Under the pieces are notes generated by a model. That model saw only the letters and a list, made by a program, of their open reading frames with translations, had not been told where the DNA came from and did no database searches. This document shows positions 1 through 64,000 of a stretch of DNA of 64,000 nucleotides, in pieces; position 1 is the stretch's first letter, and each line of letters starts with the position of its first letter. Both the position numbers and the translations under genes were made by a program. Source of the DNA: Patescibacteria group bacterium (lineage in GTDB: Bacteria; Patescibacteriota; Minisyncoccia; Phycocordibacterales; WO2-35-19). The stretch spans positions 884 through 64,883 of the forward strand of contig JBBUFS010000004.1 in the NCBI GenBank assembly GCA_038056395.1, in the 5' to 3' direction.

Positions 1-110
1 GTGTTTATGGCTTCCCTAGGCTGATTTTTATTTTTTTGCCAAAAAATCACCGATATCAAAACCAAAACGGCAATGACGGTTGATATTATTATTTTTGTTT
101 TTTTATTCAT
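1..110 (-). CDS. 5' fragment of a gene running off the window; N-terminus MNKKTKIIISTVIAVLVLISVIFWQKNKNQ... (signal-anchor/TM-like)
   Basis: Reverse complement of 1..110 reads ATG AAT AAA AAA ACA AAA... and continues open to the window edge; hydrophobic stretch follows the basic N-terminus. Not in the ORF track because it is truncated. Confidence 0.3.
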   Translation of the reverse strand, partial: MNKKTKIIISTVIAVLVLISVIFWQKNKNQPREAIN

Positions 111-149
111 GGGATTTTTATTATTAATTTCTATTCCTAACTCTCCAAA

Positions 150-230
150 CCTCCCTTAAATTAAGGGAGGGTTTAAGGAAGAAAAATGCTAATGCATTTT
201 TCCATAAATCTCCTCTTAACTTAAGAGGAG
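150..230. terminator. Three consecutive perfect hairpins downstream of the giant gene stop: 150-170 cctcccttaa-a-ttaagggagg; 181-202 gaaaaatgc-taat-gcatttttc; 210-230 ctcctcttaa-c-ttaagaggag
   Basis: Inverted repeats with 9-10 nt arms read directly from the sequence, lying between the stop of 287..11314(-) and the next minus-strand start at 110. Confidence 0.45.
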
Positions 231-286
231 TTTGAGGAGTTAGGTTTTGTTTTATAAATTTAAAATTTATCATTTGAAATTAATGT

Positions 287-3200
287 TTATGGCGCCGGTT
301 CAACTATGGGTTCAGGTGTCGGTTCCACTACTGCCGATGGAGTTTCCAACGGAGGCTCGGTAACAGGTACCGGTTCAGGAATTGGTTCAGGAATTATTTC
401 CGGCTTGCCCAGCGAAGCTTCAGCGGAGTTGGGAGTAGTAGTGGCAATCGGCTCTTCTATTATTGGCGGAGTGGTGGAAGCTGCTTGCCCTGAGTCAGTC
501 GAAGGGGTTGGTTCTTCTATTGTTGGAGGCGTTGTGTCTGGAGTGGTGGTAGCGGTGGGAGCAGGAGCGATTCCGGAAGAAGCAATCATGGCCGCCAATT
601 GCTCTTTGTTGACGCAGACATTATCTATGCAAAGCTCTTTGGTCTCCACCTTATCAGCCACCAGACTGCCTGTAATAAGTTTTGTTATCTTGACAAAGCC
701 GTTGCCGATTTCCATTCCGATTTGCTTCAAAAATTCAAACAAACCAAACCACTTGCTTGGCACATCCATGACACTGGCGCCATCCGCAGAAACAAGAGTT
801 TTGGCGCTTTCAACTTCTCTCCAGCCGCTTTTTATATAAGCCATAACCGTCTCTTCGGTATAAGAAGTGGAGGAAGCCGTATCTGATTCAGGAGTATAAA
901 AAGCGGTAGAAGTGGCTCCGCCCACCGCCACCCCGACAATATATCCGCTCTCTATCATTTTGACCGCCACGCCCGGCGTAGTGGAAGAAAGAGCTAGATA
1001 ATCGCCAATTTCAATGGCCCCATTTTCATTTGAAATTTTAACCGGCACCTGCCCGGCGATAGAAACCAAAACATTGTATTGGTTATAATTTTGGTCGCAG
1101 TCCGCGTCATTCACGAAACAAATCGGCCCGTTGCCTATAAAGCCGGGATTGGTGGAAACGATACCAAGGGGCTCCGCTTCCCAAGGTGGCACCTTTGGGG
1201 CATTTCCTAAGGTGCCACCTTGGGAAACAGACCCAGCCCTGACTACACTTTTATCTTTCGTCCTATCAAGCGCCACAATTTCTCCAAACTTCGGCTTATT
1301 ATTCAAATCAGAAATTCTAAAATATTCAGCCATGTCGGCGGCAGAGGTGGTGAAAGCGACCACGCTGGCGCCATTGCCTTGTATTTTGCCTCCTACCGTC
1401 TGGGTGCCATCGGCAAAGGCCACGAAATAGTTGCCGGTGGTTCGGCTGGCATTGGCCACGCCGAGAGTAATCAGCAAGCCGTCGGCATCAGCGCCGGTGT
1501 TGGCATTGTCTATGCGAGCGATATAAGTAGACGCTTGGTTGCCTTGAACTGTAAAGTCGTAAGCCAAAGTGGAGGTGCCTATACCGACGGCGCTATTGGT
1601 GGAATCAACCACAAAGGCAGCGGCGCCCAGTCCGTCATAAAGATTGAGGGCGGTGGTGCTTGAAAGATTCATCCAAAGCCCGCCCTCCGCCGTAAAGCCT
1701 GACAAAAATGTCCCGCCCGAAGAATACATGTTCAAAAGATTGGCCGTCTGGCCGGTGGCCGCCGTTATGTCAACTCCGGCGTTTGTGCTTCCTGCCGTAG
1801 TATCTACTTCAAAGACCGGCGTGCCGCTGGCCATTTGGATTGAAAAAGCGGTGCTTGAAGAAATTTTTTGAGTGAAGCCTCCCCATTGGCTGATAGTAAT
1901 TATATTTCCGCTGATGGAACTGCTGGCGATAGTGAGCAAATCTTTAGCCGTTCCCGCCCCTTGCAAAGAAAAGAGAGCGCCGGGCGCCGCTGTGCCTATG
2001 CCCACATTATTGCTGGAAAAATCATAAACAAATCCTGAACCTTCAATGGCTAAGCCTCCGGCGATGGTGGAAGTGGCGATGGTGGAAGTGGCATTAAAAT
2101 TGCCAAATGTCGGAGTGCTTGTAGCGACGATAGCGCCGGAGGCGTTGGTTGAAAGAAGTGAATTAACAGCCGCGCCAGTGAGAGTGAGAGACGGAGTTGA
2201 AATTGAAGAAGTGGCAATCAAGTTTGCCATCGTTACTGTGCCTCCGTCAAAATATCCGCTTCCGGCCACAGACATTTTATAACCGGGTGTGGTGGAGCCA
2301 ATGCCGAGGTTACCGGCAGAATTGAGAGCCAGCAATGTGGTGGAAGCCGAGTTCACAATATTCAATAAATCTTGAGCGGTTGAGGACGCCCAAATAGTTA
2401 GCCGCGCGTATGGCGTGCTTGTGCCTATGGCGATACCCTCATTTTTGGTGTCCCCGCTTCCGTCTGATTCGCTGTAAAGAGTGAGCAGGGGCAAGCCGTC
2501 AATTGAGGCGGAATAACTTTCAATAGTGCCGGCAGAAGCGGAAGATGTGACCGGCATATCAGCCCAAGAAACTATGCCCGCATCGGAATCAAAACTCTGC
2601 GCTCCCAAGACCAAATTATCAATGGCGGTTTCTCCGGTACTCCAATCATAAGTGATTGCCCCATTGCCCACATCCAATCCGCCAACAATAGTTGTCGTCG
2701 CCGTGCTTGTGCTCATCCAAATATCTCCTAAATGATTGACTCTGAAAAATGTGTTGGTGCTGGAGCCAATAATAAAACTATCCATACCCGCTCCTGCATG
2801 AACTGATAAAGTAGCGTAAGGAGAAGATGTCGCTCCTATTCCAACATTTCCCGTCGCGCCAATAATAGTCAGAGCAGAAGTTGTCGTCGTCGCCGTTCCA
2901 TCAACCGTCGTCGTGGCAAAATACAAATTACCTCCGGCGTTTCTTGTTATCCATTGAGCGATGCCCGCCCCGTCAGTGAGTGATGTTGATGAAGCGACGG
3001 TTAATCGTGCAATTGATGACATTGTGGTAGTGCCGATGCCGACGTTACCCTGACTATTAATACGCATCCTTTCAACCGGGTCTTCTCCTCCTCTGTTCCA
3101 AAATATAAGAGCTGTGACAGTATCACTTGTTCTTATGGCCCTAATACCTGCAAGATTATATGCAGAAGAATTACCCAGTGAAATACCAGCCCCGTCGCTA

Positions 3201-6200
3201 CTATTAGACCTTACTAATAATTGAGATCTGGCATCGCCTTGTGCTGTACCATAAGCACCAAATATCTCGGCCGCAGCTCCACTTTGCACACTAGGTGTGC
3301 CAACTAAGAAAGTACCATTTACGTGTAGTTTCTGCAACGGATTCGCCGTCCCTATCCCCACATTTCCCCCATTAGTCACGACGAAAGAAGTGTTGTGGGC
3401 GATGATGCCGCCGAATTCAATAGGGTCATCATTCCACTCATGTTCAAACTCCATAGATCTAAGATCATTATTGTATTTTTTAAGAAGTTTTTGTTCTTCT
3501 TCAAGAGAAAGAATTTTGCCGCTCTTTTTATATTTCAAATGCCCCGCCACGAAGTTGTGCGTGCCTTCCACTTCTATATCGTAGACCTGTTTTTCCTCCA
3601 GCTTTTCTATTTTCTTTATCTTTTCAAAATTCAAATTATTTTCCAGGGACTGCAGTTTGCCCTCATCATGATTTATTGTTTGCGTCTCTATAACAGCAAT
3701 CTCCTGCCCCTCTTTCAAATCGGAGGTTTTTACCCAAGAATCCTTAATTTGCGGAGAATTTCTCTCAATCCTAATTCCAACTTTATTCAGAGCCCATTTT
3801 AGGATTGATTTCTTATCCACATTGGAATCTGTTGAAACGCTTGACAAACCAAACAGGTTCGCTATACTTGGGACACATTCTCCCCTGCCTCGTTCCGTTT
3901 TCGGAGCGGGGTATGGTTTTTTATAGGAGTTCTTATCGCCAATAATTTTCTGGAAAAGCCCTTCAATCGTCCAGCCGAGACGGGAAAGCAATATATATTT
4001 GTGGGCCAAAGAAGTCAGTGCGCCGGAGAGATTTTCCCTTCCGGCAATTATCACCACTTTTTTACCCAAAGCGTTAAGATCTTTTATAAGCGGAGCAAAG
4101 TCGCCATCGCCAGAAAATAAAACTAGAGTATTAAAATCTTCCGCCAACCGAAGCGCGTCTGTAGCTATTTCTACATCAAAATTAGCTTTCGGCTCCAGAA
4201 GCTCAATACCTTGATCATCAAGACGCTTGGCTTCTGATAGTATTGAATTCCTGATTTTTTCTCCACAGGCCTTCAGCCATCTTGAATTTTGATCATTGTC
4301 CAAAAGGTCAGACAAAGAAATCTTAAAATACTGGACTGGTTTAGTGATAATTGAATATCCCGCTTTTTTGAGAAAATTAAAGAATGAGGGTTGATTTAGA
4401 TTTCGTTCATCTGTTCCATAATAGAAGCGGGTATCATATATGCCTATTTTTTTAAGAGTCCTAATCAATATTTCGAGATTCATAGTTAAACCTCTCTTAA
4501 CAAGCCATGATTTTATATTTGCGTAATCAATAAATGCCATAGCTCCGGACTTTGGCCTGCCTATTTTTTCTCTTACTAAATACGGATGAGTGCCCGTAGT
4601 TTCAATGTATCTGCCCGACTCAGTGGTCAATCTGTAAACGGTACGAACGCCCGTATCCAAAAGGCCGTTTATTATATGATATTCAAATTGGCCGGTTTTC
4701 TGATTCAAAGAAAGCACTTCATCTCCAGGCAAGATGTCTTTGATCGGAACAAACAAACTTTCGTATTCATCTGTTTCAAATTCTTCTCCGTCAGAATCGG
4801 TGTATTTTTTCCTGCGTCTTCTGCGAATTTTTAATAGGGTATCTCCCGTCACGCATTGAGTGGTTGAACCGATGGCAAATGCCGGACCGAGAATGCCCGT
4901 GGGATTTATTGACAACTGAGCCCAAGGCGATGAACTTGCAATCCCCACATTTCCCGTCGCGCCAATTATTGTTAATGCCGAAGTTGTCGTCGTTGCTTCT
5001 CCTGTAATTGTCGTAGTGGCAAAATACAGATTTCCTCCAGCGTTTCTTGTTATCCACTGAGCCACTCCCGCTCCATCAGTGAGAGATGTTGATGAAGCCA
5101 CAGTCAGACGATATTGAGGAGTGGTTGTCCCGATGCCGATTTGACCAGAGGAATCAATCAGCATTCTTGTGGCGATTGCGCCACCGGTTGGTTTGGTCTG
5201 AAACGCAAGCGCGCCCGCGTCATCAGCTCCAGCCCGAGCGCTAGCTATGCTGGCTACACGATTCGTCTGATGGTAAAAATCAATTAGAGCAAAACTTGTG
5301 TTGGTGGTTCTGCTTCCCTGCAGTTCCAGTGAAGAAAGGACATTCTCCGAAGCTCCAGCGGAAATAGTTAAGGATTTATTTACACCAGTGGTCAAACCAG
5401 GACTTTCCGTCCCCACCCCCACATTACCCACCGAGTTAATTATAAAGTATGTAGATGTAGCGGAAGCTCCAGTTGAACTTGCCACAACGAAGAGAGGAAC
5501 AACAGATGCTCCATCGGAGTATGAGGAGACAGAGAGTTTGGCCAGAGGAGAAGTGGTGCCAATGCCTAGGTTACCGTTAAAGACGAAGCCGTCTGTGTCA
5601 GTCAGTCCGTTGCCACCGGAGTTAGTGTGTATTATTCGATTAGCTGTAAATCCAGTTTGATCTGTGTCTGTTAAGGCGAGGAATGTTGAGACTCCTGATC
5701 CCCCACCAACGCAATTATTATTAATAGCAAAACATCCTGCGCTTAAGTTGATGCCGACATTTGATGTAGTGGTGGCTGTTGCGGATATATCAAGACCGGC
5801 TAAAGTGGTAGTGCCAAATCCTTCGGTTGAAACGGAGAGGAGAGATTTGGTTGAAGAGCCAACAGCAAAACCCCAAATATCTCCGGCTTGAGTTTCAATA
5901 CCCAATCGAGCAAACGGGGTGGTGGTGCCAACCCCTGTTTTGCCTTGATTAGTCACAACAAAACTGGTGTTGTGAGCGACGATGCCGTTGGCCACGAAGT
6001 TGTGGGTATTTTCAATTTCAATATCGTAAACTTTTTCCTCTGGCATAATTTCAATCTTTGAAATAACATCCCAAACAGATCTTTTATTGCCGGATACGGC
6101 TATTTTTTGGCCTTCCTTTAGACCCTTCACCTTTGTCCACACCCCACCGCTTGACAAAGATGGCGGCTTGGAATAGAGTGTATCCAATAACGCAACCCCA

Positions 6201-9200
6201 AGCCCTGTGCTTGGGGCTTGTTTTTTATCTGCGCCATTTGCCGTATTTTGATACAAGTTTAGGTCATTTTGGTAGTCATCTATGTTTATATGCAGTATCT
6301 GTCTCAACTCCCAAGCCATATTATTTTCAAACCCGGCAAAAGCTATTTTCTTCCCTTTGTTTATGGAATATTTCTTAAGCGGCAAAAGATCGCTGTCTCC
6401 GCTTACTACAAGTATTGCATCGAGATTTTTTGCGGTTTCTGTAACATCAAGAGTAAGTTCTACATCCATATCTCCCTTCTTTTCCATCACCTCTGCCATC
6501 TTTCCATTTATTTCCTTATTAGTTTTTATGTATTTAAGAGGTTTGGTAATTAAATTAACATACGGCTCAACAAAACTTATGTATTTCAATGTCTTCTCTC
6601 TGGACTCATCGCCTTCTTTCGGTATAGCTGTGTAGAAATTTATAAACTGCAAATCAAAAAACTTGGAAAGTTCTTTCTTCAATTTTGCAAAATCAATTTT
6701 CCAGCCCGCTTTTTTCTGAGCATAGAACATATTTGAGTTGTCATAAAATACTCCAAGTTTTGGCTTGACTGGAAGTTTTTCTGGTTTGGTTTGGGTGAAG
6801 TACGGATGCTCGCTTGTCGTCCTGATGGACTTGCCGGAGGCGGTGGTCAGTTTATAAATTTCTTTTTTGCCTGTGTAAACTACTTGCTTGACTTTGCTCC
6901 AGACAAGTTTGCCTGTTTTGGTATCAAGTGATTGAACTTCATCGCCTTCTTCTATGTCTAATATGGTTGGGTTGTCATAAACATACTCCGTATCCAAATC
7001 CGAAGCACTAAATCCGAAATCCGAAAGTTTGGAATTTGGATCATTTGGATTTGGAATTTGTTTAGAATTTCGAGTTTTGAATTTCGAATTTCTTCGACGC
7101 CTTCGTCGAAGTCTAGTGTCTCCCGTCACGCACTGCGTTGTTGAACCTATGGCAAATGCCGGACCGAGAATGCCCGTGGGATTTATTGACAACTGAGCCC
7201 AAGGTGATGAGCTTGCAATTCCCACATTTCCCGTCGCGCCAATTATTGAAAGCGCTTCTATTGAACTCGTCGCTGTTCCGTCAACCGTGGTAGTGGCAAA
7301 ATACAAATTCCCTCCTGCGTTTCTTGTCACCCATTGAGCTACTCCTGCTCCGTCAGTGAGTGCTGTGCTTGATGCGACAGTTAGACGGTATTGAGGTGTG
7401 GTGGTGCCGATGCCGACGTTGCCAGAAGATGTGATTCGCATTCGTTCAACTTGGTTGGTTACAAAACCCAAGACGTTCGCTGCCGGTGAAAATAATCCGG
7501 TACCAGTGCCTAAGATAGCTAAAGCTGGCACGTTCGCTACGCCACCACTGGTTATGAAGAATTTATTACTAACACCGATGTAGTCCGACGAGGAGCGGTT
7601 GAGATAATCGCCACTTGTACCGATATAAAGGTTAGTTACAACGCGGGCGCTGCCATTAACTTCCAAAGGATAGATAGGACTCGCCGTCCTGATGCCGACA
7701 TTGCCATTAGCCAAAACGGTGAAGAGAGTTGAGGTGGCGGTGCCGCCGGTGGTTGAGGCGATGGTGAAGAGAGGCGTGTTGATGGCGGTGTTGAGATTGT
7801 TTGAAATTGAAAGCAGAGAATATGGTGATGTCGTCCCAATACCGACATTGCCGCTTTGCGCAATGAAGAGAGAGGATGTAGCTGTCAAAGTTGTGCCGAC
7901 GGAATCATAAAATGGAACTTGGCCTTGCAAAGTAGAAGCGCCGACCGAACCAGCTCCGGTGCCCGCGCATATGCCGTTGATTGCGAAACATCCGGCTGAA
8001 AGATTGATGCCTACATTTGATGTGCTTGTGGCTTGACCGATAATATCCAAACCGCGAATTGTGGTTGTTCCAAATCCCCCGCCTGCGATTTCTAGAGCAG
8101 AGATGGTAGTAGTGGCTTCTCCGGTGATTGTTGTGGTGGCGAAATATAAATTCCCTCCGGCGTTCCTAAATGTCCATTGGCCAATGCCTGCTCCGGCTGA
8201 AAGCGAAAGTTGAGGCGAGGTGGAGGAAGATACCGTCAGTTGATAACTGGCGGCAGTGGTAGTGCCGATGAGTATTTGCGAAGTAGTGGCGGACAAACCA
8301 AGTAAGGGATGAGTCCAAGCGTCGTAGGAAGAGAGAGGAGTAAATCCGAATATGGAAGATGAGGCGGCTACATTGAGCGTTCCATCATTTCCGGCCGTGT
8401 AGACGAAACCGTTGGCGGTCAAATTTGAAAGTTTAGGAATACTGGCCGAACCTTCCACGGTAAGATTGCCGCCAAGGTAAGTGTTGTGAGCGATGATGTC
8501 GTTCCCCACGAAGTTGTGAGTGCCTTCCACTTCAATGTCATAGACTTTTTCAGCTGGCAGACGCTTGATCTCAATTACTTTTTCCCAAGCGGCTCTCTCC
8601 CCGTGAATAACAGCTACAGATTCGCCGACTCGCAGATCCCCCGCCACTCTCCACACGCCATCCTTGACAAGATTTTCAGATTTGCTATACTTGCTCTCAA
8701 GAAGCGCTCGTGAGCCAACCAGACTCTCGTCTTTGTGCGAGAAAACAGTAGCTCTAAGGGCGTTTTCTGTTTGGGCCAAAAGCGCGGTCGCGTCTGCTCC
8801 GACTTTTTCATCCGCTTTTTTCTTGCCAATATGAACGCCCCAGGCCGCAAAGTGAGCCGGCGACTTTTTGCCGATTGGAGCGAAATGTATTTCAATATCG
8901 GCAAATTGATTTTTGATGATAGAAGCAATAATTTTATCATGACCGATATACTCGGTATCAATAACAAGCTCGTGAACTGTAGATTTGAGCTTCAACAAAG
9001 CTTCTTTTATGCCGATAGCAAACAAAATCGCATAAAGTTTGCCTGATTTTTTAAATCTTTTCTTGAAATTTTGTTTTATCTCGCGCGGTATTACGACCGA
9101 GATTGAGTTTTCTTGATTTGCCACTGATATGACGGTATCATGATTGAAGTTTTCAATCTTTACTGATTGATCCGCTTCAAATTTGTAAAGCTTTTGGTTC

Positions 9201-11314
9201 GTTTTTAGAGGATATTTTGTGCGGACAAAATACGGATGAACAGCGGTAGTGCGTATGCTTTTGCCGGTAATAGTAGTAATCTTGTATAAATCCTTGATTC
9301 CCATATCCATCAAAGCGTTCACTCGCGACCAAATCAGCTTGCCTGTAATCTGGTCCATTGATTGAATCTCGTCTCCCGGCTCCACATCTTTGATCATCAC
9401 TTCATCATAAATGTATGCCCCTTTGCGTCTTCTCCTTCTCCTTAGTTTTGTGTCTGCCGTCACACAATGCGTCCCGACCGCAAATCCTCCGGCCGGACTT
9501 GTGGTTGCCACCCCCACCAATCCGTTTGCTGTAATAGTCAGAGCAGCCAGGGTAGAAGTGGCTGTGCCGTCAATAGTGGTGGTGGCGAAGTATAGATTAC
9601 CGCCTGCATTCCTCATTGTCCATTGAGCCACACCCGCTCCGGCGGAAAGCGAGAGTTGAGGAGCGGTGGAGGAGGCGACAGTGAGCAAATATTGAGGAGT
9701 GGTAGTGCCAAGACCGAGATTTTTAGAATTATTGTCCCAGACAAAATTACTATCAAATGAGAGATTGCCGCCGTTTGTCCAAAAAGCAGCCCTGTTTGCC
9801 GCGCCACTACCGGTCAGGCCGGCGCCCAGACCGAGGCAGGTGCCATCCATAGCGAAACAACCGTCAGAAATATCAAATCCTCCGGCTGATGTGGTAGTGC
9901 CGGTGCCATTGATAGCTAAATTGCCGCTAAAAGTAGAGGTGGCCGTGGAGGTGCCGGTAAAGTAGGCGCCAACAATTTGTCCCGCCACCGAAAGACTGGC
10001 GTATGGAGAAGTGGTGCCTATACCAAAATTAGTGCCGTCAAAAACAAAACCATCAGTATCGGTCAGGGCAGTGCCAAGCGCATTAGTGTGAATAATCCTG
10101 TTTGCTGTAAAAGCTGATGGCGTATCAGTGAGGGCCAGATAAGTGGAAGCTCCGGAACTGCTTGAGCTGCTAGAAGAACTAGAAGAACTGCCGGCTCTGC
10201 CAACAATTACATCATTTTGTCTGGATATATAATATCTGTTTACATTCGGCGCCAGAGGCGAAATCAAAAACCAATTTTTTAATTCTGCAATTTTAAAATC
10301 TACATATTCTTTGTCAGAGCCAGCCACAAAAACCGTTTTAGCTATTCTTCCTTCTTCTTCTGTTGTAAGAGAGGGTTGGAGTGAGTTATTTGAAATATTA
10401 TTTTCAACAATAATAGTTCCTCCATCTTTCAAAAACCAGGGCCTCACTATTTTATAAGCAGTATCTTTCATCCATCCAGAAATAGATTGCCATCCATCGA
10501 CAGAAAACAAAGAAGAAGCAAGTTGATTACTGCTTTGGTTTACATTTGAAATATTCTCTTTAAATTTTGAAAAATCATTTTGAAATTTATTTATATAAGG
10601 ACTATACAAAAAAGATATTTCTTCCTTGACTTGACCTCCAAAATGAGTTGGGATTGGATTTTTGAAATTTTCTTTACCAAAAATAAAGACTCCTGTAAGC
10701 AATAAAACAAGGGTAATAACGCTGGTATTTATAACAAACTTATCAAAGCTAGACCTCTTTGGGGACCTTTTTATCGCTTCCTCAACACCACTCAGAGCAA
10801 TGTATCTTGCCGTCCTTATATCAAATTTTTTTTCTAAAACCGGAAATAATTCTTTATCATCCTTATAATACAAGGGTTTTATCTCTCCGACATCTCGGGT
10901 ACTCGAGATACGCGATTTTACCTTTTTTTCCGTCAGTAATTCCCTTGGTAAAAAGGAGTCCTCCGAAACCATATTGTCGTCAAATACAGCAACTTTTTCC
11001 CACTTACTTTTTTCTTTATTTTTATCTTTTTCTTCTTCTAGATTTTCAACCTGATTCTCTGATTTTATCTCTAGACCATTTTTTTTTAGCCGGCGAGTTT
11101 TGAGAGTTTTCTTATGGGTTAGTAGATTTTTATTTTTATGATCCAAAATTTCATTTTCCAAAACATACCAGCTTCTACCAACCAAACTAGCAGTGATTTT
11201 TTTTGCTCTGCAAAGTTGTCCGATATAATCACTGGCATAACCAGTGATGTCAGCAGCTCGGCTTGCCGAGATGTATTTTTTACCTTTCAAATAAAGAGAC
11301 TTATTCACACACAT
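287..11314 (-). CDS. Giant (3675 aa precursor, about 2471 aa after splicing) membrane-anchored surface repeat protein interrupted by three inteins. It has an N-terminal HTH_17/excisionase-like segment, one TM helix, long Gly/Thr/Ser-rich beta-repeats (NVGIGTTxP...L.V.G; tail-fibre / Chlorovirus-glycoprotein-like) and a Pro/Thr/Glu-rich C-terminal tail
   Basis: Single uninterrupted ORF. TM segment FVINTSVITLVLLLTGVFIFG. Repeated modules GNVGIGTTTPQYRLTVASSTSLTDGAGVAQWITRNAGGNLYFATTT recur at least 5 times. Three Hint domains carry all intein blocks. C-terminus is ...TPEPIVEPAP. Confidence 0.8.
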   Translation of the reverse strand: MCVNKSLYLKGKKYISASRAADITGYASDYIGQLCRAKKITASLVGRSWYVLENEILDHKNKNLLTHKKTLKTRRLKKNGLEIKSENQVENLEEEKDKNKEKSKWEKVAVFDDNMVSEDSFLPRELLTEKKVKSRISSTRDVGEIKPLYYKDDKELFPVLEKKFDIRTARYIALSGVEEAIKRSPKRSSFDKFVINTSVITLVLLLTGVFIFGKENFKNPIPTHFGGQVKEEISFLYSPYINKFQNDFSKFKENISNVNQSSNQLASSLFSVDGWQSISGWMKDTAYKIVRPWFLKDGGTIIVENNISNNSLQPSLTTEEEGRIAKTVFVAGSDKEYVDFKIAELKNWFLISPLAPNVNRYYISRQNDVIVGRAGSSSSSSSSSSSSGASTYLALTDTPSAFTANRIIHTNALGTALTDTDGFVFDGTNFGIGTTSPYASLSVAGQIVGAYFTGTSTATSTFSGNLAINGTGTTTSAGGFDISDGCFAMDGTCLGLGAGLTGSGAANRAAFWTNGGNLSFDSNFVWDNNSKNLGLGTTTPQYLLTVASSTAPQLSLSAGAGVAQWTMRNAGGNLYFATTTIDGTATSTLAALTITANGLVGVATTSPAGGFAVGTHCVTADTKLRRRRRRKGAYIYDEVMIKDVEPGDEIQSMDQITGKLIWSRVNALMDMGIKDLYKITTITGKSIRTTAVHPYFVRTKYPLKTNQKLYKFEADQSVKIENFNHDTVISVANQENSISVVIPREIKQNFKKRFKKSGKLYAILFAIGIKEALLKLKSTVHELVIDTEYIGHDKIIASIIKNQFADIEIHFAPIGKKSPAHFAAWGVHIGKKKADEKVGADATALLAQTENALRATVFSHKDESLVGSRALLESKYSKSENLVKDGVWRVAGDLRVGESVAVIHGERAAWEKVIEIKRLPAEKVYDIEVEGTHNFVGNDIIAHNTYLGGNLTVEGSASIPKLSNLTANGFVYTAGNDGTLNVAASSSIFGFTPLSSYDAWTHPLLGLSATTSQILIGTTTAASYQLTVSSSTSPQLSLSAGAGIGQWTFRNAGGNLYFATTTITGEATTTISALEIAGGGFGTTTIRGLDIIGQATSTSNVGINLSAGCFAINGICAGTGAGSVGASTLQGQVPFYDSVGTTLTATSSLFIAQSGNVGIGTTSPYSLLSISNNLNTAINTPLFTIASTTGGTATSTLFTVLANGNVGIRTASPIYPLEVNGSARVVTNLYIGTSGDYLNRSSSDYIGVSNKFFITSGGVANVPALAILGTGTGLFSPAANVLGFVTNQVERMRITSSGNVGIGTTTPQYRLTVASSTALTDGAGVAQWVTRNAGGNLYFATTTVDGTATSSIEALSIIGATGNVGIASSSPWAQLSINPTGILGPAFAIGSTTQCVTGDTRLRRRRRRNSKFKTRNSKQIPNPNDPNSKLSDFGFSASDLDTEYVYDNPTILDIEEGDEVQSLDTKTGKLVWSKVKQVVYTGKKEIYKLTTASGKSIRTTSEHPYFTQTKPEKLPVKPKLGVFYDNSNMFYAQKKAGWKIDFAKLKKELSKFFDLQFINFYTAIPKEGDESREKTLKYISFVEPYVNLITKPLKYIKTNKEINGKMAEVMEKKGDMDVELTLDVTETAKNLDAILVVSGDSDLLPLKKYSINKGKKIAFAGFENNMAWELRQILHINIDDYQNDLNLYQNTANGADKKQAPSTGLGVALLDTLYSKPPSLSSGGVWTKVKGLKEGQKIAVSGNKRSVWDVISKIEIMPEEKVYDIEIENTHNFVANGIVAHNTSFVVTNQGKTGVGTTTPFARLGIETQAGDIWGFAVGSSTKSLLSVSTEGFGTTTLAGLDISATATTTSNVGINLSAGCFAINNNCVGGGSGVSTFLALTDTDQTGFTANRIIHTNSGGNGLTDTDGFVFNGNLGIGTTSPLAKLSVSSYSDGASVVPLFVVASSTGASATSTYFIINSVGNVGVGTESPGLTTGVNKSLTISAGASENVLSSLELQGSRTTNTSFALIDFYHQTNRVASIASARAGADDAGALAFQTKPTGGAIATRMLIDSSGQIGIGTTTPQYRLTVASSTSLTDGAGVAQWITRNAGGNLYFATTTITGEATTTTSALTIIGATGNVGIASSSPWAQLSINPTGILGPAFAIGSTTQCVTGDTLLKIRRRRRKKYTDSDGEEFETDEYESLFVPIKDILPGDEVLSLNQKTGQFEYHIINGLLDTGVRTVYRLTTESGRYIETTGTHPYLVREKIGRPKSGAMAFIDYANIKSWLVKRGLTMNLEILIRTLKKIGIYDTRFYYGTDERNLNQPSFFNFLKKAGYSIITKPVQYFKISLSDLLDNDQNSRWLKACGEKIRNSILSEAKRLDDQGIELLEPKANFDVEIATDALRLAEDFNTLVLFSGDGDFAPLIKDLNALGKKVVIIAGRENLSGALTSLAHKYILLSRLGWTIEGLFQKIIGDKNSYKKPYPAPKTERGRGECVPSIANLFGLSSVSTDSNVDKKSILKWALNKVGIRIERNSPQIKDSWVKTSDLKEGQEIAVIETQTINHDEGKLQSLENNLNFEKIKKIEKLEEKQVYDIEVEGTHNFVAGHLKYKKSGKILSLEEEQKLLKKYNNDLRSMEFEHEWNDDPIEFGGIIAHNTSFVVTNGGNVGIGTANPLQKLHVNGTFLVGTPSVQSGAAAEIFGAYGTAQGDARSQLLVRSNSSDGAGISLGNSSAYNLAGIRAIRTSDTVTALIFWNRGGEDPVERMRINSQGNVGIGTTTMSSIARLTVASSTSLTDGAGIAQWITRNAGGNLYFATTTVDGTATTTTSALTIIGATGNVGIGATSSPYATLSVHAGAGMDSFIIGSSTNTFFRVNHLGDIWMSTSTATTTIVGGLDVGNGAITYDWSTGETAIDNLVLGAQSFDSDAGIVSWADMPVTSSASAGTIESYSASIDGLPLLTLYSESDGSGDTKNEGIAIGTSTPYARLTIWASSTAQDLLNIVNSASTTLLALNSAGNLGIGSTTPGYKMSVAGSGYFDGGTVTMANLIATSSISTPSLTLTGAAVNSLLSTNASGAIVATSTPTFGNFNATSTIATSTIAGGLAIEGSGFVYDFSSNNVGIGTAAPGALFSLQGAGTAKDLLTIASSSISGNIITISQWGGFTQKISSSTAFSIQMASGTPVFEVDTTAGSTNAGVDITAATGQTANLLNMYSSGGTFLSGFTAEGGLWMNLSSTTALNLYDGLGAAAFVVDSTNSAVGIGTSTLAYDFTVQGNQASTYIARIDNANTGADADGLLITLGVANASRTTGNYFVAFADGTQTVGGKIQGNGASVVAFTTSAADMAEYFRISDLNNKPKFGEIVALDRTKDKSVVRAGSVSQGGTLGNAPKVPPWEAEPLGIVSTNPGFIGNGPICFVNDADCDQNYNQYNVLVSIAGQVPVKISNENGAIEIGDYLALSSTTPGVAVKMIESGYIVGVAVGGATSTAFYTPESDTASSTSYTEETVMAYIKSGWREVESAKTLVSADGASVMDVPSKWFGLFEFLKQIGMEIGNGFVKITKLITGSLVADKVETKELCIDNVCVNKEQLAAMIASSGIAPAPTATTTPDTTPPTIEEPTPSTDSGQAASTTPPIIEEPIATTTPNSAEASLGKPEIIPEPIPEPVPVTEPPLETPSAVVEPTPEPIVEPAP
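3392..4855 (-). mobile_element. Intein 3 (488 aa); CVTGDTLL...TTGTHPYL...VYDIEVEGTHNFVAG-(40 aa insert)-GGIIAHN | T(+1); contains an NYN/LabA-like nuclease domain
   Basis: Terminal Asn codon at 3394-3392 (frame-consistent). Cys1 codon maps to about 4855-4852; my by-eye indexing here is uncertain by +/-1 nt. Exteins ...AIGSTTQ | TSFVVTNGGNVGIG; same insertion site as intein 2. Confidence 0.75.
3956..4546 (-). other. NYN/LabA-like nuclease domain inside intein 3
   Basis: AMAFIDYANIKSW (FIDxxN), ANFDVEIATDALRLAED, LVLFSGDGDFAPLIKDLNALGKKVVIIAG. All three acidic motifs are conserved. Confidence 0.6.
5969..7132 (-). mobile_element. Intein 2 (388 aa); CVTGDTRL...TTSEHPYF...VYDIEIENTHNFVANGIVAHN | T(+1); contains an NYN/LabA-like nuclease domain
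   Basis: Cys1 codon at 7132-7130, terminal Asn codon at 5971-5969; both frame-consistent with the host ORF. Flanking exteins are ...AIGSTTQ | TSFVVTNQGKTGVGTTTP. Confidence 0.8.
6278..6769 (-). other. NYN/LabA-like (PIN-fold) nuclease domain inside intein 2
   Basis: The three NYN signature motifs appear in order: LGVFYDNSNM (FxDxxN), GDMDVELTLDV (acidic D-x-D/E), ILVVSGDSDLLPLKK (SGDSDxxPL) followed by GKKIAFAG. Pattern match by eye to PF01936-type proteins. Confidence 0.55.
8483..9466 (-). mobile_element. Intein 1 (328 aa), residues 617-944 of the precursor; Cys1 = CVTADT, block B TTAVHPYF, block F/G VYDIEVEGTHNFVGNDIIAHN | T(+1); carries a roughly 170-aa insert of unknown type
   Basis: Codons mapped by reverse-complementing the sequence: tgt(Cys1) at 9466-9464, aac(terminal Asn) at 8485-8483, followed by act (Thr+1). 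In frame with the host ORF. No LAGLIDADG or HNH motifs seen in the insert. Confidence 0.8.
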
Positions 11315-11341
11315 ATTATACTATCTCGGCTTGCCGAGATG
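11257..11341. promoter_or_regulatory. Two identical 17-nt copies of ctcggcttgccgagatg (11257-11273 and 11325-11341). Each is a 6-bp-stem hairpin, and they flank the start codon of the giant gene (ATG at 11314-11312)
   Basis: Exact duplicate read from the sequence: one copy 11 nt upstream of the ATG (mRNA sense), one in codons 14-19. Lies inside the divergent promoter region shared with the HTH gene at 11627. Confidence 0.4.
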
Positions 11342-11512
11342 AATAAAAAAGGTGGGGATAATTTAAAATAAATTTAAAATTTTTAGTTTCTAATTTTCAA
11401 ACAATTTCTAATTTCAAAATATCATATTAAATTACTAACAAAACAGACATTGGTTAATCAATGTATAATCAGCTATTTATTCATTAATAAATAATAAATT
11501 TTAAATTAAAAA

Positions 11513-11548
11513 AATTCTTAAAACTCTTATTAAAGAGTTTTAAGAATT
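11513..11548. promoter_or_regulatory. Perfect 36-nt palindrome aattcttaaaactctt-atta-aagagttttaagaatt in the divergent intergenic region
   Basis: 16-nt arms are exact reverse complements. Located between the giant gene start and the HTH gene start. Confidence 0.4.
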
Positions 11549-11564
11549 ATCCACATTACTAAAC

Positions 11565-11594
11565 TTGCATATTTATTCACAATTATATTATAAT
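11565..11594 (+). promoter_or_regulatory. Sigma70-like promoter candidate TTGCAT-18 nt-TATAAT about 33 nt upstream of the HTH gene
   Basis: ttgcat at 11565-11570, tataat at 11589-11594; very AT-rich surroundings, so specificity is limited. Confidence 0.3.
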
Positions 11595-11626
11595 GTTTAT
11601 ATAGGTTTAATAATGTTTAATTTTTA

Positions 11627-11890
11627 TTGATTTTAAATAATAATATGAATAAATATATAACAATTAAAGACGCTTCTAATATATTAGGTATGTCTAAGAT
11701 CACCCTTAGAAATTGGGACAAGTCCGGCAAGCTCAAGGCCCACCGCCATCCCTTTAATAATTACAGAGTCTATAAATTGGAGGACATTGACAAAGTATTG
11801 GAAATGATTGAGAGTAATATTTTCATCATAAAAAAGAAAAAGAATGAGATTCGCAAGTTGGCTGTTCGCCACTTAGAAGAAAATCAGTAG
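11627..11890 (+). CDS. Small HTH DNA-binding protein, MerR/excisionase (HTH_17) type
   Basis: MNKYITIKDASNILGMSKITLRNWDKSGKLKAHRHPFNNYRVYKLEDIDKV matches the HTH_17 pattern (ylt.keaaellgvs..tl..w...Gkl.a.r.g..rry..edl). Divergent from the giant gene, whose N-terminus carries a similar segment. Confidence 0.6.
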   Translation: MILNNNMNKYITIKDASNILGMSKITLRNWDKSGKLKAHRHPFNNYRVYKLEDIDKVLEMIESNIFIIKKKKNEIRKLAVRHLEENQ

Positions 11891-12399
11891 AGAAAGAGTG
11901 AAAGAAAAAAAGTAAATTTTTCTAAACAATTAGGTAATTTAAATAAAAAAAATATGGTTTTAAAATTATTGGATTTTAGTTTTTAGATATTCCATTTCAG
12001 TTTCAGAAAATACAACAAAACTTTTAATCAAAATTCATCTTCCTTTCTTATTTTTCCCTTCTTTTTTATTTTAAGTGCGGCATAATTAGATTGCTAATTT
12101 GCTGTGATTTTTTTATATAATGAACCAATTCAGATTTTATTTCTTTATAGATTCTCTACAAATTTGATTTTGAAGCAAAAACTTCCTTCTCTCTCCGATC
12201 AAATAAGATTAAACCTTTTGCAAAATTATAAAGAAGATTTCTTTTTTTATTCCAATTGGTCCAATATTAAACAAAAGACTAGCTGGCACAATAATTGGAT
12301 TTTAAATTAGCTCAATCTTACATAAAAAACTACATTTAATAACACCGCTATACAACATTTTCTATATAACATTTTACAATATTTCTATACAAAAATCTA

Positions 12400-12443
12400 T
12401 ACTAAACGCTCAGCGTCTAATATTAGACGCTGAGCGTTTAGTA
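12400..12443. repeat. Perfect 40-44 nt palindrome (ctaaacgctcagcgtctaa-ta-ttagacgctgagcgtttag) immediately upstream of the Y1 transposase; candidate IS200/IS605 end hairpin or REP-like element
   Basis: 19-nt arms at 12402-12420 and 12423-12441 are exact reverse complements; GC-rich relative to surroundings. Confidence 0.6.
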
Positions 12444-12497
12444 GTTATCCACAAGATAAAAATTAAACAGGAGTCCCCTTGTTATAATAAATGCACT

Positions 12498-13151
12498 ATG
12501 AGATACGAAAATTTTGCGGAGAATGAGCACTATCATATATTTGGCAGAGGAATTAATAAAGAAAAAATATTTATTGATGAACAAGATCGAATAAGATTTA
12601 TATTTTTAATCACCCATTTCCAATCCCCTATCAAAATATATAACATATCTTGGTACACTAAGGCCTTTATTAAAAGCGGTTCTTTTAATTTTAGTGCCAA
12701 AAAGAGCGGAACAGAAGAAATACTTAAAAAAAGAAATGTTGAGCTAGTGGCTTTTGCTTTAATGCCAAATCATTTTCATATTTTGATTAAAAATTTAGAG
12801 GATCGTATCCTCTCTGTCTATATGCACCGAATCCTGACCGCTTACAGCAAATATTTTAATGCCAAGTATAATAAAAAAGGTCATGTTTTTGAAGGACCCT
12901 TCGGGGCAGTGTTGGTTGAAAATAATAATCAACTTTTGCACCTATCCGCCTATATCCACAAGAACCCAAAGGAAATTAAGGAGTGGACGAACAATTATGA
13001 TAAATATCCATATTCAAGCTATCAAGATTACATTGGTTCAAACAGATGGGGAGACCTTCTTGTCACTGATATAATCTTAAAACAATTCAAAGACTGGGTT
13101 AAATATAAGGATTTTGTTTCCACTAGTGTGGCTAAAGAGCCCTTATTTTAA
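12498..13151 (+). CDS. IS200/IS605-family Y1 (HUH) transposase / REP-associated tyrosine transposase (RayT-like)
   Basis: YHIFGRGINKEKIFIDEQDRIRF (N-terminal motif), ALMPNHFHILI (HUH motif), GHVFEGPFGAVLVENNNQLLHLSAYIHKNPKE (catalytic Tyr region, YIHxNP). The 3' end overlaps the gatB stop by 9 nt. Confidence 0.65.
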   Translation: MRYENFAENEHYHIFGRGINKEKIFIDEQDRIRFIFLITHFQSPIKIYNISWYTKAFIKSGSFNFSAKKSGTEEILKKRNVELVAFALMPNHFHILIKNLEDRILSVYMHRILTAYSKYFNAKYNKKGHVFEGPFGAVLVENNNQLLHLSAYIHKNPKEIKEWTNNYDKYPYSSYQDYIGSNRWGDLLVTDIILKQFKDWVKYKDFVSTSVAKEPLF

Positions 13152-14594
13152 GCCTGTTTGAGTGATAATTTTTTCAAAAATATCTTTAAGTTTTTGGGGA
13201 TTAGCCGAACCACCGGTAGTTTTCATTCCCTGACCAATTAAAAAATGTAGGGCCGAAGCTTTGCCACTTTTGTATTCCAAAACCACATTTTGATTTTCTG
13301 ATATTATTTTGCTTGCCACCTTGGTGAGTTCTTCCTCATTACTTTTTTGAAATAACCCCCCTTCCTCCACTATGATTTTAGGATCTCGTTCATTTTCTAT
13401 CATTTTACCAAGTATACCTTTGGCTCCACGAGAAGAAATTTCTCCAGCAACAACCATAGAGATAAGATTTGAAAGATGTTTGGGTTTTATAGAGAACCCA
13501 TTTTTGCCAAAACTCGCGATATCACTCACTATATAATTAGAGAGTAACTGAAAATCTTTTTGATCTAGATCAACTGAAGTTTCTTCAAACAAAACGCCAA
13601 ATTTGGGATAAGAAATATAAAAAATAACATCACTCTCTTTTAAGCCATAATCTTTTTTGAATCTCTCTCTTTTTTGGACTGGGGTCTCTTTTATTTCACG
13701 ACGCAAAATTTCTTCGCTAAATTCAGGGAGCTCGCTTAATTTAAGTTTAGGTAAATCAGGGTCTGAAAAATATCGGTAGTCATGGGAATCTTCTTTTGAC
13801 CTTTGTGAAAATGTTATTTGTTTTTTGTCGTCCCAACCCCTGGTCTCCTGAACCACTTTTTTTACTTCACTTCGTTCAGCGCCTTCGGTCTCTTCTAAAA
13901 GTTCAGTTTGTCTTTTAATTTCGTATTCTATGGCTCTTTCAGCAGAACGAAAGGAATTTAGGTTTTTTACTTCTACTTTAGTTCCCAATTTTTTCACCCC
14001 CACTTCGTCAAGACTTCGCGGGGCAAGTGAAATATTGGCTTCAAGCCTCATTTCTCCCTTCTCCATATTAGCTTCGGCTATCCCCAAATATTGCAAAAGA
14101 AGCTGCAGTTCTTGACCAAATTTAACAACTTCGCCGGATGAATGCATTACCGGTTCTGTCACTAGCTCCAAAAGAGGTACTCCGGCCCGATTGAAATCAA
14201 CCAAACTATTTTCGCCTTGGTGAATAGATTTGGCCGTGTCTTCTTCCAGATGAATTCTGGTTATTTTAACTCCAGCAAGTTCGCCGCCAGACACAAGCGG
14301 ATGCTTGTATTGGCTGATTTGATAACCTTTTGGTATATCCGGATAGAAATAATTTTTGCGGTCAAATTCAGAAAAATCAGCCAGTTCCCCTTTCACTGCA
14401 AGCCCTACTCTTAAAACCTGCTTGACCGCTTCTTTATTTATAACTGGCAAAGTACCAGGCTGGCCGGTGCAAATTGGGCAAATATTCACATTGGGGTTTT
14501 TTTCATCCGTATCGTTCTTGCATGAACAGAACATTTTAGTATCAGTTTTCAGTTCAGCGTGTACTTCAAGACCTATAGTGGGTTTATATTCCAT
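13143..14594 (-). CDS. gatB: Aspartyl/glutamyl-tRNA(Asn/Gln) amidotransferase subunit B
   Basis: MEYKPTIGLEVHAELKTDTKMFCSCKNDTDEKNPNVNICPICTGQPGTLPVINKEAV... is a canonical GatB N-terminus; about 480 aa. Confidence 0.9.
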   Translation of the reverse strand: MEYKPTIGLEVHAELKTDTKMFCSCKNDTDEKNPNVNICPICTGQPGTLPVINKEAVKQVLRVGLAVKGELADFSEFDRKNYFYPDIPKGYQISQYKHPLVSGGELAGVKITRIHLEEDTAKSIHQGENSLVDFNRAGVPLLELVTEPVMHSSGEVVKFGQELQLLLQYLGIAEANMEKGEMRLEANISLAPRSLDEVGVKKLGTKVEVKNLNSFRSAERAIEYEIKRQTELLEETEGAERSEVKKVVQETRGWDDKKQITFSQRSKEDSHDYRYFSDPDLPKLKLSELPEFSEEILRREIKETPVQKRERFKKDYGLKESDVIFYISYPKFGVLFEETSVDLDQKDFQLLSNYIVSDIASFGKNGFSIKPKHLSNLISMVVAGEISSRGAKGILGKMIENERDPKIIVEEGGLFQKSNEEELTKVASKIISENQNVVLEYKSGKASALHFLIGQGMKTTGGSANPQKLKDIFEKIITQTGLK

Positions 14595-14625
14595 AAATAC
14601 AGATTAGACGATTGGGTCAATAAGG

Positions 14626-15543
14626 TCAATTATAAATTTTTAATGCCTTATTTGCCATCTCTATCGCCCCTTCTTTTGTTTTGGCAACCGCGAACCATCC
14701 TCCGTTAATGCAAAATACCGCCTCCTTTATTCCGGAAGCTTTTACCAGTTCTTCATCTCTAAGGCCGCGCCAATTTTCCGGAAATTTAACTCTGTCTATA
14801 TAATTATCCAGATTATTCCTGCCAGTTTGGATGCACCATTCCTGCTCCTCTTTTTGGGGATAAATAACAAACTTTATATTTTTATTCTGAGAGACCGCTT
14901 CGTGCCATTCCATATTTTTATCTAAAATTAAAATTTCCGGCTCATTTTGCTCTTTGATTGCTTTTAATGTTTCTCTCTCTCCGTTTATTAAAGCCCCGGC
15001 CCAAGCCATTTCTCTGAGCAATATCTCCTTGGCAAACTGCAGCGCTTTTTCAAATTGTTCACCAAGCAATTTTTCATTTTCCTCAGGGACCAAATTAAAA
15101 GCGCTTATTATATTGCCTATCCTATAATCATAAATATTGTAATCATTATTAGGAACAGAAATGGTTACGCCACTGTCTCTGGCGTCTATCGGCATTACAA
15201 GTTCTTTCTCAATTCTATCGGCAATTTCTTGGTCACCGCAAATTTCCTCCCCATATTTTTTCCAAACTAAACCAAAAGAAGCGTAAGGTATGCCATTTTC
15301 CCTCTTTCCGGCTCCGTTCCTCTGATGATGATCAAATCTATTTTTTTCTGGATCAAAAATTCCGCCCACATCCACCACCATGTCAGCTTTTTCTATAATT
15401 TCTTTTTCTCTACTCCGAATTATTTTAATTTTATTGTCTGTTTTTTCCGCCCAAAGCAAAAGTGCGGCGCAGGCAAAAACATCATCGCTGTGAAAATCGC
15501 CATTATGGGTTATCGCCGTAATTTTCTTTTTAAATAAACTCAT
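14626..15543 (-). CDS. MYG1/UPF0160 family metal-dependent hydrolase
   Basis: ITHNGDFHSDDVFACAALL motif (HxGxFHxD...) and DHHQRNGAG; about 305 aa. Confidence 0.55.
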   Translation of the reverse strand: MSLFKKKITAITHNGDFHSDDVFACAALLLWAEKTDNKIKIIRSREKEIIEKADMVVDVGGIFDPEKNRFDHHQRNGAGKRENGIPYASFGLVWKKYGEEICGDQEIADRIEKELVMPIDARDSGVTISVPNNDYNIYDYRIGNIISAFNLVPEENEKLLGEQFEKALQFAKEILLREMAWAGALINGERETLKAIKEQNEPEILILDKNMEWHEAVSQNKNIKFVIYPQKEEQEWCIQTGRNNLDNYIDRVKFPENWRGLRDEELVKASGIKEAVFCINGGWFAVAKTKEGAIEMANKALKIYN

Positions 15544-17498
15544 GGGGTTTTAGGCGCGTTCAGAGATTTTATTTTTTTATCATATTCAATAACGGTGCGA
15601 ACCAGCTCAGCATGGCTCCAGGTTAGAGGAGTGGCCGATAACGGGTCGCCGGTATAAGGGTTCAGCTGTTCTGATAGCATACCAGACCATGCAAACTTAG
15701 CCGTCCATTCTATATCTTTGGCCGTCTCCTGGAGTTCAGTGATAGAATTGGCAACTGCTATTTTATACTGGGTTAACCAGAGAGTAGTGACAAACCATGG
15801 ATTGCCGGTTGATGAACCTTCAATGTGGGAATATTTGTCCCCCTCGTAGCGGGCAAAACCGCCGATATTGATGCCTTTGTTCAAGCGAGCCGCTAAAATT
15901 TTAAATGCCTCTTTCATTCTGGGGTCGTCGGGAGACAGAACCCCAAAACGGAATGGGCCGTAAAAATTGCTGGCATCTAAGTTTGCATTCTTTTCCAGCT
16001 TGTCGCCAATCAGCTTGAAAAAATATTTATCTTCTTCGTTCCACAAAAGGGAAATAATGGCTTTGCGCAAAGATTCTGCTTCTGAATAAAATCTTTTGGT
16101 ATCTTCCTCTTTGCCTAAAATCTTGGCAAAATGGCCGGCCGAGATAAGGCCCCCGTAAACAACAGAAGCTGTAAACGGCAAAACTCCGTATTGCTCCTCC
16201 CATAAATCATAGCTTGGTAAAGGCAAGCCGGTGGAAACATCCCGATAATGAATCATAAACTCAGCCGCCTTTTTTATAAAGCTGTTATAAATGCTTTCAA
16301 TAAATTCCAGGTCTTTGGCTCTTATATAATGCTCCCAAAGGCCAACCAAAAGAATAGCTGTCTCATCCTCCTGAATGGCCAGCTGACGCTTGCCGTCCTT
16401 GACCCAAGGATGCCATGAACTTCCAAGAGAGTGATCAGGCTGGTATTTGTGCAAGACATAACCTTCTTCCGTTAAAATATCATTGGCAAAGACATAAAAT
16501 CTTTTGGAAACATCATAAAACCCGGCCAAGTCAAAACTCCAAGCGGTAAAACAGGCGTCTCTTGGCCAGATATATCCATAAGTGTCACCGCCATATTGGA
16601 CATTGCCTGAATCAGCTGAGGCTAGAATGCCACCACCATTGTCTGAATGAGCTCTCATCACCAAAAGCGAATCATAAAATAAATTTTTGGCCCGGTCGGA
16701 CAGCCCGGAAAATGACACTTCAACCTGACTGACCCAAGCCTGCCAAAAATCTTTGGTTGTTTCCACCAGATGTTCCGGAGATTTTTCAAAAATATATTCC
16801 AGCAGCTCGCATACTTCCTTATAGGTTTCTGCCGCCGCCACCCAATAATACAAAACGACAGATCCGTTACCGGGGACATCTTTGCTCCAGCCGATAATGG
16901 AATCCACTACCCCGTGCTCAATAGAATTTTTGGAAAGACTGCCGTCTTCGGCATCCTTCCAGGTGCCTTCTTTGCCCTCAGCGCCGCAAAAACCGATGCT
17001 GTAATCATCAAAAGGTTTGTTGCCGCACATGCCTCCAACCAGGAAAACTCTTCTGCCTTTATAATGAATAATGGACTCAATGGTGCTTGAAAAATAAGCG
17101 GTATCGGCGTGATTGGTGTCCCCTATTTTGAATTGCTGATTAAAGAATATTTTCAGCTGACGGGTTCTGGAATCATTATTGCTCAAAGTGATTTTCCTCA
17201 AAAAAATATTTTTTTCGTTGTAAACAATATCGTCCGATTGGATGGAAATTCTGGCTTTTTCATTGAAAGCTTCCGTTTTGGAAACCATGGAATTCCTTTC
17301 ATATTTTATGTCAATCTTCCATTCCCCGTTGTCAATCCAATGCATTCGGCCATCCGCAAAAACCCCAATCTTGTGCATTTGATTGGAGCCAATGTGATTT
17401 TCCTGTCCGGCATAAGGAAAATAAAAATCCCGCACTTGGCCAAATTTATCCAAGCACACCAACATGTTGCCATTCCCTAAAACCATTGAGCGAGCCAT
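15540..17498 (-). CDS. Glycoside hydrolase family 15 (glucoamylase/glucodextranase-like)
   Basis: 652 aa; N-terminus MARSMVLGNGNMLVCLDKFGQVRDFYFPY typical of bacterial/archaeal GH15 N-domains; (alpha/alpha)6 region with WPRD/WEE-type motifs. Confidence 0.65.
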   Translation of the reverse strand: MARSMVLGNGNMLVCLDKFGQVRDFYFPYAGQENHIGSNQMHKIGVFADGRMHWIDNGEWKIDIKYERNSMVSKTEAFNEKARISIQSDDIVYNEKNIFLRKITLSNNDSRTRQLKIFFNQQFKIGDTNHADTAYFSSTIESIIHYKGRRVFLVGGMCGNKPFDDYSIGFCGAEGKEGTWKDAEDGSLSKNSIEHGVVDSIIGWSKDVPGNGSVVLYYWVAAAETYKEVCELLEYIFEKSPEHLVETTKDFWQAWVSQVEVSFSGLSDRAKNLFYDSLLVMRAHSDNGGGILASADSGNVQYGGDTYGYIWPRDACFTAWSFDLAGFYDVSKRFYVFANDILTEEGYVLHKYQPDHSLGSSWHPWVKDGKRQLAIQEDETAILLVGLWEHYIRAKDLEFIESIYNSFIKKAAEFMIHYRDVSTGLPLPSYDLWEEQYGVLPFTASVVYGGLISAGHFAKILGKEEDTKRFYSEAESLRKAIISLLWNEEDKYFFKLIGDKLEKNANLDASNFYGPFRFGVLSPDDPRMKEAFKILAARLNKGINIGGFARYEGDKYSHIEGSSTGNPWFVTTLWLTQYKIAVANSITELQETAKDIEWTAKFAWSGMLSEQLNPYTGDPLSATPLTWSHAELVRTVIEYDKKIKSLNAPKTP

Positions 17499-17525
17499 GA
17501 GATTATTTTAACATAACTCCCCAAT

Positions 17526-17546
17526 CCCCTCTTATCTTAAGAGGGG
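17526..17546. repeat. Hairpin cccctctta-tct-taagagggg; same CCTC(Y)CTTAA...TTAAGRGAGG family as the hairpins at 150 and 210
   Basis: Inverted repeat read from the sequence between the GH15 start and the RelE stop. Confidence 0.4.
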
Positions 17547-17566
17547 GAAAACCAATTCCTTTCCCA

Positions 17567-17607
17567 GAGGGTGACCCTTGAGGATTCTGCCCCAAAGGGT
17601 CACCCTC
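17567..17607. repeat. 41-nt hairpin element gagggtgaccc...gggtcaccctc; an inverted, roughly 85% identical copy of the element at 26230-26270
   Basis: 11-nt perfect arms. Its reverse complement (gagggtgaccctttggggcagaatcctcaagggtcaccctc) aligns with 26230-26270 (gaggatgaccctttggggcagggtcttcaagggtcatcctc) with about 5 mismatches. Confidence 0.55.
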
Positions 17608-17620
17608 AAATTTTCATTTT

Positions 17621-17863
17621 TTACAAATTTTTATAAGTGTTATCGTTTCTTCTATCGATTTTTATTATTTTTACCTCTTTTTCGTTCATATAAAAAACAA
17701 TTCGAGCCTTTCCATTTTTTGCTCTATATAAACCGCCAAAACCTTTCAGTTTTTTAATGTTAAGGGTATGAAATTCTCTATTTGTAATCAATAATGCGTC
17801 TTGTTGAATTTGCAATCTTTCTTTGGGGGAAAATTTTATTAGTGACTTAAGGATTTTGTTCAT
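17621..17863 (-). CDS. Type II toxin, RelE/ParE family
   Basis: 80 aa; ...GLYRAKNGKARIVFYMNEKEVKIIKIDRRNDNTY fits the RelE/ParE C-terminal pattern; overlaps the upstream antitoxin by 17 nt. Confidence 0.65.
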   Translation of the reverse strand: MNKILKSLIKFSPKERLQIQQDALLITNREFHTLNIKKLKGFGGLYRAKNGKARIVFYMNEKEVKIIKIDRRNDNTYKNL

Positions 17864-18107
17864 TAAATTTCTTTATCATTTTGTATACCTTTTCTGCTGA
17901 AACTCCTTTTTTATTTATCTCAGTGAAATCAATGACTGTCTCCCATAAATTGTCATTATCTTCATCAAAAGGAATCATATTAAAAACAGGCCTTGATCGG
18001 CGAACAACAGTAAAAGATTCACCTCTACCTAAGCGATCAATATATCTACTTGTGTTTAACCTCAGATCCTTAAGGCCTATTATTTTATTTCTTATTTTAG
18101 TTAACAT
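17847..18107 (-). CDS. Type II antitoxin, Phd/YefM family
   Basis: 86 aa; LRLNTSRYIDRLGRGESFTVVRRSRPVFNMIP matches the Phd/YefM core (R.nl...ld.v..ge.v.itrrg.pvavl.p). Confidence 0.6.
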   Translation of the reverse strand: MLTKIRNKIIGLKDLRLNTSRYIDRLGRGESFTVVRRSRPVFNMIPFDEDNDNLWETVIDFTEINKKGVSAEKVYKMIKKFNEQNP

Positions 18108-18150
18108 ATATTAAAGTTTACCTAAAGATAAACTTCTGTCAAGCTCTAAA

Positions 18151-19410
18151 TTACACTTCGCTAAATCTCAGTGGCCGAACTCGGTGGAGAGAGACGCCGT
18201 GCTCTTGTTTTTTTTGAGCGTCAGTCAGACGCAGGCGCATATCTTGCATCACATTCATATAGGCAATAAAAGCTTCATAGGGCGATTCGTAGGGAGAAAA
18301 ATATTTATGGACATCGCCGTCATTCCACCACTTGGTGCACATATAATAGAAATGGTCGGAAGTCTGCAATTTTCGCCAATCTTCCAGAAGATCCAAATCA
18401 TCAATATGGACTATTTCTTTTCCTAAAGCATAAACCGTTTCCAAAGCTTGTTTTTGGAGGTCATTTGATATCCAAGCCGACAAATCACGTTCGGTGTCGG
18501 CCCAAGAAACATAGTAAGGCACATCCAGTTCCCCTTTGGCTTCATATCTGCCTATAACTTCCGACGGAGTGGCAAAATTATTATCAGGATTTTTTAAAAT
18601 TTCGGATGGCAGATATTTCAGAAATTCAAAAATGCCTGTGTCTTCCCACTGGTGCTCGCCAAAAGTTTCGTAATCCATAAAAAGATTTATGGTATCGCCA
18701 TTGCCGTTATGAGAAGAAACCCAGTCGGCAAATTTGGGCGCTGTCAATGGCCATCCCTCCCAGCTTTTTTGGGAAAATCTAAAAGCTACATCATCGGAAA
18801 GACGGTAATGTTTGAGCAAAAGTTTTATATTTTCAGTGCCAACCGGCTTGTAAATAAAAGTGGGGCTGCGCCAGCCCAAAATATGGTCAGCCCCTTCGGC
18901 CAAAATGCCTTTGTAGCCCATTTTCTCCGCTATTTTAGCTATTTCGTTTGAATAGATGAGCTCAGTGTTGCGAAAAACAGATGGGGTCACTCCAAACAAG
19001 TCTCTGATTTTTTTGCGATGAAGCCCAACTTGATTTATAAATTCTTCTTCATTATAAATAGAGGCCAAAGAATGATGATAAGTTTCCGAAAGAAGTTCAA
19101 CATTACCGGTATCCGTCAAAGCTTTGAATGAATCTATCACTTCCGGTTTGTATTTTTCAAACTGCTCCAGAGCCACGCCAGAAATGGAAAAACTGATTTT
19201 GAATTCCGGATTATTTTTTATATTTTCGAACAGAACTGCATTAGCCGGCAGATAACATTTACGAGCTACTTTTTCAATAATAGCTTTGTTGTCTAAACTA
19301 GTACCGCTCTCGTCATTGAAATAGGAGCTGTTTTGGCCCACATCAAAAATGCGATACTTGCGCACTCTCAAGGGCTGGTGAACCTGGAAATAAAAACACA
19401 CTGAAGGCAT
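18151..19410 (-). CDS. Glycoside hydrolase family 57 (alpha-amylase / alpha-glucanotransferase-like)
   Basis: N-terminus MPSVCFYFQVHQPLRVR carries the GH57 signature (FhxHQP); 419 aa. Confidence 0.65.
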   Translation of the reverse strand: MPSVCFYFQVHQPLRVRKYRIFDVGQNSSYFNDESGTSLDNKAIIEKVARKCYLPANAVLFENIKNNPEFKISFSISGVALEQFEKYKPEVIDSFKALTDTGNVELLSETYHHSLASIYNEEEFINQVGLHRKKIRDLFGVTPSVFRNTELIYSNEIAKIAEKMGYKGILAEGADHILGWRSPTFIYKPVGTENIKLLLKHYRLSDDVAFRFSQKSWEGWPLTAPKFADWVSSHNGNGDTINLFMDYETFGEHQWEDTGIFEFLKYLPSEILKNPDNNFATPSEVIGRYEAKGELDVPYYVSWADTERDLSAWISNDLQKQALETVYALGKEIVHIDDLDLLEDWRKLQTSDHFYYMCTKWWNDGDVHKYFSPYESPYEAFIAYMNVMQDMRLRLTDAQKKQEHGVSLHRVRPLRFSEV

Positions 19411-20632
19411 TGTCTAAAGAATTATATACTGAAATCAAAGATTCCGCCGCTTTTTTCCAGTGGATAGCTTTCACTTCTTCCCGCCCGTTTTCAGATAAAT
19501 GATTTTTAAATTTTTTATGCCGCAAAACACTTATCACTTTGTCTGCCATGTCGTCAACATCCCAAAAATGGGATTTTAGGGCAGTGGATAGTATTTCACT
19601 GACTCCGGATTCTTTGGAAACCAGCACCGGCACTTGTGAAATCATGGCCTCCAGCGGCACCAAACCGAAAGGTTCGGAGACTGACGGCATCACGAACATG
19701 TCAGCCGCTTTGTAAACCCTGGCCAATTCCTCACCTCTTAAAAATCCGCAGAAAATAAATCTGGCAGACAGGCCGCGGCTGGTCACCATTCTAATCATCT
19801 CCCCTTCCATATCGCCGCTGCCGGAGACCACAAAAAAAGTATTGGGCTCGTAAGCGAGCACTTTTTCCGCCATGGAAACAAAATAATCGGGGCCTTTTTG
19901 CAAAGTGATGCGGCCGACAAATAAAACTATTTGACTGCCATTTTGCTTTAACTTATCCAAATTATGTTCAATCATTGCCGAGTTGTTGTTGAATTCAACG
20001 CCATTGTAAACCACTTTCACTTTTTGGGCTGAGATTCCATACTTATTGACCACTTTATTTTTGGTTCTTTCGGAAACGGCCACAATAACATCCGCCTGAC
20101 GAAAACCTTCAAGCTCTATATTATAAATATCGGCATTGATTTTATCGCTGCCGCTCCGATCAAATTCGGTGGCGTGGATGTGGGCAACAAACGGCTTGCC
20201 GGAAATTTCTTTGGCCGCAATTCCGGCTGGATAAGTAAGCCAGTCATGGGCATGAATGACAGAATGCTTGTGTTTCCTGGCAATGGCTGGCGCGGCCAGC
20301 GCGTAAGACATTACTCTTTCCATCAAATCTCCCGATATAGACGCCGGCAGACCATATTTTTTAACTTCTTTAGAATTTGTGTGGCTGGCATAGCCGGCAA
20401 ATAAACTCCTGATTTGAATTTCGTTCATAAAATCGGTTGATTCATTAGCAAATACAAACTTACACCAAGGAGCAGAAATAGGAATTTTAAAAGGCAAAAC
20501 AAAAGTGAGGTCAACCCCGCTGGAAACCAGAGCTTTAGAAAGACCTTCGCAAGCGACTCCCAAGCCACCGCTGTTAAACGGCGGGAACTCCCAGCCGAAC
20601 ATTAAAACACTTGGTAATTTAAAACTGGCCAC
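19343..20632 (-). CDS. GT-B glycosyltransferase, glycogen/alpha-glucan synthase-like (GT4/GT5)
   Basis: VLMFGWEFPPFNSGGLGVACEGLSKAL (E-x7-GGL motif of glycogen-synthase-like GTs); C-terminal GT1-type region FCGFLRGEELARVYKAADMFVMPSVSEPFGLVPLEAM. Confidence 0.6.
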   Translation of the reverse strand: MASFKLPSVLMFGWEFPPFNSGGLGVACEGLSKALVSSGVDLTFVLPFKIPISAPWCKFVFANESTDFMNEIQIRSLFAGYASHTNSKEVKKYGLPASISGDLMERVMSYALAAPAIARKHKHSVIHAHDWLTYPAGIAAKEISGKPFVAHIHATEFDRSGSDKINADIYNIELEGFRQADVIVAVSERTKNKVVNKYGISAQKVKVVYNGVEFNNNSAMIEHNLDKLKQNGSQIVLFVGRITLQKGPDYFVSMAEKVLAYEPNTFFVVSGSGDMEGEMIRMVTSRGLSARFIFCGFLRGEELARVYKAADMFVMPSVSEPFGLVPLEAMISQVPVLVSKESGVSEILSTALKSHFWDVDDMADKVISVLRHKKFKNHLSENGREEVKAIHWKKAAESLISVYNSLDNAFSVFLFPGSPALESAQVSHF

Positions 20633-20642
20633 TTTATTTTGC

Positions 20643-21689
20643 TTAGGTTTGTTGATTATTGTAAGACATAATGGAAGGATAAATCTTCATCAGCGCGATG
20701 CAGGCGCTGACTACCACCGGACCGATCAAAAATCCAATGACGCCAAAAACTTCTATGCCGCCCAGCATAGAAAAGAGAACGACCATCGGGTGAACTTTTA
20801 TTTTGTCTTTCAAAAAAACAACCGGAATAATATTATCGACCAAACCGACGACAATGGCTCCCCATATTAAAAGCCCCACGCCCGCGCCAATACTGTGAGA
20901 CAAAAACAAATAAACCACCGCCGGCGCCACCACCACTGAAGTTCCCAATATTGGTATGAGAGAAGCGACGCCACCCACAAAACCCCAAAGCACCGGCGAA
21001 CCAATCCCAAAAACAGCAAAACCAATCCCGACAAAAACACCTTGAATAAAGGAAACCAAAATTCGTCCGCGCAAAACAGCGTCAACCGAAGATCTCAATG
21101 TTTGGATAAACTCCTCGTCATGTTCATCGGACAGAGGACTCCAGACCAGCAGGCCCTTTTTTATTTTATCCCCAAAAATGAAAAGGTGGTAAAGAGAAGC
21201 GAGCATCAATATAAAATTCAAAATGCCTCCGAAAACCGCGGCAAAGATAGAATCAAAATGCCCGATGATCCAGTTTAATATATTGCGGGCATATAATTCC
21301 AAGTTGACTTGAGAATCAATCAGACCGGGCAGAAATAAAGAGTTTATTTTATTAACCAGGACGTTTGCCTGAGAAATAAAACCTTGAGAACCCCCCCAAA
21401 AAGCCATGGAATTGTACAAACCAGCCGCTTCCTTTAGGAGGAAAGTTGACATAACTGCAATCGGAATAATTATAAAAACAAGGATTAAAAGGGTGGCGGC
21501 CAAGGCGGCTAATTTCTTCCTGCCATCAAATTTTTCAATTAACCTTTCATATAAAGGGTAAAAAGTAATAGCAAAAACTCCGGAAATAAATATGACACCA
21601 AGAAAAGGTTTAAGAATAAAAAACAACAAAACCAAAAGACCTATAGTCAGCACTATAAAAAAAGTTAACTGTATGGTTTTTTGAGGCAT
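20643..21689 (-). CDS. AI-2E family transporter (PerM/UPF0118) membrane protein
   Basis: 348 aa, about 8 TM segments, architecture and motifs typical of the AI-2E family. Confidence 0.65.
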   Translation of the reverse strand: MPQKTIQLTFFIVLTIGLLVLLFFILKPFLGVIFISGVFAITFYPLYERLIEKFDGRKKLAALAATLLILVFIIIPIAVMSTFLLKEAAGLYNSMAFWGGSQGFISQANVLVNKINSLFLPGLIDSQVNLELYARNILNWIIGHFDSIFAAVFGGILNFILMLASLYHLFIFGDKIKKGLLVWSPLSDEHDEEFIQTLRSSVDAVLRGRILVSFIQGVFVGIGFAVFGIGSPVLWGFVGGVASLIPILGTSVVVAPAVVYLFLSHSIGAGVGLLIWGAIVVGLVDNIIPVVFLKDKIKVHPMVVLFSMLGGIEVFGVIGFLIGPVVVSACIALMKIYPSIMSYNNQQT

Positions 21690-21759
21690 AAATGCAGAAG
21701 AGAAATTTTTTATCCCTTTAACCTGCTTCTATATTTTAACACAATAAAAACAGCAAGGG

Positions 21760-22392
21760 CTAAAATAGTGGAAAACTATGTCTTTTTTTGAATGCTAGAT
21801 TAAAAATTATAGGCAAAATAGAGAGAAAAATGATTAAAAAAATAATTGGCATAATATATTTTTCAATGCCGGGTATTGATGAGCCCAAGAAAAACCCTAA
21901 AAGAGACAAACCCACCGCCCAAAGAAGCGCTCCTATGATATTAAAAATTAAAAATTTCTTATAATTCATTCCTCCTACCCCAGCCAAAATAGGCGCAAAA
22001 GTCCTGACAATCGGCACAAAACGTCCAATAACCACCGTCATGGCCCCGTATTTTTCATAATATTCTTTGGTTTTATCCAAATATTTTTTGTTAAAAAACA
22101 ATGAGTCCTCTTTATTAAAAATCCTGTGTCCCACTTTAGAACCAAACCAGTAGCCAACATTGTCTCCCAGTATAGCCGCCACGCCCACCACCAGAATCAG
22201 CCAGTATACATTAAATAATCCCTGTGAAGCCAAGAGCCCGGCCGTAAAAAGAAGCGACCCGCCGGGCAAAAAGAAACCAAAAAAAACTCCCGATTCGGAA
22301 AATATAATAACAAAAAGTCCCAGATACCCTACCACTCTCACCAATTCAACAATATCTATATTAAAAATGCTCATTAGGTCATTATACCACAC
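21760..22392 (-). CDS. DedA/VTT-domain membrane protein
   Basis: GYLGLFVIIFSESGVFFGFFLPGGSLLFTAGLLA ... YGAMTVVIGRFVPIVRTFAPILAGVGGMNYKKF are classic DedA motifs. Confidence 0.7.
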   Translation of the reverse strand: MWYNDLMSIFNIDIVELVRVVGYLGLFVIIFSESGVFFGFFLPGGSLLFTAGLLASQGLFNVYWLILVVGVAAILGDNVGYWFGSKVGHRIFNKEDSLFFNKKYLDKTKEYYEKYGAMTVVIGRFVPIVRTFAPILAGVGGMNYKKFLIFNIIGALLWAVGLSLLGFFLGSSIPGIEKYIMPIIFLIIFLSILPIIFNLAFKKRHSFPLF

Positions 22393-22717
22393 GCAATCTT
22401 GCCGCTATGCCAAAATAATCAAAATACTTTTGCAAATCTTTGAGATTAGTGCCATATTCTTTGCCCCCTAAAATCGCGTCACAAAACACATCTCTAGCCC
22501 TACCAATTTCACGCAAGCGACCAAACCATCTTTTATCAGAAAGAGTTAAATCAAAAAGTTCCAAAGCTCTATCTGCCGCCTTTTTAAAAAGTTCCGGGTT
22601 TTTGTTTTCTTGTATTCTTGTTCGCGAAACCTCGCTTCCAATATTGCCCATTTGTTCGGCTAGGGAAAAAGCGAACCACCTGCCATTTGCCAAATATTTA
22701 TGTGTTATCTCACTCAT
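22382..22717 (-). CDS. Hypothetical protein (111 aa), possibly in the four-helix-bundle/HEPN-like superfamily
   Basis: No confident family. Stop/start fused with the upstream gene (shared nucleotide 22717) and 11-nt overlap with dedA, so likely co-transcribed. Confidence 0.4.
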   Translation of the reverse strand: MSEITHKYLANGRWFAFSLAEQMGNIGSEVSRTRIQENKNPELFKKAADRALELFDLTLSDKRWFGRLREIGRARDVFCDAILGGKEYGTNLKDLQKYFDYFGIAARLRVV

Positions 22718-23076
22718 TACTTAATAATTAATTTATTTACAATTTCTTTTATTTTTTCCCGCGTTTTTTTATCTTCAACATTTCGTGTCTTGTTTCCAAG
22801 CGCCGGCTTTAAATTTATCATTGAGTCAAATTCAACAAAATCTTCCTCGAAATTTTCCAGATAAAGGTTAATGCCCCAAGTGTCTTTTCTCAAAGAATTT
22901 TCATTTTCCATAAGCAGGGTCTCCATATCCGCATGCAACTCTCCTCCAACTGCCATAATCTCTTGCTCCACATCAACCACCGCTTTTACCATATCGCCAA
23001 ATCCTTTTTCGGCAATTTTCTTTAATTCAACTCTTGTTATCGGTTTTTTAATAATTCTTATTTCTGTCATGTTCAC
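22717..23076 (-). CDS. Hypothetical protein (119 aa)
   Basis: ORF with coding-like composition; first gene of the 23076 -> 18151 minus-strand gene string; no recognisable motif. Confidence 0.4.
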   Translation of the reverse strand: MNMTEIRIIKKPITRVELKKIAEKGFGDMVKAVVDVEQEIMAVGGELHADMETLLMENENSLRKDTWGINLYLENFEEDFVEFDSMINLKPALGNKTRNVEDKKTREKIKEIVNKLIIK

Positions 23077-23115
23077 ATTTTAACCAAAATCCACACAAAA
23101 AGAAAGCTGGCCTAA

Positions 23116-23140
23116 AGTGTCAAAGATGCCCTTTGACACT
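23116..23140 (-). terminator. Hairpin agtgtcaaag-atgcc-ctttgacact downstream of secA
   Basis: Perfect 10-bp inverted repeat 88 nt after the secA stop; on the minus strand it is followed by a cttt-rich stretch. Confidence 0.45.
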
Positions 23141-23227
23141 CCTTATTACCAGAAGATATATAACTCCAAATAGCAGAAACGACATACCAAGAATCCGAAA
23201 GAAAGTTTTGCTTAAATTAAAAAATTT

Positions 23228-25684
23228 TTATGATTTCTTATGATGAGGAGCGTTGATTAATCCGCATTGTTTATATTTATAGACTTTGCCAGTACTAGGA
23301 TTTATTGCGCCACAAGGACAAGGATCATTGCGCCCAATTTTTTTTCCTCCTTCTCCCCTCTCCTTCACAAGGAGAGGAGCTGGGGGTGAGGTCGTAATTT
23401 TAAGAGCTTGATTCTGCACCTCCGCAGCTTCCACCGACACTCCCAGCTGTTCCGTAAGCTTCTTTAAATTTTCTTCAATAGTATTTTCAACATTTTGTTC
23501 CATTTCTTTAAAAAGCTTCAGGCCTTCTCTTTTATATTCAACCAGCGGGTCCCTCTGGCCATAAGCCCGCAAATTAACCGAACCGCGCAAATAATCCATC
23601 ATCTCTAGATGTTCCACCCAAAACATATCAAAAGTCTGCAATTTTAGACTGCGGATTTTTTCATCTTTCTCTTCTGTCAATATCTTTCGGCGGCGCTCGT
23701 AAAAAGTTTTCCTCTGAAAATTTAAAACATCATCATATTCAAGAATATGCTTGCGGGCGTCAAAATTGAGGCCCTCTATTTTTTCCTGAGCGCTCTCCAG
23801 AGATTTGGTAATCAGCCGATTTTCAATGGCTTCATCTTCGGGAATGCCCAGACGGCCCATCATATTTTTGACCGTATCAGCGGCAAAAACTCTCATAATA
23901 TGGTCTTCCATAGAAACAAAAAATTGAGTTTCTCCGGGGTCGCCTTGACGGCCGGACCGGCCGCGAAGTTGGTTGTCTATGCGCCTGGCATCATGCCTCT
24001 CGGTACCTAAAACAAAAAGACCGCCTAAACTTTTAACTTTCTCATGGGCCTCCTTATTGAAAGGAGCGCCTCCGAGTTTTATATCAACTCCGCGGCCAGC
24101 CATGTTGGTGGCCACCGTTACAGCGCCAAACCGGCCAGCCTGAGCGATAATTTCTCCTTCTCTTTCGTGATTTTTGGCGTTCAACATTTCAAAATTAACA
24201 CCTGCCGTTTTCAAATATTCTCCCAGCAGTTCATTCTTTTCAATAGAGATTGTGCCAATCAGGACTGGCTGGCCATTTTTTTGAAGCTCTTTCACTTTTT
24301 GGGCGATAGCCAAAAGTTTGCCTTTTTCGGTCTGGAAAATGAGGTCATTTTTGTCTGCCCTAGCGCCCGGTTTATTGGTTGGTATGGCTATAGTGTTGAG
24401 GCCGTAAACTTTGTAAAACTCTTCAGAAGAAGTGATGGCGGTACCGGTCATGCCCGAAAGTTTTTCGTACATCCTGAAATAATTTTGATAGGTGATGGAG
24501 GCAAAAGTCCGGCTTTCTTTTTGGACGCTGACATTTTCCTTGGCTTCAATGGCTTGATGCAAACCTTCTGACCAGCGCCGGCCCGGTTGTAGCCGGCCCG
24601 TATAGGGATCAACAATAATCACCTCGTCTTCCTTAACCACATAATCTTTATCAATATGATAGAGAGCTTTGGCTTTAATGGCGGTTTCCAGATGATGCAC
24701 CAATTTTATGCCCCCCTCGGCATAAATATTTCCCAAACCCAAAATTTCTTCCGCTTTGCTTATGCCCTCATCAGTTAAAAGCACGGCGTGCATTTTTTCA
24801 TCAACATTGTAATGTTCATTCTCTTTCAATTTATTCGCCACCAAAGCAAATTTTTTATATAAAGAGTCGGATTCCGCCGCCGGCGCGGAAATAATAAGCG
24901 GCGTTCTGGCCTCATCAATCAAAATAGAATCTATTTCATCTACGATGGCAAAGTGATGCCTTTTTTGCCTGACACTTTCATATTTATATTCAAGATTGTC
25001 GCGCAGATAATCAAAACCGAATTCACTGTTGGTGCCGTAAGTAATATCGGCTTCATATGCTTCCACTCTGCTGCAAGGTTTTAAAAATTCATGCACTATT
25101 TTAAAACTGCCTTTCTCATCTCTTTCTTTATCTAGTGTTTCCTCATTTTGATTTTTGATATTTGAATTTTGAATTTTAGCTTCAATATTTGCATTATATA
25201 AAAAGCTTGACTCATGAGCAATTACCGATACGGTAAGTCCCAGGGCATTATATATTTCCCCCATCCAAACAGCATCGCGGCGGGAAAGATAATCATTGAC
25301 CGTCACCACATGCACTCCTTTGCCGGCCAAAGCGTTAAGATAGGCCGGCAGAGTGGCTACTAAAGTTTTGCCCTCTCCAGTGCGCATTTCAGCGATGCCC
25401 CCCTGATGCATCACCATACCGCCCAAAAGTTGGACATCAAAATGTCTTTCATTTAAAGTTCTTTTAGCTGCTTCCCGCACACAAGCAAAAGCTTCCAGCA
25501 AAATATTTTCAAGTGTTTCTCCTTTTTTTAATCTTTCTTTGAATTCAGTAGTTTTATTTTTTAATTCCTCATCAGACAATTTAGAAATAGCTTCCTCAAA
25601 GCCGTTTATTTTGGGAATTAAAGGCGATATTTCTTTTATATATCTTTTACTCGAATCTCCAAATATTTTGTTCAAAAATGACAT
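23228..25684 (-). CDS. secA: Preprotein translocase ATPase SecA
   Basis: 818 aa; HFDVQLLGGMVMHQGGIAEMRTGEGKTLVATLPAYLNALAGKGVHVVTVNDYLSRRD (DEAD-motor and preprotein-binding region); C-terminal zinc finger CPCGAINPSTGKVYKYKQC. Confidence 0.95.
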   Translation of the reverse strand: MSFLNKIFGDSSKRYIKEISPLIPKINGFEEAISKLSDEELKNKTTEFKERLKKGETLENILLEAFACVREAAKRTLNERHFDVQLLGGMVMHQGGIAEMRTGEGKTLVATLPAYLNALAGKGVHVVTVNDYLSRRDAVWMGEIYNALGLTVSVIAHESSFLYNANIEAKIQNSNIKNQNEETLDKERDEKGSFKIVHEFLKPCSRVEAYEADITYGTNSEFGFDYLRDNLEYKYESVRQKRHHFAIVDEIDSILIDEARTPLIISAPAAESDSLYKKFALVANKLKENEHYNVDEKMHAVLLTDEGISKAEEILGLGNIYAEGGIKLVHHLETAIKAKALYHIDKDYVVKEDEVIIVDPYTGRLQPGRRWSEGLHQAIEAKENVSVQKESRTFASITYQNYFRMYEKLSGMTGTAITSSEEFYKVYGLNTIAIPTNKPGARADKNDLIFQTEKGKLLAIAQKVKELQKNGQPVLIGTISIEKNELLGEYLKTAGVNFEMLNAKNHEREGEIIAQAGRFGAVTVATNMAGRGVDIKLGGAPFNKEAHEKVKSLGGLFVLGTERHDARRIDNQLRGRSGRQGDPGETQFFVSMEDHIMRVFAADTVKNMMGRLGIPEDEAIENRLITKSLESAQEKIEGLNFDARKHILEYDDVLNFQRKTFYERRRKILTEEKDEKIRSLKLQTFDMFWVEHLEMMDYLRGSVNLRAYGQRDPLVEYKREGLKLFKEMEQNVENTIEENLKKLTEQLGVSVEAAEVQNQALKITTSPPAPLLVKERGEGGKKIGRNDPCPCGAINPSTGKVYKYKQCGLINAPHHKKS

Positions 25685-25715
25685 AATAAAGTCATATTAT
25701 CACAAAAACAAAAAC

Positions 25716-25739
25716 TCCGCGTAGAGCGGAATTTTTGTT
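25716..25739 (-). promoter_or_regulatory. Short GC hairpin (tccgc-gtaga-gcgga) followed by a U-rich tract, about 30 nt upstream of the secA ATG in the mRNA leader
   Basis: Read from the sequence; on the minus strand: ccgctctacgcgga GUUUUUGUUUUUGUG ... ATG. Confidence 0.25.
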
Positions 25740-25958
25740 AAGTGGGAAAAGAGATTAAGCTCTCCTCTTCTTTGTTGCTTTTTTTTTCTTTGCCATTTTA
25801 GTGAAAGACCCTGCAGACGCAGGATAAATTATTTTTAAGCGCGCTTACTCCGATAAAAATTTATTTTAAATTTTTCGGAATGATCGACCTTGAGTTAATT
25901 ATCGCTCTAAAAAATTTTTAAGTAAATGATTTTTTGCAAAAATGTGGGGATAACTTTT

Positions 25959-26002
25959 AAAAAATAATTTTTGAAATTTTTTATTTTCAAAAATTATTTT
26001 TT
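25959..26002. repeat. Pure A/T inverted repeat, 18-nt arms (aaaaaataatttttgaaa / tttcaaaaattatttttt) with 8-nt spacer
   Basis: Arms are exact reverse complements; located in the 600-nt secA upstream region. Confidence 0.4.
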
Positions 26003-26003
26003 A

Positions 26004-26215
26004 TGTCGCCGCGTGGATGGCGGAAGCGATCTCCAAAACAAATGTCTATGTGAGTGCGAACCGCCACCCGCGCCGCGATACATGCTAAGTATAAATGAAA
26101 ATAAAAAAATATCAACGAAAAATCGCTATTACTAGCGACCTTTCGCAGACATTCATTTGTGTGGAAATTACTATTGCCACACTCACACCGCACAAGTGTA
26201 GCATATTACAAAAAT
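26004..26215. ncRNA. Locally GC-rich (about 55-60%) roughly 210-nt non-coding segment with internal complementarities (gtgtgg...ccacac; gtgagtg...cactcac); candidate structured RNA or gene relic of unknown class
   Basis: Composition contrast with flanking AT-rich DNA. No convincing ORF (the 68-aa track ORF 25987..26193 looks spurious). No match by eye to tRNA, tmRNA, RNase P or SRP consensus. Confidence 0.2.
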
Positions 26216-26229
26216 AATGCAAGGAAATT

Positions 26230-26270
26230 GAGGATGACCCTTTGGGGCAGGGTCTTCAAGGGTCATCCTC
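26230..26270. repeat. 41-nt hairpin element gaggatgaccc...gggtcatcctc (partner of 17567-17607), 24 nt downstream of the stop of 26294..28594(-)
   Basis: See 17567-17607. Confidence 0.55.
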
Positions 26271-26293
26271 TGGGAGAAGGTGCCCTTTGACTT

Positions 26294-28594
26294 TTACGGA
26301 TTTCTCCCTGCTTGTATCTCCTTTATATAATATTCTCCCTTCTCCTTAAAAGACGGGTCTAATTTTATAATATTCTGTATTTCTTGCACTGCCTCCCCTC
26401 TTCTTCCCGCTTGCAAGTAGGCGGCAGTAAGCGTAATTCGGTGCTGCATATTGCCAGAGTCAAGCTCAACTCTTTTCTTAGCTACTTCAATAATTTCCGG
26501 AAACTTTTTGAGGGCCAGCAACACCGTGATATATCTATCATCAAAAATAATTTTTGATTCCGGCATGCCTTTCAAAATTTCATCCGAAAGAGACTTGTTA
26601 TTTGAAGCAAGAAGAGTTAAACCATAAATAAATTTGGCTTCTTCGTACGATGGTTCTAATTCATAAGCGGTTTTAGCCGCCTGTAAAGCTTCTGTGAACT
26701 TGCCGTCAAGAAGAAGATTGCTTGTCAGTTCAAAATATATTTGCTGTTTATTGGGAGAAAGTTTTTTGGCTTCTGTCAATTGTTCAATGGCTTTGCCATA
26801 CCAGCCAAATCTGGAAAGAAAAATTCCATAGAAAAGCCGATAACGGGCATCATTGGGAACTCTTGCCAAATGTTTTACAAAAGCCTTATCCACCGTATCA
26901 AATAATTTCTGCTTCAGCTCTCCTGAAGCGTTTGGATTGGCCGCCACATTAATGGCTGCCTGCGATATATGCTCTAAACTTTCGGAAAAGCCCATGCCAT
27001 ATCCAGCCAGAGGTTTGGCGTAAATTTCAATAGTTCCTATCTTTCCTCCATTATTTAATTTCAAAACCGCCAACAAATCCTTATTTTGCCGCCACGGCGC
27101 ATAAATAACAAAATATACAATCGTTATCGCCAAAATTAATATTAATGCCTCTATGACGGGTTTTAATTTCTCACTCTCAAGTATTTTTTTGATTTTTGTT
27201 GAAATTTTATCCCACCAAAACATTGGTGTTTCCGGCGCGCGAGAATGCACATAAGCCAGAATAGTAAAAAATAATATGTAACTGCTTATCTGATCAAAAA
27301 CAAAAATATTGTTGAATAAATATGCCGAGATAAGGCCCAATATTACGGCCTTGTCTTTTCTCTCCAATAAATCGTCCTTGGCTTTAATTATGTAATAAAA
27401 AAGGGAGAAAATTATTGCCAGATAGGAAAGCAGGCCTAAAGCGCCGCCGGCAATCAGCCAATCAAGATAAGTGTCATGAGCCCGATCAAACCACGGTTCC
27501 TGATTATACATTCGCGGGTCATAATATTTGTTGAAAACAAAATTGAAGCCCTCCTGCCCCCAGCCCAGAATCGGTTTTTCAATAAATCCCTTGATGGCCA
27601 TAGGCCAAACATAGTATCTGCCTTGGGTTTTTATTTCAGAAGGTGAAAGAGAGGAAAATCGACTCAAAACATAGTCATTTTTGACAAAAGCAGCATTCTT
27701 CACGGATAGAAACAAACCCACAAAAATAACGAGGCCTAAAATACTTGCGCCAGCCATTTTTCTTATTTTGTCGCCTTTCTCAGATTTCAACAGCAGAAAA
27801 ACGAAAGTTATAAAAACTCCGCCAATTAAACCCAAAATGGCTCCCCTGGTAGCGGTAAAGTAAAGCACGGTTAAATCAGCCAGAAAAACAATCCCCAATA
27901 AAATTTTCGCCCACAAACTTTTGGACCGGACAAACAGAAGAGCGGCAAAGAAAATATGGAAGACCATATAAATGGCCAGATAAGAAGCGTTGCCCAAAGT
28001 GCCATCTACTCTTACTCCTCCCTGATTGATATTAATCTTTCCGGCGATTTGCAAAAAAGAATAAGTAGCCATAATGGCCGAAGCGCCAAGACTGGTAGCC
28101 AAAAGTCTATTCCATATTTCTTGAGTTTTTAGGACAGAGCTCAAAACCAAAAAATAAGCGCCGAGATGCAAAAGGGTGATGTAACCTTCCATTCTTTCAT
28201 AATTGCTCCAAAAAGCTTTGAATGGATTTTGAGCGAAAATGTCAGCCACCCCCATTGCCAACAGAAACAAAAAAATGGAGCTTAATATCCAAGAAAATTT
28301 TGGCCGATAAGATTCGTCTCTGATGGCCAATACCAGATAACAGGCAAAGATGATTTCAACAATAATCCTAAAAACAAAAGCTTTGCCTGTAATAAAAGGA
28401 AAGAAAAGCGAGGATGCAACAATAAACGGCACAAACGGTATGGCAAAAAGCCCGGCCAAAATAATATATCTGAGTTGATTGTTAGACATAAATGCAAGTA
28501 TACCAAATATAAAAATAAAATGAAAAGATAGAAAAAATTTCTTATTTCTGTTATTATAACTCATTATGGAATTGACGGTTATTAGACCACACAA
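26294..28594 (-). CDS. Polytopic membrane protein with O-antigen-ligase/Wzy_C-type domain and C-terminal TPR repeats; candidate oligosaccharyl (O-)transferase or ligase
   Basis: 766 aa; about 12 TM helices, FTATRGAILGLIGG (Wzy_C signature region); C-terminal TPR-like repeats (AIEQLTEAKKLSPNKQQIYFELTSNLLLDGKFTEALQAAKTAYELEPSYEEAKFIYGLTL...). Confidence 0.6.
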   Translation of the reverse strand: MCGLITVNSIMSYNNRNKKFFLSFHFIFIFGILAFMSNNQLRYIILAGLFAIPFVPFIVASSLFFPFITGKAFVFRIIVEIIFACYLVLAIRDESYRPKFSWILSSIFLFLLAMGVADIFAQNPFKAFWSNYERMEGYITLLHLGAYFLVLSSVLKTQEIWNRLLATSLGASAIMATYSFLQIAGKININQGGVRVDGTLGNASYLAIYMVFHIFFAALLFVRSKSLWAKILLGIVFLADLTVLYFTATRGAILGLIGGVFITFVFLLLKSEKGDKIRKMAGASILGLVIFVGLFLSVKNAAFVKNDYVLSRFSSLSPSEIKTQGRYYVWPMAIKGFIEKPILGWGQEGFNFVFNKYYDPRMYNQEPWFDRAHDTYLDWLIAGGALGLLSYLAIIFSLFYYIIKAKDDLLERKDKAVILGLISAYLFNNIFVFDQISSYILFFTILAYVHSRAPETPMFWWDKISTKIKKILESEKLKPVIEALILILAITIVYFVIYAPWRQNKDLLAVLKLNNGGKIGTIEIYAKPLAGYGMGFSESLEHISQAAINVAANPNASGELKQKLFDTVDKAFVKHLARVPNDARYRLFYGIFLSRFGWYGKAIEQLTEAKKLSPNKQQIYFELTSNLLLDGKFTEALQAAKTAYELEPSYEEAKFIYGLTLLASNNKSLSDEILKGMPESKIIFDDRYITVLLALKKFPEIIEVAKKRVELDSGNMQHRITLTAAYLQAGRRGEAVQEIQNIIKLDPSFKEKGEYYIKEIQAGRNP

Positions 28595-29384
28595 AACATT
28601 TAGTTTGAAGGATATTAAAGAGCTCTGGCAATACAGAGAGCTTTTGTATTTTTTTACCTGGCGTGATTTAAAGGTTCGTTATAAGCAGACCTTTATAGGT
28701 GTGGCTTGGGCCATATTTCAGCCATTTATTACCATGGTGATTTTTTCCATATTCTTCGGCGGGCTAGCCAAAATGCCTTCCGACGGAGTACCTTATCCCA
28801 TTTTTGTTTTTGTCGGCCTTTTGTTTTGGCAATTTTTCTCCAGCGCCCTCTCTGAAACAAGCGGTTCTCTCATTGGTAACCAATCTATTATTACCAAAGT
28901 TTATTTTCCTCGCTTAATTTTGCCGGTCTCCGGTGTAATAACCAAATTTATAGACTTTTTAATCGCCACCCTAATATTGATAGGCCTTATGTTTTATTAC
29001 GGATATACGCCCCATATTTCGGGCCTTTTGATTTTGCCTCTTCTGCTTCTGATTACTTTCATGGCCTCTATAGGGTTGGGACTTTTTTTGGCAGCCATAA
29101 ATGTTAAATACAGAGATGTGAGGTATGCTTTGCCTTTTTTTATACAGATACTTTTGTTTCTTACTCCGGTTATTTATCCCGCTTCCATCGCCGGCAAATA
29201 TTCTTTTCTTCTGGCCATTAATCCCATGATGGGTGTTATTCAAAGCGCCAGAGCGGCCATACTCGGCACTTCACCCATCAACTGGTTACTGGTGGAAATT
29301 TCTCTGGCGGGCACGTTTGTTCTTCTTATATTCGGAATATACATATTTAAAAAAACCGAGCGCTACTTTGCCGACATAATATAG
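28566..29384 (+). CDS. ABC-2 type polysaccharide/teichoic-acid export permease (Wzm/TagG-like)
   Basis: ELWQYRELLYFFTWRDLKVRYKQTFIGVAWAIFQPF is the classic ABC-2 permease N-terminus; 6 TM segments. Confidence 0.8.
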   Translation: MELTVIRPHKTFSLKDIKELWQYRELLYFFTWRDLKVRYKQTFIGVAWAIFQPFITMVIFSIFFGGLAKMPSDGVPYPIFVFVGLLFWQFFSSALSETSGSLIGNQSIITKVYFPRLILPVSGVITKFIDFLIATLILIGLMFYYGYTPHISGLLILPLLLLITFMASIGLGLFLAAINVKYRDVRYALPFFIQILLFLTPVIYPASIAGKYSFLLAINPMMGVIQSARAAILGTSPINWLLVEISLAGTFVLLIFGIYIFKKTERYFADII

Positions 29385-29393
29385 ACGAAAATT

Positions 29394-30671
29394 ATGGAAA
29401 AACCGATTATAGAAATTAGAAATATAAGCAAAAAATATAATATCGCCCATCAGCGTGGTGGCTATGTGGCTTTGCGCGATGTTTTGATGAATGTGCTTAA
29501 ATCCCCCTTCTATTTTTTGAAATCAAAAGCCAAGCAAGTTGCCGGATTTGAAAAAAAGGAAGAATTCTGGGCCCTTAAAGATGTCAATTTTTCGGTTCAA
29601 AAAGGCGAAGTGGTGGGAATTATAGGGGCCAACGGCGCGGGCAAATCCACCCTGCTTAAAATCCTCTCTCAAATCACCCCCCCGACCGAGGGCGAGATTA
29701 TTTTACGAGGCAGAGTCGGCTCGCTTTTGGAAGTCGGCACGGGCTTTCATCCGGAATTGACCGGCCGGGAAAATATATTTTTGAATGGAGCTATTTTGGG
29801 CATGAAGAAAAAGGAGATAGCCCAAAAATTTGACGAGATTGTGGAGTTTGCCGGCATAGGAAAATTTTTGGACACACCAGTCAAATATTATTCAAGCGGT
29901 ATGTATGTACGACTGGCTTTTTCAGTAGCCGCTTATATGGAACCGGATATTTTGATAATTGATGAAGTTCTGGCCGTGGGCGACGCCGAGTTCCAAAAAA
30001 AATGTTTGGGTAAGATGGAGGAAATAACAAAAGAAGAAGGCAGAACTATTCTTTTTGTAAGCCATAATATGGAGGCCATAAGAAGAATGTGCAGCCACTG
30101 CATTCTTTTGGATAAGGGAAAAATCACTTTCAAAGGAAATACGGGAGATACTTTGTCGGCTTATGATAAAAGCGACACAAAACTTGGAATAAACAAAGGA
30201 GGAAACAGAAAAAATCAAAGCCGAAGAGGTTCGGGGACTTTGAGTTTTACTGATATAAAAATTTTGGATGATTTAAACAAAGAAAGAAACATTTTTAAGA
30301 CGGGAGAGGCCGTCAGATTCAAAATGTCTTATGTTGTTTGTGAAGAAATGCGGGGGCTTCATGCCAGCGTTTGTTTTTTTTCAAACAAAACCAGGGAGTT
30401 GCTCACTAGCATACGTTATGAAATAAAAAGCGGCGTCGTGGCAAAAAATGAAACCGGCACGGCAACTATAGAAGTAGAGCTGACGATTATAAGGCCGGGT
30501 GAATACTCATTGTATTTTTGGCTGGGTGACGAAGCGGCCACCAAACAAGGCACTCCAACAAACTACGATATTGTTGACGGCATAACCAAACCGCTTATTA
30601 TAGAAGCTAAAAATGAAGAAGAAAAAAAACTGACTGGTAGCTTCTCCTTGCCTTCAAAAATTATAAAATAG
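29394..30671 (+). CDS. ABC transporter ATP-binding protein, Wzt/TagH-like, with C-terminal extension (possible carbohydrate-binding domain)
   Basis: Walker A GANGAGKST, signature YSSGMYVRLAFSVA, Walker B ILIIDEVLAVGD; about 170-aa C-terminal beta-rich extension. Confidence 0.85.
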   Translation: MEKPIIEIRNISKKYNIAHQRGGYVALRDVLMNVLKSPFYFLKSKAKQVAGFEKKEEFWALKDVNFSVQKGEVVGIIGANGAGKSTLLKILSQITPPTEGEIILRGRVGSLLEVGTGFHPELTGRENIFLNGAILGMKKKEIAQKFDEIVEFAGIGKFLDTPVKYYSSGMYVRLAFSVAAYMEPDILIIDEVLAVGDAEFQKKCLGKMEEITKEEGRTILFVSHNMEAIRRMCSHCILLDKGKITFKGNTGDTLSAYDKSDTKLGINKGGNRKNQSRRGSGTLSFTDIKILDDLNKERNIFKTGEAVRFKMSYVVCEEMRGLHASVCFFSNKTRELLTSIRYEIKSGVVAKNETGTATIEVELTIIRPGEYSLYFWLGDEAATKQGTPTNYDIVDGITKPLIIEAKNEEEKKLTGSFSLPSKIIK

Positions 30672-31191
30672 ATTTTACCATCATAACGCTGTTTATATAT
30701 TTGCCGTTAAAAAGAAAGAGTTCTTTTCTAACATCTTCTATTGTAAAACCGTTTTTGGTAAATGCTTTGATTGAACCGGTGTTATTTTCATATGCCCCAG
30801 CTATAATTTTATGCAACTTTAATCTATTAAAAGAAAAATCAGACAAAAGACCAATGGCCTCACTGGCATAGCCATGACCCCAAGAATCTTTGTCGCCAAT
30901 CATAATTCCGATTTCAGCAAATTTATGATGTTTGTTTATAGGACCTAATTTTATATTGCCTATATGCTTATCAGAATCTTTACGAATAATAGCCAAAAAT
31001 ATATAACTGGAATCTTTCAAGACATTATTAATATATTCTCTTAAGTTTTTTGACGTATGTTTAGAAAACCTGCTCTCCAGATATTGGTTGACTTCCGGAT
31101 CATTAAGCCAACCGACATATTCTTTGGTGGCGTCGGAGATTTCAACCGGTCTTAAATAAATAAGGGTTCCCTCTAATTTTATTTTTTTCAT
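30661..31191 (-). CDS. GNAT family N-acetyltransferase (RimL-like; a PseH-like role is possible)
   Basis: 176 aa; ...IGNIKLGPINKHHKFAEIGIMIGDKDSWGHGYASEAIGLLSDFSFNRLKLHKIIAGAYENNTGSIKAFTKNGF is a typical GNAT core. Confidence 0.7.
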   Translation of the reverse strand: MKKIKLEGTLIYLRPVEISDATKEYVGWLNDPEVNQYLESRFSKHTSKNLREYINNVLKDSSYIFLAIIRKDSDKHIGNIKLGPINKHHKFAEIGIMIGDKDSWGHGYASEAIGLLSDFSFNRLKLHKIIAGAYENNTGSIKAFTKNGFTIEDVRKELFLFNGKYINSVMMVKSIL

Positions 31192-31222
31192 TCTTGTTAG
31201 ATTGGTTCGGCAAAAATAATAA

Positions 31223-32293
31223 TTAAAAATATACTGCCTCGGCCATATGGGCAGTTTGTTTGAAAAGGTCTTGCCGCCACGCCGGATTATTGTTGAAATA
31301 ATTGTCTTTCATGGCATGGGTCAATCTAGACAATGCCTCATCTCGAATAAAATATGGTATTGTTGCAAGTTCTTTTTTATCTATGGGGCAAATATCTTGG
31401 TATGCATTAAGAAAAATATTTTTAGCTTCCGCTGCCACTTTTGAATAGTCGGTTAGATTATTAAATATAATATATTGTCGCGCCATTCTGTGGAGAGCAA
31501 AAGCGAGAGAGCGTGTTTTTTCAAGATAATGCAATGAATCAAAATCAATAATTGCTGCTATTTTTTTGCCGTTAGCTAAAAGATTGTGGGGATGAAGGTC
31601 AAAATGAACAATGCCCCAAGCGGTACTGCGCGGTTTTTGTTTTATAACATTGCGAACATCTTTAAGAATAAAATCCTCTTTAACCAGAAGATCAGCATGA
31701 AACTGGTCCTTTGGATTATTTTTCTGCTGGTGGCGCGCCTCTTGAAATATCTTTTTCCATATAGAAAGATTATACGACCTTAATTCTCTGACTTTTTTTA
31801 GCAATGAAAGCTTTTTTCGCTGCTTGCCCGTTATAGGCAGACAAGCCAGGGCTTTATCCAATTTACCAATTTCCCTGCCAGCGCTTTCAATCTCTTGGCG
31901 CGTCCCCCGATAATGGTCGGCATTGAGAAATATAAAAAGCGCGTATGGGTTATTCTCATCTATAACAAATAATTGTTTGCTTTGGGACGGCACCAAATGT
32001 GGCACATTCACTCCTTTGATAGAAAGTTTTTCCATAAGTTTAAGAGTTTCCCCTATCGCCGCCTGATTTCTAACACCCATATAACGCCGAAGCAAATATG
32101 TGTTTTTGTTTGTCGTAATCTTAAAATTATTGCTGTTGATTTCCGCTTCATCAACTTGTTCAATAGTTAAAATATTTTGGGGTTCAATGCCATAGCAGGA
32201 ACCGGCAATGTTCTTCACATTTTCGGCCTCTTTTTGGCTGACAGGTCTATAATGTATCTTCCACTTGCTGTGATTGTTGGGCTGAAAAATCAT
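31223..32293 (-). CDS. Aminoglycoside-phosphotransferase (APH)/choline-kinase-fold kinase
   Basis: GIVHFDLHPHNLL ... IIDFDS (catalytic loop HxDxxxxN and DFD motif of the APH/ChoK family). Confidence 0.6.
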   Translation of the reverse strand: MIFQPNNHSKWKIHYRPVSQKEAENVKNIAGSCYGIEPQNILTIEQVDEAEINSNNFKITTNKNTYLLRRYMGVRNQAAIGETLKLMEKLSIKGVNVPHLVPSQSKQLFVIDENNPYALFIFLNADHYRGTRQEIESAGREIGKLDKALACLPITGKQRKKLSLLKKVRELRSYNLSIWKKIFQEARHQQKNNPKDQFHADLLVKEDFILKDVRNVIKQKPRSTAWGIVHFDLHPHNLLANGKKIAAIIDFDSLHYLEKTRSLAFALHRMARQYIIFNNLTDYSKVAAEAKNIFLNAYQDICPIDKKELATIPYFIRDEALSRLTHAMKDNYFNNNPAWRQDLFKQTAHMAEAVYF

Positions 32294-32389
32294 GCATTAA
32301 AATATACCATAGAACCCCAAAACAAACCAGCATTTAATTTATAAAGTGTCAATATATAACAAAAATTTCGTCTCGAGTAATATAAGGAC

Positions 32390-33013
32390 ATGGGCGTGAA
32401 AAATGCTGAAAAAATAAAAGCTGTTATTTTTGACTGGGCGGGAGTGTTTTGTTCTCCTGGTGAACTTTTTTCACATCCAGCCCTAGCGACTCAAACAGGC
32501 CTGAATGTTGACGAAATGGGTGAACAGACCGCATCTATCCAACACGCTTATTATACCGGCACGATAAACAGCAAAGAATTTTGGGAGCAATCTTCCAATC
32601 TTTTGGGTCCTGCAGGTTTGTCCGAAACAGAATTGCGCGACGCATATCTTGCTTCTTACAGAATCTATCCGGAAATGCTTGGGCTTGCTTTAAATCTCAA
32701 ACAGAAATATAAAACATTGCTTCTTTCTAATTTAACGGCTGAAATGACGGAAGATATTAAAAAAAAATATGGAGTAAAAAAATATTTTCATCATGCTATT
32801 TTTTCAAACGAAGTCGGCTTGATGAAACCGGACCCTAAAATTTTTGAACTTGCCGTTGAAAAAATTAATATTCCGATAAAAAACATTGTTTTTATTGACG
32901 ACTCGCAAACCAATATCAAAGTCGCTGAGCATCTCGGTTTCCATATAATATTGTTCAAAAATCCGACTCAATGCCGGCAAGAGCTGAGAGATTTGGGGGT
33001 AACTATAATTTAA
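32390..33013 (+). CDS. HAD-superfamily hydrolase (subfamily IA)
   Basis: AVIFDWAGVF (motif I DxD-like), LLSNLT, VFIDDSQTNIKVAEHLG (motif IV). Confidence 0.7.
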   Translation: MGVKNAEKIKAVIFDWAGVFCSPGELFSHPALATQTGLNVDEMGEQTASIQHAYYTGTINSKEFWEQSSNLLGPAGLSETELRDAYLASYRIYPEMLGLALNLKQKYKTLLLSNLTAEMTEDIKKKYGVKKYFHHAIFSNEVGLMKPDPKIFELAVEKINIPIKNIVFIDDSQTNIKVAEHLGFHIILFKNPTQCRQELRDLGVTII

Positions 33014-33016
33014 TTA

Positions 33017-34309
33017 TTAAACCGGTTTATTGCGCGGTTTTATAACGGGACCCTCAAGCAAGGTTCCAACTTTTCCGTTTTTTAATGCGCTACTCATAAT
33101 CGCAAAAACTTTTTCCAATCGTCGCGATACTTCTGCGATGTGAGAGGTGGTGTGAGAATAATTCATAACATTGGAACAACTCGTCAAAATACCAGCTTTG
33201 GCTGTCTCTTGAATAAACAAACTTTTGAGAACGAGATCATCATTTCCGTCGTTGTCCTTGAAAACAAATACCGGATGAGGACCGATACCCACGGCTTTCG
33301 TCGGGATTTTATATTCATTGGCAAGGGCATTGTAATTTTTGATCAGCAGATTCCCGGTTTCCCACAATCTTTTTTGAATATTGTTTCGCTTCATAAAATC
33401 AAGGGTTGCCAACGCGGCCGCGATACTTGGCAGATAACCGGCATAGGTAAATGAAAAAAATATGTCACCAGCATTCAAAGTCGCCATAATTTCTCGCTTA
33501 CCGCCCAATACCGAGAGTGGTTCGCCGTTGGAAATCGCTTTTCCATAACAAACCAGATCCGGAATGACACCGAAATATTCCGCGGCGCCACCCATGGCCA
33601 AACGAAAACCAGTAACCAGCTCATCAAAAACCAGCACCGCTTTATGTTTGCTGGCTAGTATTTTTATTCCTTCAAGAAAACCGGGGTGTGGCAGAGCAGA
33701 ACTGACTGGCTCAAGAATAATCGCGGCTATTTGATTGGGATAATCGTTTAGAATTTTTTCAAGACTAGGCAAATCATTGTATTTAAACTCATGGCTTAAA
33801 TTCTTAACCGCCTCCGGAATACCTCTGTTGCGGAGAGGATTGGTGGCAATTGCCCAATCCGGCCAGCCGTGATAGCCGCACTTGGCAACATGGTCGCGCC
33901 CGGTGTAAGCTCGAGCCACTCTGATAGCGGCAGTAGTAACATCAGAACCATTGAGACCAAAACGCACCATCTCGATATAAGGCAGCAGGCCGACAATCTT
34001 TTCAGCCAAGACGACTTCAAGATCGCCTGGTATGGAAAAAATTGTCCCTTTTTGGCGTTGACGGAGAACCGATCGTTCAATAAGCGGATGTTGGTAACCC
34101 AAAATGATCGCTCCCAATGAGGAAGCGAGATCAATATATTTGTTACCATCAACATCCCAGACTTCGCAGCCTTTGCCTCTTATGATTGCGTAGGGCGACA
34201 CCCCTTCCACAAATTGATCAGGAGATTTGCTTAAGGTTTGGGAAGCCCGCGGAATCACTTTTTTTGCTCTTTCCAGTAATCTTTTTGAATTTAAGGTTCT
34301 TCTTTTCAT
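33017..34309 (-). CDS. Class III (GSA-aminomutase-like) PLP-dependent aminotransferase
   Basis: 430 aa; ...GSDVTTAAIRVARAYTGRDHVAKCGYHGWPDW... and general class-III aminotransferase architecture. Confidence 0.7.
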   Translation of the reverse strand: MKRRTLNSKRLLERAKKVIPRASQTLSKSPDQFVEGVSPYAIIRGKGCEVWDVDGNKYIDLASSLGAIILGYQHPLIERSVLRQRQKGTIFSIPGDLEVVLAEKIVGLLPYIEMVRFGLNGSDVTTAAIRVARAYTGRDHVAKCGYHGWPDWAIATNPLRNRGIPEAVKNLSHEFKYNDLPSLEKILNDYPNQIAAIILEPVSSALPHPGFLEGIKILASKHKAVLVFDELVTGFRLAMGGAAEYFGVIPDLVCYGKAISNGEPLSVLGGKREIMATLNAGDIFFSFTYAGYLPSIAAALATLDFMKRNNIQKRLWETGNLLIKNYNALANEYKIPTKAVGIGPHPVFVFKDNDGNDDLVLKSLFIQETAKAGILTSCSNVMNYSHTTSHIAEVSRRLEKVFAIMSSALKNGKVGTLLEGPVIKPRNKPV

Positions 34310-34336
34310 TGTAATACAGCTCTTGTTTCTAAAATA

Positions 34337-35104
34337 TTATTTTTTAAAATTAAAGCAATTTTTTTTCCAGCTACTAAATCCGTCATGCCGTCTATATTTT
34401 TTATTTATATCAATCAGGGAATCATTTTGTTTCAATACTTTCAAAATATCTTCTAAGACAAAATCTCTGGGCAAGAGTTTTAACAGATTGTTGATAAGTT
34501 TGATATCATCCTTATAATCAACCGTAAACCTAAATCTTGATATATCTTTCTCGTTGTTTAAGTTGGCTATTCTAAACCGCCGAGGATTGTCTCTGATATG
34601 GGCGGTAACATGTTCTCGCTCATGCGATTTTTTAGCTTTTTTCCACATGTTCTTTAAAATATTAAAGGAAAAGACTTCAACATCCAGACCATCCGGAAAG
34701 GTTGGTGGGATAACATTACTGGCATAATCAACTTTTTCCCGAAAAAAAATATTTATTACTTTATCAATAATCTGCGGATCGGTTAGAGGGCAGTCGGCGT
34801 TAATTCTGATGATCACAGAATAGTTGCGATAAAACAACGCGCATTGATAAAATCTGTCCAGAACATCATTTTCCGAACCGCGAAAACAATCAACGCCGAT
34901 TTTCCGGCATAATTTTTCCGTAACATCGTCTTCTCTTCTATCAGTAGTAGCGACAACAATTTTGCCTATTTTTTTTGCTTGACCAACTCTAATCAAAACA
35001 TTTTCAAGAATTGTTCGGCCCCCGGCTTTCATTAAAATCTTGCCGGGCAAGCGAGTAGAATTCATTCTGGCTTGAATAATGCAAATTGTTTTTATTTTTT
35101 CCAT
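34337..35104 (-). CDS. SpsF/PseF-type cytidylyltransferase (CMP-sugar synthetase family)
   Basis: ICIIQARMNSTRLPGKILMKAGGRTILENVLIRV is the acylneuraminate-cytidylyltransferase-family N-terminus. Confidence 0.65.
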   Translation of the reverse strand: MEKIKTICIIQARMNSTRLPGKILMKAGGRTILENVLIRVGQAKKIGKIVVATTDRREDDVTEKLCRKIGVDCFRGSENDVLDRFYQCALFYRNYSVIIRINADCPLTDPQIIDKVINIFFREKVDYASNVIPPTFPDGLDVEVFSFNILKNMWKKAKKSHEREHVTAHIRDNPRRFRIANLNNEKDISRFRFTVDYKDDIKLINNLLKLLPRDFVLEDILKVLKQNDSLIDINKKYRRHDGFSSWKKNCFNFKK

Positions 35105-36000
35105 AAGCTGGGAAATATTATGCTTTTTTCGACATCAACAAAATTTTCTTTCAATTCTTTTATGCAGTTATCGCAATCCTTATTCTTATCTGCTATATCT
35201 ATGTCTTCTTTTAGCTGATCTAGATCATCCACGCCAAAAACCGTATAATTTATATCTTTGTTTTTGCAGGAAAACAGAAGAGCCGCTTGTTGTCTAGACA
35301 GATTATATTTATTTATAATTTTATCAAGCTTTTTCAAATATGGCTTGGCAATTTCCAAATATGGAGGAATTTTCTCCTCTGACATAAAAAACAGACCCTG
35401 TAAAAAAGCGCTGCGCGCAAAAACTGTCACATTATTTTTTTGGGCAATTTCAAAAAAATTTGTTTTGTTTAATCTTTGGTCAAAAATGCTATACGGCACT
35501 TGTATATAATCAAATTTATTGAGTTCAACCGCATAGACAGCATCGTTTTCTTCATAAATAGAAACGCCTATGTTTTTGACTAATTTTTGTTTTTTAAGGT
35601 TTACCATAGCGTCAACCGTTTTATTATCATATATATATGCCGGAGTATGAAAAAGATAACCATCCACATAATTTCTATTTAATCTTTTTAATGATTCCTC
35701 CAGATTGTTAGCTATAATATCGAGAGCTTCTCCGTGAGATTCAGACATAATATTCGGTTTTAATTTAGTAATAATCTTTATTTCCGCGCTTAAATTTCTA
35801 GTTTTAATAAATTCCCCTAAAATTTCTTCCGCTTCGCCGTAATTATAGGCAGTATCAAAAATCCTTATGCCCTTTTGCCAAGCATAATCAAGCATGGCAA
35901 GAGATTTCTCTCTTGCCGGTTTTCCATTTGGATTGTTAATTCCGTAATTTAAACCAAATTGAACCGTGCCCAGTATTAATTTGTTTAATAAGCTATTCAT
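35092..36000 (-). CDS. Aldo/keto reductase
   Basis: LGTVQFGLNYGINN ... GIRIFDTAYNYGEAEEILG ... AKR fold motifs. Confidence 0.75.
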   Translation of the reverse strand: MNSLLNKLILGTVQFGLNYGINNPNGKPAREKSLAMLDYAWQKGIRIFDTAYNYGEAEEILGEFIKTRNLSAEIKIITKLKPNIMSESHGEALDIIANNLEESLKRLNRNYVDGYLFHTPAYIYDNKTVDAMVNLKKQKLVKNIGVSIYEENDAVYAVELNKFDYIQVPYSIFDQRLNKTNFFEIAQKNNVTVFARSAFLQGLFFMSEEKIPPYLEIAKPYLKKLDKIINKYNLSRQQAALLFSCKNKDINYTVFGVDDLDQLKEDIDIADKNKDCDNCIKELKENFVDVEKSIIFPSLWKK

Positions 36001-36083
36001 TAAATTTTGTTAATTATATCATTAAAAATATAATATTGCTAGTGTTTATAATGTAATTTGATATATAATAGCAAACATTAAAT

Positions 36084-36962
36084 ATGAGAAGGACGAACCA
36101 GCTTGTAAAGCATAAATTGGGATTTTTCCAAGTTAAAAATAAGCCAACCCAAAAAGAATTGGAGAATTTTTATTCAAAACAATATTATCAAAACGAACGT
36201 GGCAGTTATCGCTCTCAATATTCCAACGAAGAAATAAAGTATTTTAATGCGAAAGATGAACAAAGGTTTGAAATTATTTCTAAACTGATTCCGAAAGGCA
36301 AACGCCTTTTAGATATAGGTTGCGGAGAGGGTTATATGATTGATTTTTTTAAAAAGGGAGGATGGGATGTTTTGGGTTTAGATTATAGCGGATTTGGTTG
36401 TTCAAAAATGAACCCCGCCTGTCTTTCCATGGTAAAGATCGGCGACATCTACAGGAGCATAGATGAACTCATAAGCAAAAAAGGAAAATTTGATGTAATC
36501 AGCTTGAAAAATGTTTTGGAGCATGTGCTTGAACCAGAAATACTCTTAAAAAAAATAAAAAAACTTGCCCGCAGTAACACGATCCTGATTGTTACGGTAC
36601 CGAATGATTTTTCATTTTATCAAAATTTTTTGTTGAAAGAAAAAATGATTGATAATCCGTTTTGGGTGATTATCCCGGACCATATCTCTTATTTTGAAAA
36701 AAACAGTTTAAAAAAAATCTGCAGCTATGCCGGCTGGCAAGAAAAAGAAGTAGTGGCTGATTTTCCAATAGACATATTTTTATCAAATCCCCATTCCAAT
36801 TATATCAAAGATAAGTCCAAGGGACCGGCCGCCCATCAGGCCAGGATTAAATTGGAAAATTTGTTTAATAATGTGTCAATCAAAGCAACGATTAATCTTT
36901 ACAAAGCAATGGCCGAACTTGGTTTTGGAAGACAGATTACCGGGTACTACAAAATTAAATAG
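36084..36962 (+). CDS. Class I SAM-dependent methyltransferase
   Basis: RLLDIGCGEGYMIDFF (motif I), VISLKNVLEHVLEP (motif II/III). Confidence 0.65.
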   Translation: MRRTNQLVKHKLGFFQVKNKPTQKELENFYSKQYYQNERGSYRSQYSNEEIKYFNAKDEQRFEIISKLIPKGKRLLDIGCGEGYMIDFFKKGGWDVLGLDYSGFGCSKMNPACLSMVKIGDIYRSIDELISKKGKFDVISLKNVLEHVLEPEILLKKIKKLARSNTILIVTVPNDFSFYQNFLLKEKMIDNPFWVIIPDHISYFEKNSLKKICSYAGWQEKEVVADFPIDIFLSNPHSNYIKDKSKGPAAHQARIKLENLFNNVSIKATINLYKAMAELGFGRQITGYYKIK

Positions 36963-36985
36963 GCCATTTATCCGATTTTTATATT

Positions 36986-37672
36986 TTAATCATTCAATTC
37001 CCTTATAATTTCAAAGGCCTCCGCACATTCATATCCAACATTCATACCCCGATATTTAGCAAGAATCCTTATTCCCTCGTAAGATCGAGGGTGGGGGTAT
37101 GAGCGCATTTCATTCCTATATATTTTTAATGCCTCTATTTTTCTATCTATAAAACTAGTTATATTATTATAAAAATTTGGCATAAATGTTTTTCCAGAGT
37201 TTTTATTTTCCCATTCGGTAGAAGAGGGAGTTTCAAAAGTAAAAATCTTTTTTACAAAAAATCCTGGCTGAGGCCGACAAGCAGTGAGAACCGCTTGAAA
37301 AGTCAGTTTGTGGTCAATATTCAAATCTCCGCCATGGTGGGTATAAATTATATCCGGCCTTATTTTATTTATATATTTTTCAACAATTTTAGCAATTGAA
37401 AGAAGCGGAATAGAATCAAATTGATTATCGGGAAGTTTTTCCAAAAACAAATTTTTAAATCCCAATTTTTTGCTTACTTGTTCTGCCTGTTTTTCCCTTC
37501 TTTTTGTGTCAGTTGAAGTGGCGGTACTGCGAGAAAGTTCCCCATCGCCCAAAATAAGGGCGGAGACTTCATCTTTCTCCGCCACATGTTTGAGTATGGT
37601 CCCGCCGATGCCCAGTATTTCATCATCCGGGTGAGCGACAATAACCATTATTTTTTTTCCTCCTGTTTTCAT
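36986..37672 (-). CDS. PIG-L/LmbE family N-acetyl-sugar deacetylase
   Basis: IMVIVAHPDDEILGIGGTILKHVAEKDEVSALILGDGE. The probable start is the ATG at 37672 (GGAGG 8 nt upstream), forming an ATGA overlap with the stop of the upstream formyltransferase; the track ORF extends to 37744. Confidence 0.7.
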   Translation of the reverse strand: MKTGGKKIMVIVAHPDDEILGIGGTILKHVAEKDEVSALILGDGELSRSTATSTDTKRREKQAEQVSKKLGFKNLFLEKLPDNQFDSIPLLSIAKIVEKYINKIRPDIIYTHHGGDLNIDHKLTFQAVLTACRPQPGFFVKKIFTFETPSSTEWENKNSGKTFMPNFYNNITSFIDRKIEALKIYRNEMRSYPHPRSYEGIRILAKYRGMNVGYECAEAFEIIRELND

Positions 37673-38340
37673 TTCTCTTTTATTTCTACCGACACTTTGA
37701 GGCCGGTTTTTGTTTTCTCGGCTTCCGAAAATTCCATTCTCCATTTTTCTCCCTCAATAAAGGCCTTGGGATATTCCGGAGCGTCAAGCATACGAACGAT
37801 ATCATAAATTTCTTCCATTGGCATGGTTTCCAAAATCTTTCCGTCTTCGGGCTTACGCCGCTTAAAGGAAACAATTTTCCCTTTTTGTGGCTTCGGCTTT
37901 GGATTACTCTTTGCGATAAGGGGGATCATTTCGCCGAAAATCATTTCCGAGGCGCGGATATATATCTCCTCCGCCGTTCCGAACAGGGAAAGCTTGCGTT
38001 TGAGATAAACAGGTCCAGTATCCAATCCCCCATCCACTTTGAGAGCTGTTATTTTAGTCCTTTTGTGTCCGCGAACAATCAGATTTTGGAGCGGACTGCC
38101 GCCGCGGCCATATGGAAGATCAGTCATATGGAAAACCACGCACTCAAAATTTGACCATATCTCTTCCGGAATAATCCATGACCAGTGTGGAACAAAGATA
38201 TATCTCGGATTTATTTTCTTTATCTTATTGAGCGTCAGATCCTCCTTGCGCGCAATAAGATGGAAGTTTTTCTTTCGACCGAAATATTTCTTAAAAAAAG
38301 ATATATTCCAGGGCCTAATAGTGGCTATTATGTAATTCAT
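37669..38340 (-). CDS. Formyltransferase-family protein (Fmt N-terminal-domain-like; sugar N-formyltransferase candidate)
   Basis: VFHMTDLPYGRGGSPLQNLIVRGHKRTKITALKVDGGLDTGPVYLK corresponds to the formyl_trans_N catalytic region (HxSLLPxxRG...N...G...D.G.DTG). Confidence 0.6.
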   Translation of the reverse strand: MNYIIATIRPWNISFFKKYFGRKKNFHLIARKEDLTLNKIKKINPRYIFVPHWSWIIPEEIWSNFECVVFHMTDLPYGRGGSPLQNLIVRGHKRTKITALKVDGGLDTGPVYLKRKLSLFGTAEEIYIRASEMIFGEMIPLIAKSNPKPKPQKGKIVSFKRRKPEDGKILETMPMEEIYDIVRMLDAPEYPKAFIEGEKWRMEFSEAEKTKTGLKVSVEIKEK

Positions 38341-38434
38341 ATGGTTTCTCTCCGTTGTTTAGAATAATACAAATAATAACTTAAAGCAACTTGACAAAGT
38401 ATATAATATTTTTATAATCAAACGCTAGACGTCT

Positions 38435-39004
38435 TTGAAAAGGAGAGCTACACTAATGACCATGATGGATCTTGTAAATGAATTCATTGATTTGTATAAG
38501 AGTTCGCCCGAAACAGTCCCAAAAAATACAGACGGCATTGTTGTGCTTATGGGGCCGGCACGTCGGGTGGATATTTCTAGAATAAACCTTGGGTTGAATA
38601 TACTCAGGACTTTGAGTAACCCGGTTCCCATAATTTTCAGCGGAGTAACGGAAGAGAGAGAAGAAATTCTTTCCCTTATGGAGCGGCTCGGCTCGCCAAA
38701 ATCGCTGACTCATTTCCAGGATTGCGGCAAGACTGGCGTTGCCAACACCAAAACCCAGTTTGAAACTTTGATTGCCGATCCGCTGACCAAAGACCTCAGA
38801 AGATTGGCCATTGTAACGAGCGTGTGGCATATTCCCAGAGTAAAGAGGACCGCTGCAAAATTCCTCCCGCCTGAAACCCGGTTTGTTGTGGCTGGAAATC
38901 CTGATGGAAGCAATGATTGCGACTCATTCGTTTTGGTCATGGGCGAGATAAGAAAAATCATTGAGTATTCGGCCAGGGGAGACATTTCGGCCAAGCCACG
39001 CTAG
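38435..39004 (+). CDS. YdcF/DUF218-family protein
   Basis: GIVVLMGPA ... IIFSG ... IVTSVWHIPRV pattern of DUF218 (ElyC/SanA/YdcF). Confidence 0.5.
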   Translation: MKRRATLMTMMDLVNEFIDLYKSSPETVPKNTDGIVVLMGPARRVDISRINLGLNILRTLSNPVPIIFSGVTEEREEILSLMERLGSPKSLTHFQDCGKTGVANTKTQFETLIADPLTKDLRRLAIVTSVWHIPRVKRTAAKFLPPETRFVVAGNPDGSNDCDSFVLVMGEIRKIIEYSARGDISAKPR

Positions 39005-39015
39005 TCGCAATTTTT

Positions 39016-39723
39016 CTATTTTTCTTTCACCTTTATTTTTATTATATTTTTTAAATCTGTAAGCGACTTTACTTTTATACAGTCATTCACTCCCGGATGC
39101 GAAAGCTGCCTATCTACCAACACCGGAATAAGCCCTGCCAAACGGGCCGGTATTATATCAAGTTCATAATCGTCTCCAACATAATAAATATTTCCGTAAT
39201 TCCCAATCATGCCATGCAAAAGTTCTTCAAAAAATTTAGGGTCCGGTTTTGCATATCTTGATTGCGACGAACTGCGTACAATATCAAAATATTTCAAAAT
39301 TCCCGTTTCCTGCAATATTTTTTCAAGTCCCGCAGTCCAGTTGGCAAGAATCCCCAGCAGTATTTTTTCATTATGAAAATACTGGAGTGTTTCCAGCACA
39401 TCCTCATAAATCGCGTATTTGGCGCAAGTGTCAATTTTCTTATTCAAGGCTTGCGCCTGCCCGTCAAGTGACTTAAGCCCTAAAATTTCCAATAATTCTT
39501 TATTGTATAAAATGTAATACTTTTCTCTTTCTTCTTTTGAGTTAAATTGGGGGTGAATAAATTTATGCTTATCGTAGACAATATCCAACGCTTTTTGGAC
39601 TGATTTGACAGAGACATTTTTATTGAATTCTTTGCAAGCAAATTGGCTGATTGTCTCTTCAAGATTTTTTTTAAAAATAAGCGTTTTGTAGCAGTCAAAT
39701 ATTATGTAAATCTTTGATTTCAT
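39016..39723 (-). CDS. HAD-superfamily hydrolase
   Basis: IYIIFDCYKTLI (DxY/DxD motif I), GILANWT, IYYVGDDYELDIIPARLAG (motif IV). Confidence 0.65.
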   Translation of the reverse strand: MKSKIYIIFDCYKTLIFKKNLEETISQFACKEFNKNVSVKSVQKALDIVYDKHKFIHPQFNSKEEREKYYILYNKELLEILGLKSLDGQAQALNKKIDTCAKYAIYEDVLETLQYFHNEKILLGILANWTAGLEKILQETGILKYFDIVRSSSQSRYAKPDPKFFEELLHGMIGNYGNIYYVGDDYELDIIPARLAGLIPVLVDRQLSHPGVNDCIKVKSLTDLKNIIKIKVKEK

Positions 39724-40742
39724 ATATTTGTTATTCTGCCTTGTTTTTTGAGTTTTGCGTACCGTAACTGCGGAACGATATGTTCTCCAAATAGACGCAT
39801 GATAAAACCGTCCTTATAATCCAGCGCCGGCCGTTTATTTTCCAGAAAATAATCTATTGCAGCCAAAGCTTCATTGAATCCCAGCATGGCCCTAAAAATT
39901 GTGGTGCTGGATATCCTGGCATTTATTTCAATAACGCAAGGTTGGTGATTTTTATCTCTTCGAAGCTGCACATTGCACGGACCGATTGCCCCAACGCTTT
40001 CGGCCGTTTTTTTTGCGACATCCGCCATATCTTTTTGGTGGTTGGCAATAGCATGCCAAGTCATGCCGAATTTAAGCTTTCTTAGCATGGTTATCGCCCC
40101 AAGCGCCCGCGAATCCTTTGTCAAAAATACACCCACCGTATATTCTTCATCTTTGCCATTGTCAATATATTCCTGAATTATCGGATTGGACACATTTGGC
40201 CACTTCTTATCCAGCTCCTTTTTATTTTTGATGATGTAAAAATCTTTTGAGCCGCTTCCGTGTCTCGGCTTCAAAACAAGCGGCCATCCATATTTTTTTA
40301 TGAGCTTATCGGCGCCGTTTTTTGTTGTGTAGGTTTCCGGCACTCTTATGTTATTTTTTGACAAAAATCGGTAAGTTGCTAATTTATCCTGATTGCAAAT
40401 ATCCAAAACTTTCTCGGGCTGAACCACAAAATAAGCCTTGGTGCTTGCTTTCAACCTTTCAACATTTTTAGCGATAACAATCTGCTCCGCCTCAAAGCAA
40501 CTGAATACTATATCAATTTTTTCCTTATTGCAGATGGTTATGATATCTTTGAGAAATTTCTTTTCATCTCCAAGCACCGGCTCAATAATATAGCCCTTGT
40601 CGGCAAGAAATAATCCGCAACTTTCCGCGTTTATGTCTGTGGCAATTATTCGCATTTTCCGACCAAACATTCTAAGCGACTTAATCACTCCCTGTCCGAT
40701 ATCCCCGCTACTCGCGGTAACCAAAATATTTATTTTTTTCAT
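39720..40742 (-). CDS. ATP-grasp domain ligase
   Basis: WPLVLKPRHGSGSKDFYIIKNKKEL ... PIIQEYI ... VIEINARISSTTIFRA (ATP-grasp motifs). Probable start MKKINILV at about 40742; the track ORF extends to 40814. Confidence 0.65.
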   Translation of the reverse strand: MKKINILVTASSGDIGQGVIKSLRMFGRKMRIIATDINAESCGLFLADKGYIIEPVLGDEKKFLKDIITICNKEKIDIVFSCFEAEQIVIAKNVERLKASTKAYFVVQPEKVLDICNQDKLATYRFLSKNNIRVPETYTTKNGADKLIKKYGWPLVLKPRHGSGSKDFYIIKNKKELDKKWPNVSNPIIQEYIDNGKDEEYTVGVFLTKDSRALGAITMLRKLKFGMTWHAIANHQKDMADVAKKTAESVGAIGPCNVQLRRDKNHQPCVIEINARISSTTIFRAMLGFNEALAAIDYFLENKRPALDYKDGFIMRLFGEHIVPQLRYAKLKKQGRITNI

Positions 40743-40746
40743 TAAA

Positions 40747-41802
40747 TTATTTCGCAATAAGCCGCCAAGACAGAGGCGTGCCGGACTTGATATCGATTTT
40801 AGCGCGCCGACCAATAACGCTATCTAAATATTTTGGAGACAAACCATAGCCAGGACGGATAGAACGAATGTTGCTCTTAGAAAAAATTTCTCCCTTTTTC
40901 ACATCCTTGACTACAAATAAAGATCGACGATACACACTATATTGCTTCTCTCGAGGAGTCAGTTTATAACACGGGCGACCAACGGCTTTTTCTACCTGAC
41001 GGATAGATTCTACGAGTTCTTTAAACTCTGCCGGTTCCAGAGAAAATCCGGCATCAGGACCACCTTCAGAACGTTTGAGTGTCAGATGCTTTTCAATAAT
41101 ACAGGCGCCCAAAGCCACCCCCGCGATTGAAGAGATGGCGCCGAGAGAATGGTCGGATAGTCCGGGAACTACCTTAAATTTTTTGGCCAAATCAGGTATG
41201 GTCGCCAAATTCATTTGTTCGGCTGTAGCCGGATAGGAAGTGACGCAATGCAATACTGCCACCGCCGGTGCGCCGTTTGCTCTTAAAGTTTTGACTGCCA
41301 GCTCAATTTCCTTTACTGAAGCCATGCCCCGCGAAATTATAACAGGTTTCTTTGTTTGGCCTATTTTTTTAAGCAACCCGATATCCGGAACTTCAAAAGA
41401 GGCCACTTTATAGAGAGACACTTTGAGCTTATTCAAGAAATCCACCGCTGTCTCATCAAAAGGGGTGGAAAAAAATACAAGACCCCTGTTCTCGGCATAT
41501 TTTTTAAGTTTTGCCTGCCATTCCCATGGCGTATAGGCCCATTTATATAAATCATAAAGGGTCTTTTTGTCCCAGAGATTGTCGGTCTTAACTTTAAACC
41601 ATTTTAGGTCGCTATCAATTGTCATCGTGTCTGGTGTGTAAGTTTGCAATTTGACAGCATCAGCCCCGGCTTTGGCCGCCGCATCTATGATTCTCAAAGC
41701 TTTTTTATAATCATGATTATGATTGCCCGACATTTCCGCCACGATAAAAACCGGTTTATTTCTGCCAATTATTCTCCGTCCTATTTTAAATTGACTAGAC
41801 AT
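40747..41802 (-). CDS. pseI: Nonulosonic acid synthase, pseudaminic acid synthase-like (NeuB/PseI family)
   Basis: FKIGRRIIGRNKPVFIVAEMSGNHNHDYKKALRIIDAAAKAGADAVKLQTYTPDTMT ... LWDKKTLYDLYKWAYTPWEW ... GLSDHSLG; close to C. jejuni PseI motif order. Confidence 0.8.
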   Translation of the reverse strand: MSSQFKIGRRIIGRNKPVFIVAEMSGNHNHDYKKALRIIDAAAKAGADAVKLQTYTPDTMTIDSDLKWFKVKTDNLWDKKTLYDLYKWAYTPWEWQAKLKKYAENRGLVFFSTPFDETAVDFLNKLKVSLYKVASFEVPDIGLLKKIGQTKKPVIISRGMASVKEIELAVKTLRANGAPAVAVLHCVTSYPATAEQMNLATIPDLAKKFKVVPGLSDHSLGAISSIAGVALGACIIEKHLTLKRSEGGPDAGFSLEPAEFKELVESIRQVEKAVGRPCYKLTPREKQYSVYRRSLFVVKDVKKGEIFSKSNIRSIRPGYGLSPKYLDSVIGRRAKIDIKSGTPLSWRLIAK

Positions 41803-42940
41803 AATTAAAAAATTTCTTAACGATTAAACACACATATAAAATACCCAATCTTGAAAGTTGCGGGTGAAGCGGTAAAGTAAGGCAGGACTCCTGGTATAAC
41901 TCTTCGTTTGGCAAGGCAAATTTTTTATAGCCATTATTTCTATAGTATGGATGCGAATAAACAGCCGGATAATGAATCGTATTCCCTATTCCAGCTTTTT
42001 TTAAATAAGCCATCAACCCACCTCGCCGATTTGAATCTTTCAAACGAATAACAAAAATATGCCAAGATGATAGGGCCTCGTGTTCAACGGGTAATATTAT
42101 ATCTTTTATTTCTTTTAATTTTTTTATATAAACGGCGGTTAATTTGCGTCTTTTTTTTACAAAATTATCCAGCCGCTTTAATTGGCTTACTCCTAAACCA
42201 GCAGCAATATCCGACAAGCGATAATTAAATCCTAACTCTATCACGCTATTAAATCCATTCTTGTCTTTCACAATACCATGAGAGCGAAAATATTTCAGTT
42301 TTTCATAATATTTAATATCATTAGTCAAAACAGCGCCCCCCTCTCCCGTGGTTATGTGTTTAACCGGATGAAAACTAAACACAGTCATATCGGCAAGTGT
42401 TCCCGTTTTCTTTCCTTTATATAAAGCGCCAAGAGAGTGACAAGCGTCTTCAATCACAATCAACTTATCCTTTTTGGCAATTTTTTTTATTGCATCCATA
42501 TTGGACGGATGTCCGGCAAAATCCACCGGCGCAATCGCCTTGGTTTTTTTTGTAATAAGAGACTCTATTTTATTTTCATCAATATTATATGTATCCAATC
42601 TAATATCACAAAAAACGGGTTTGGCTCCGGTCGCCAAAATCATATTTGATGTTGCCGCAAAAGTATTGGGAGTGGTAATAACTTCATCCCCCGTTTTTAG
42701 ACCGGCCGCCAAATACGCAATATGGAGTCCAGCAGTGCCACTGCTTACAGCCACCGCATATTTTGCTCCGCAATATTCTGCCAGCTTCTCTTCAAATTTT
42801 TTTACTTTAGGACCCTGAGTGAGCCAATCCGATTCTAACACTTTAACTACAGAAGATATATCTGCATTATTAACGCTTTGGCGACCATATGACGCTAAAC
42901 CAGTCCGGCTATTTTTCTTATGTCCTTTGTAGTGAGCCAT
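41795..42940 (-). CDS. pseC: DegT/DnrJ/EryC1 PLP aminotransferase, PseC-like (UDP-4-keto-6-deoxy-sugar 4-aminotransferase)
   Basis: YGRQSVNNADISSVVKVLESDWLTQGPKVKKFEEKLAEYCGAKYAVAVSSGTAGLHIA ... FSFHPVKHITTGEGG. Confidence 0.8.
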   Translation of the reverse strand: MAHYKGHKKNSRTGLASYGRQSVNNADISSVVKVLESDWLTQGPKVKKFEEKLAEYCGAKYAVAVSSGTAGLHIAYLAAGLKTGDEVITTPNTFAATSNMILATGAKPVFCDIRLDTYNIDENKIESLITKKTKAIAPVDFAGHPSNMDAIKKIAKKDKLIVIEDACHSLGALYKGKKTGTLADMTVFSFHPVKHITTGEGGAVLTNDIKYYEKLKYFRSHGIVKDKNGFNSVIELGFNYRLSDIAAGLGVSQLKRLDNFVKKRRKLTAVYIKKLKEIKDIILPVEHEALSSWHIFVIRLKDSNRRGGLMAYLKKAGIGNTIHYPAVYSHPYYRNNGYKKFALPNEELYQESCLTLPLHPQLSRLGILYVCLIVKKFFNYV

Positions 42941-43881
42941 TTTTTATTGAGATCGCTTGTGTAAAGAAAATCTTTGCCTAGCGGTTTTTTAAGTTTATAT
43001 TTTAATACATGCGCCGTGCTTGGTGTGTGAGGAATGATTACATAATAATCGCCTAAATCGTGAGTCCTAATAGCTTCCTCTTGGGTTATCAGAGTTTCAT
43101 GGATTTTCTCTCCCGGCCTCATCCCCACTACTTTAATTTTTTTATCCGGAGCTAGAGCTTTAAATAGATCGGAAATTTTCATTGAAGGAACCTTCGGCAC
43201 AAATATTTCACCCCCTACCATATTCTTGATGGCGTATGATACTAAATCAAAGCATTGATCCAATGTGATCCAAAAACGAGTCATGTCGTTGTCGGTAACA
43301 TGCAGCGGATCGTTATCTTTACGATTTAATATCGTGTCAATAACACTTCCCCTGCTGCCAATTACATTGCCATAACGAACAACGCTTAAACATGTATTAT
43401 TACCTTTTGAATAAACATTGCTTGATATAAAAAGCTTCTCCGCGCACATCTTGCTGGCCCCGTAAAGATTAACGGGACTTACCGCCTTATCGGTAGAGAT
43501 AAGAAGGATCTTCCCGACTTCCCTGTCTAGAGCGGCTGTTACAATATTTTGAGTGCCTAAAATATTTGTTTGAATCGCTTCAAATGGGTTGTATTCCAAA
43601 GCTGGCACCTGCTTTAATGCGGCGGCATGCACCACGATATCCACACCATCAAAAGCCATACGCAACCTTGATAAGTCTCTAATATCCCCCAAGAAAAAAC
43701 GCAATATATTATTATAAGCCGCCAATTCCTGTTGCATCTTAAATTGTTTTAATTCGTCCCGACTAAAAATAATAATCTTTTTGGGCTTGAAATTAGTAAG
43801 AAGAAACTTAATAAAACTCTGGCCAAAAGAGCCGGTGCCTCCGGTTATTAGAATGGTTTTGTTGTTATACATGGTATACAT
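42895..43881 (-). CDS. pseB: UDP-GlcNAc 4,6-dehydratase (inverting), PseB/FlaA1/CapD-short type
   Basis: ILITGGTGSFGQSFIKFLL...KKIIIFSRDELKQFKM ... DGVDIVVHAAALKQVP ... YGASKMCAEKL; near-identical motif layout to C. jejuni PseB. Confidence 0.85.
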   Translation of the reverse strand: MYTMYNNKTILITGGTGSFGQSFIKFLLTNFKPKKIIIFSRDELKQFKMQQELAAYNNILRFFLGDIRDLSRLRMAFDGVDIVVHAAALKQVPALEYNPFEAIQTNILGTQNIVTAALDREVGKILLISTDKAVSPVNLYGASKMCAEKLFISSNVYSKGNNTCLSVVRYGNVIGSRGSVIDTILNRKDNDPLHVTDNDMTRFWITLDQCFDLVSYAIKNMVGGEIFVPKVPSMKISDLFKALAPDKKIKVVGMRPGEKIHETLITQEEAIRTHDLGDYYVIIPHTPSTAHVLKYKLKKPLGKDFLYTSDLNKKWLTTKDIRKIAGLV

Positions 43882-43990
43882 ATAAACATTTTATTATTTA
43901 TTTTGCAACAAAAAACATATGCGTATCTGCCCGCGATATGGTATTGAGAAAGGCCTCGAGCCATGATAAAATGGCCAAATTAAAGATAAA

Positions 43991-45988
43991 ATGGACGAAA
44001 AAACCAAAAATATAAACGATCCAAACAATCCGGTGATCCTTTTTATTCCCGAGGCCGGAATATATCCTTTTATAAGAGGGCTTTCTGTTTTGGGTGATTC
44101 CATAGTAAAACAGGGCGGTAAAGTGTTTGTTACTTATGATCCGGGAATTATGCTGCGCTCCCCTATTATGGTAAAGCATAAAATGCCGGTGAACGCTTCG
44201 TTGGAACAAAGAGCTGAAATATGCAAAAAAAATACGGAGATTTTGAAAAAAGTTTTGTCAAAATATAAATTTTCACCAATAGATATTTCTGAATTGGTTG
44301 ATGAAAAGCTTATGCAAGAAATAGAAAGTTTGGTTGCCGATAAAAATAACGATTTGGAAAACATAATTTATAGAGGTTTTCCCGTTGGAAAAGTCGCTCA
44401 GTACGACTTTATGCTTGAAACCAAATTTCCATACTCTCCAATCCTTTCCAATGAACGTAAGGCTTTGTATTCGGCCTATATAAAAAACACGGCTCTGACC
44501 ATAGCCATAACTGACCGTATTTGCCAAAAACACAAGCCCTCTCTGCTTGTAACATTTAATGAATACGCCCAAAGTCAGGCTGTGAGATATAGCGCAGATA
44601 CTCACAACATATCGCGTATGGCCTTAACATATCCGGTGCATTTTAATATAGATGCATCAAGATTTCTAATTTGGAAATCCACATTTTCATTATTTTTTTA
44701 TCTTCATTGTCAAAAGTGGAACGACATAAAAGATATTCCCATAGTTCCGCAATATATAAAAGAATGTTGGGATGATGTTGTGTTTCGCCTTTTTGGCGCG
44801 GGGGGGTCGCATATATTTTCCACCAGAAAGGAAGGCGACCCGGCTAATGTCTTCAATAAATTAAAACTGGATCCAAAAAAGAAAACTGTTGTGGCCTATT
44901 CCAGCAGTCGCGATGAACGTCCAGGTTTGGACACCATAATGAAAGTGTGGGGGGAAGATTCGAAGGTTGTCGACGCTTTTCAAAATCAAACAGAATGGCT
45001 TTCGGTTTTGCGCGAATACGCCGCCAAACGGGATGATATTCAAATTGTGGTCCGCATTCATCCGCGAGAAGGCAAGAGGCAGTTTGGTTTTGATTCCCAA
45101 CATCTGAAACAGCTTAAAGAAAAATTCACCGAAAACGCTTCAAATTTTATTATTGTTTGGCCAGATGATCCTATTTCAAGTTATGACCTGGTGGAACTGG
45201 CTGATATTTGTTTGATAGCTTGGTCTTCTATGGGCCATGAAGCGACCAGACTGGGAGTGCCGGTGCTTTCGTATGCCAGCAATCTGACTTATGTGGATGA
45301 TGATTTTATGCAAGTCGCCACTACCCCGGAAGAATACTTGAAAAAATTGGATTATATTATTGATATGAAATATGCTTGGCGACACCTTGTTAAAGCAGTG
45401 CGTTTTTACCATTGGCGCACTTTTATTCCTTCGCTTGATTTGGGAGAAACTGTTCCTGTTGATTTTGGAGATGACACTATATGGCCGGAGGCTCCAGAGT
45501 CTATGGTTCCAGTAATAAACGATATTTTATCAGGCAAACAAGACCTTATTTCTTACAATATAAAAAAATGGCAAGATTCTCTGAATGATGATTCCCTAAA
45601 AGAAGAATCTGAGGCCATGCGAAAAGGAATACGCTATTTTTTGGATAAAATATTTTACCCGCCAGCTGCTCCTAAAAATAATTTCTTAACAAAATTATAT
45701 AAACGAGTTTTGTATAAATTGATAAGAATTTGGCATCGCCTATCCTGGAATAGAAAATATCCAACCAAGAAAAAAGAGTATGATTTTACCGACTACAAGC
45801 TTGAGTACTACGATAATAAGTCCCGCGCCGAAGAGTTTCGCCTAAGAACCGAGGGGGACAAAAATTTGCGTGTTATCATTGCCGATGGACTTTATGCCGT
45901 ATTGGCGCACAATGGAAAGTTATCGCGTCGCATGTCTCCCATGGTTATTAAATTAGCCAAAATGCACTATGAATCAAGAGAGTATTAA
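43991..45988 (+). CDS. Capsule-polysaccharide-biosynthesis (KpsS/KpsC/LpsZ, PF05159-like) family protein; candidate CMP-nonulosonate (Pse/Kdo-type) glycosyltransferase
   Basis: C-terminal region IQIVVRIHPREGKR...IIVWPDDPISSYDLVELADICLIAWSSMGHEATRLGVPVLSY matches the KpsS/KpsC conserved block (KpHP...lyeLl..ad.VvtinSt.G.EAl..gkPV). Confidence 0.5.
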   Translation: MDEKTKNINDPNNPVILFIPEAGIYPFIRGLSVLGDSIVKQGGKVFVTYDPGIMLRSPIMVKHKMPVNASLEQRAEICKKNTEILKKVLSKYKFSPIDISELVDEKLMQEIESLVADKNNDLENIIYRGFPVGKVAQYDFMLETKFPYSPILSNERKALYSAYIKNTALTIAITDRICQKHKPSLLVTFNEYAQSQAVRYSADTHNISRMALTYPVHFNIDASRFLIWKSTFSLFFYLHCQKWNDIKDIPIVPQYIKECWDDVVFRLFGAGGSHIFSTRKEGDPANVFNKLKLDPKKKTVVAYSSSRDERPGLDTIMKVWGEDSKVVDAFQNQTEWLSVLREYAAKRDDIQIVVRIHPREGKRQFGFDSQHLKQLKEKFTENASNFIIVWPDDPISSYDLVELADICLIAWSSMGHEATRLGVPVLSYASNLTYVDDDFMQVATTPEEYLKKLDYIIDMKYAWRHLVKAVRFYHWRTFIPSLDLGETVPVDFGDDTIWPEAPESMVPVINDILSGKQDLISYNIKKWQDSLNDDSLKEESEAMRKGIRYFLDKIFYPPAAPKNNFLTKLYKRVLYKLIRIWHRLSWNRKYPTKKKEYDFTDYKLEYYDNKSRAEEFRLRTEGDKNLRVIIADGLYAVLAHNGKLSRRMSPMVIKLAKMHYESREY

Positions 45989-46919
45989 AAAAGAAAACGC
46001 GCCTATTGCTCTATTCGTTTATAACCGTCCAGAGCATACTAAGAGAACAATTAGTGCTTTGAAGCAGAATAATCTTGCTAAAGAGAGCGATCTTTTTATT
46101 TTCAGTGACGGCTCCCAACTTCGTCGAGACTCCGCTGGGCAAGGGAAAGATGAAGAAGCGAAACTTAAAGTTCAAAAAGTGAGAGATTATATAAAAACGG
46201 TTTCCGGATTCAGAAAAGTGGAGATTATTGAAAGAAGCGAAAATTTTGGTTTAGCAAAATCTATAATTTCCGGAGTGACAGAAATTGTAAATAAATACGG
46301 CAGAGTTATTGTACTGGAAGACGATTTGGTCACTTCTCCCCATTTTTTGGAATACATGAATGATGCCCTTGATTTGTATGAAAAAGAAGAAAAAGTCATA
46401 AGCATACACGGATATATTTATCCCATAAAAAAAGATCTGCCGGAGACATTTTTTATAAAAGGAGCGGACTGCTGGGGCTGGGCCACCTGGAAAAGAGGGT
46501 GGGGTCTGTTTGAATCGGATGGAAAAAATCTATTAGCGGAATTAGAAAAAAGAAATTTGATAAAAGAATTTGATTTTGACGGCGCTTATAATTACTCGGG
46601 TATGCTTAAAAGGCAAATTGAAGGAAAGAATGATTCCTGGGCCGTTCGCTGGTATGCTTCGGCCTTCCTTAAAAACAAGCTGACTCTTTATCCGGGCCAG
46701 TCTCTTGTTCAAAACATAGGGCAAGACGCCAGCGGCACCCATAAAGGCGACTCAAACGCACACCGGGTTATTGTTTCGGATAGAAAAATAAATGTTGAAA
46801 AAATTGAAATTATTGAAAATGGAAAAATTAAGAAAAGTATTATACAATATTTCAAGTCCCTAAAGCCAAGCGTTTTCGAAAGAATCAAATTGAAAATTTT
46901 GTTAAAAAATTCTAAATGA
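45969..46919 (+). CDS. GT-A-fold glycosyltransferase (GT2-like)
   Basis: PIALFVYNRPEHTKRTISAL N-terminal GT-A strand/helix, VLEDDLV (DxD-like). Confidence 0.45.
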   Translation: MNQESIKKENAPIALFVYNRPEHTKRTISALKQNNLAKESDLFIFSDGSQLRRDSAGQGKDEEAKLKVQKVRDYIKTVSGFRKVEIIERSENFGLAKSIISGVTEIVNKYGRVIVLEDDLVTSPHFLEYMNDALDLYEKEEKVISIHGYIYPIKKDLPETFFIKGADCWGWATWKRGWGLFESDGKNLLAELEKRNLIKEFDFDGAYNYSGMLKRQIEGKNDSWAVRWYASAFLKNKLTLYPGQSLVQNIGQDASGTHKGDSNAHRVIVSDRKINVEKIEIIENGKIKKSIIQYFKSLKPSVFERIKLKILLKNSK

Positions 46920-46928
46920 ATAAAAAAT

Positions 46929-47690
46929 ATGAAAGAAAAAATAAAATCTTTTGTCAAGAAATTTTCAGAAATATTATTTAAATATGAATGTCTTCTGGCA
47001 TCTAGGTGGGCGTCAAAAGCGCACGAACATCTAAAGTGGGCTCAATGGAGAATACTGCCACAGCCAGAATTTTTTGACCATCATATTGACTTGTATTATC
47101 AATGGCTGGAAAAAAAAGATCCTCTTTGGACAGAAAGGGGTGTTTTTAGTGGTTTGGCATTAAAAGGAAACAATGTTTTAGAATTGGCCTGCGGAGACGG
47201 TTTTAACGCCAGAAATTTTTACAGCTTAAAATCAAAACAAATCATCGCATGCGATTTTGATCCAAAAGCAATAAGAACGGCAAAAAATAAAAACCCGGCT
47301 TCCAATGTTGAATATATCCTGGCCGATATAAGAAGTGAAATGCCCCAAGGAAAATTTGATAACATTATATGGGATGCGGCAATTGAACACTTCACCCCAA
47401 AAGAAATAAACAATATTCTAAAAGAAATAAAAACACGATTGAATAAGGAGGGCATATTGAGCGGCTACACAATAGTCAAAAAAGACGACGGCCAAAAATC
47501 TTTGTCACACCATGAATACGAGTTTGAAAATAAAGAGGATTTATTAAATTTTTTGGCGCCCTTTTTTAAAAACGTGACAGTTTTTGAAACTATATTTCCT
47601 AGCCGCCACAATTTGTATTTTTGGGCTTCAGATGAAAGCGATCTCCCATTCGCAAAAAACTGGAAGCATTCCATAAGCCATAATGATTAA
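46929..47690 (+). CDS. Class I SAM-dependent methyltransferase
   Basis: VLELACGDGFNARNF (motif I), IIWDAAIEHFTPKE. Confidence 0.65.
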   Translation: MKEKIKSFVKKFSEILFKYECLLASRWASKAHEHLKWAQWRILPQPEFFDHHIDLYYQWLEKKDPLWTERGVFSGLALKGNNVLELACGDGFNARNFYSLKSKQIIACDFDPKAIRTAKNKNPASNVEYILADIRSEMPQGKFDNIIWDAAIEHFTPKEINNILKEIKTRLNKEGILSGYTIVKKDDGQKSLSHHEYEFENKEDLLNFLAPFFKNVTVFETIFPSRHNLYFWASDESDLPFAKNWKHSISHND

Positions 47691-48474
47691 AAACCTTATA
47701 AAAAATATCACCCCGCCTATTATTTTAAAACTCATAAAAGGAAGACCGAGGTACGGGTTTTTTGGAAATTATAAAGCTTGGCATGAAGCGCGGGCGGATT
47801 CCGGAGGTTATGATGATGAAAAAATTTTGGAAAAAGTAAAAGATTCTTTGCTTAAAGTTAAAAACGGCCAAGCGGCATACGAAAGGGACTCGGTTTTGTT
47901 TGATAAAATTCAATATTCTTGGCCGGTTCTTTCTGCTCTATTATGGATTGCTTCGCAAAACAACAATGAATTGATTTTGATTGATTTTGGAGGCTCTCTC
48001 GGCAGCAGCTATTTCCAGAATATGGGATTTTTGAAGCATCTCAAAAAGTTAAAGTGGAATATTGTTGAACAGAAAAATTTCGTTGAATGCGGCAGAAAAT
48101 TTTTTGAAGATGAACATCTTAAATTTTTTGGCGATATTGAAGATTGCTTAAAAGAAAATAATATCAATGTTTTCTTGGCTTCAAGTTCATTCCAATATCT
48201 TGAAGATCCTTACGCTTTTATGAAAAAGATAGTTGACCTTGATTTTAAATATATCGTTATAGACAGGACTCCATATTTCAAAGAAGAAGACCTTATCACC
48301 GTGCAAAAAGTAAATCCCAAAATCTATGACGCTAGTTATCCGGCTTGGATTATAAATGAAAGTAAATTTATTAAAATTCTTGAGCCGAAATATGATTTGA
48401 TTGCCGATTGGCAATCTTCTTTTGAAAAAATCGCGCTGCGGGGATTTATTCTAAGAAATAAAAAAAATGAATAA
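47683..48474 (+). CDS. Methyltransferase-like protein (TIGR04325-like family often adjacent to radical-SAM/sugar-modifying genes)
   Basis: LIDFGGSLGSSYF (glycine-rich motif I-like), FLASSSFQYLEDPYAFMKKI; family call from memory only. Confidence 0.4.
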   Translation: MIKNLIKNITPPIILKLIKGRPRYGFFGNYKAWHEARADSGGYDDEKILEKVKDSLLKVKNGQAAYERDSVLFDKIQYSWPVLSALLWIASQNNNELILIDFGGSLGSSYFQNMGFLKHLKKLKWNIVEQKNFVECGRKFFEDEHLKFFGDIEDCLKENNINVFLASSSFQYLEDPYAFMKKIVDLDFKYIVIDRTPYFKEEDLITVQKVNPKIYDASYPAWIINESKFIKILEPKYDLIADWQSSFEKIALRGFILRNKKNE

Positions 48475-50020
48475 AACCGCAAACAAAAAAGGCCCGGTTA
48501 TACTGGTGCCCAAAGATATTTCTTTTATTTTTCCATTTGGGTATGCATATCTGGCCGGTTATTTGATTGAAAAAGGCGAGGAGGTAAAGATTTTGTTCAG
48601 GCCCAATAATCCCTCCGATTTTAAAAAATTTGTCCGGCAAATAATTGATTTGAAGCCGGTATTAGTCGGTTTCGGCACTATTTATCCAGATCTTTATCCG
48701 ATCAAAGAGTTAGTGGGGCTTTTAAACAAAGCCGGCAGAAATTTCCCTGTCGTTGTCGGCGGCCAGATGGTAACCCCCACTCCGGATTTTGCCGTAGAAA
48801 TAACCGGAGCGGACTTCGGGGTAATCGGTGAAGGGGAAATTATTTTATACGAGCTGGTTAAAGCTTTGCGCCAAGACCAGGACGTTCATCAAGTCAAAGG
48901 TATCATAATCAATGAGAACGGCAAATTATTTTCTACCGGTCCGGGCGATTTTATAAAAAATATGTCCAAATTGCCGAAAATTCCGTATGATTTATTCCCC
49001 TCCGACAAATGGCTGAATATCGGGCGATATTATGTCGGGAAAGCCCAGCCCCATTGGCGGTACAATGATAAGGTGGTTGCCATTCACGGCGGCCGAGGAT
49101 GCCCTTTCAATTGCAATTTCTGCTACCATCATAGTCTGCCGCGTTATCGCTCCATAGACGATATGTTTGAAGGGGTGGAAATGTTGATAGAAAAATATAA
49201 CGCCAATATGTTGTATTTTGCCGATGATTTGGTATTAGCCACTCCGACCAGAGCCAAAGAATTGACCGAGGCGATAAGGCGGCTCGGCCGGAAAATTGAA
49301 TATTCGGTTTCCTGTCGTTTTGACATTTTAGATCGGCTGAGCGATGAAATGCTGCGCGAAATGAAAGAAACCGGCTGCCGGATCATGGGACTTGGCATTG
49401 AATCAGGTTCGCCAAGAATGCTTGGCATTATTGATAAAAGAATTACTCCTGAACAAATTATAAGAGGCATGCGGCGCTTGAAAGACGCCGGTATTCTGTC
49501 ATCAGTAAGCATTATGGTCGGACAATACACCGAAACCCCGGAAGATGTCCAGAAATCAATGGATTTGATGCTGGAAACTTTGAAGTACGACAAGAATGCT
49601 TTCTATGCTTTCTCTATCACCACCCCTTTCCCCGGCACTCAGTTGTACGGCATCGCCTTGGAGAAAAAGATAATCAAAGATCATTTGGATTTTTATAGAA
49701 AATTTAATTCAGAAAAAGGAATTGGCGGATTGTCGGTAAACCTTTCAGCCATGAGCGATGAAGAAGTGGTGGCCATGCATCAAAAAATAAAGAACGCTTA
49801 TTTGAAAAGAAAAAGGGAGCTGGTCGGCCGGAAAGTGATAGCGGCGGAAGCCGTCCGTTATTTTACCTATCGAGTTTACAACAAAATAGCCAGGAGAATC
49901 ATAGATCGACTGCCAGCGGGACAGCCGTTCGCGCTCATCAAAAAAATATACCACGAAAGCCACAATGCCATTCAGTTTTTGTTTGATAAATTGAGGCTTT
50001 ATTTATTGGATGTCAAATAA
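48467..50020 (+). CDS. Cobalamin(B12)-binding-domain radical SAM enzyme (class B radical SAM, probable methyltransferase)
   Basis: N-terminal B12-binding-like Rossmann region (VLVGFGTIYP...VVVGG...), radical SAM cluster motif GGRGCPFNCNFCYHH (CxxxCxxC), 517 aa. Confidence 0.75.
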   Translation: MNKTANKKGPVILVPKDISFIFPFGYAYLAGYLIEKGEEVKILFRPNNPSDFKKFVRQIIDLKPVLVGFGTIYPDLYPIKELVGLLNKAGRNFPVVVGGQMVTPTPDFAVEITGADFGVIGEGEIILYELVKALRQDQDVHQVKGIIINENGKLFSTGPGDFIKNMSKLPKIPYDLFPSDKWLNIGRYYVGKAQPHWRYNDKVVAIHGGRGCPFNCNFCYHHSLPRYRSIDDMFEGVEMLIEKYNANMLYFADDLVLATPTRAKELTEAIRRLGRKIEYSVSCRFDILDRLSDEMLREMKETGCRIMGLGIESGSPRMLGIIDKRITPEQIIRGMRRLKDAGILSSVSIMVGQYTETPEDVQKSMDLMLETLKYDKNAFYAFSITTPFPGTQLYGIALEKKIIKDHLDFYRKFNSEKGIGGLSVNLSAMSDEEVVAMHQKIKNAYLKRKRELVGRKVIAAEAVRYFTYRVYNKIARRIIDRLPAGQPFALIKKIYHESHNAIQFLFDKLRLYLLDVK

Positions 50021-50744
50021 AATAATGGGAAAGATTTCCGAGACAATAAAAAAACAACAATTCAATCCGGGACTCTTGGGTGTCTTTATCAATCCTTTTT
50101 ATCTTGTCAGACGAGAGTTGTACCGAAACATATTTTCATTGGCAAAACACATAAAAGGCCGTGTTCTTGATATCGGGTGCGGCAGCAAGCCTTACCAAAA
50201 ACTTTTTACGGATGCCAAAGAGTATGCGGGGATGGAATTTGATTCGGAAGCTAACAGGGCTAAAAAACAAGCTGATATTTTTTACGATGGCAAACGCTTC
50301 CCTTTTGAAGATTCCCGGTTTGATTCGGTTATAGCCACAGAAGTGTTGGAACATGTATTCAATCCGGATGAATTTGCAAACGAAATAAATCGGGTGCTCA
50401 AGAAAGGCGGGAATGTTCTTCTGACTGTTCCATTTGTTTGGGACGAGCATGAACAGCCTTATGATTACGCCAGATATTCTTCGTTTGGTCTTTCCCATCT
50501 TCTCCAAAAACACGGCTTTAAAATAATGGAAATGCGCAAGACGCTTGGCGACATAAGAGTTGTATTTCAGCTGATAAATTGCTATGTGCATAAAATAATT
50601 CCCGTGAAAAATTATCGTTTTAGATTATGTTTTTATGTTTTATTTATCGCGCCGTTCACTATCGCGGGTATTTTGATATCTTTTATTCTGCCGAAAAACC
50701 AGGATCTTTATATGAATAATATAATTCTGGCCAAAAAAATATGA
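50010..50744 (+). CDS. Class I SAM-dependent methyltransferase (Methyltransf_11-like)
   Basis: RVLDIGCGSKPY (motif I), FDSVIATEVLEHVFNPDEFANEINRVLKKGGNVLLTVP. Confidence 0.7.
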   Translation: MSNKIMGKISETIKKQQFNPGLLGVFINPFYLVRRELYRNIFSLAKHIKGRVLDIGCGSKPYQKLFTDAKEYAGMEFDSEANRAKKQADIFYDGKRFPFEDSRFDSVIATEVLEHVFNPDEFANEINRVLKKGGNVLLTVPFVWDEHEQPYDYARYSSFGLSHLLQKHGFKIMEMRKTLGDIRVVFQLINCYVHKIIPVKNYRFRLCFYVLFIAPFTIAGILISFILPKNQDLYMNNIILAKKI

Positions 50745-51691
50745 CCAGAAATTTCTGCACTTATTTTGATAAAAATTATCTTTTGAAAGGTCTGGCTTTG
50801 CACGGTTCTCTTTTGGAATTTTGTCCAAATTTTCATCTTTGGATTCTGTGTTTTGACGATGAAAGTCACGATGCCTTGAAAAAATTAAATTTGCTGAAAA
50901 CCAGTCTCATAAAACTTTCTGATTTTGAAGATGAAAAACTTTTGGCGGTTAAAAGCGGTCGTAAAATATCCGAATATTGCTGGACATGTACTCCTTCCCT
51001 ACCCCTTTATATTTTCAAGCAAAATCCGGATTTGGAAATGCTGGCTTATCTGGACGCTGATTTGTATTTTTACAATTCTCCAAACGAAATTTATGAAGAA
51101 TTTGGTCATAATTCAATAATGATAATTCCTCACAATTTTTCAAAAGACCAAAAATTCAGGGAGAAAACCAGCGGCATTTATAATGTAGGCATGCTTATTT
51201 TCAAAAATGACGCTAACGCTTTGGAGTGTTTAAATTGGTGGCGGGATAAATGTCTGGAGTGGTGCTTTGATTATTATGAAGATGGTAAGTTTGGCGATCA
51301 ACTTTACTTAAACGATTGGCTAAAAAGATTCAAAGGTGTCCATGTTTTAAAAAATCCCGGAGCAAATGTGGCCTCTTGGAATATCAGAAATTATGATTCT
51401 TCAAAATGGCCACTTATTTTTTATCACTTCCATGGGATAAGATTGTTCAATGTTTTTGGAAAAATAAAAGCAAAAAATCAAAATATCAATGGTATTGAAA
51501 ATAAATTTATTTTTACAAAATATTCTCAAACCCTTACTAATTGTTTGCATAATATTAAAAAAATAGACAAAAATTTTAATTGCAGGACAGAAAGCAATAT
51601 AAAATACTTGTTTTGGATAATAAAATATTTCTTGCAAAGAATAAAAAGTGTGTTATCTCTGTTTAATATCTTTCTGCTTATAAAAATATGA
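50741..51691 (+). CDS. GT-A-fold nucleotide-diphospho-sugar transferase (GT8-like)
   Basis: FCTYFDKNYLLKGLALHGSL...LWILCFDDES ... AYLDADLYFY (DxD). Confidence 0.45.
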   Translation: MTRNFCTYFDKNYLLKGLALHGSLLEFCPNFHLWILCFDDESHDALKKLNLLKTSLIKLSDFEDEKLLAVKSGRKISEYCWTCTPSLPLYIFKQNPDLEMLAYLDADLYFYNSPNEIYEEFGHNSIMIIPHNFSKDQKFREKTSGIYNVGMLIFKNDANALECLNWWRDKCLEWCFDYYEDGKFGDQLYLNDWLKRFKGVHVLKNPGANVASWNIRNYDSSKWPLIFYHFHGIRLFNVFGKIKAKNQNINGIENKFIFTKYSQTLTNCLHNIKKIDKNFNCRTESNIKYLFWIIKYFLQRIKSVLSLFNIFLLIKI

Positions 51692-52228
51692 TAATTTTTT
51701 GATTATGGGTATTTGGAGTGGCAATAAATTTTTAGGTAATTTATTTAATGGGAAAAATTTTTCTATCTGATTTTCTCTTTTTTTTCCTTTTAGTTCAGCC
51801 GTAAAAACAAAAGAAAATTCATGACCCCTAGGAGATTCACCAATATTTTTTCCAAAAGGTCTTTCAAACCAATCAAAAAAAGATTCTTTAGTTATTGGCA
51901 TTTTGATTTCTTCTTTACAAACTCTTTCTATGGTATTTCCTATCTTTTCCGTAGGAATACATACCCGACCGGGAATATGCCAACCCTTAAAAAATTTATC
52001 TTTCCTATAAGTTAAAAATATTTCTGGATTTTTGTCCTTATTTTTGATAACTATAACTTCGGCACAAACCGTACCAAAAACTTGACACCAAGCTTCAAAA
52101 ACTGGGAGTGGTGTCGGGAAAGAGAGTTTATTTATTAACCTTACTAGTTCTTTTTCTTCTTGGCTTGTTAAAGAAGTCATTAGATATAGTATCAAACCTC
52201 TGTGATATTTATAGCCTGGGCCGGGCAA
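51653..52228 (-). CDS. NUDIX-like hydrolase (degenerate Nudix box)
   Basis: KGWHIPGRVCIPTEKIGNTIERVCKEEIKM approximates GX5EX7REUXEEXGU with one insertion. The probable start is an internal Met (MTSLTSQEEK...), which avoids overlap with the upstream gene. Confidence 0.4.
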   Translation of the reverse strand: MPGPGYKYHRGLILYLMTSLTSQEEKELVRLINKLSFPTPLPVFEAWCQVFGTVCAEVIVIKNKDKNPEIFLTYRKDKFFKGWHIPGRVCIPTEKIGNTIERVCKEEIKMPITKESFFDWFERPFGKNIGESPRGHEFSFVFTAELKGKKRENQIEKFFPLNKLPKNLLPLQIPIIKKLSYFYKQKDIKQR

Positions 52229-52419
52229 CCCTCTGCCGCTTCTTTCACTTTTTTTAATTGTTCATCGGTTAATTCTATTAACAATGTCTCTACCAGCTCG
52301 CCATTTTCGTTTAGTTTGCCCTTAAAATCTTTTTCATCGTACTTAAACAATTCCGGCGCGCAGTTCATGCAGAAACTGCAGCCGATGCATTCGTTTTGAT
52401 TTATGGTTATTTTAGCCAT
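52192..52419 (-). CDS. Small [4Fe-4S] ferredoxin
   Basis: 75 aa; CIGCSFCMNC...C(P) cysteine pattern; immediately downstream of, and overlapping, a radical SAM gene. Confidence 0.65.
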   Translation of the reverse strand: MAKITINQNECIGCSFCMNCAPELFKYDEKDFKGKLNENGELVETLLIELTDEQLKKVKEAAEGCPAQAINITEV

Positions 52420-53911
52420 GTAAAGATTTTAATCTATTATATCTCTTTGCCGACAATTGAAAAAATTTCTTTAACCAGACTATAGTTCGCACTTCAACTG
52501 GCCAGCGCCAAAAGTTGTTTTTGAATCGAAAAATAATCAGGATTCTAAATAATTTAATCAGCAGATGCCGCGCGACATTTTTTGGCGATTTGTCAGTCAG
52601 AGATTTCAATCTCTTGCCATACCAGGCAAATGGACTCAGCTCGTGGATAATTTCATATTCTTTGTGGTTTTTAATCCAGGGCAGGCGCGCCTTGCCCCAA
52701 AAATAGCTTCCCCATTCTTCCAGTGTTTGAGGCGGTTTAAACCCCAAGTCCAAGGCTTTATTAAATAAAATCGTACCAGGATATGGAATATAAATCCATA
52801 AAGGATAAAAGGCGGCCTTGTTGTAAATTTTTTGCAATTTTAATATCAGGTCAACGGTTTCTTGTCTCTCGGTTATAGTTTCAGTCGGCCAGCCAATGAC
52901 AAACGACAGCATTAATTTTAAATCCAGAGATTTGGCCACTTCTACCGCCTTGATAGTTTGTTCAACCGTAATGCCTTTTCGGATAACCTCCCGCAAAATA
53001 CGGTCGGAACCGCTTTCGCAGCCCACCCGCAGTTCGCATAAACCGCTGTCTTTCAATTCTTTCAAAAAAACATAATCAAAATAATCCACTCGGGCGTCAA
53101 TTGAATATTTTATTTTAAGTTTTTTTTCTTTTATAAGTCGCCCGAATTCCAAAGCGCGACTCCGGTCTACCACAAAATTGTCATCGTGAATAACAAAATA
53201 ATTTATGCCATAATTTTTGTGCAAAAATTCCAGCTCTTCAAAGGCCTTTTGAGCAGTCTTGGCCCGCCATTTGCGTTTGTTAAAAAATAAGTTATAGCAA
53301 AAACTGCACGGGAAAGGGCATCCTTTGCTGGTATAAAAATCTATTACCCGTTCGCCGGGATTATGCGACAGAGCTTTAACATAACGCTCCACTGGAATTA
53401 AATCCCAAGCCGGCCTGGGCAATTCGTTCATATCAAGAAAATCTTCCGAAATTTTATTTATTCTAGCCCGGCCTTTTTCTTTCCAACCCAAATTTTCTAT
53501 ATTATCAAAAAACAAATTGTGTTCCAATGTTTCTAATAACAATTTCAATGTTTTCTCTCCTTCATTAATAACAACAAAGTCAATTGAGGGGTGCGCCAAA
53601 GTTTGCTCCGGAAAAAAAGTGGGGTGAATGCCGCCGACTATTATTTTTACATTTGAATCAATAGCTCTTATTTTTTGGCTGATTTTTATAATTTGCAAAA
53701 TGCAGCTGCCTGTCAGCATGCTAAAACCAACGGCCAAAGGTTTTTTCTCTTTAATTAAATCGCAAAGCTTATCTGCCGAACTGAAACGCAAATCAACAAT
53801 TTGGACATCAAAATCGCCTCTTATGTAAGCGGCCAAACTTATTAAACCAAGCGGCGCATAAGCCGCCTCATTTAACCCGTTTTCCGGCTGAATCAAAATA
53901 ATTTTTCTCAT
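52412..53911 (-). CDS. Cobalamin(B12)-binding-domain radical SAM enzyme (second copy, class B-like)
   Basis: ILIQPE...LGLISLAAY...VGFSMLTG...IIVGGIHPT (B12-binding-like) and YTSKGCPFPCSFCYN (CxxxCxxC); 499 aa. Confidence 0.75.
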   Translation of the reverse strand: MRKIILIQPENGLNEAAYAPLGLISLAAYIRGDFDVQIVDLRFSSADKLCDLIKEKKPLAVGFSMLTGSCILQIIKISQKIRAIDSNVKIIVGGIHPTFFPEQTLAHPSIDFVVINEGEKTLKLLLETLEHNLFFDNIENLGWKEKGRARINKISEDFLDMNELPRPAWDLIPVERYVKALSHNPGERVIDFYTSKGCPFPCSFCYNLFFNKRKWRAKTAQKAFEELEFLHKNYGINYFVIHDDNFVVDRSRALEFGRLIKEKKLKIKYSIDARVDYFDYVFLKELKDSGLCELRVGCESGSDRILREVIRKGITVEQTIKAVEVAKSLDLKLMLSFVIGWPTETITERQETVDLILKLQKIYNKAAFYPLWIYIPYPGTILFNKALDLGFKPPQTLEEWGSYFWGKARLPWIKNHKEYEIIHELSPFAWYGKRLKSLTDKSPKNVARHLLIKLFRILIIFRFKNNFWRWPVEVRTIVWLKKFFQLSAKRYNRLKSLHG

Positions 53912-53915
53912 TAGA

Positions 53916-55010
53916 TTAAATATTGAAAGATTTTCTATATAAATCCAAATTTTGCTCTTTGTCCGGCAAAGCTAAAACATTTTTTCTGGCCTCTTCGCCT
54001 ATTTTTATGCCAAAGTCCCTATTTTGAATCAGTTTTATCATTGCTGCCGCCAGTGCTTTTTCATCGTCAACTTTTATGATAATTCCGCTTTCTTTATTTT
54101 CAATTATCTCGCCGGCACATCCTACATCAGTCATAATTATGGGCAAACCAAAACTGGCCGCTTCAACAACCACCATTCCCCAACCTTCATAATTTGAAGT
54201 AAGCAGAAAAGCGTCGGCTTGTTTATAAAATTCTTCTAAATTATTTTGCCATCCCAAAAATTTTATTTTATTTTCTATTTTTAATTTTTTACTTAAATTT
54301 TCCAGTTTATTTCTTTCTGGTCCGTCACCCGCAATCAAAAGATTGATATTAGAATAGTTTTTTATAACTTCTTTCATCACCTGAATCTGCAGAGAAATAT
54401 TTTTTACATTTACCAATCTGCCGGCCGTTAAAAATATAAATTTATTATTTTCTTTTTTGTTTTTTTCGCTCAAATCTTTTTCACTGATTGGCGAGTAAAT
54501 CGGCACCACCATGATTTTTTCTGACATCAAACCAAGTTTAATTAAACTGTCTTTTGTTCTTTTGCTAACCACTCTGACCGAATCGGCTTTTTTAAGCAGA
54601 AATTTTCCCAAATAATATCTTAATCCGTTCAAAAAGCTTTCTTTCCGCCAGTATGGAGAACCGAAATAATCTCCGTGAATTTGAATTTGTAATTTTAATT
54701 TGTATTTTTTAGCCAACAGCCAAGCGACAAATCCCAACTCAAAAGGATCTTGGGCGCTAACAATATCGTGGATGTATTTATTGATCATTTTCTTGCCCAA
54801 AAAATAAGCGCTAAACAAATAATTCAATTTGCTGAATGAATTGGTCGGGGCGATAAGTATATTTTCAAATTCAAGACTTTTATAACCGCGCGGCGTTAAA
54901 ACAATAAGGTCAAACCTTTCAAATAAATTGGCATAGTCCAAAACTCTTTGCCGAGATTTTGATTCTTCTGAAAACAGTTTTTTTTCCAAACTGATGCTTA
55001 AAATTTTCAT
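53916..55010 (-). CDS. Glycosyltransferase family 4 (GT-B, group 1)
   Basis: FLTAGRLVNVKNISLQIQVM...LLIAGDGPE...FLLTSNYEGWGMVVVEAASFGLPIIMTDVGCAGEII (E-x7-E region). Confidence 0.8.
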   Translation of the reverse strand: MKILSISLEKKLFSEESKSRQRVLDYANLFERFDLIVLTPRGYKSLEFENILIAPTNSFSKLNYLFSAYFLGKKMINKYIHDIVSAQDPFELGFVAWLLAKKYKLKLQIQIHGDYFGSPYWRKESFLNGLRYYLGKFLLKKADSVRVVSKRTKDSLIKLGLMSEKIMVVPIYSPISEKDLSEKNKKENNKFIFLTAGRLVNVKNISLQIQVMKEVIKNYSNINLLIAGDGPERNKLENLSKKLKIENKIKFLGWQNNLEEFYKQADAFLLTSNYEGWGMVVVEAASFGLPIIMTDVGCAGEIIENKESGIIIKVDDEKALAAAMIKLIQNRDFGIKIGEEARKNVLALPDKEQNLDLYRKSFNI

Positions 55011-55019
55011 TTTTATATA

Positions 55020-55745
55020 TTATAATCTGCCGTTTAACTTATACCTTAAGCGAAAAATATCAACAAACATTCTTATTGAATCGCCAAAAAGCGACACTTT
55101 AGAATTTCTGTTGTCTCGCCAGATAATATCTATTGGTTGAATTTTAAGGCCATGAACTAAAGATACAATAATTAGTTCAGTATCAATAAAAAAACCGTTT
55201 TCACTTAAAAAAGGCATAATCAAATTAAATTTTTCTTTGCTAATAGCTTTAAAGCCGCATTGATGGTCAATAAAAGGCGATTTGAAAATAATTTGAACCA
55301 TAAAATTAAAAACTTTTGAAGCAAACCTCCTGGTTATTTTGTCCGAAAACACTTGCGATTTTTGCCCCCGCCTATTACCTATGGCCATATCGTTTTTGCC
55401 TATAGCTATGCTTTCTATGAGGGGCTTAAGAAAATTTAAATCAGACGCCAAATCTATATCCATAAAGGCGAGAATATCCACGTCGCTTTTTGACCAAGCT
55501 GTTCTTATAGCCAAACCTTTACCTTTCTGTCCAATTTTAAGGCAGCGAACTTGATTGTATCTGTGGGATAATTCCCTGCAGATATCCTGCGAATTATCAG
55601 TGCTGGCGTTGTCTGCTAAAGTGATTGAATAATCATATGGAAAATTTGATTGGCGTAAAAAATCCGCGAGTGTTTTTACGGATTTTTCCAAAATTTTCTC
55701 TTCATTATAAAGGGGAATAACAATATCAACCTTCATTTCTGCCAT
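55020..55745 (-). CDS. Glycosyltransferase family 2 (Dpm1/GtrB-like)
   Basis: VDIVIPLYNEEKIL ... ADNASTDNS ... MDIDLASD (DxD). Start placed at the internal Met (MAEMKVDIV) to avoid overlap with the upstream gene; the track ORF extends to 55823. Confidence 0.75.
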   Translation of the reverse strand: MAEMKVDIVIPLYNEEKILEKSVKTLADFLRQSNFPYDYSITLADNASTDNSQDICRELSHRYNQVRCLKIGQKGKGLAIRTAWSKSDVDILAFMDIDLASDLNFLKPLIESIAIGKNDMAIGNRRGQKSQVFSDKITRRFASKVFNFMVQIIFKSPFIDHQCGFKAISKEKFNLIMPFLSENGFFIDTELIIVSLVHGLKIQPIDIIWRDNRNSKVSLFGDSIRMFVDIFRLRYKLNGRL

Positions 55746-55758
55746 TATAACAGGCAAA

Positions 55759-56808
55759 TTACAATCCCTCAATAGCTCTAATAATATCGCGGCCAAGTTT
55801 AATGGGAGATAATTTTTCTTCATATAAATGGTACCCGTTATTTGCGATTTTTTGTATTAAATTCTCATCATTTTTCAATTCCAATATTTTCTTCGCCAAG
55901 TCCTTCGGGTCGGCATTGTTTGCCATCAAACAATTTTCCCTATCAGTTAATAATTCTGAAACCGCGGCATTTTGACCAGTAACATATGGCAAACCCATAG
56001 CTAACGATTCAAAGGCCTTATGCGGAATTGTCCTCTGCAAACGAACATGGTTTCCGAATTGACCCAAGGAAACATGGCATTCAAGCATTTTCTCCCGCAA
56101 TTCATTAATTGGTAAATATTGATTAACCCATTTAAGGTTGTTTGGCTTTAAGGACTTAATTAGCGATTCAATATTTTCCTCCACCACACCACTACCTATA
56201 ATAAGAAATTCTACGTTGTTGTCTTCTAAAAGTTTTGCCGCCTGAACAATATATTCAATCCCCGCTTCCGGCAAAAACATACCTCTGAATAAAACCTTGA
56301 ATTTCTCTCTTTTTTTAATATCTGAATCGAGATGAAATATTTCTTCATCTGTTCCCGTAAAAATTCTGACGACCTTTTCACCTGATAAATTAAATTTTTT
56401 TATAAAATAATTTTTTTGAGCTTCTGACTCAACCAAGATCAAATCGGCGCATTTTGCCGCCAACCAATCAATAAATAAAACCGACCATTTCATAAAAAAA
56501 TTATATTTATATAAATTTCTGGAGAGAATTTCGCCTTCATATAAAGTGCATAGGGCATCAAAAATTACGGGCTTTTTGGAAATAAGTTTGGCCAACCAAA
56601 CAACCACATGGCCGGGATAACCGACTATCAAATAATCGTAATCATTTCTGATTTTCCAGTGTTTAAAAAATAATCTGACAAATTTTATGAACCCGCGCGA
56701 AGCATCGCGGCATTCTATGATTTCAACGCCATTTTGCTTCAACCCGTCAATATAGGTCTTATTGCGGCCAAAATCAGGCCTATATATGCCAAAATAGCAG
56801 ATTTTCAT
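55759..56808 (-). CDS. GT-B-fold glycosyltransferase (GT1/GT4-like); paralogue of 61346..62395
   Basis: 349 aa, N-terminus MKICYFGIYRPDFGRN; C-terminal ...FRGMFLPEAGIEYIVQAAKLL...FLIIGSG...FESLAMGLPYVTG. Confidence 0.6.
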   Translation of the reverse strand: MKICYFGIYRPDFGRNKTYIDGLKQNGVEIIECRDASRGFIKFVRLFFKHWKIRNDYDYLIVGYPGHVVVWLAKLISKKPVIFDALCTLYEGEILSRNLYKYNFFMKWSVLFIDWLAAKCADLILVESEAQKNYFIKKFNLSGEKVVRIFTGTDEEIFHLDSDIKKREKFKVLFRGMFLPEAGIEYIVQAAKLLEDNNVEFLIIGSGVVEENIESLIKSLKPNNLKWVNQYLPINELREKMLECHVSLGQFGNHVRLQRTIPHKAFESLAMGLPYVTGQNAAVSELLTDRENCLMANNADPKDLAKKILELKNDENLIQKIANNGYHLYEEKLSPIKLGRDIIRAIEGL

Positions 56809-56840
56809 AAAGCGTAATTATGTGATATATTAGCATAATT

Positions 56841-57899
56841 ATGGGGAAAATTCCTAATAAATTAGCTGGTACAATGCTGGTTTTTGGCGGTGCCGGATTC
56901 ATAGGATCAAATTTTATACGATATATTTTGGATAAAAACGGGGCAGTAAAGATCGTAAATATTGATCTGCTCACCTATTCGGGAGATCTTCAAAACCTCA
57001 AAGATGTTGAAAAAAATTCAAACTACACGTTTATTAAGGGTGATGTGGCAGATACCATTCTCGTTAATCGTTTAGCCAAAAAATACAAACCGGATTATAT
57101 AATAAATTTTGCAGCTGAAACTCATGTGGACAGAAGCATTCATGTTGGGGCTCGGGAATTTATAGAAACAAACATTGTCGGTGTTTTTAATATACTTGAA
57201 GCGATAAAAACATATAAAGTTAAAAAATATGTTCAGGTGAGTACCGACGAGGTTTACGGATCGCTTCCTTTGGATTCAAAAAATAAATTTGACGAATCAA
57301 GCCCCATTCTTCCAAACGCTCCTTACGCGGCCACAAAAGCGGGAGGAGATTTGTTATGTAATGCTTATTACTCTACCTGGAAATTACCGGTAGTGGTAAC
57401 CCACTGCTCAAACAATTACGGCCCTTACCAGTATCCGGAAAAGCTTATTCCTTTTTTTGTTTTAAGAATGATTGAAAATAAAAAGCTGCCGATGTACGGG
57501 GACGGTAAAAATGTCAGGGACTGGATTCATGTGGAGGATCACTGCCGAGCTCTTGAATTGTGTTTGTTAAACGGAGTACCTGGACAGGTATACAACATCG
57601 GAGCCGATAATGAAAAAAATAACTTGGAAATCGCAGGCCTTATCCTTTCTTTTTTTGGGCGGGACAAATCATGGCTTGAGTTTGTTTCCGACCGCCCGGG
57701 GCATGATCGCCGATATGCCATAAACAATTCAAAAATAAAAAGAGAACTTGGGTGGAAACCTTTGAAAGAATTCGATGAAGAATTTAAAAAAACCGTAAAC
57801 TGGTATATTGAAAATCCGAAATGGATCGATCATATTAGAAAAAAAACCAATGTCTTTAATCCCCATATTGATTTATGGAGAAAACATAAAATAAAATGA
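56841..57899 (+). CDS. rfbB: dTDP-glucose 4,6-dehydratase
   Basis: MLVFGGAGFIGSNFIRYIL...DLLTYSGDLQNL...FAAETHVDRSI...VSTDEVYG...YAATKAGGDLL...YGDGKNVRDWIHVEDHC; the actual start may be the Met at 56874. Confidence 0.9.
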   Translation: MGKIPNKLAGTMLVFGGAGFIGSNFIRYILDKNGAVKIVNIDLLTYSGDLQNLKDVEKNSNYTFIKGDVADTILVNRLAKKYKPDYIINFAAETHVDRSIHVGAREFIETNIVGVFNILEAIKTYKVKKYVQVSTDEVYGSLPLDSKNKFDESSPILPNAPYAATKAGGDLLCNAYYSTWKLPVVVTHCSNNYGPYQYPEKLIPFFVLRMIENKKLPMYGDGKNVRDWIHVEDHCRALELCLLNGVPGQVYNIGADNEKNNLEIAGLILSFFGRDKSWLEFVSDRPGHDRRYAINNSKIKRELGWKPLKEFDEEFKKTVNWYIENPKWIDHIRKKTNVFNPHIDLWRKHKIK

Positions 57900-58621
57900 A
57901 GGGCATAATCTTAGCTGGAGGCAAAGGCACCCGCCTGCTACCTCTCACCAAAATCACCAATAAGCATCTACTACCCCTCTTTAACCGAGCGATGATAGAT
58001 TATCCTCTGCAGACTCTCCTTCGGGCCGGTATCAAAGATATTTTGGTTGTCTCAGGCAGAGAACATGCAGGAGATTTCATTGAATACCTCGGTTCAGGTA
58101 AGGATTTCGGCGCCAAACTAACTTATAAAGTCCAGGAAGATGCCGGAGGTATCGCTCAAGCACTTTTGCTTGCCGAAGATTTCAGTTGTGGTGATTTCGT
58201 TACTGTTATATTGGGCGATAATGTATTTGGAAACAGCTTCTCGAACAAGCTTAAAAATTTTACAGGAGGAGCGAAAGTTTTCTTGAAAAAAGTTTTCGAC
58301 CCGGAACGTTTTGGTGTAGCAGTTTTGAGTGGCAAAAAAGTAACCGAAATAATAGAAAAACCGAAAAAAGCTCCGTCAAATTTTGCTGTCACCGGCGTTT
58401 ATCAGTACGATAACAAAGTGTTTAATATCATAAAAACACTCAAACCTTCCGCTCGGGGCGAATTTGAACAAACAGATGTAAATAATGTTTATATAAATAA
58501 GGGTGAGATGAAAGCCGAATTTATTTCTGGTTTTTGGTCCGATGCGGGGACTTTTGATTCAATGTTTAAAACAATTAACTGGGCAGTTAAAAAAAACGAT
58601 CATGAAAATAAAACTAAATAA
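57896..58621 (+). CDS. rfbA: Glucose-1-phosphate thymidylyltransferase (short form)
   Basis: MKGIILAGGKGTRLLPLTKITNKHLLPLFNRAMIDYPLQTLLRAGIKDILVV ... VILGDNVF ... EKPKKAPSNFAVTGVY. Confidence 0.85.
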   Translation: MKGIILAGGKGTRLLPLTKITNKHLLPLFNRAMIDYPLQTLLRAGIKDILVVSGREHAGDFIEYLGSGKDFGAKLTYKVQEDAGGIAQALLLAEDFSCGDFVTVILGDNVFGNSFSNKLKNFTGGAKVFLKKVFDPERFGVAVLSGKKVTEIIEKPKKAPSNFAVTGVYQYDNKVFNIIKTLKPSARGEFEQTDVNNVYINKGEMKAEFISGFWSDAGTFDSMFKTINWAVKKNDHENKTK

Positions 58622-59441
58622 AGTACTCATAACGGGAGCGGACGGAATGGTGGGGAGTTATGCCGATTTTGGAATTAAAACAAACAGAAGGTCTCTGGAT
58701 GTAATCGACCTCAAGGAGGTTTTAGCTGTATGCAAAAAATATAAGCCCGAAGCCATTATTCATCTAGCGGCCGAAACCGATGTCGATAGGTGCGAACGAG
58801 ATCCGGAGTATGCTTACACGGTAAATTCTATTGGCACCTATAATATGGCAGTGGCCGCTAAAGAATTAGGTATTAAATTAGTCTATGTTTCCACTGCTGG
58901 AGTATTCGATGGTCAGAAAAAGACTCCTTATAACGAAAAAGATGAACCTAACCCCCAAAATTATTATGGCCGGTCGAAATTTTTAGGAGAGCTGATAATC
59001 AAAGGAATGTTGAAAGACTATATTATTGCACGAGTGTGTTGGATGTTTGGAGGCGGGCCGGAAAAAGACCAGAAATTTGTAGCAAAAATAATCAGGCAGT
59101 TAGATAAAAAAGAAATTAAAGTTGTTACTGATCAAATTGGTTCGCCTACTTTTGGTAAAGATCTCATTACTAGCATAAAAAAACTTATCAAAAAAGATGC
59201 AAAAGGAATATATAATCTTGCTAATCGAGATATTTGTTCGAGATATGAGTTTGCAGAGGCTATTGTAAAAATTTTAAAAAAGAATACAAAAATATTACCA
59301 GTTAAAATGAATGATTTTAAAATGGACGCTTTCCGAACATATAATGAGAGTATGGTTTCAAAAATTAAAACCCAAAGAAATTGGCAGGGTGCCTTAAAAG
59401 AATACTTGGAAACGGAGTGGAAAAGTTATGAAAAAATTTAA
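58602..59441 (+). CDS. rfbD: dTDP-4-dehydro-6-deoxyhexose reductase (RmlD family)
   Basis: VLITGADGMVGS...IIHLAAETDVDRCERDPEYAYTVNSIGTYNMA...YGRSKFLGE. Start at the internal Met MKIKLNKVLITG; the track ORF begins at 58542 and overlaps rfbA. Confidence 0.75.
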   Translation: MKIKLNKVLITGADGMVGSYADFGIKTNRRSLDVIDLKEVLAVCKKYKPEAIIHLAAETDVDRCERDPEYAYTVNSIGTYNMAVAAKELGIKLVYVSTAGVFDGQKKTPYNEKDEPNPQNYYGRSKFLGELIIKGMLKDYIIARVCWMFGGGPEKDQKFVAKIIRQLDKKEIKVVTDQIGSPTFGKDLITSIKKLIKKDAKGIYNLANRDICSRYEFAEAIVKILKKNTKILPVKMNDFKMDAFRTYNESMVSKIKTQRNWQGALKEYLETEWKSYEKI

Positions 59442-60729
59442 ACTCAAAAAAAGATGCGGGATGTGCAGTGGTAAAGATTTTTTTGAAATTCTTAACATCG
59501 GGGAAATGCCTCCGGCTAACGCTTTTTTAGAGAAAAAGGATTTTGATAAGGAAGAGAGTTTCCCTTTGGGTGTGCAGCTATGTAAAAATTGCAAATCTTT
59601 ACAGCTCCGCCAGGTAATTTCTCCCAAGCTTATTTTTCAGGATTATTGTTATGCAACAAGAGCAAGCAAACCGCTGGTGGAACATTTTCATCGGCTAGCA
59701 GAAGAGATTGCAAATAATTATGTCCAATCTTCAAATGATCTTGTAATAGAGATCGGCAGTAATGATGGTGCCTTATTATCAAAAATTAAAGATCGATGTC
59801 GAGTATTGGGAATTGATCCAGCGAGCAATATGGCAAAGACCGCTATCCAAGAAGGGGTACCAACTCTTGTTGAATTTTTTGACACCAAACTTTCAGAAAA
59901 AATCAAATCTGAAATGAAAGAAGCAAGGGTAATAGTGGCAAATAATGTAATGGCTCATATAGAAGACCTTAGAGATGTCTTTTCCGGCGTAAAAAAACTG
60001 CTCTCGCCGGAAGGAAAATTTATTTTTGAAGTCCATTGGGTCGGCAATCTCTTAAATGAAGGAGGATTTGATCAGATATACCATGAACATCTTTACTACC
60101 ATTCATTGCATAGTTTGCAGGTATTATTAAATTCTTTGGGTATGACAGTAAACGATGTAAAATTAGTGCCCATTCATGGAGAATCTATAAGAGTTTATGC
60201 GGGAAATTCAGGAACATCTTCTGAAGCGGTACGCAAACTTTTGGATTGTGAAATTGAAATGGGACTTTTAGATACAAAAACTTATCAAAATTTTTCCAAA
60301 AAGGTTGAATCAAACAAAGGAAAACTTAATAAACTTCTAGCAAAGCTGAAAAAAGACGGCAAAAAAATAGTGGGTTATGGGGCGCCAGCCAAAGGTAATA
60401 CATTGTTAAATTATTTTAAGATAGGACCGGAGATACTAGATTACATAACCGACACTACTCCTTCTAAGCAAGGCAAATATACTCCTGGGACTCATATTTT
60501 AGTTGTCTCTCCGGAAATATTATTGAAAGATCTCCCTGATTACGCACTTCTGCTTTCTTGGAATTATGCTGATGCAATACTAGAGAAAGAAAAGGAACTA
60601 AGAAAAAAAGGTTTAAAATTCATTATTCCTGTTCCAGAAGTTAGGATTGTAGAACTTTGCAATGATAAACCATTCGAAAACCTAGCAAATTTTTCCATAA
60701 ATTCGGTAGCCAAGGCAATAATCCCCTAA
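59428..60729 (+). CDS. NDP-hexose C-methyltransferase (TylC3/NovU-like; zinc-ribbon N-domain + MTase + C-methyltransferase C-terminal domain)
   Basis: CGMCSGKDFFEILNIGEMPPANAF...CKNCKSLQL (Cys4 ribbon), VIEIGSNDGALL (motif I), C-terminal domain ...IVGYGAPAKGNTLLNYF... Confidence 0.75.
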   Translation: MKKFKLKKRCGMCSGKDFFEILNIGEMPPANAFLEKKDFDKEESFPLGVQLCKNCKSLQLRQVISPKLIFQDYCYATRASKPLVEHFHRLAEEIANNYVQSSNDLVIEIGSNDGALLSKIKDRCRVLGIDPASNMAKTAIQEGVPTLVEFFDTKLSEKIKSEMKEARVIVANNVMAHIEDLRDVFSGVKKLLSPEGKFIFEVHWVGNLLNEGGFDQIYHEHLYYHSLHSLQVLLNSLGMTVNDVKLVPIHGESIRVYAGNSGTSSEAVRKLLDCEIEMGLLDTKTYQNFSKKVESNKGKLNKLLAKLKKDGKKIVGYGAPAKGNTLLNYFKIGPEILDYITDTTPSKQGKYTPGTHILVVSPEILLKDLPDYALLLSWNYADAILEKEKELRKKGLKFIIPVPEVRIVELCNDKPFENLANFSINSVAKAIIP

Positions 60730-61336
60730 ATGTGAAGCCGTCGGATACGGGAGCAAAGACAACTTCAAGCCCCAAAGCCGAAAGCCAATCCAAAAAATCA
60801 ATATGGGACCAGTAACGCAGATGCTCTGACGGGTGATAAATCCACTGAGTAAAAAATCTGCCCCCAAACATCAGTCCGTAACGAAATTGATAAGAGGCGC
60901 TGTTGGGAACAGTTATCAAAAAATATTTAGTACAGGGTTTTAAGGCTTTGATAATCTGTTCTGGATTGCGAGTGTGTTCTAGAACTTCGCTTAAAATTAA
61001 ATAATCAAATTGGTCTGGTAATTTTATACTGTCAATTTTTTCCAGATTAATTTCAAAACTGTTTATCCCCAATTCCCGATATTGATCAAGAACCGTTTTT
61101 GAGATATCAGCCACTGAAACCATACAATTTTTTTCTTTTAATTTGAGTGGCAGCAGCGAATTGCCACAACCAATATCGGCTATTTTGGATTTAGTTGGAA
61201 TAATATCAAGCATGATTTTCTCTCTGGGTTTCAATCCGGAATTAAGCTTCCAACCACGAAATTGCCAATAATCGTTATAATCGATTTCTTTTACATTTTG
61301 AAAATCCGGTTTTCTGATCCAAGGTGATGAAAACAT
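60641..61336 (-). CDS. Class I SAM-dependent methyltransferase
   Basis: IADIGCGNSLLPLKL (motif I), FDYLILSEVLEHTRNPEQIIKAL. Its 3' end overlaps the convergent C-methyltransferase gene by about 89 nt. Confidence 0.65.
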   Translation of the reverse strand: MFSSPWIRKPDFQNVKEIDYNDYWQFRGWKLNSGLKPREKIMLDIIPTKSKIADIGCGNSLLPLKLKEKNCMVSVADISKTVLDQYRELGINSFEINLEKIDSIKLPDQFDYLILSEVLEHTRNPEQIIKALKPCTKYFLITVPNSASYQFRYGLMFGGRFFTQWIYHPSEHLRYWSHIDFLDWLSALGLEVVFAPVSDGFTFRGLLPWLPNLWKNLLGFRMVYHCKVLQS

Positions 61337-61345
61337 GGTACAAAT

Positions 61346-62395
61346 TTATTTATTGACATACTTACTTATTATACTTATCAAAGACTGGGCTGTGGGTGTC
61401 GGAAAATATCTTGATACCGCTTTATATCCCTTATCTGCAAGCATTTCCCTTTTTTTAGAATCATACGCCAACATTTTAATACCATTAGCTATTGATTGAG
61501 GATCGTTTTTAACAAATAATATTTCTTCATCAGAAAAAATCTCCCTCAAAGCCGGAGAATTCATATTTATAACCGCTTTTTTTGCCGCTAATCCTTCATA
61601 CACTTTATTAGGAATGGCTCGCATTGCCCGGTCAACATCCCCGAACAACCCCAAAACAACATCCGCTTCGGCCATATATTCATTGACGCGGGAAAGTGAA
61701 ACTCTACGGCCTACGATTTCAAGATTGGAAAGATTATAATTTTCAACCAATTTTTGAATTTTTTTAAAGCCGGCGCCATCCCCTATCATCCGAAAACGGA
61801 TTTTGGGATCGTCAACGCAAATTTTGGCCGCTTCAATAATTTTATCCACGCCCTGCGCGGGAATATAGGAGCCATGCCAATGAACCAAGAAGTAATCTTT
61901 TTTTGCCACATGCATGGGGTGAATTATTTTATCATTAACGCCGAGATAAACCGGGTGGATTTTCTTGCCGTTCAGCCCCCACCATGAAGCCCAGTATTGC
62001 CTGTGGGCATCCGTATCGGTGATAGCCGCGGTGGCAAATACCATACTGAGCCAATCGATCACAAGAAGTTTAACGGCTCGCGGATGCCACCAGGCCACTT
62101 CTTGACGATCATTAACAACGCAGTCAAACATGGAATAAAAAGCGTCGCAAATCACCGGTTTGGATGAGACCAATCTGGCCAGAATGGTCGCAACGGGCGA
62201 TGGGTAGGCGGCATACACGCAATCATATTCATTATGCAGGGCGCGAAGGACTTTCCATAATTTGAAATATCTTTGGGGGTCCTGCCAATCCGTTCGGCAC
62301 TGTATCACCTCTACACCAATCTGGCTCAGCCCCGACAACAGAATGTCGTTTCTGGAATAATTTGGGTTATATATGCCGAAATAGCAGATTTTCAT
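61346..62395 (-). CDS. GT-B-fold glycosyltransferase (GT1/GT4-like); paralogue of 55759..56808
   Basis: 349 aa, N-terminus MKICYFGIYNPNYSRN; ...FRMIGDGAGFKKI...IPNKVYEGLAAKKAVIN. Confidence 0.6.
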   Translation of the reverse strand: MKICYFGIYNPNYSRNDILLSGLSQIGVEVIQCRTDWQDPQRYFKLWKVLRALHNEYDCVYAAYPSPVATILARLVSSKPVICDAFYSMFDCVVNDRQEVAWWHPRAVKLLVIDWLSMVFATAAITDTDAHRQYWASWWGLNGKKIHPVYLGVNDKIIHPMHVAKKDYFLVHWHGSYIPAQGVDKIIEAAKICVDDPKIRFRMIGDGAGFKKIQKLVENYNLSNLEIVGRRVSLSRVNEYMAEADVVLGLFGDVDRAMRAIPNKVYEGLAAKKAVINMNSPALREIFSDEEILFVKNDPQSIANGIKMLAYDSKKREMLADKGYKAVSRYFPTPTAQSLISIISKYVNK

Positions 62396-63837
62396 TTTGC
62401 GGAAATATTTTTATTCAAAATCGAATACTTATAAAAATTTAATGACAAATGATATTTGACAAATAATGTCTTGTCAGAGCTATTGAATTTATTTGTGGCA
62501 ATAATAATCTCATCTGCCACACCCCGCCTTATCACCTCCAATTGCTTACTGCCTATAATTATTTCTGGGAGCGGTTCAAAATATTGATAATAATTATTGC
62601 CTTTCATAAAAATCACCACTTCCGGAGTATCATAAAAAAAGACTGATTTGGAAGATGGCAATTGCTCAAAATATTTTTGCCAATCGGCCGTTTTCTTTGA
62701 GGCATAAGCCGAGGCCACCCAAGAATCAAAGCAAATTTGATAAACGCCAAAAGCTATCAATAACGAAAAAAGAGTTGCGAGAGAGACAGAGATTAATTTT
62801 TTAGGCGGAGAGAAAAGCGATAAAAGAGCCGAAGGGAAAAATATGAGAGAAATTATTTGGGCGGGATAAAAATATCGAAACATGCCAGTGGTGCGCAAAT
62901 AAGCCAACATGCACAGCAAAGAAAATATGGCTGCGGTCGCCTCTTCGGGATAAATCGTTATTTTTCGTTTAATTCTTGTCCATAAAGAAATTAGCCAGAT
63001 TGTGATCACTATAAGAAGATATAGTGGGCCGATGCTGGTAAAGAAATTCTTGGCATTTTTGATTATTACGCCAAACATTTCTCCAAAAGTGTAATAATAT
63101 GGATTTGCGTAGAAAGAAAAAATTTCTGTAAACGAATCACCCGCCTGAAATTGGGTCGCAAACCATAAAATTATTGGTATTAAAATTGCAATAACGCCCA
63201 CAAACAAATCGGATACTTTAAGAGAAATTTGTTTTCTGCCTATAAACAAACCGCCGATAAGAGCCGGAATAAATATAAGAAAAAGCGGTTTTGTCGCTAT
63301 GGCCAAGCCGGCGCTTAATCCTGCCAGTATCACATATTTTCTTTTTGGTTCCGTGGTTGTTCTGACAAAATAAATAAATAATAAAGCCAGAAAAACAAAA
63401 AATAATCCCGGAGTTTCACCCAACACGCTCTTGCCATTGCCATATAGTGGTGGAAAGGCGACTAATAAAGCCAGAGAGAGCAGGGCCAAATTGGGCCCAA
63501 ATAATTTTTTAATAAGAAAATATCCCGTCGCGGCAAGACCTAAAATAAATAAAACCATCAACAGACGCGCCTGCAAAATTCCAAATCCAAAAACCTTAAA
63601 GACGCCGGCCAAAGGATAAATAACCGGATATTCAACGGTAAATTTTGATATATGTAAAATCTCGCTGGGAGAAAAACGCATGGCAACCAAGCCGTTATCG
63701 GCAAGATTTTTTGCAATTTGCATGTATATTCCCTCGTCATACCAAACCGAAGGACTTTCAGTAAGTTTATATGTTGAAGCAAACAAAATACCAAGAAACA
63801 TAATCGCGATTATGATAACATCTCTATGAGCTTTCAT
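62392..63837 (-). CDS. GT-C membrane glycosyltransferase (GT39/GT83, ArnT/PMT-like)
   Basis: 481 aa, about 11 TM helices; N-terminal loop VWYDEGIYMQIAKNLADNG (DE motif in first extracytoplasmic loop as in PMT/ArnT). Confidence 0.65.
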   Translation of the reverse strand: MKAHRDVIIIAIMFLGILFASTYKLTESPSVWYDEGIYMQIAKNLADNGLVAMRFSPSEILHISKFTVEYPVIYPLAGVFKVFGFGILQARLLMVLFILGLAATGYFLIKKLFGPNLALLSLALLVAFPPLYGNGKSVLGETPGLFFVFLALLFIYFVRTTTEPKRKYVILAGLSAGLAIATKPLFLIFIPALIGGLFIGRKQISLKVSDLFVGVIAILIPIILWFATQFQAGDSFTEIFSFYANPYYYTFGEMFGVIIKNAKNFFTSIGPLYLLIVITIWLISLWTRIKRKITIYPEEATAAIFSLLCMLAYLRTTGMFRYFYPAQIISLIFFPSALLSLFSPPKKLISVSLATLFSLLIAFGVYQICFDSWVASAYASKKTADWQKYFEQLPSSKSVFFYDTPEVVIFMKGNNYYQYFEPLPEIIIGSKQLEVIRRGVADEIIIATNKFNSSDKTLFVKYHLSLNFYKYSILNKNISAK

Positions 63838-64000
63838 ATAAAGTTTAAGCCCATGATTATAACAAATTATGCCTAATGTTTCAATTATAAGAAAAGTTCT
63901 AACTTTTTTACCGGCTTCTCTGCCGGCAAAAATATATCACGCGGCATCGCTAGTGCCGGCCTTCAAAACAATTTTGAATAAGATTATTTTATCCAGAATC

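What the first reader, a model, noticed from the sequence alone, without database searches (positions are those of the whole stretch)
46929..61336. Methylation-heavy deoxysugar module: two B12-radical-SAM enzymes + ferredoxin, NDP-hexose C-methyltransferase, six or more class-I methyltransferases, and RfbA/B/D without RmlC
rfbA-rfbB-rmlD-like genes are followed directly by a TylC3/NovU-type C-methyltransferase, and no 3,5-epimerase (RmlC) is present in the window. This predicts a dTDP-6-deoxy-D-hexose that is C-3-methylated rather than L-rhamnose. Two class-B (cobalamin-domain) radical SAM proteins with a dedicated ferredoxin suggest additional methylation at unactivated carbons (GenK/Fom3-like chemistry) on a sugar. 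Several O/N-methyltransferases are also present, including a TIGR04325-like one. Such density of methylation enzymes in a glycan locus is unusual.
Basis: partly seen in the sequence, partly recalled or inferred. Interest (0 to 1): 0.6.

Follow-up and report, generated by a model that had tools for sequence, protein, structure and literature searches.

The report
Mosaic methyl-sugar glycan locus, Patescibacteria
This stretch of an uncultured groundwater Patescibacteria genome is a patchwork of three separately conserved gene cassettes for decorating a cell-surface sugar polymer; one very probably makes a carbon-methylated 6-deoxy sugar, and two pair glycosyltransferases with uncharacterised vitamin-B12-type radical enzymes whose chemistry cannot yet be read from sequence.

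Summary
Present are RmlB, a short RmlA, RmlD, a TylC3/TcaB9-type C-methyltransferase, two B12-domain radical SAM proteins, a 75-aa ferredoxin and a TIGR04325 methyltransferase. No RmlC occurs in the 64 kb window or in 9.8 kb beyond it. The methyltransferase count is overstated: five SAM methyltransferases lie in the interval, including the C-MT.

The interval is not one deoxysugar module. It is three independent cassettes.

- **Cassette A:** GT2-like, TIGR04325 MT, rSAM#1, GT8-like. It recurs in 27 genomes from many bacterial phyla and two methanogens, and never sits next to the C-MT.
- **Cassette B:** GT4, rSAM#2, ferredoxin. It is specific to Patescibacteria (candidate phyla radiation, CPR).
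- **Cassette C:** RmlB, RmlA, RmlD, C-MT. It is widespread in Patescibacteria. Natural RmlD::C-MT fusion proteins exist. RmlC was absent in 5 of 6 contexts and present in 1.

Two further B12-rSAM paralogs lie just past the window. One is fused to a polyprenyl-phosphate-type GT2.

A C-methylated 6-deoxyhexose product is well supported. The D versus L configuration and C3 versus C5 position are unresolved.

The rSAMs have the class-B architecture but match no curated family. Their nearest solved relatives include both methylases and non-methylases. Radical C-methylation of the glycan is therefore plausible but unproven.

The parts
45969..46919 (+).
   Evidence: Weak Pfam hits to Glycos_transf_2 and GNT-I. 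A homologue (24-63% id) lies within 10 kb of the rSAM#1 homologue in 12 of 27 genome loci, 11 of them on the same strand within 3 kb.
46929..47690 (+). Class-I SAM methyltransferase, lineage-specific insert in cassette A.
   Evidence: Methyltransf_25/11/31. No homologue in the 27 rSAM#1 loci.
47683..48474 (+). TIGR04325 (LIC12133-type) methyltransferase, cassette A.
   Evidence: NCBIfam TIGR04325 234.1 bits, cutoff 80. Homologue within 10 kb of rSAM#1 homologues in 14/27 loci, 12 of them on the same strand within 3 kb.
48467..50020 (+). B12-domain radical SAM protein #1, core of cassette A.
   Evidence: PF02310 plus PF04055. CPFNCNFC at residue 212. AF2 pLDDT 91.7 with fold hits to TsrM, MgmA, AprD4, OxsB, CysS and TokK. 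More than 120 clusters at 49% identity or higher across phyla.
50010..50744 (+). Class-I SAM methyltransferase overlapping the rSAM#1 stop.
   Evidence: Methyltransf_23/11. Not conserved with rSAM#1 (1/27). An rSAM#1::class-I MT fusion (P0137, 783 aa) exists elsewhere, with an unrelated MT domain.
50741..51691 (+). GT8-like glycosyltransferase (DAD motif), last gene of cassette A.
   Evidence: Weak Glyco_transf_8 hit. Homologue (36-52% id) in 20/27 rSAM#1 loci, 16 of them on the same strand within 3 kb and often directly downstream.
51653..52228 (-). NUDIX hydrolase, not conserved with either rSAM.
   Evidence: PF00293. No close homologue in related loci; only 27% identity over 97 aa in L124.
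52192..52419 (-). Single-cluster ferredoxin, translationally coupled to rSAM#2.
   Evidence: CIGCSFC...CP motif. Fer4_13/Fer4_15. Conserved at 69% identity in the same position in the syntenic relative L124. Absent next to rSAM#2 homologues in L118-L120.
52412..53911 (-). B12-domain radical SAM protein #2, cassette B.
   Evidence: PF02310 76 bits plus PF04055. CPFPCSFC at residue 198. AF2 pLDDT 92.1 with fold hits to OxsB (TM 0.77), MgmA, AprD4, TsrM and TokK. About 55 clusters at 60-83% identity; every source name given is Patescibacteria or Portnoybacteria, apart from one unclassified 'bacterium'.
53916..55010 (-). GT4 glycosyltransferase directly upstream of rSAM#2, cassette B.
   Evidence: Glycos_transf_1 155 bits. 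A GT4 gene immediately precedes the rSAM#2 homologue in L118, L119, L120 and L124. The window's GT4 is 41-74% identical to those of L119, L120 and L124.
55020..55823 (-). GT2 of the AglJ/ArnC/dolichyl-P-hexose type. The probable start gives 245 aa (55020-55757).
   Evidence: PF00535. Best NCBIfam hits are AglJ and Und-P-Ara4FN transferase, both below cutoff. Gene call in L001.
55759..56808 (-). GT1-family (GT-B) glycosyltransferase.
   Evidence: Glycos_transf_1 and Glyco_trans_1_2. 80% identical in L124.
56841..57899 (+). dTDP-glucose 4,6-dehydratase RmlB, cassette C.
   Evidence: TIGR01181 443.6 bits, cutoff 365.1. 45% identity to E. coli RfbB.
57896..58621 (+). Short-form glucose-1-phosphate thymidylyltransferase RmlA, cassette C.
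   Evidence: NTP_transferase 180 bits. TIGR01207 233.6 bits, below cutoff 360.65 because the C-terminal part is missing. 44% identity to E. coli RfbA.
58602..59441 (+). RmlD-type dTDP-4-keto-sugar reductase, cassette C. The start at 58602 keeps the GxxGxxG motif.
   Evidence: TIGR01214 234.7 bits, cutoff 224.05. GADGMVG and YGRSK motifs. 56-86% identity in five related cassettes.
59428..60729 (+). TylC3/TcaB9/MtmC-type NDP-hexose C-methyltransferase, cassette C. Homologues end near residues 408-410.
   Evidence: Methyltransf_13 plus Methyltransf_14. PDB matches MtmC 8.8e-85, KijD1 and TcaB9. More than 120 Patescibacteria clusters at 54-82% identity, including RmlD::C-MT fusions.
60641..61336 (-). 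MetW-like class-I methyltransferase, convergent with the C-MT.
   Evidence: MetW and Methyltransf_23. 78% identical and syntenic in L124.
61346..62395 (-). GT1-family glycosyltransferase.
   Evidence: Glycos_transf_1. 82% identical in L124.
62392..63837 (-). PMT_2 (GT-C, ArnT-like) membrane glycosyltransferase.
   Evidence: PF13231. PMT_2 genes recur beside the Rml-C-MT cassette in L121, L122 and L125 and beside rSAM#2 homologues in L118-L120.

Best explanation
The interval is part of a cell-surface glycan island at least 45 kb long, in a Patescibacteria (CPR) genome assembled from a metagenome (MAG). It is built from three cassettes that are each conserved on their own.

**Cassette C (56841-60729).**
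- RmlA and RmlB make dTDP-4-keto-6-deoxy-D-glucose.
- The zinc-domain C-methyltransferase methylates a carbon next to the 4-keto group. C-3 is most likely, by analogy with MtmC, KijD1 and TcaB9.
- The RmlD-type reductase reduces C-4, giving a dTDP-6-deoxy-C-methyl-hexose.
- An RmlC encoded in the cassette is not needed.

**Cassette A (45969-51691) and cassette B (52192-55010).**
- Each pairs one or two glycosyltransferases with a class-B (B12-domain) radical SAM enzyme.
- Two more such paralogs lie just beyond the window. One is fused to a polyprenyl-phosphate GT2.
- These enzymes most likely tailor a sugar after, or while, their partner glycosyltransferase places it on a lipid-linked or growing glycan.
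- The most probable chemistry is cobalamin-mediated methylation of an unactivated carbon, with the ferredoxin supplying electrons to rSAM#2.
- Class-I methyltransferases add O-methyl groups.

**Basis.** Shown: domain content, cassette conservation, the fusions, and the absence of RmlC locally. Inferred: every chemical step, the substrates, and cobalamin use.
For: - Domains and curated-family scores.
- Cassette C: RmlD::C-MT fusions P0265, P0266, P0271 and P0294. The same four-gene cassette lacks RmlC in L121, L122, L124 and L125. The C-MT keeps the Cys4 site and the TcaB9 active-site positions.
- Cassette A: in 27 genome loci with rSAM#1 homologues (46-77% identity; many bacterial phyla plus Methanospirillum and Methanoregula), the GT8-like gene is present in 20, TIGR04325 in 14 and the GT2-like gene in 12. 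They mostly lie on the same strand within 3 kb. The C-MT is present in 0.
- Cassette B: a GT4 gene lies directly upstream of rSAM#2 homologues in L118-L120 and L124. The ferredoxin is kept in L124.
- Mosaic structure: in L124 the block 52192-63837 is conserved, at 55-86% identity for all genes but the terminal PMT_2 (41%). Cassette A is replaced there by other sugar genes.
- Links between GTs and rSAMs: an AglJ/ArnC-type GT2::B12-rSAM fusion in L001 and a Bac_transf::rSAM fusion, P0092.
- Both AF2 models (pLDDT about 92) have the class-B fold.
- From the two reviews consulted (PMC12931638, PMC13331322) and my own knowledge, most characterised class-B enzymes are methylases. From memory, GenK, GenD1 and MoeK5 C-methylate already-assembled saccharides.
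Against: - No rSAM here reaches any curated family cutoff. The best-scoring models are BchE and ApyD.
- The closest solved relative by profile is AprD4, a diol dehydratase that binds no cobalamin. OxsB, a non-methylase, is the top fold hit for rSAM#2 (PMC12931638).
- Cobalamin binding cannot be read from sequence.
- One related cassette C carries RmlC with an equally similar RmlD, so the RmlC-less state may not define the product.
- The GT2, GT1 and PMT_2 genes flanking cassette C in other genomes are only 21-43% identical to those here. A shared transfer route is therefore not shown.
- No biochemical or compositional data exist.
Confidence: 0.55

Rival explanations
1. The B12-domain radical SAM proteins tailor sugars but do not methylate them. 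They might act as AprD4-like dehydratases or deoxygenases, radical epimerases, or OxsB-like rearrangement enzymes. If so, the locus makes deoxy or rearranged sugars rather than extra C-methyl groups.
For: - AprD4, which acts on an aminoglycoside sugar, is the best solved-structure match by sequence and by profile for both proteins.
- OxsB is the top fold hit for rSAM#2.
- BchE and HpnJ models score as high as the methylase models.
Against: - The PF02310 matches are solid (58 and 76 bits).
- The AprD4 matches cover only the radical SAM core (residues 203-424 and 156-392).
- Methylases (MgmA/QCMT, TsrM, TokK, CysS) are equally close in fold.
- No AprD3-type partner reductase is adjacent to either rSAM.
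Confidence: 0.25
2. Cassette C makes an L-configured C-methyl sugar, for example a 3-C-methyl-L-rhamnose-like or noviose-like sugar. It would use an RmlC encoded elsewhere in the genome. The local absence of RmlC would then be only a matter of gene arrangement.
For: - The reductase passes the RmlD equivalog cutoff.
- A related cassette (L123) has RmlC between RmlA and RmlD, and its RmlD is 63% identical to this one.
- Only about 74 kb of the genome could be inspected.
Against: - RmlC is absent from 5 of 6 cassette contexts, each inspected over 8-10 kb on either side of the fetched gene.
- RmlD::C-MT fusions form a self-contained unit without it.
- RmlC is absent from the window plus 9.8 kb, even when searched with a Patescibacteria query.
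Confidence: 0.3
3. The radical SAM proteins act on a non-sugar substrate, such as the polyprenyl carrier, a membrane lipid or a peptide, and only happen to lie in the glycan island.
For: - Relatives by HMM score include the lipid-modifying HpnJ, HpnR and ladderane enzymes and the peptide-modifying ApyD and MgmA.
- The fusion partner in L001 is a polyprenyl-phosphate GT2.
Against: - Association with glycosyltransferases holds across phyla and two domains of life, in operon-like arrangement.
- No precursor peptide or lipid-synthesis genes were seen nearby.
Confidence: 0.1

Closest known systems
NDP-hexose C-3-methyltransferases TcaB9, KijD1, MtmC (TylC3/EryBIII family)
   Same: - Three-domain architecture: zinc ribbon, SAM domain and Methyltransf_14 domain.
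- E-values of 1e-77 to 9e-85 over the full length.
- Cys4 site and the Tyr, His and Tyr-x-Glu-His positions conserved.
- Fed by a dTDP-glucose 4,6-dehydratase.
   Different: - From memory, the characterised members act on 2,6-dideoxy or 3-amino-2,3,6-trideoxy 4-keto sugars in antibiotic pathways of actinomycetes.
- Here there is no 2,3-dehydratase, 3-ketoreductase or sugar 3-aminotransferase in the cassette. The substrate is therefore presumably dTDP-4-keto-6-deoxyglucose itself.
- The product goes to a cell-envelope glycan.
- The position of methylation was not tested.
dTDP-L-rhamnose pathway RmlABCD and the noviose pathway NovV/T/W/U/S
   Same: RmlA, RmlB and an RmlD-type 4-ketoreductase are present. 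In the noviose pathway, a C-MT and an RmlD-like reductase work on the same 4-keto intermediate (from memory).
   Different: There is no RmlC/NovW epimerase in 74 kb, nor in 5 of 6 related cassettes.
Class-B radical SAM C-methylases acting on assembled saccharides (GenK, GenD1, MoeK5)
   Same: The B12-domain plus radical SAM architecture, and genomic embedding among glycosyltransferases. From memory, these enzymes methylate unactivated sugar carbons after glycosyl transfer.
   Different: - No direct comparison with GenK, GenD1 or MoeK5 sequences was possible, and no curated methylase family cutoff is met.
- They occur in primary cell-surface glycan loci of CPR, diverse bacteria and methanogens, not in antibiotic clusters.
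- Some are fused to GT2 or Bac_transf domains.
AprD4 (radical SAM 1,2-diol dehydratase of apramycin biosynthesis)
   Same: It is the best solved-structure sequence match to both rSAMs, and it acts on a sugar ring.
   Different: - AprD4 does not bind cobalamin (PMC12931638).
- The match is confined to the radical SAM core.
- No AprD3-type partner reductase is adjacent to the rSAMs here.
Three-component polyprenyl-phosphate-sugar glycosylation (ArnC/ArnT, GtrB/GtrA/GT-C, GacI/GacL)
   Same: AglJ/ArnC-like GT2 genes, GtrA-domain genes and several PMT_2 GT-C genes flank the cassettes here and in relatives.
   Different: The donor and acceptor are unknown. The neighbouring genes are only family-level matches (21-43% identity). 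A B12-rSAM fused to the GT2 is not a feature of the known systems.

Membership tests
Class-B (cobalamin-dependent) radical SAM enzymes | CX3CX2C cluster motif in a radical SAM TIM-barrel core | tested here: met
   PF04055 at 83 and 74 bits. CPFNCNFC at residue 212 and CPFPCSFC at residue 198.
Class-B (cobalamin-dependent) radical SAM enzymes | N-terminal Rossmann-type B12-binding domain | tested here: met
   PF02310 at 57.9 and 76 bits, cutoff 32.1. The AF2 models match the full length of OxsB, TsrM, MgmA and TokK at TM 0.58-0.77.
Class-B (cobalamin-dependent) radical SAM enzymes | Actual cobalamin binding and use | not testable with these tools
   AprD4 shows that a Rossmann-like domain can lack cobalamin (PMC12931638). 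No sequence motif decides the matter (PMC13331322).
Curated class-B methylase families (HpnR, PhpK, QCMT, TsrM, KedN5, RiPP C-MT, P-MT) | Score above the NCBIfam family cutoff | tested here: not met
   All four paralogs fall far below every cutoff. Their best scores are 123-240 bits, against cutoffs of 481-750 bits for the top-scoring models.
TylC3/TcaB9-type NDP-hexose C-methyltransferase | Methyltransf_13 zinc domain, SAM domain and Methyltransf_14 C-terminal domain | tested here: met
   53.6 and 179.9 bits, both above cutoff.
TylC3/TcaB9-type NDP-hexose C-methyltransferase | Cys4 zinc site and active-site Tyr76/His181/Tyr222/Glu224/His225 (TcaB9 numbering; the residue roles are recalled from memory) | tested here: met
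   Alignment to 3ndi: C10, C13, C52 and C55 are present. Tyr, His and the Y-H-E-H stretch are conserved at the aligned positions.
TylC3/TcaB9-type NDP-hexose C-methyltransferase | Methylation at C-3 of a 4-keto sugar | not testable with these tools
   All three solved relatives are C-3 enzymes. No C-5 enzyme such as NovU was available for comparison.
dTDP-L-rhamnose pathway (RmlABCD) | RmlB dehydratase and RmlD reductase | tested here: met
   TIGR01181 443.6 bits (cutoff 365.1). TIGR01214 234.7 bits (cutoff 224.05).
dTDP-L-rhamnose pathway (RmlABCD) | RmlC 3,5-epimerase | tested here: not met
   No hit better than E=0.18 (E. coli query) or E=3.5 (Patescibacteria query) in the window plus 9.8 kb.
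TIGR04325 (LIC12133) methyltransferases | Score above the family cutoff | tested here: met
   234.1 bits, cutoff 80. NCBI names the identical protein MEK7116778.1 a TIGR04325 family methyltransferase.

The most novel reading that the evidence does not exclude
Glycosyltransferase-coupled B12-radical SAM enzymes would be an unrecognised, widespread class of cell-surface glycan tailoring enzymes. Examples are the GT2like-TIGR04325-rSAM-GT8like cassette, the GT4-rSAM pair, and the GT2::rSAM and Bac_transf::rSAM fusions. They would install C-methyl groups, or other radical modifications, on lipid-linked or polymer sugars in CPR bacteria, many other phyla and methanogens. Genome-reduced Patescibacteria with four such enzymes in one locus would then depend on scavenged cobalamin to build their surface.
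Probability: 0.35. Interest if true: 0.75.

Novelty: new variant of a known kind. Interest (0 to 1): 0.55.

Why it matters
C-methyl-branched sugars are rare in cell-envelope glycans, and their biosynthesis outside antibiotic pathways is poorly known. This locus gives a compact, recurrent four-gene route (RmlB-RmlA-RmlD-C-MT, sometimes with RmlD and C-MT fused) that can be reconstituted directly.

It also defines conserved pairings of uncharacterised B12-type radical SAM enzymes with glycosyltransferases. Each pairing supplies a candidate substrate, namely the product of the partner GT. Lack of a candidate substrate is the usual obstacle to assigning function in this enzyme class.

If the enzymes do use cobalamin, surface-glycan synthesis would be a concrete cofactor dependency of Patescibacteria on their hosts or community. 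I state from memory, without checking it here, that Patescibacteria generally lack cobalamin biosynthesis.

Tried and rejected
- **Single deoxysugar module.** Rejected. The cassettes have independent distributions, and cassette A is swapped out in the syntenic relative L124.
- **Classifying the rSAMs by curated HMMs, PDB sequence or profile search, and fold search.** None separates methylases from non-methylases.
- **Metagenome scan with the rSAM#2 alignment.** It returned only distant relatives (25-36% identity), because the back-translated patterns were generic. It was not used for context statistics, apart from noting ferredoxin adjacency in L052 and L112.
- **Dedicated ferredoxin as a general feature.** Rejected. 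It is conserved only in the closest relative.
- **The rSAM#1::MT fusion P0137 as a Rosetta stone for the downstream MT at 50010.** Rejected. The MT domains share only 27% identity over 108 aa.
- **Walking further along the source contig.** Not possible. No L001 protein was among the searchable ids.
- **AFDB fold library.** Unavailable.
- **TcaB9 mechanism paper.** Not held.
- **Literature searches for B12-rSAMs in O-antigen, polysaccharide or CPR loci, and for TIGR04325.** No relevant study was found.

Full report
**Source and setting**

The window comes from an uncultured Patescibacteria (CPR) genome. Identical proteins are deposited as NCBI MAG 'Patescibacteria group bacterium' (MEK7116756 to MEK7116791) on a 92.9 kb contig. 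The same sequence occurs in Hainich groundwater 0.1 µm-filter metagenomes.

The closest named relatives of rSAM#2 are Candidatus Portnoybacteria. An ENA contig (locus L001) is 100% identical to window 52392-64000 in reverse orientation. It adds 9.8 kb beyond the window end.

**Checking the observation**

ORF listing, Pfam and NCBIfam give the following gene map.

| Coordinates | Strand | Gene |
|---|---|---|
| 46929-47690 | + | class-I methyltransferase |
| 47683-48474 | + | TIGR04325 methyltransferase (234 bits, cutoff 80) |
| 48467-50020 | + | B12-binding plus radical SAM protein (rSAM#1) |
| 50010-50744 | + | class-I methyltransferase |
| 50741-51691 | + | weak GT8-like protein |
| 51653-52228 | - | NUDIX hydrolase |
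| 52192-52419 | - | 75-aa CxxCxxC...CP ferredoxin |
| 52412-53911 | - | B12-binding plus radical SAM protein (rSAM#2) |
| 53916-55010 | - | GT4 |
| 55020-55823 | - | AglJ/ArnC-like GT2 |
| 55759-56808 | - | GT1-family transferase |
| 56841-57899 | + | RmlB (TIGR01181 443.6 bits, cutoff 365.1) |
| 57896-58621 | + | short 241-aa RmlA |
| ~58602-59441 | + | RmlD (TIGR01214 234.7 bits, cutoff 224.05) |
| 59428-60729 | + | C-methyltransferase (Methyltransf_13 plus Methyltransf_14) |
| 60641-61336 | - | MetW-like methyltransferase |
| 61346-62395 | - | GT1-family transferase |
| 62392-63837 | - | PMT_2 GT-C transferase |

- The described genes are therefore real.
- The methyltransferase count is overstated. 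There are four plain SAM methyltransferases plus the C-MT in the interval. One more lies at 36084-36962. An FkbM-type one lies just outside the window.
- RmlC is absent. tblastn with E. coli RfbC gave a best E of 0.18, inside a GT gene. A Patescibacteria RmlC taken from locus L123 gave a best E of 3.5. Both searches covered the window plus L001. E. coli RfbA, RfbB and RfbD hit the expected genes at 1.7e-58, 4e-97 and 4.6e-27.
- Pfam scans of the other large ORFs of the window found no cupin-type sugar isomerase either.

**The locus extends further**

Beyond the window end, L001 carries two more B12-binding radical SAM genes. One is a 489-aa protein. The other is a 725-aa fusion whose N-terminal half is an AglJ/ArnC/dolichyl-phosphate-hexose-type GT2. 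L001 also carries an FkbM methyltransferase, two more PMT_2 GT-C proteins and more glycosyltransferases.

The four radical SAM paralogs are only 25-30% identical to one another. All carry CX3CX2C.

Upstream in the window lie three further glycan features:
- a Wzm/Wzt ABC exporter with a Wzt_C domain (28566-30671);
- a Wzy_C-plus-TPR protein (26294-28594);
- a nonulosonic-acid-type gene set (33017-43881).

The finding is therefore one part of a surface-glycan island of at least 45 kb.

**Cassette C: the dTDP-sugar genes**

- The C-MT matches the solved C-3-methyltransferases MtmC (8.8e-85), KijD1 and TcaB9 over its full length.
- In the printed alignments it keeps the four zinc cysteines. It also keeps the residues aligned with TcaB9 Tyr76, His181, Tyr222, Glu224 and His225.
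- Its homologues form more than 120 clusters at 54-82% identity. Every source name given is from Patescibacteria, apart from one unclassified 'bacterium'. Most are about 408-410 aa long. The last roughly 23 codons of the ORF here, which overlap the convergent gene, are therefore probably an extension.
- Four homologues (P0265, P0266, P0271, P0294; 665-688 aa) are natural fusions of an RmlD_sub_bind domain with the C-MT. Here the two genes overlap by 14 nt. This is strong evidence that the reductase and the methyltransferase act in the same pathway.
- In five of six genomic contexts the cassette is RmlB-RmlA-RmlD-C-MT with no RmlC: the window, L124, L122, L121 and L125. In one (L123) a PF00908 RmlC sits between RmlA and RmlD.
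- The RmlD of that RmlC-containing cassette is 63% identical to the one here. That falls within the range of the RmlC-less cassettes (56-86%).

A dTDP-6-deoxy-C-methyl-hexose product is therefore well supported. RmlC may be encoded elsewhere, and C-5 methylation as in noviose biosynthesis cannot be excluded.

No 2,3-dehydratase or 3-ketoreductase is present in the window. The substrate is thus presumably dTDP-4-keto-6-deoxyglucose itself, unlike the 2,6-dideoxy substrates of the solved relatives (from memory).

**Cassette A: rSAM#1 and its partners**

rSAM#1 has over 120 homologue clusters at 49% identity or higher, from many phyla. A scan of species-representative genomes returned 27 loci with full-length homologues at 46-77% identity. 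They come from:
- Patescibacteria and several Desulfobacterota lineages;
- Lentisphaerae/Victivallales, Omnitrophota and Bdellovibrionales;
- Cyanobacteriota and Actinomycetota;
- the methanogens Methanospirillum and Methanoregula.

tblastn of every window gene against these loci showed which neighbours travel with rSAM#1.

| Window gene | Loci with a homologue (of 27) | Same strand within 3 kb |
|---|---|---|
| GT8-like (50741) | 20 | 16 |
| TIGR04325 methyltransferase | 14 | 12 |
| GT2-like (45969) | 12 | 11 |
| C-MT | 0 | - |
| RmlD | 1 | - |

- Several loci have exactly the order GT2like-TIGR04325-rSAM-GT8like.
- Three further contexts show the same association with GTs, class-I methyltransferases and additional B12-rSAM paralogs. 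One of them is a fusion of an rSAM#1-like protein with a class-I methyltransferase.
- Fourteen of the 27 loci hold more than one B12-rSAM.

Cassette A is thus an independent, horizontally mobile unit that is not tied to the dTDP module.

**Cassette B: rSAM#2**

- About 55 homologue clusters at 60-83% identity carry only Patescibacteria or Portnoybacteria source names, apart from one unclassified 'bacterium'. Identity then drops to 44% or lower.
- In L118, L119, L120 and L124 a GT4 gene lies immediately upstream, often overlapping, as it does here. The window's GT4 is 41-74% identical to those of L119, L120 and L124.
- The ferredoxin is retained, 69% identical and overlapping the rSAM stop, only in the closest relative L124. 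It is absent next to rSAM#2 homologues in L118-L120.
- Among all fetched loci a similar ferredoxin abuts a distant rSAM relative only twice, in L052 and L112. The 'dedicated ferredoxin' is real but specific to this lineage.
- The NUDIX gene is not conserved.
- A homologue fused to a Bac_transf sugar-phosphate transferase domain (P0092) exists.

**Mosaic structure**

L124 is syntenic with window 52192-63837. From the ferredoxin to GT1_61346 the genes are 55-86% identical to those here; the terminal PMT_2 is only 41% identical. In place of cassette A it carries a GT2like::FkbM fusion, a GT8-like gene, a 2,3-dehydratase-like gene, a GFO/IDH oxidoreductase, FdtA and another FkbM methyltransferase. 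This shows directly that the cassettes are exchanged as units.

**What the radical SAM proteins do**

- AlphaFold models built on 33-sequence alignments are confident, with pLDDT of 91.7 and 92.1.
- Their best PDB fold matches are exclusively the class-B set: TsrM, MgmA/QCMT, AprD4, OxsB, CysS and TokK, at TM about 0.6-0.77. The class-B architecture is confirmed.
- Function is not. No NCBIfam family cutoff is approached. The best-scoring models are BchE, ApyD, HpnJ, the P-methyltransferases and the ladderane enzyme.
- By sequence profile the order of solved relatives is AprD4, then MgmA/QCMT, then OxsB, then TsrM, TokK and CysS. AprD4 is a sugar diol dehydratase that binds no cobalamin. QCMT (PDB 9ccb) is a glutamine C-methylase, and OxsB catalyses a ring contraction (PMC12931638).
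- A recent review gives no sequence motif that predicts cobalamin binding or methyl transfer (PMC13331322).

The constant pairing with glycosyltransferases, and the fusions to a polyprenyl-phosphate GT2 and to Bac_transf, argue that the substrates are sugars. Those sugars would be on lipid carriers or on the growing glycan, not the dTDP-sugar of cassette C.

From memory, GenK, GenD1 and MoeK5 are precedents for B12-rSAM C-methylation of already-assembled saccharides. Most characterised class-B enzymes are methylases. I rate methylation the single most likely chemistry at about 45%.

**Comparison with what is known, and novelty**

- Cassette C is a new member or variant of the TylC3-type branched-sugar pathways. 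It operates in a cell-envelope glycan and, as a rule, without an epimerase.
- Cassettes A and B belong to the class-B radical SAM superfamily but to no characterised family.
- Four full-text searches found no study of B12-rSAMs in polysaccharide, O-antigen or CPR glycan loci. The single paper holding the term TIGR04325 is a Leptospira transcriptome study.
- High methyltransferase and rSAM density is not unique to this window. It recurs in related and unrelated uncultured lineages.
- I classify the finding as a new variant of a known kind, of moderate interest. It offers well-defined, testable enzyme-partner pairs but no direct evidence of chemistry.

Noticed in passing
window 287-11314 (-): A single 3675-aa ORF holds three intein or Hint-type splicing domains and two NYN ribonuclease-domain matches. 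The host protein was not identified.
   Followed up: partly
window 10000-14000: GC content drops to 0.32, against 0.38-0.48 elsewhere. The trough coincides with the end of the giant ORF and an IS200-like Y1 transposase ORF at 12498-13151.
   Followed up: no
window 26294-30671: A 766-aa Wzy_C (O-antigen-ligase-like) protein with TPR repeats lies next to Wzm and a Wzt carrying a Wzt_C carbohydrate-binding domain. The layout recalls ABC-transporter-dependent S-layer or O-glycan clusters in which a terminal methyl cap is recognised (from memory). Similar Wzy_C-TPR genes flank related loci L119 and L123.
   Followed up: partly
window 31223-43881: A nonulosonic-acid-type gene set is present: PseB-like dehydratase, DegT aminotransferase, NeuB, and a CMP-sugar-type cytidylyltransferase. 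It also includes an ATP-grasp protein, a formyltransferase-like protein, a PIG-L deacetylase, a GNAT, an APH-type kinase and two HAD phosphatases.
   Followed up: no
L001 2494-4671 (-), beyond window end: A 725-aa fusion joins an AglJ/ArnC-type polyprenyl-phosphate GT2 to a B12-binding radical SAM domain. A fourth B12-rSAM lies at L001 7603-9072 next to an FkbM methyltransferase.
   Followed up: partly
loci L004/L005, L012, L013, L016, L022, L032, L034: An FdtA-type 3,4-ketoisomerase gene lies within 10 kb of the rSAM#1 homologue in eight fetched loci (seven distinct contexts; L005 duplicates L004). These span several phyla. This hints that in those genomes the cassette accompanies 3-keto or 3-amino-6-deoxyhexose synthesis.
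   Followed up: no
window 60641-60729: The C-MT ORF and the convergent MetW-like methyltransferase ORF overlap by 89 nt. C-MT homologues end about 23 residues earlier, so the tail of the C-MT ORF may be an extension.
   Followed up: partly
loci L025, L026: rSAM#1 homologues at about 49% identity occur in Methanospirillum and Methanoregula MAGs. This suggests transfer of the gene between bacteria and archaea.
   Followed up: no
window 58542-58647: The automatic gene call for RmlD in the public contig starts at the Met corresponding to window 58647. That start cuts off the GxxGxxG dinucleotide-binding motif. A start at 58602 keeps it.
   Followed up: yes
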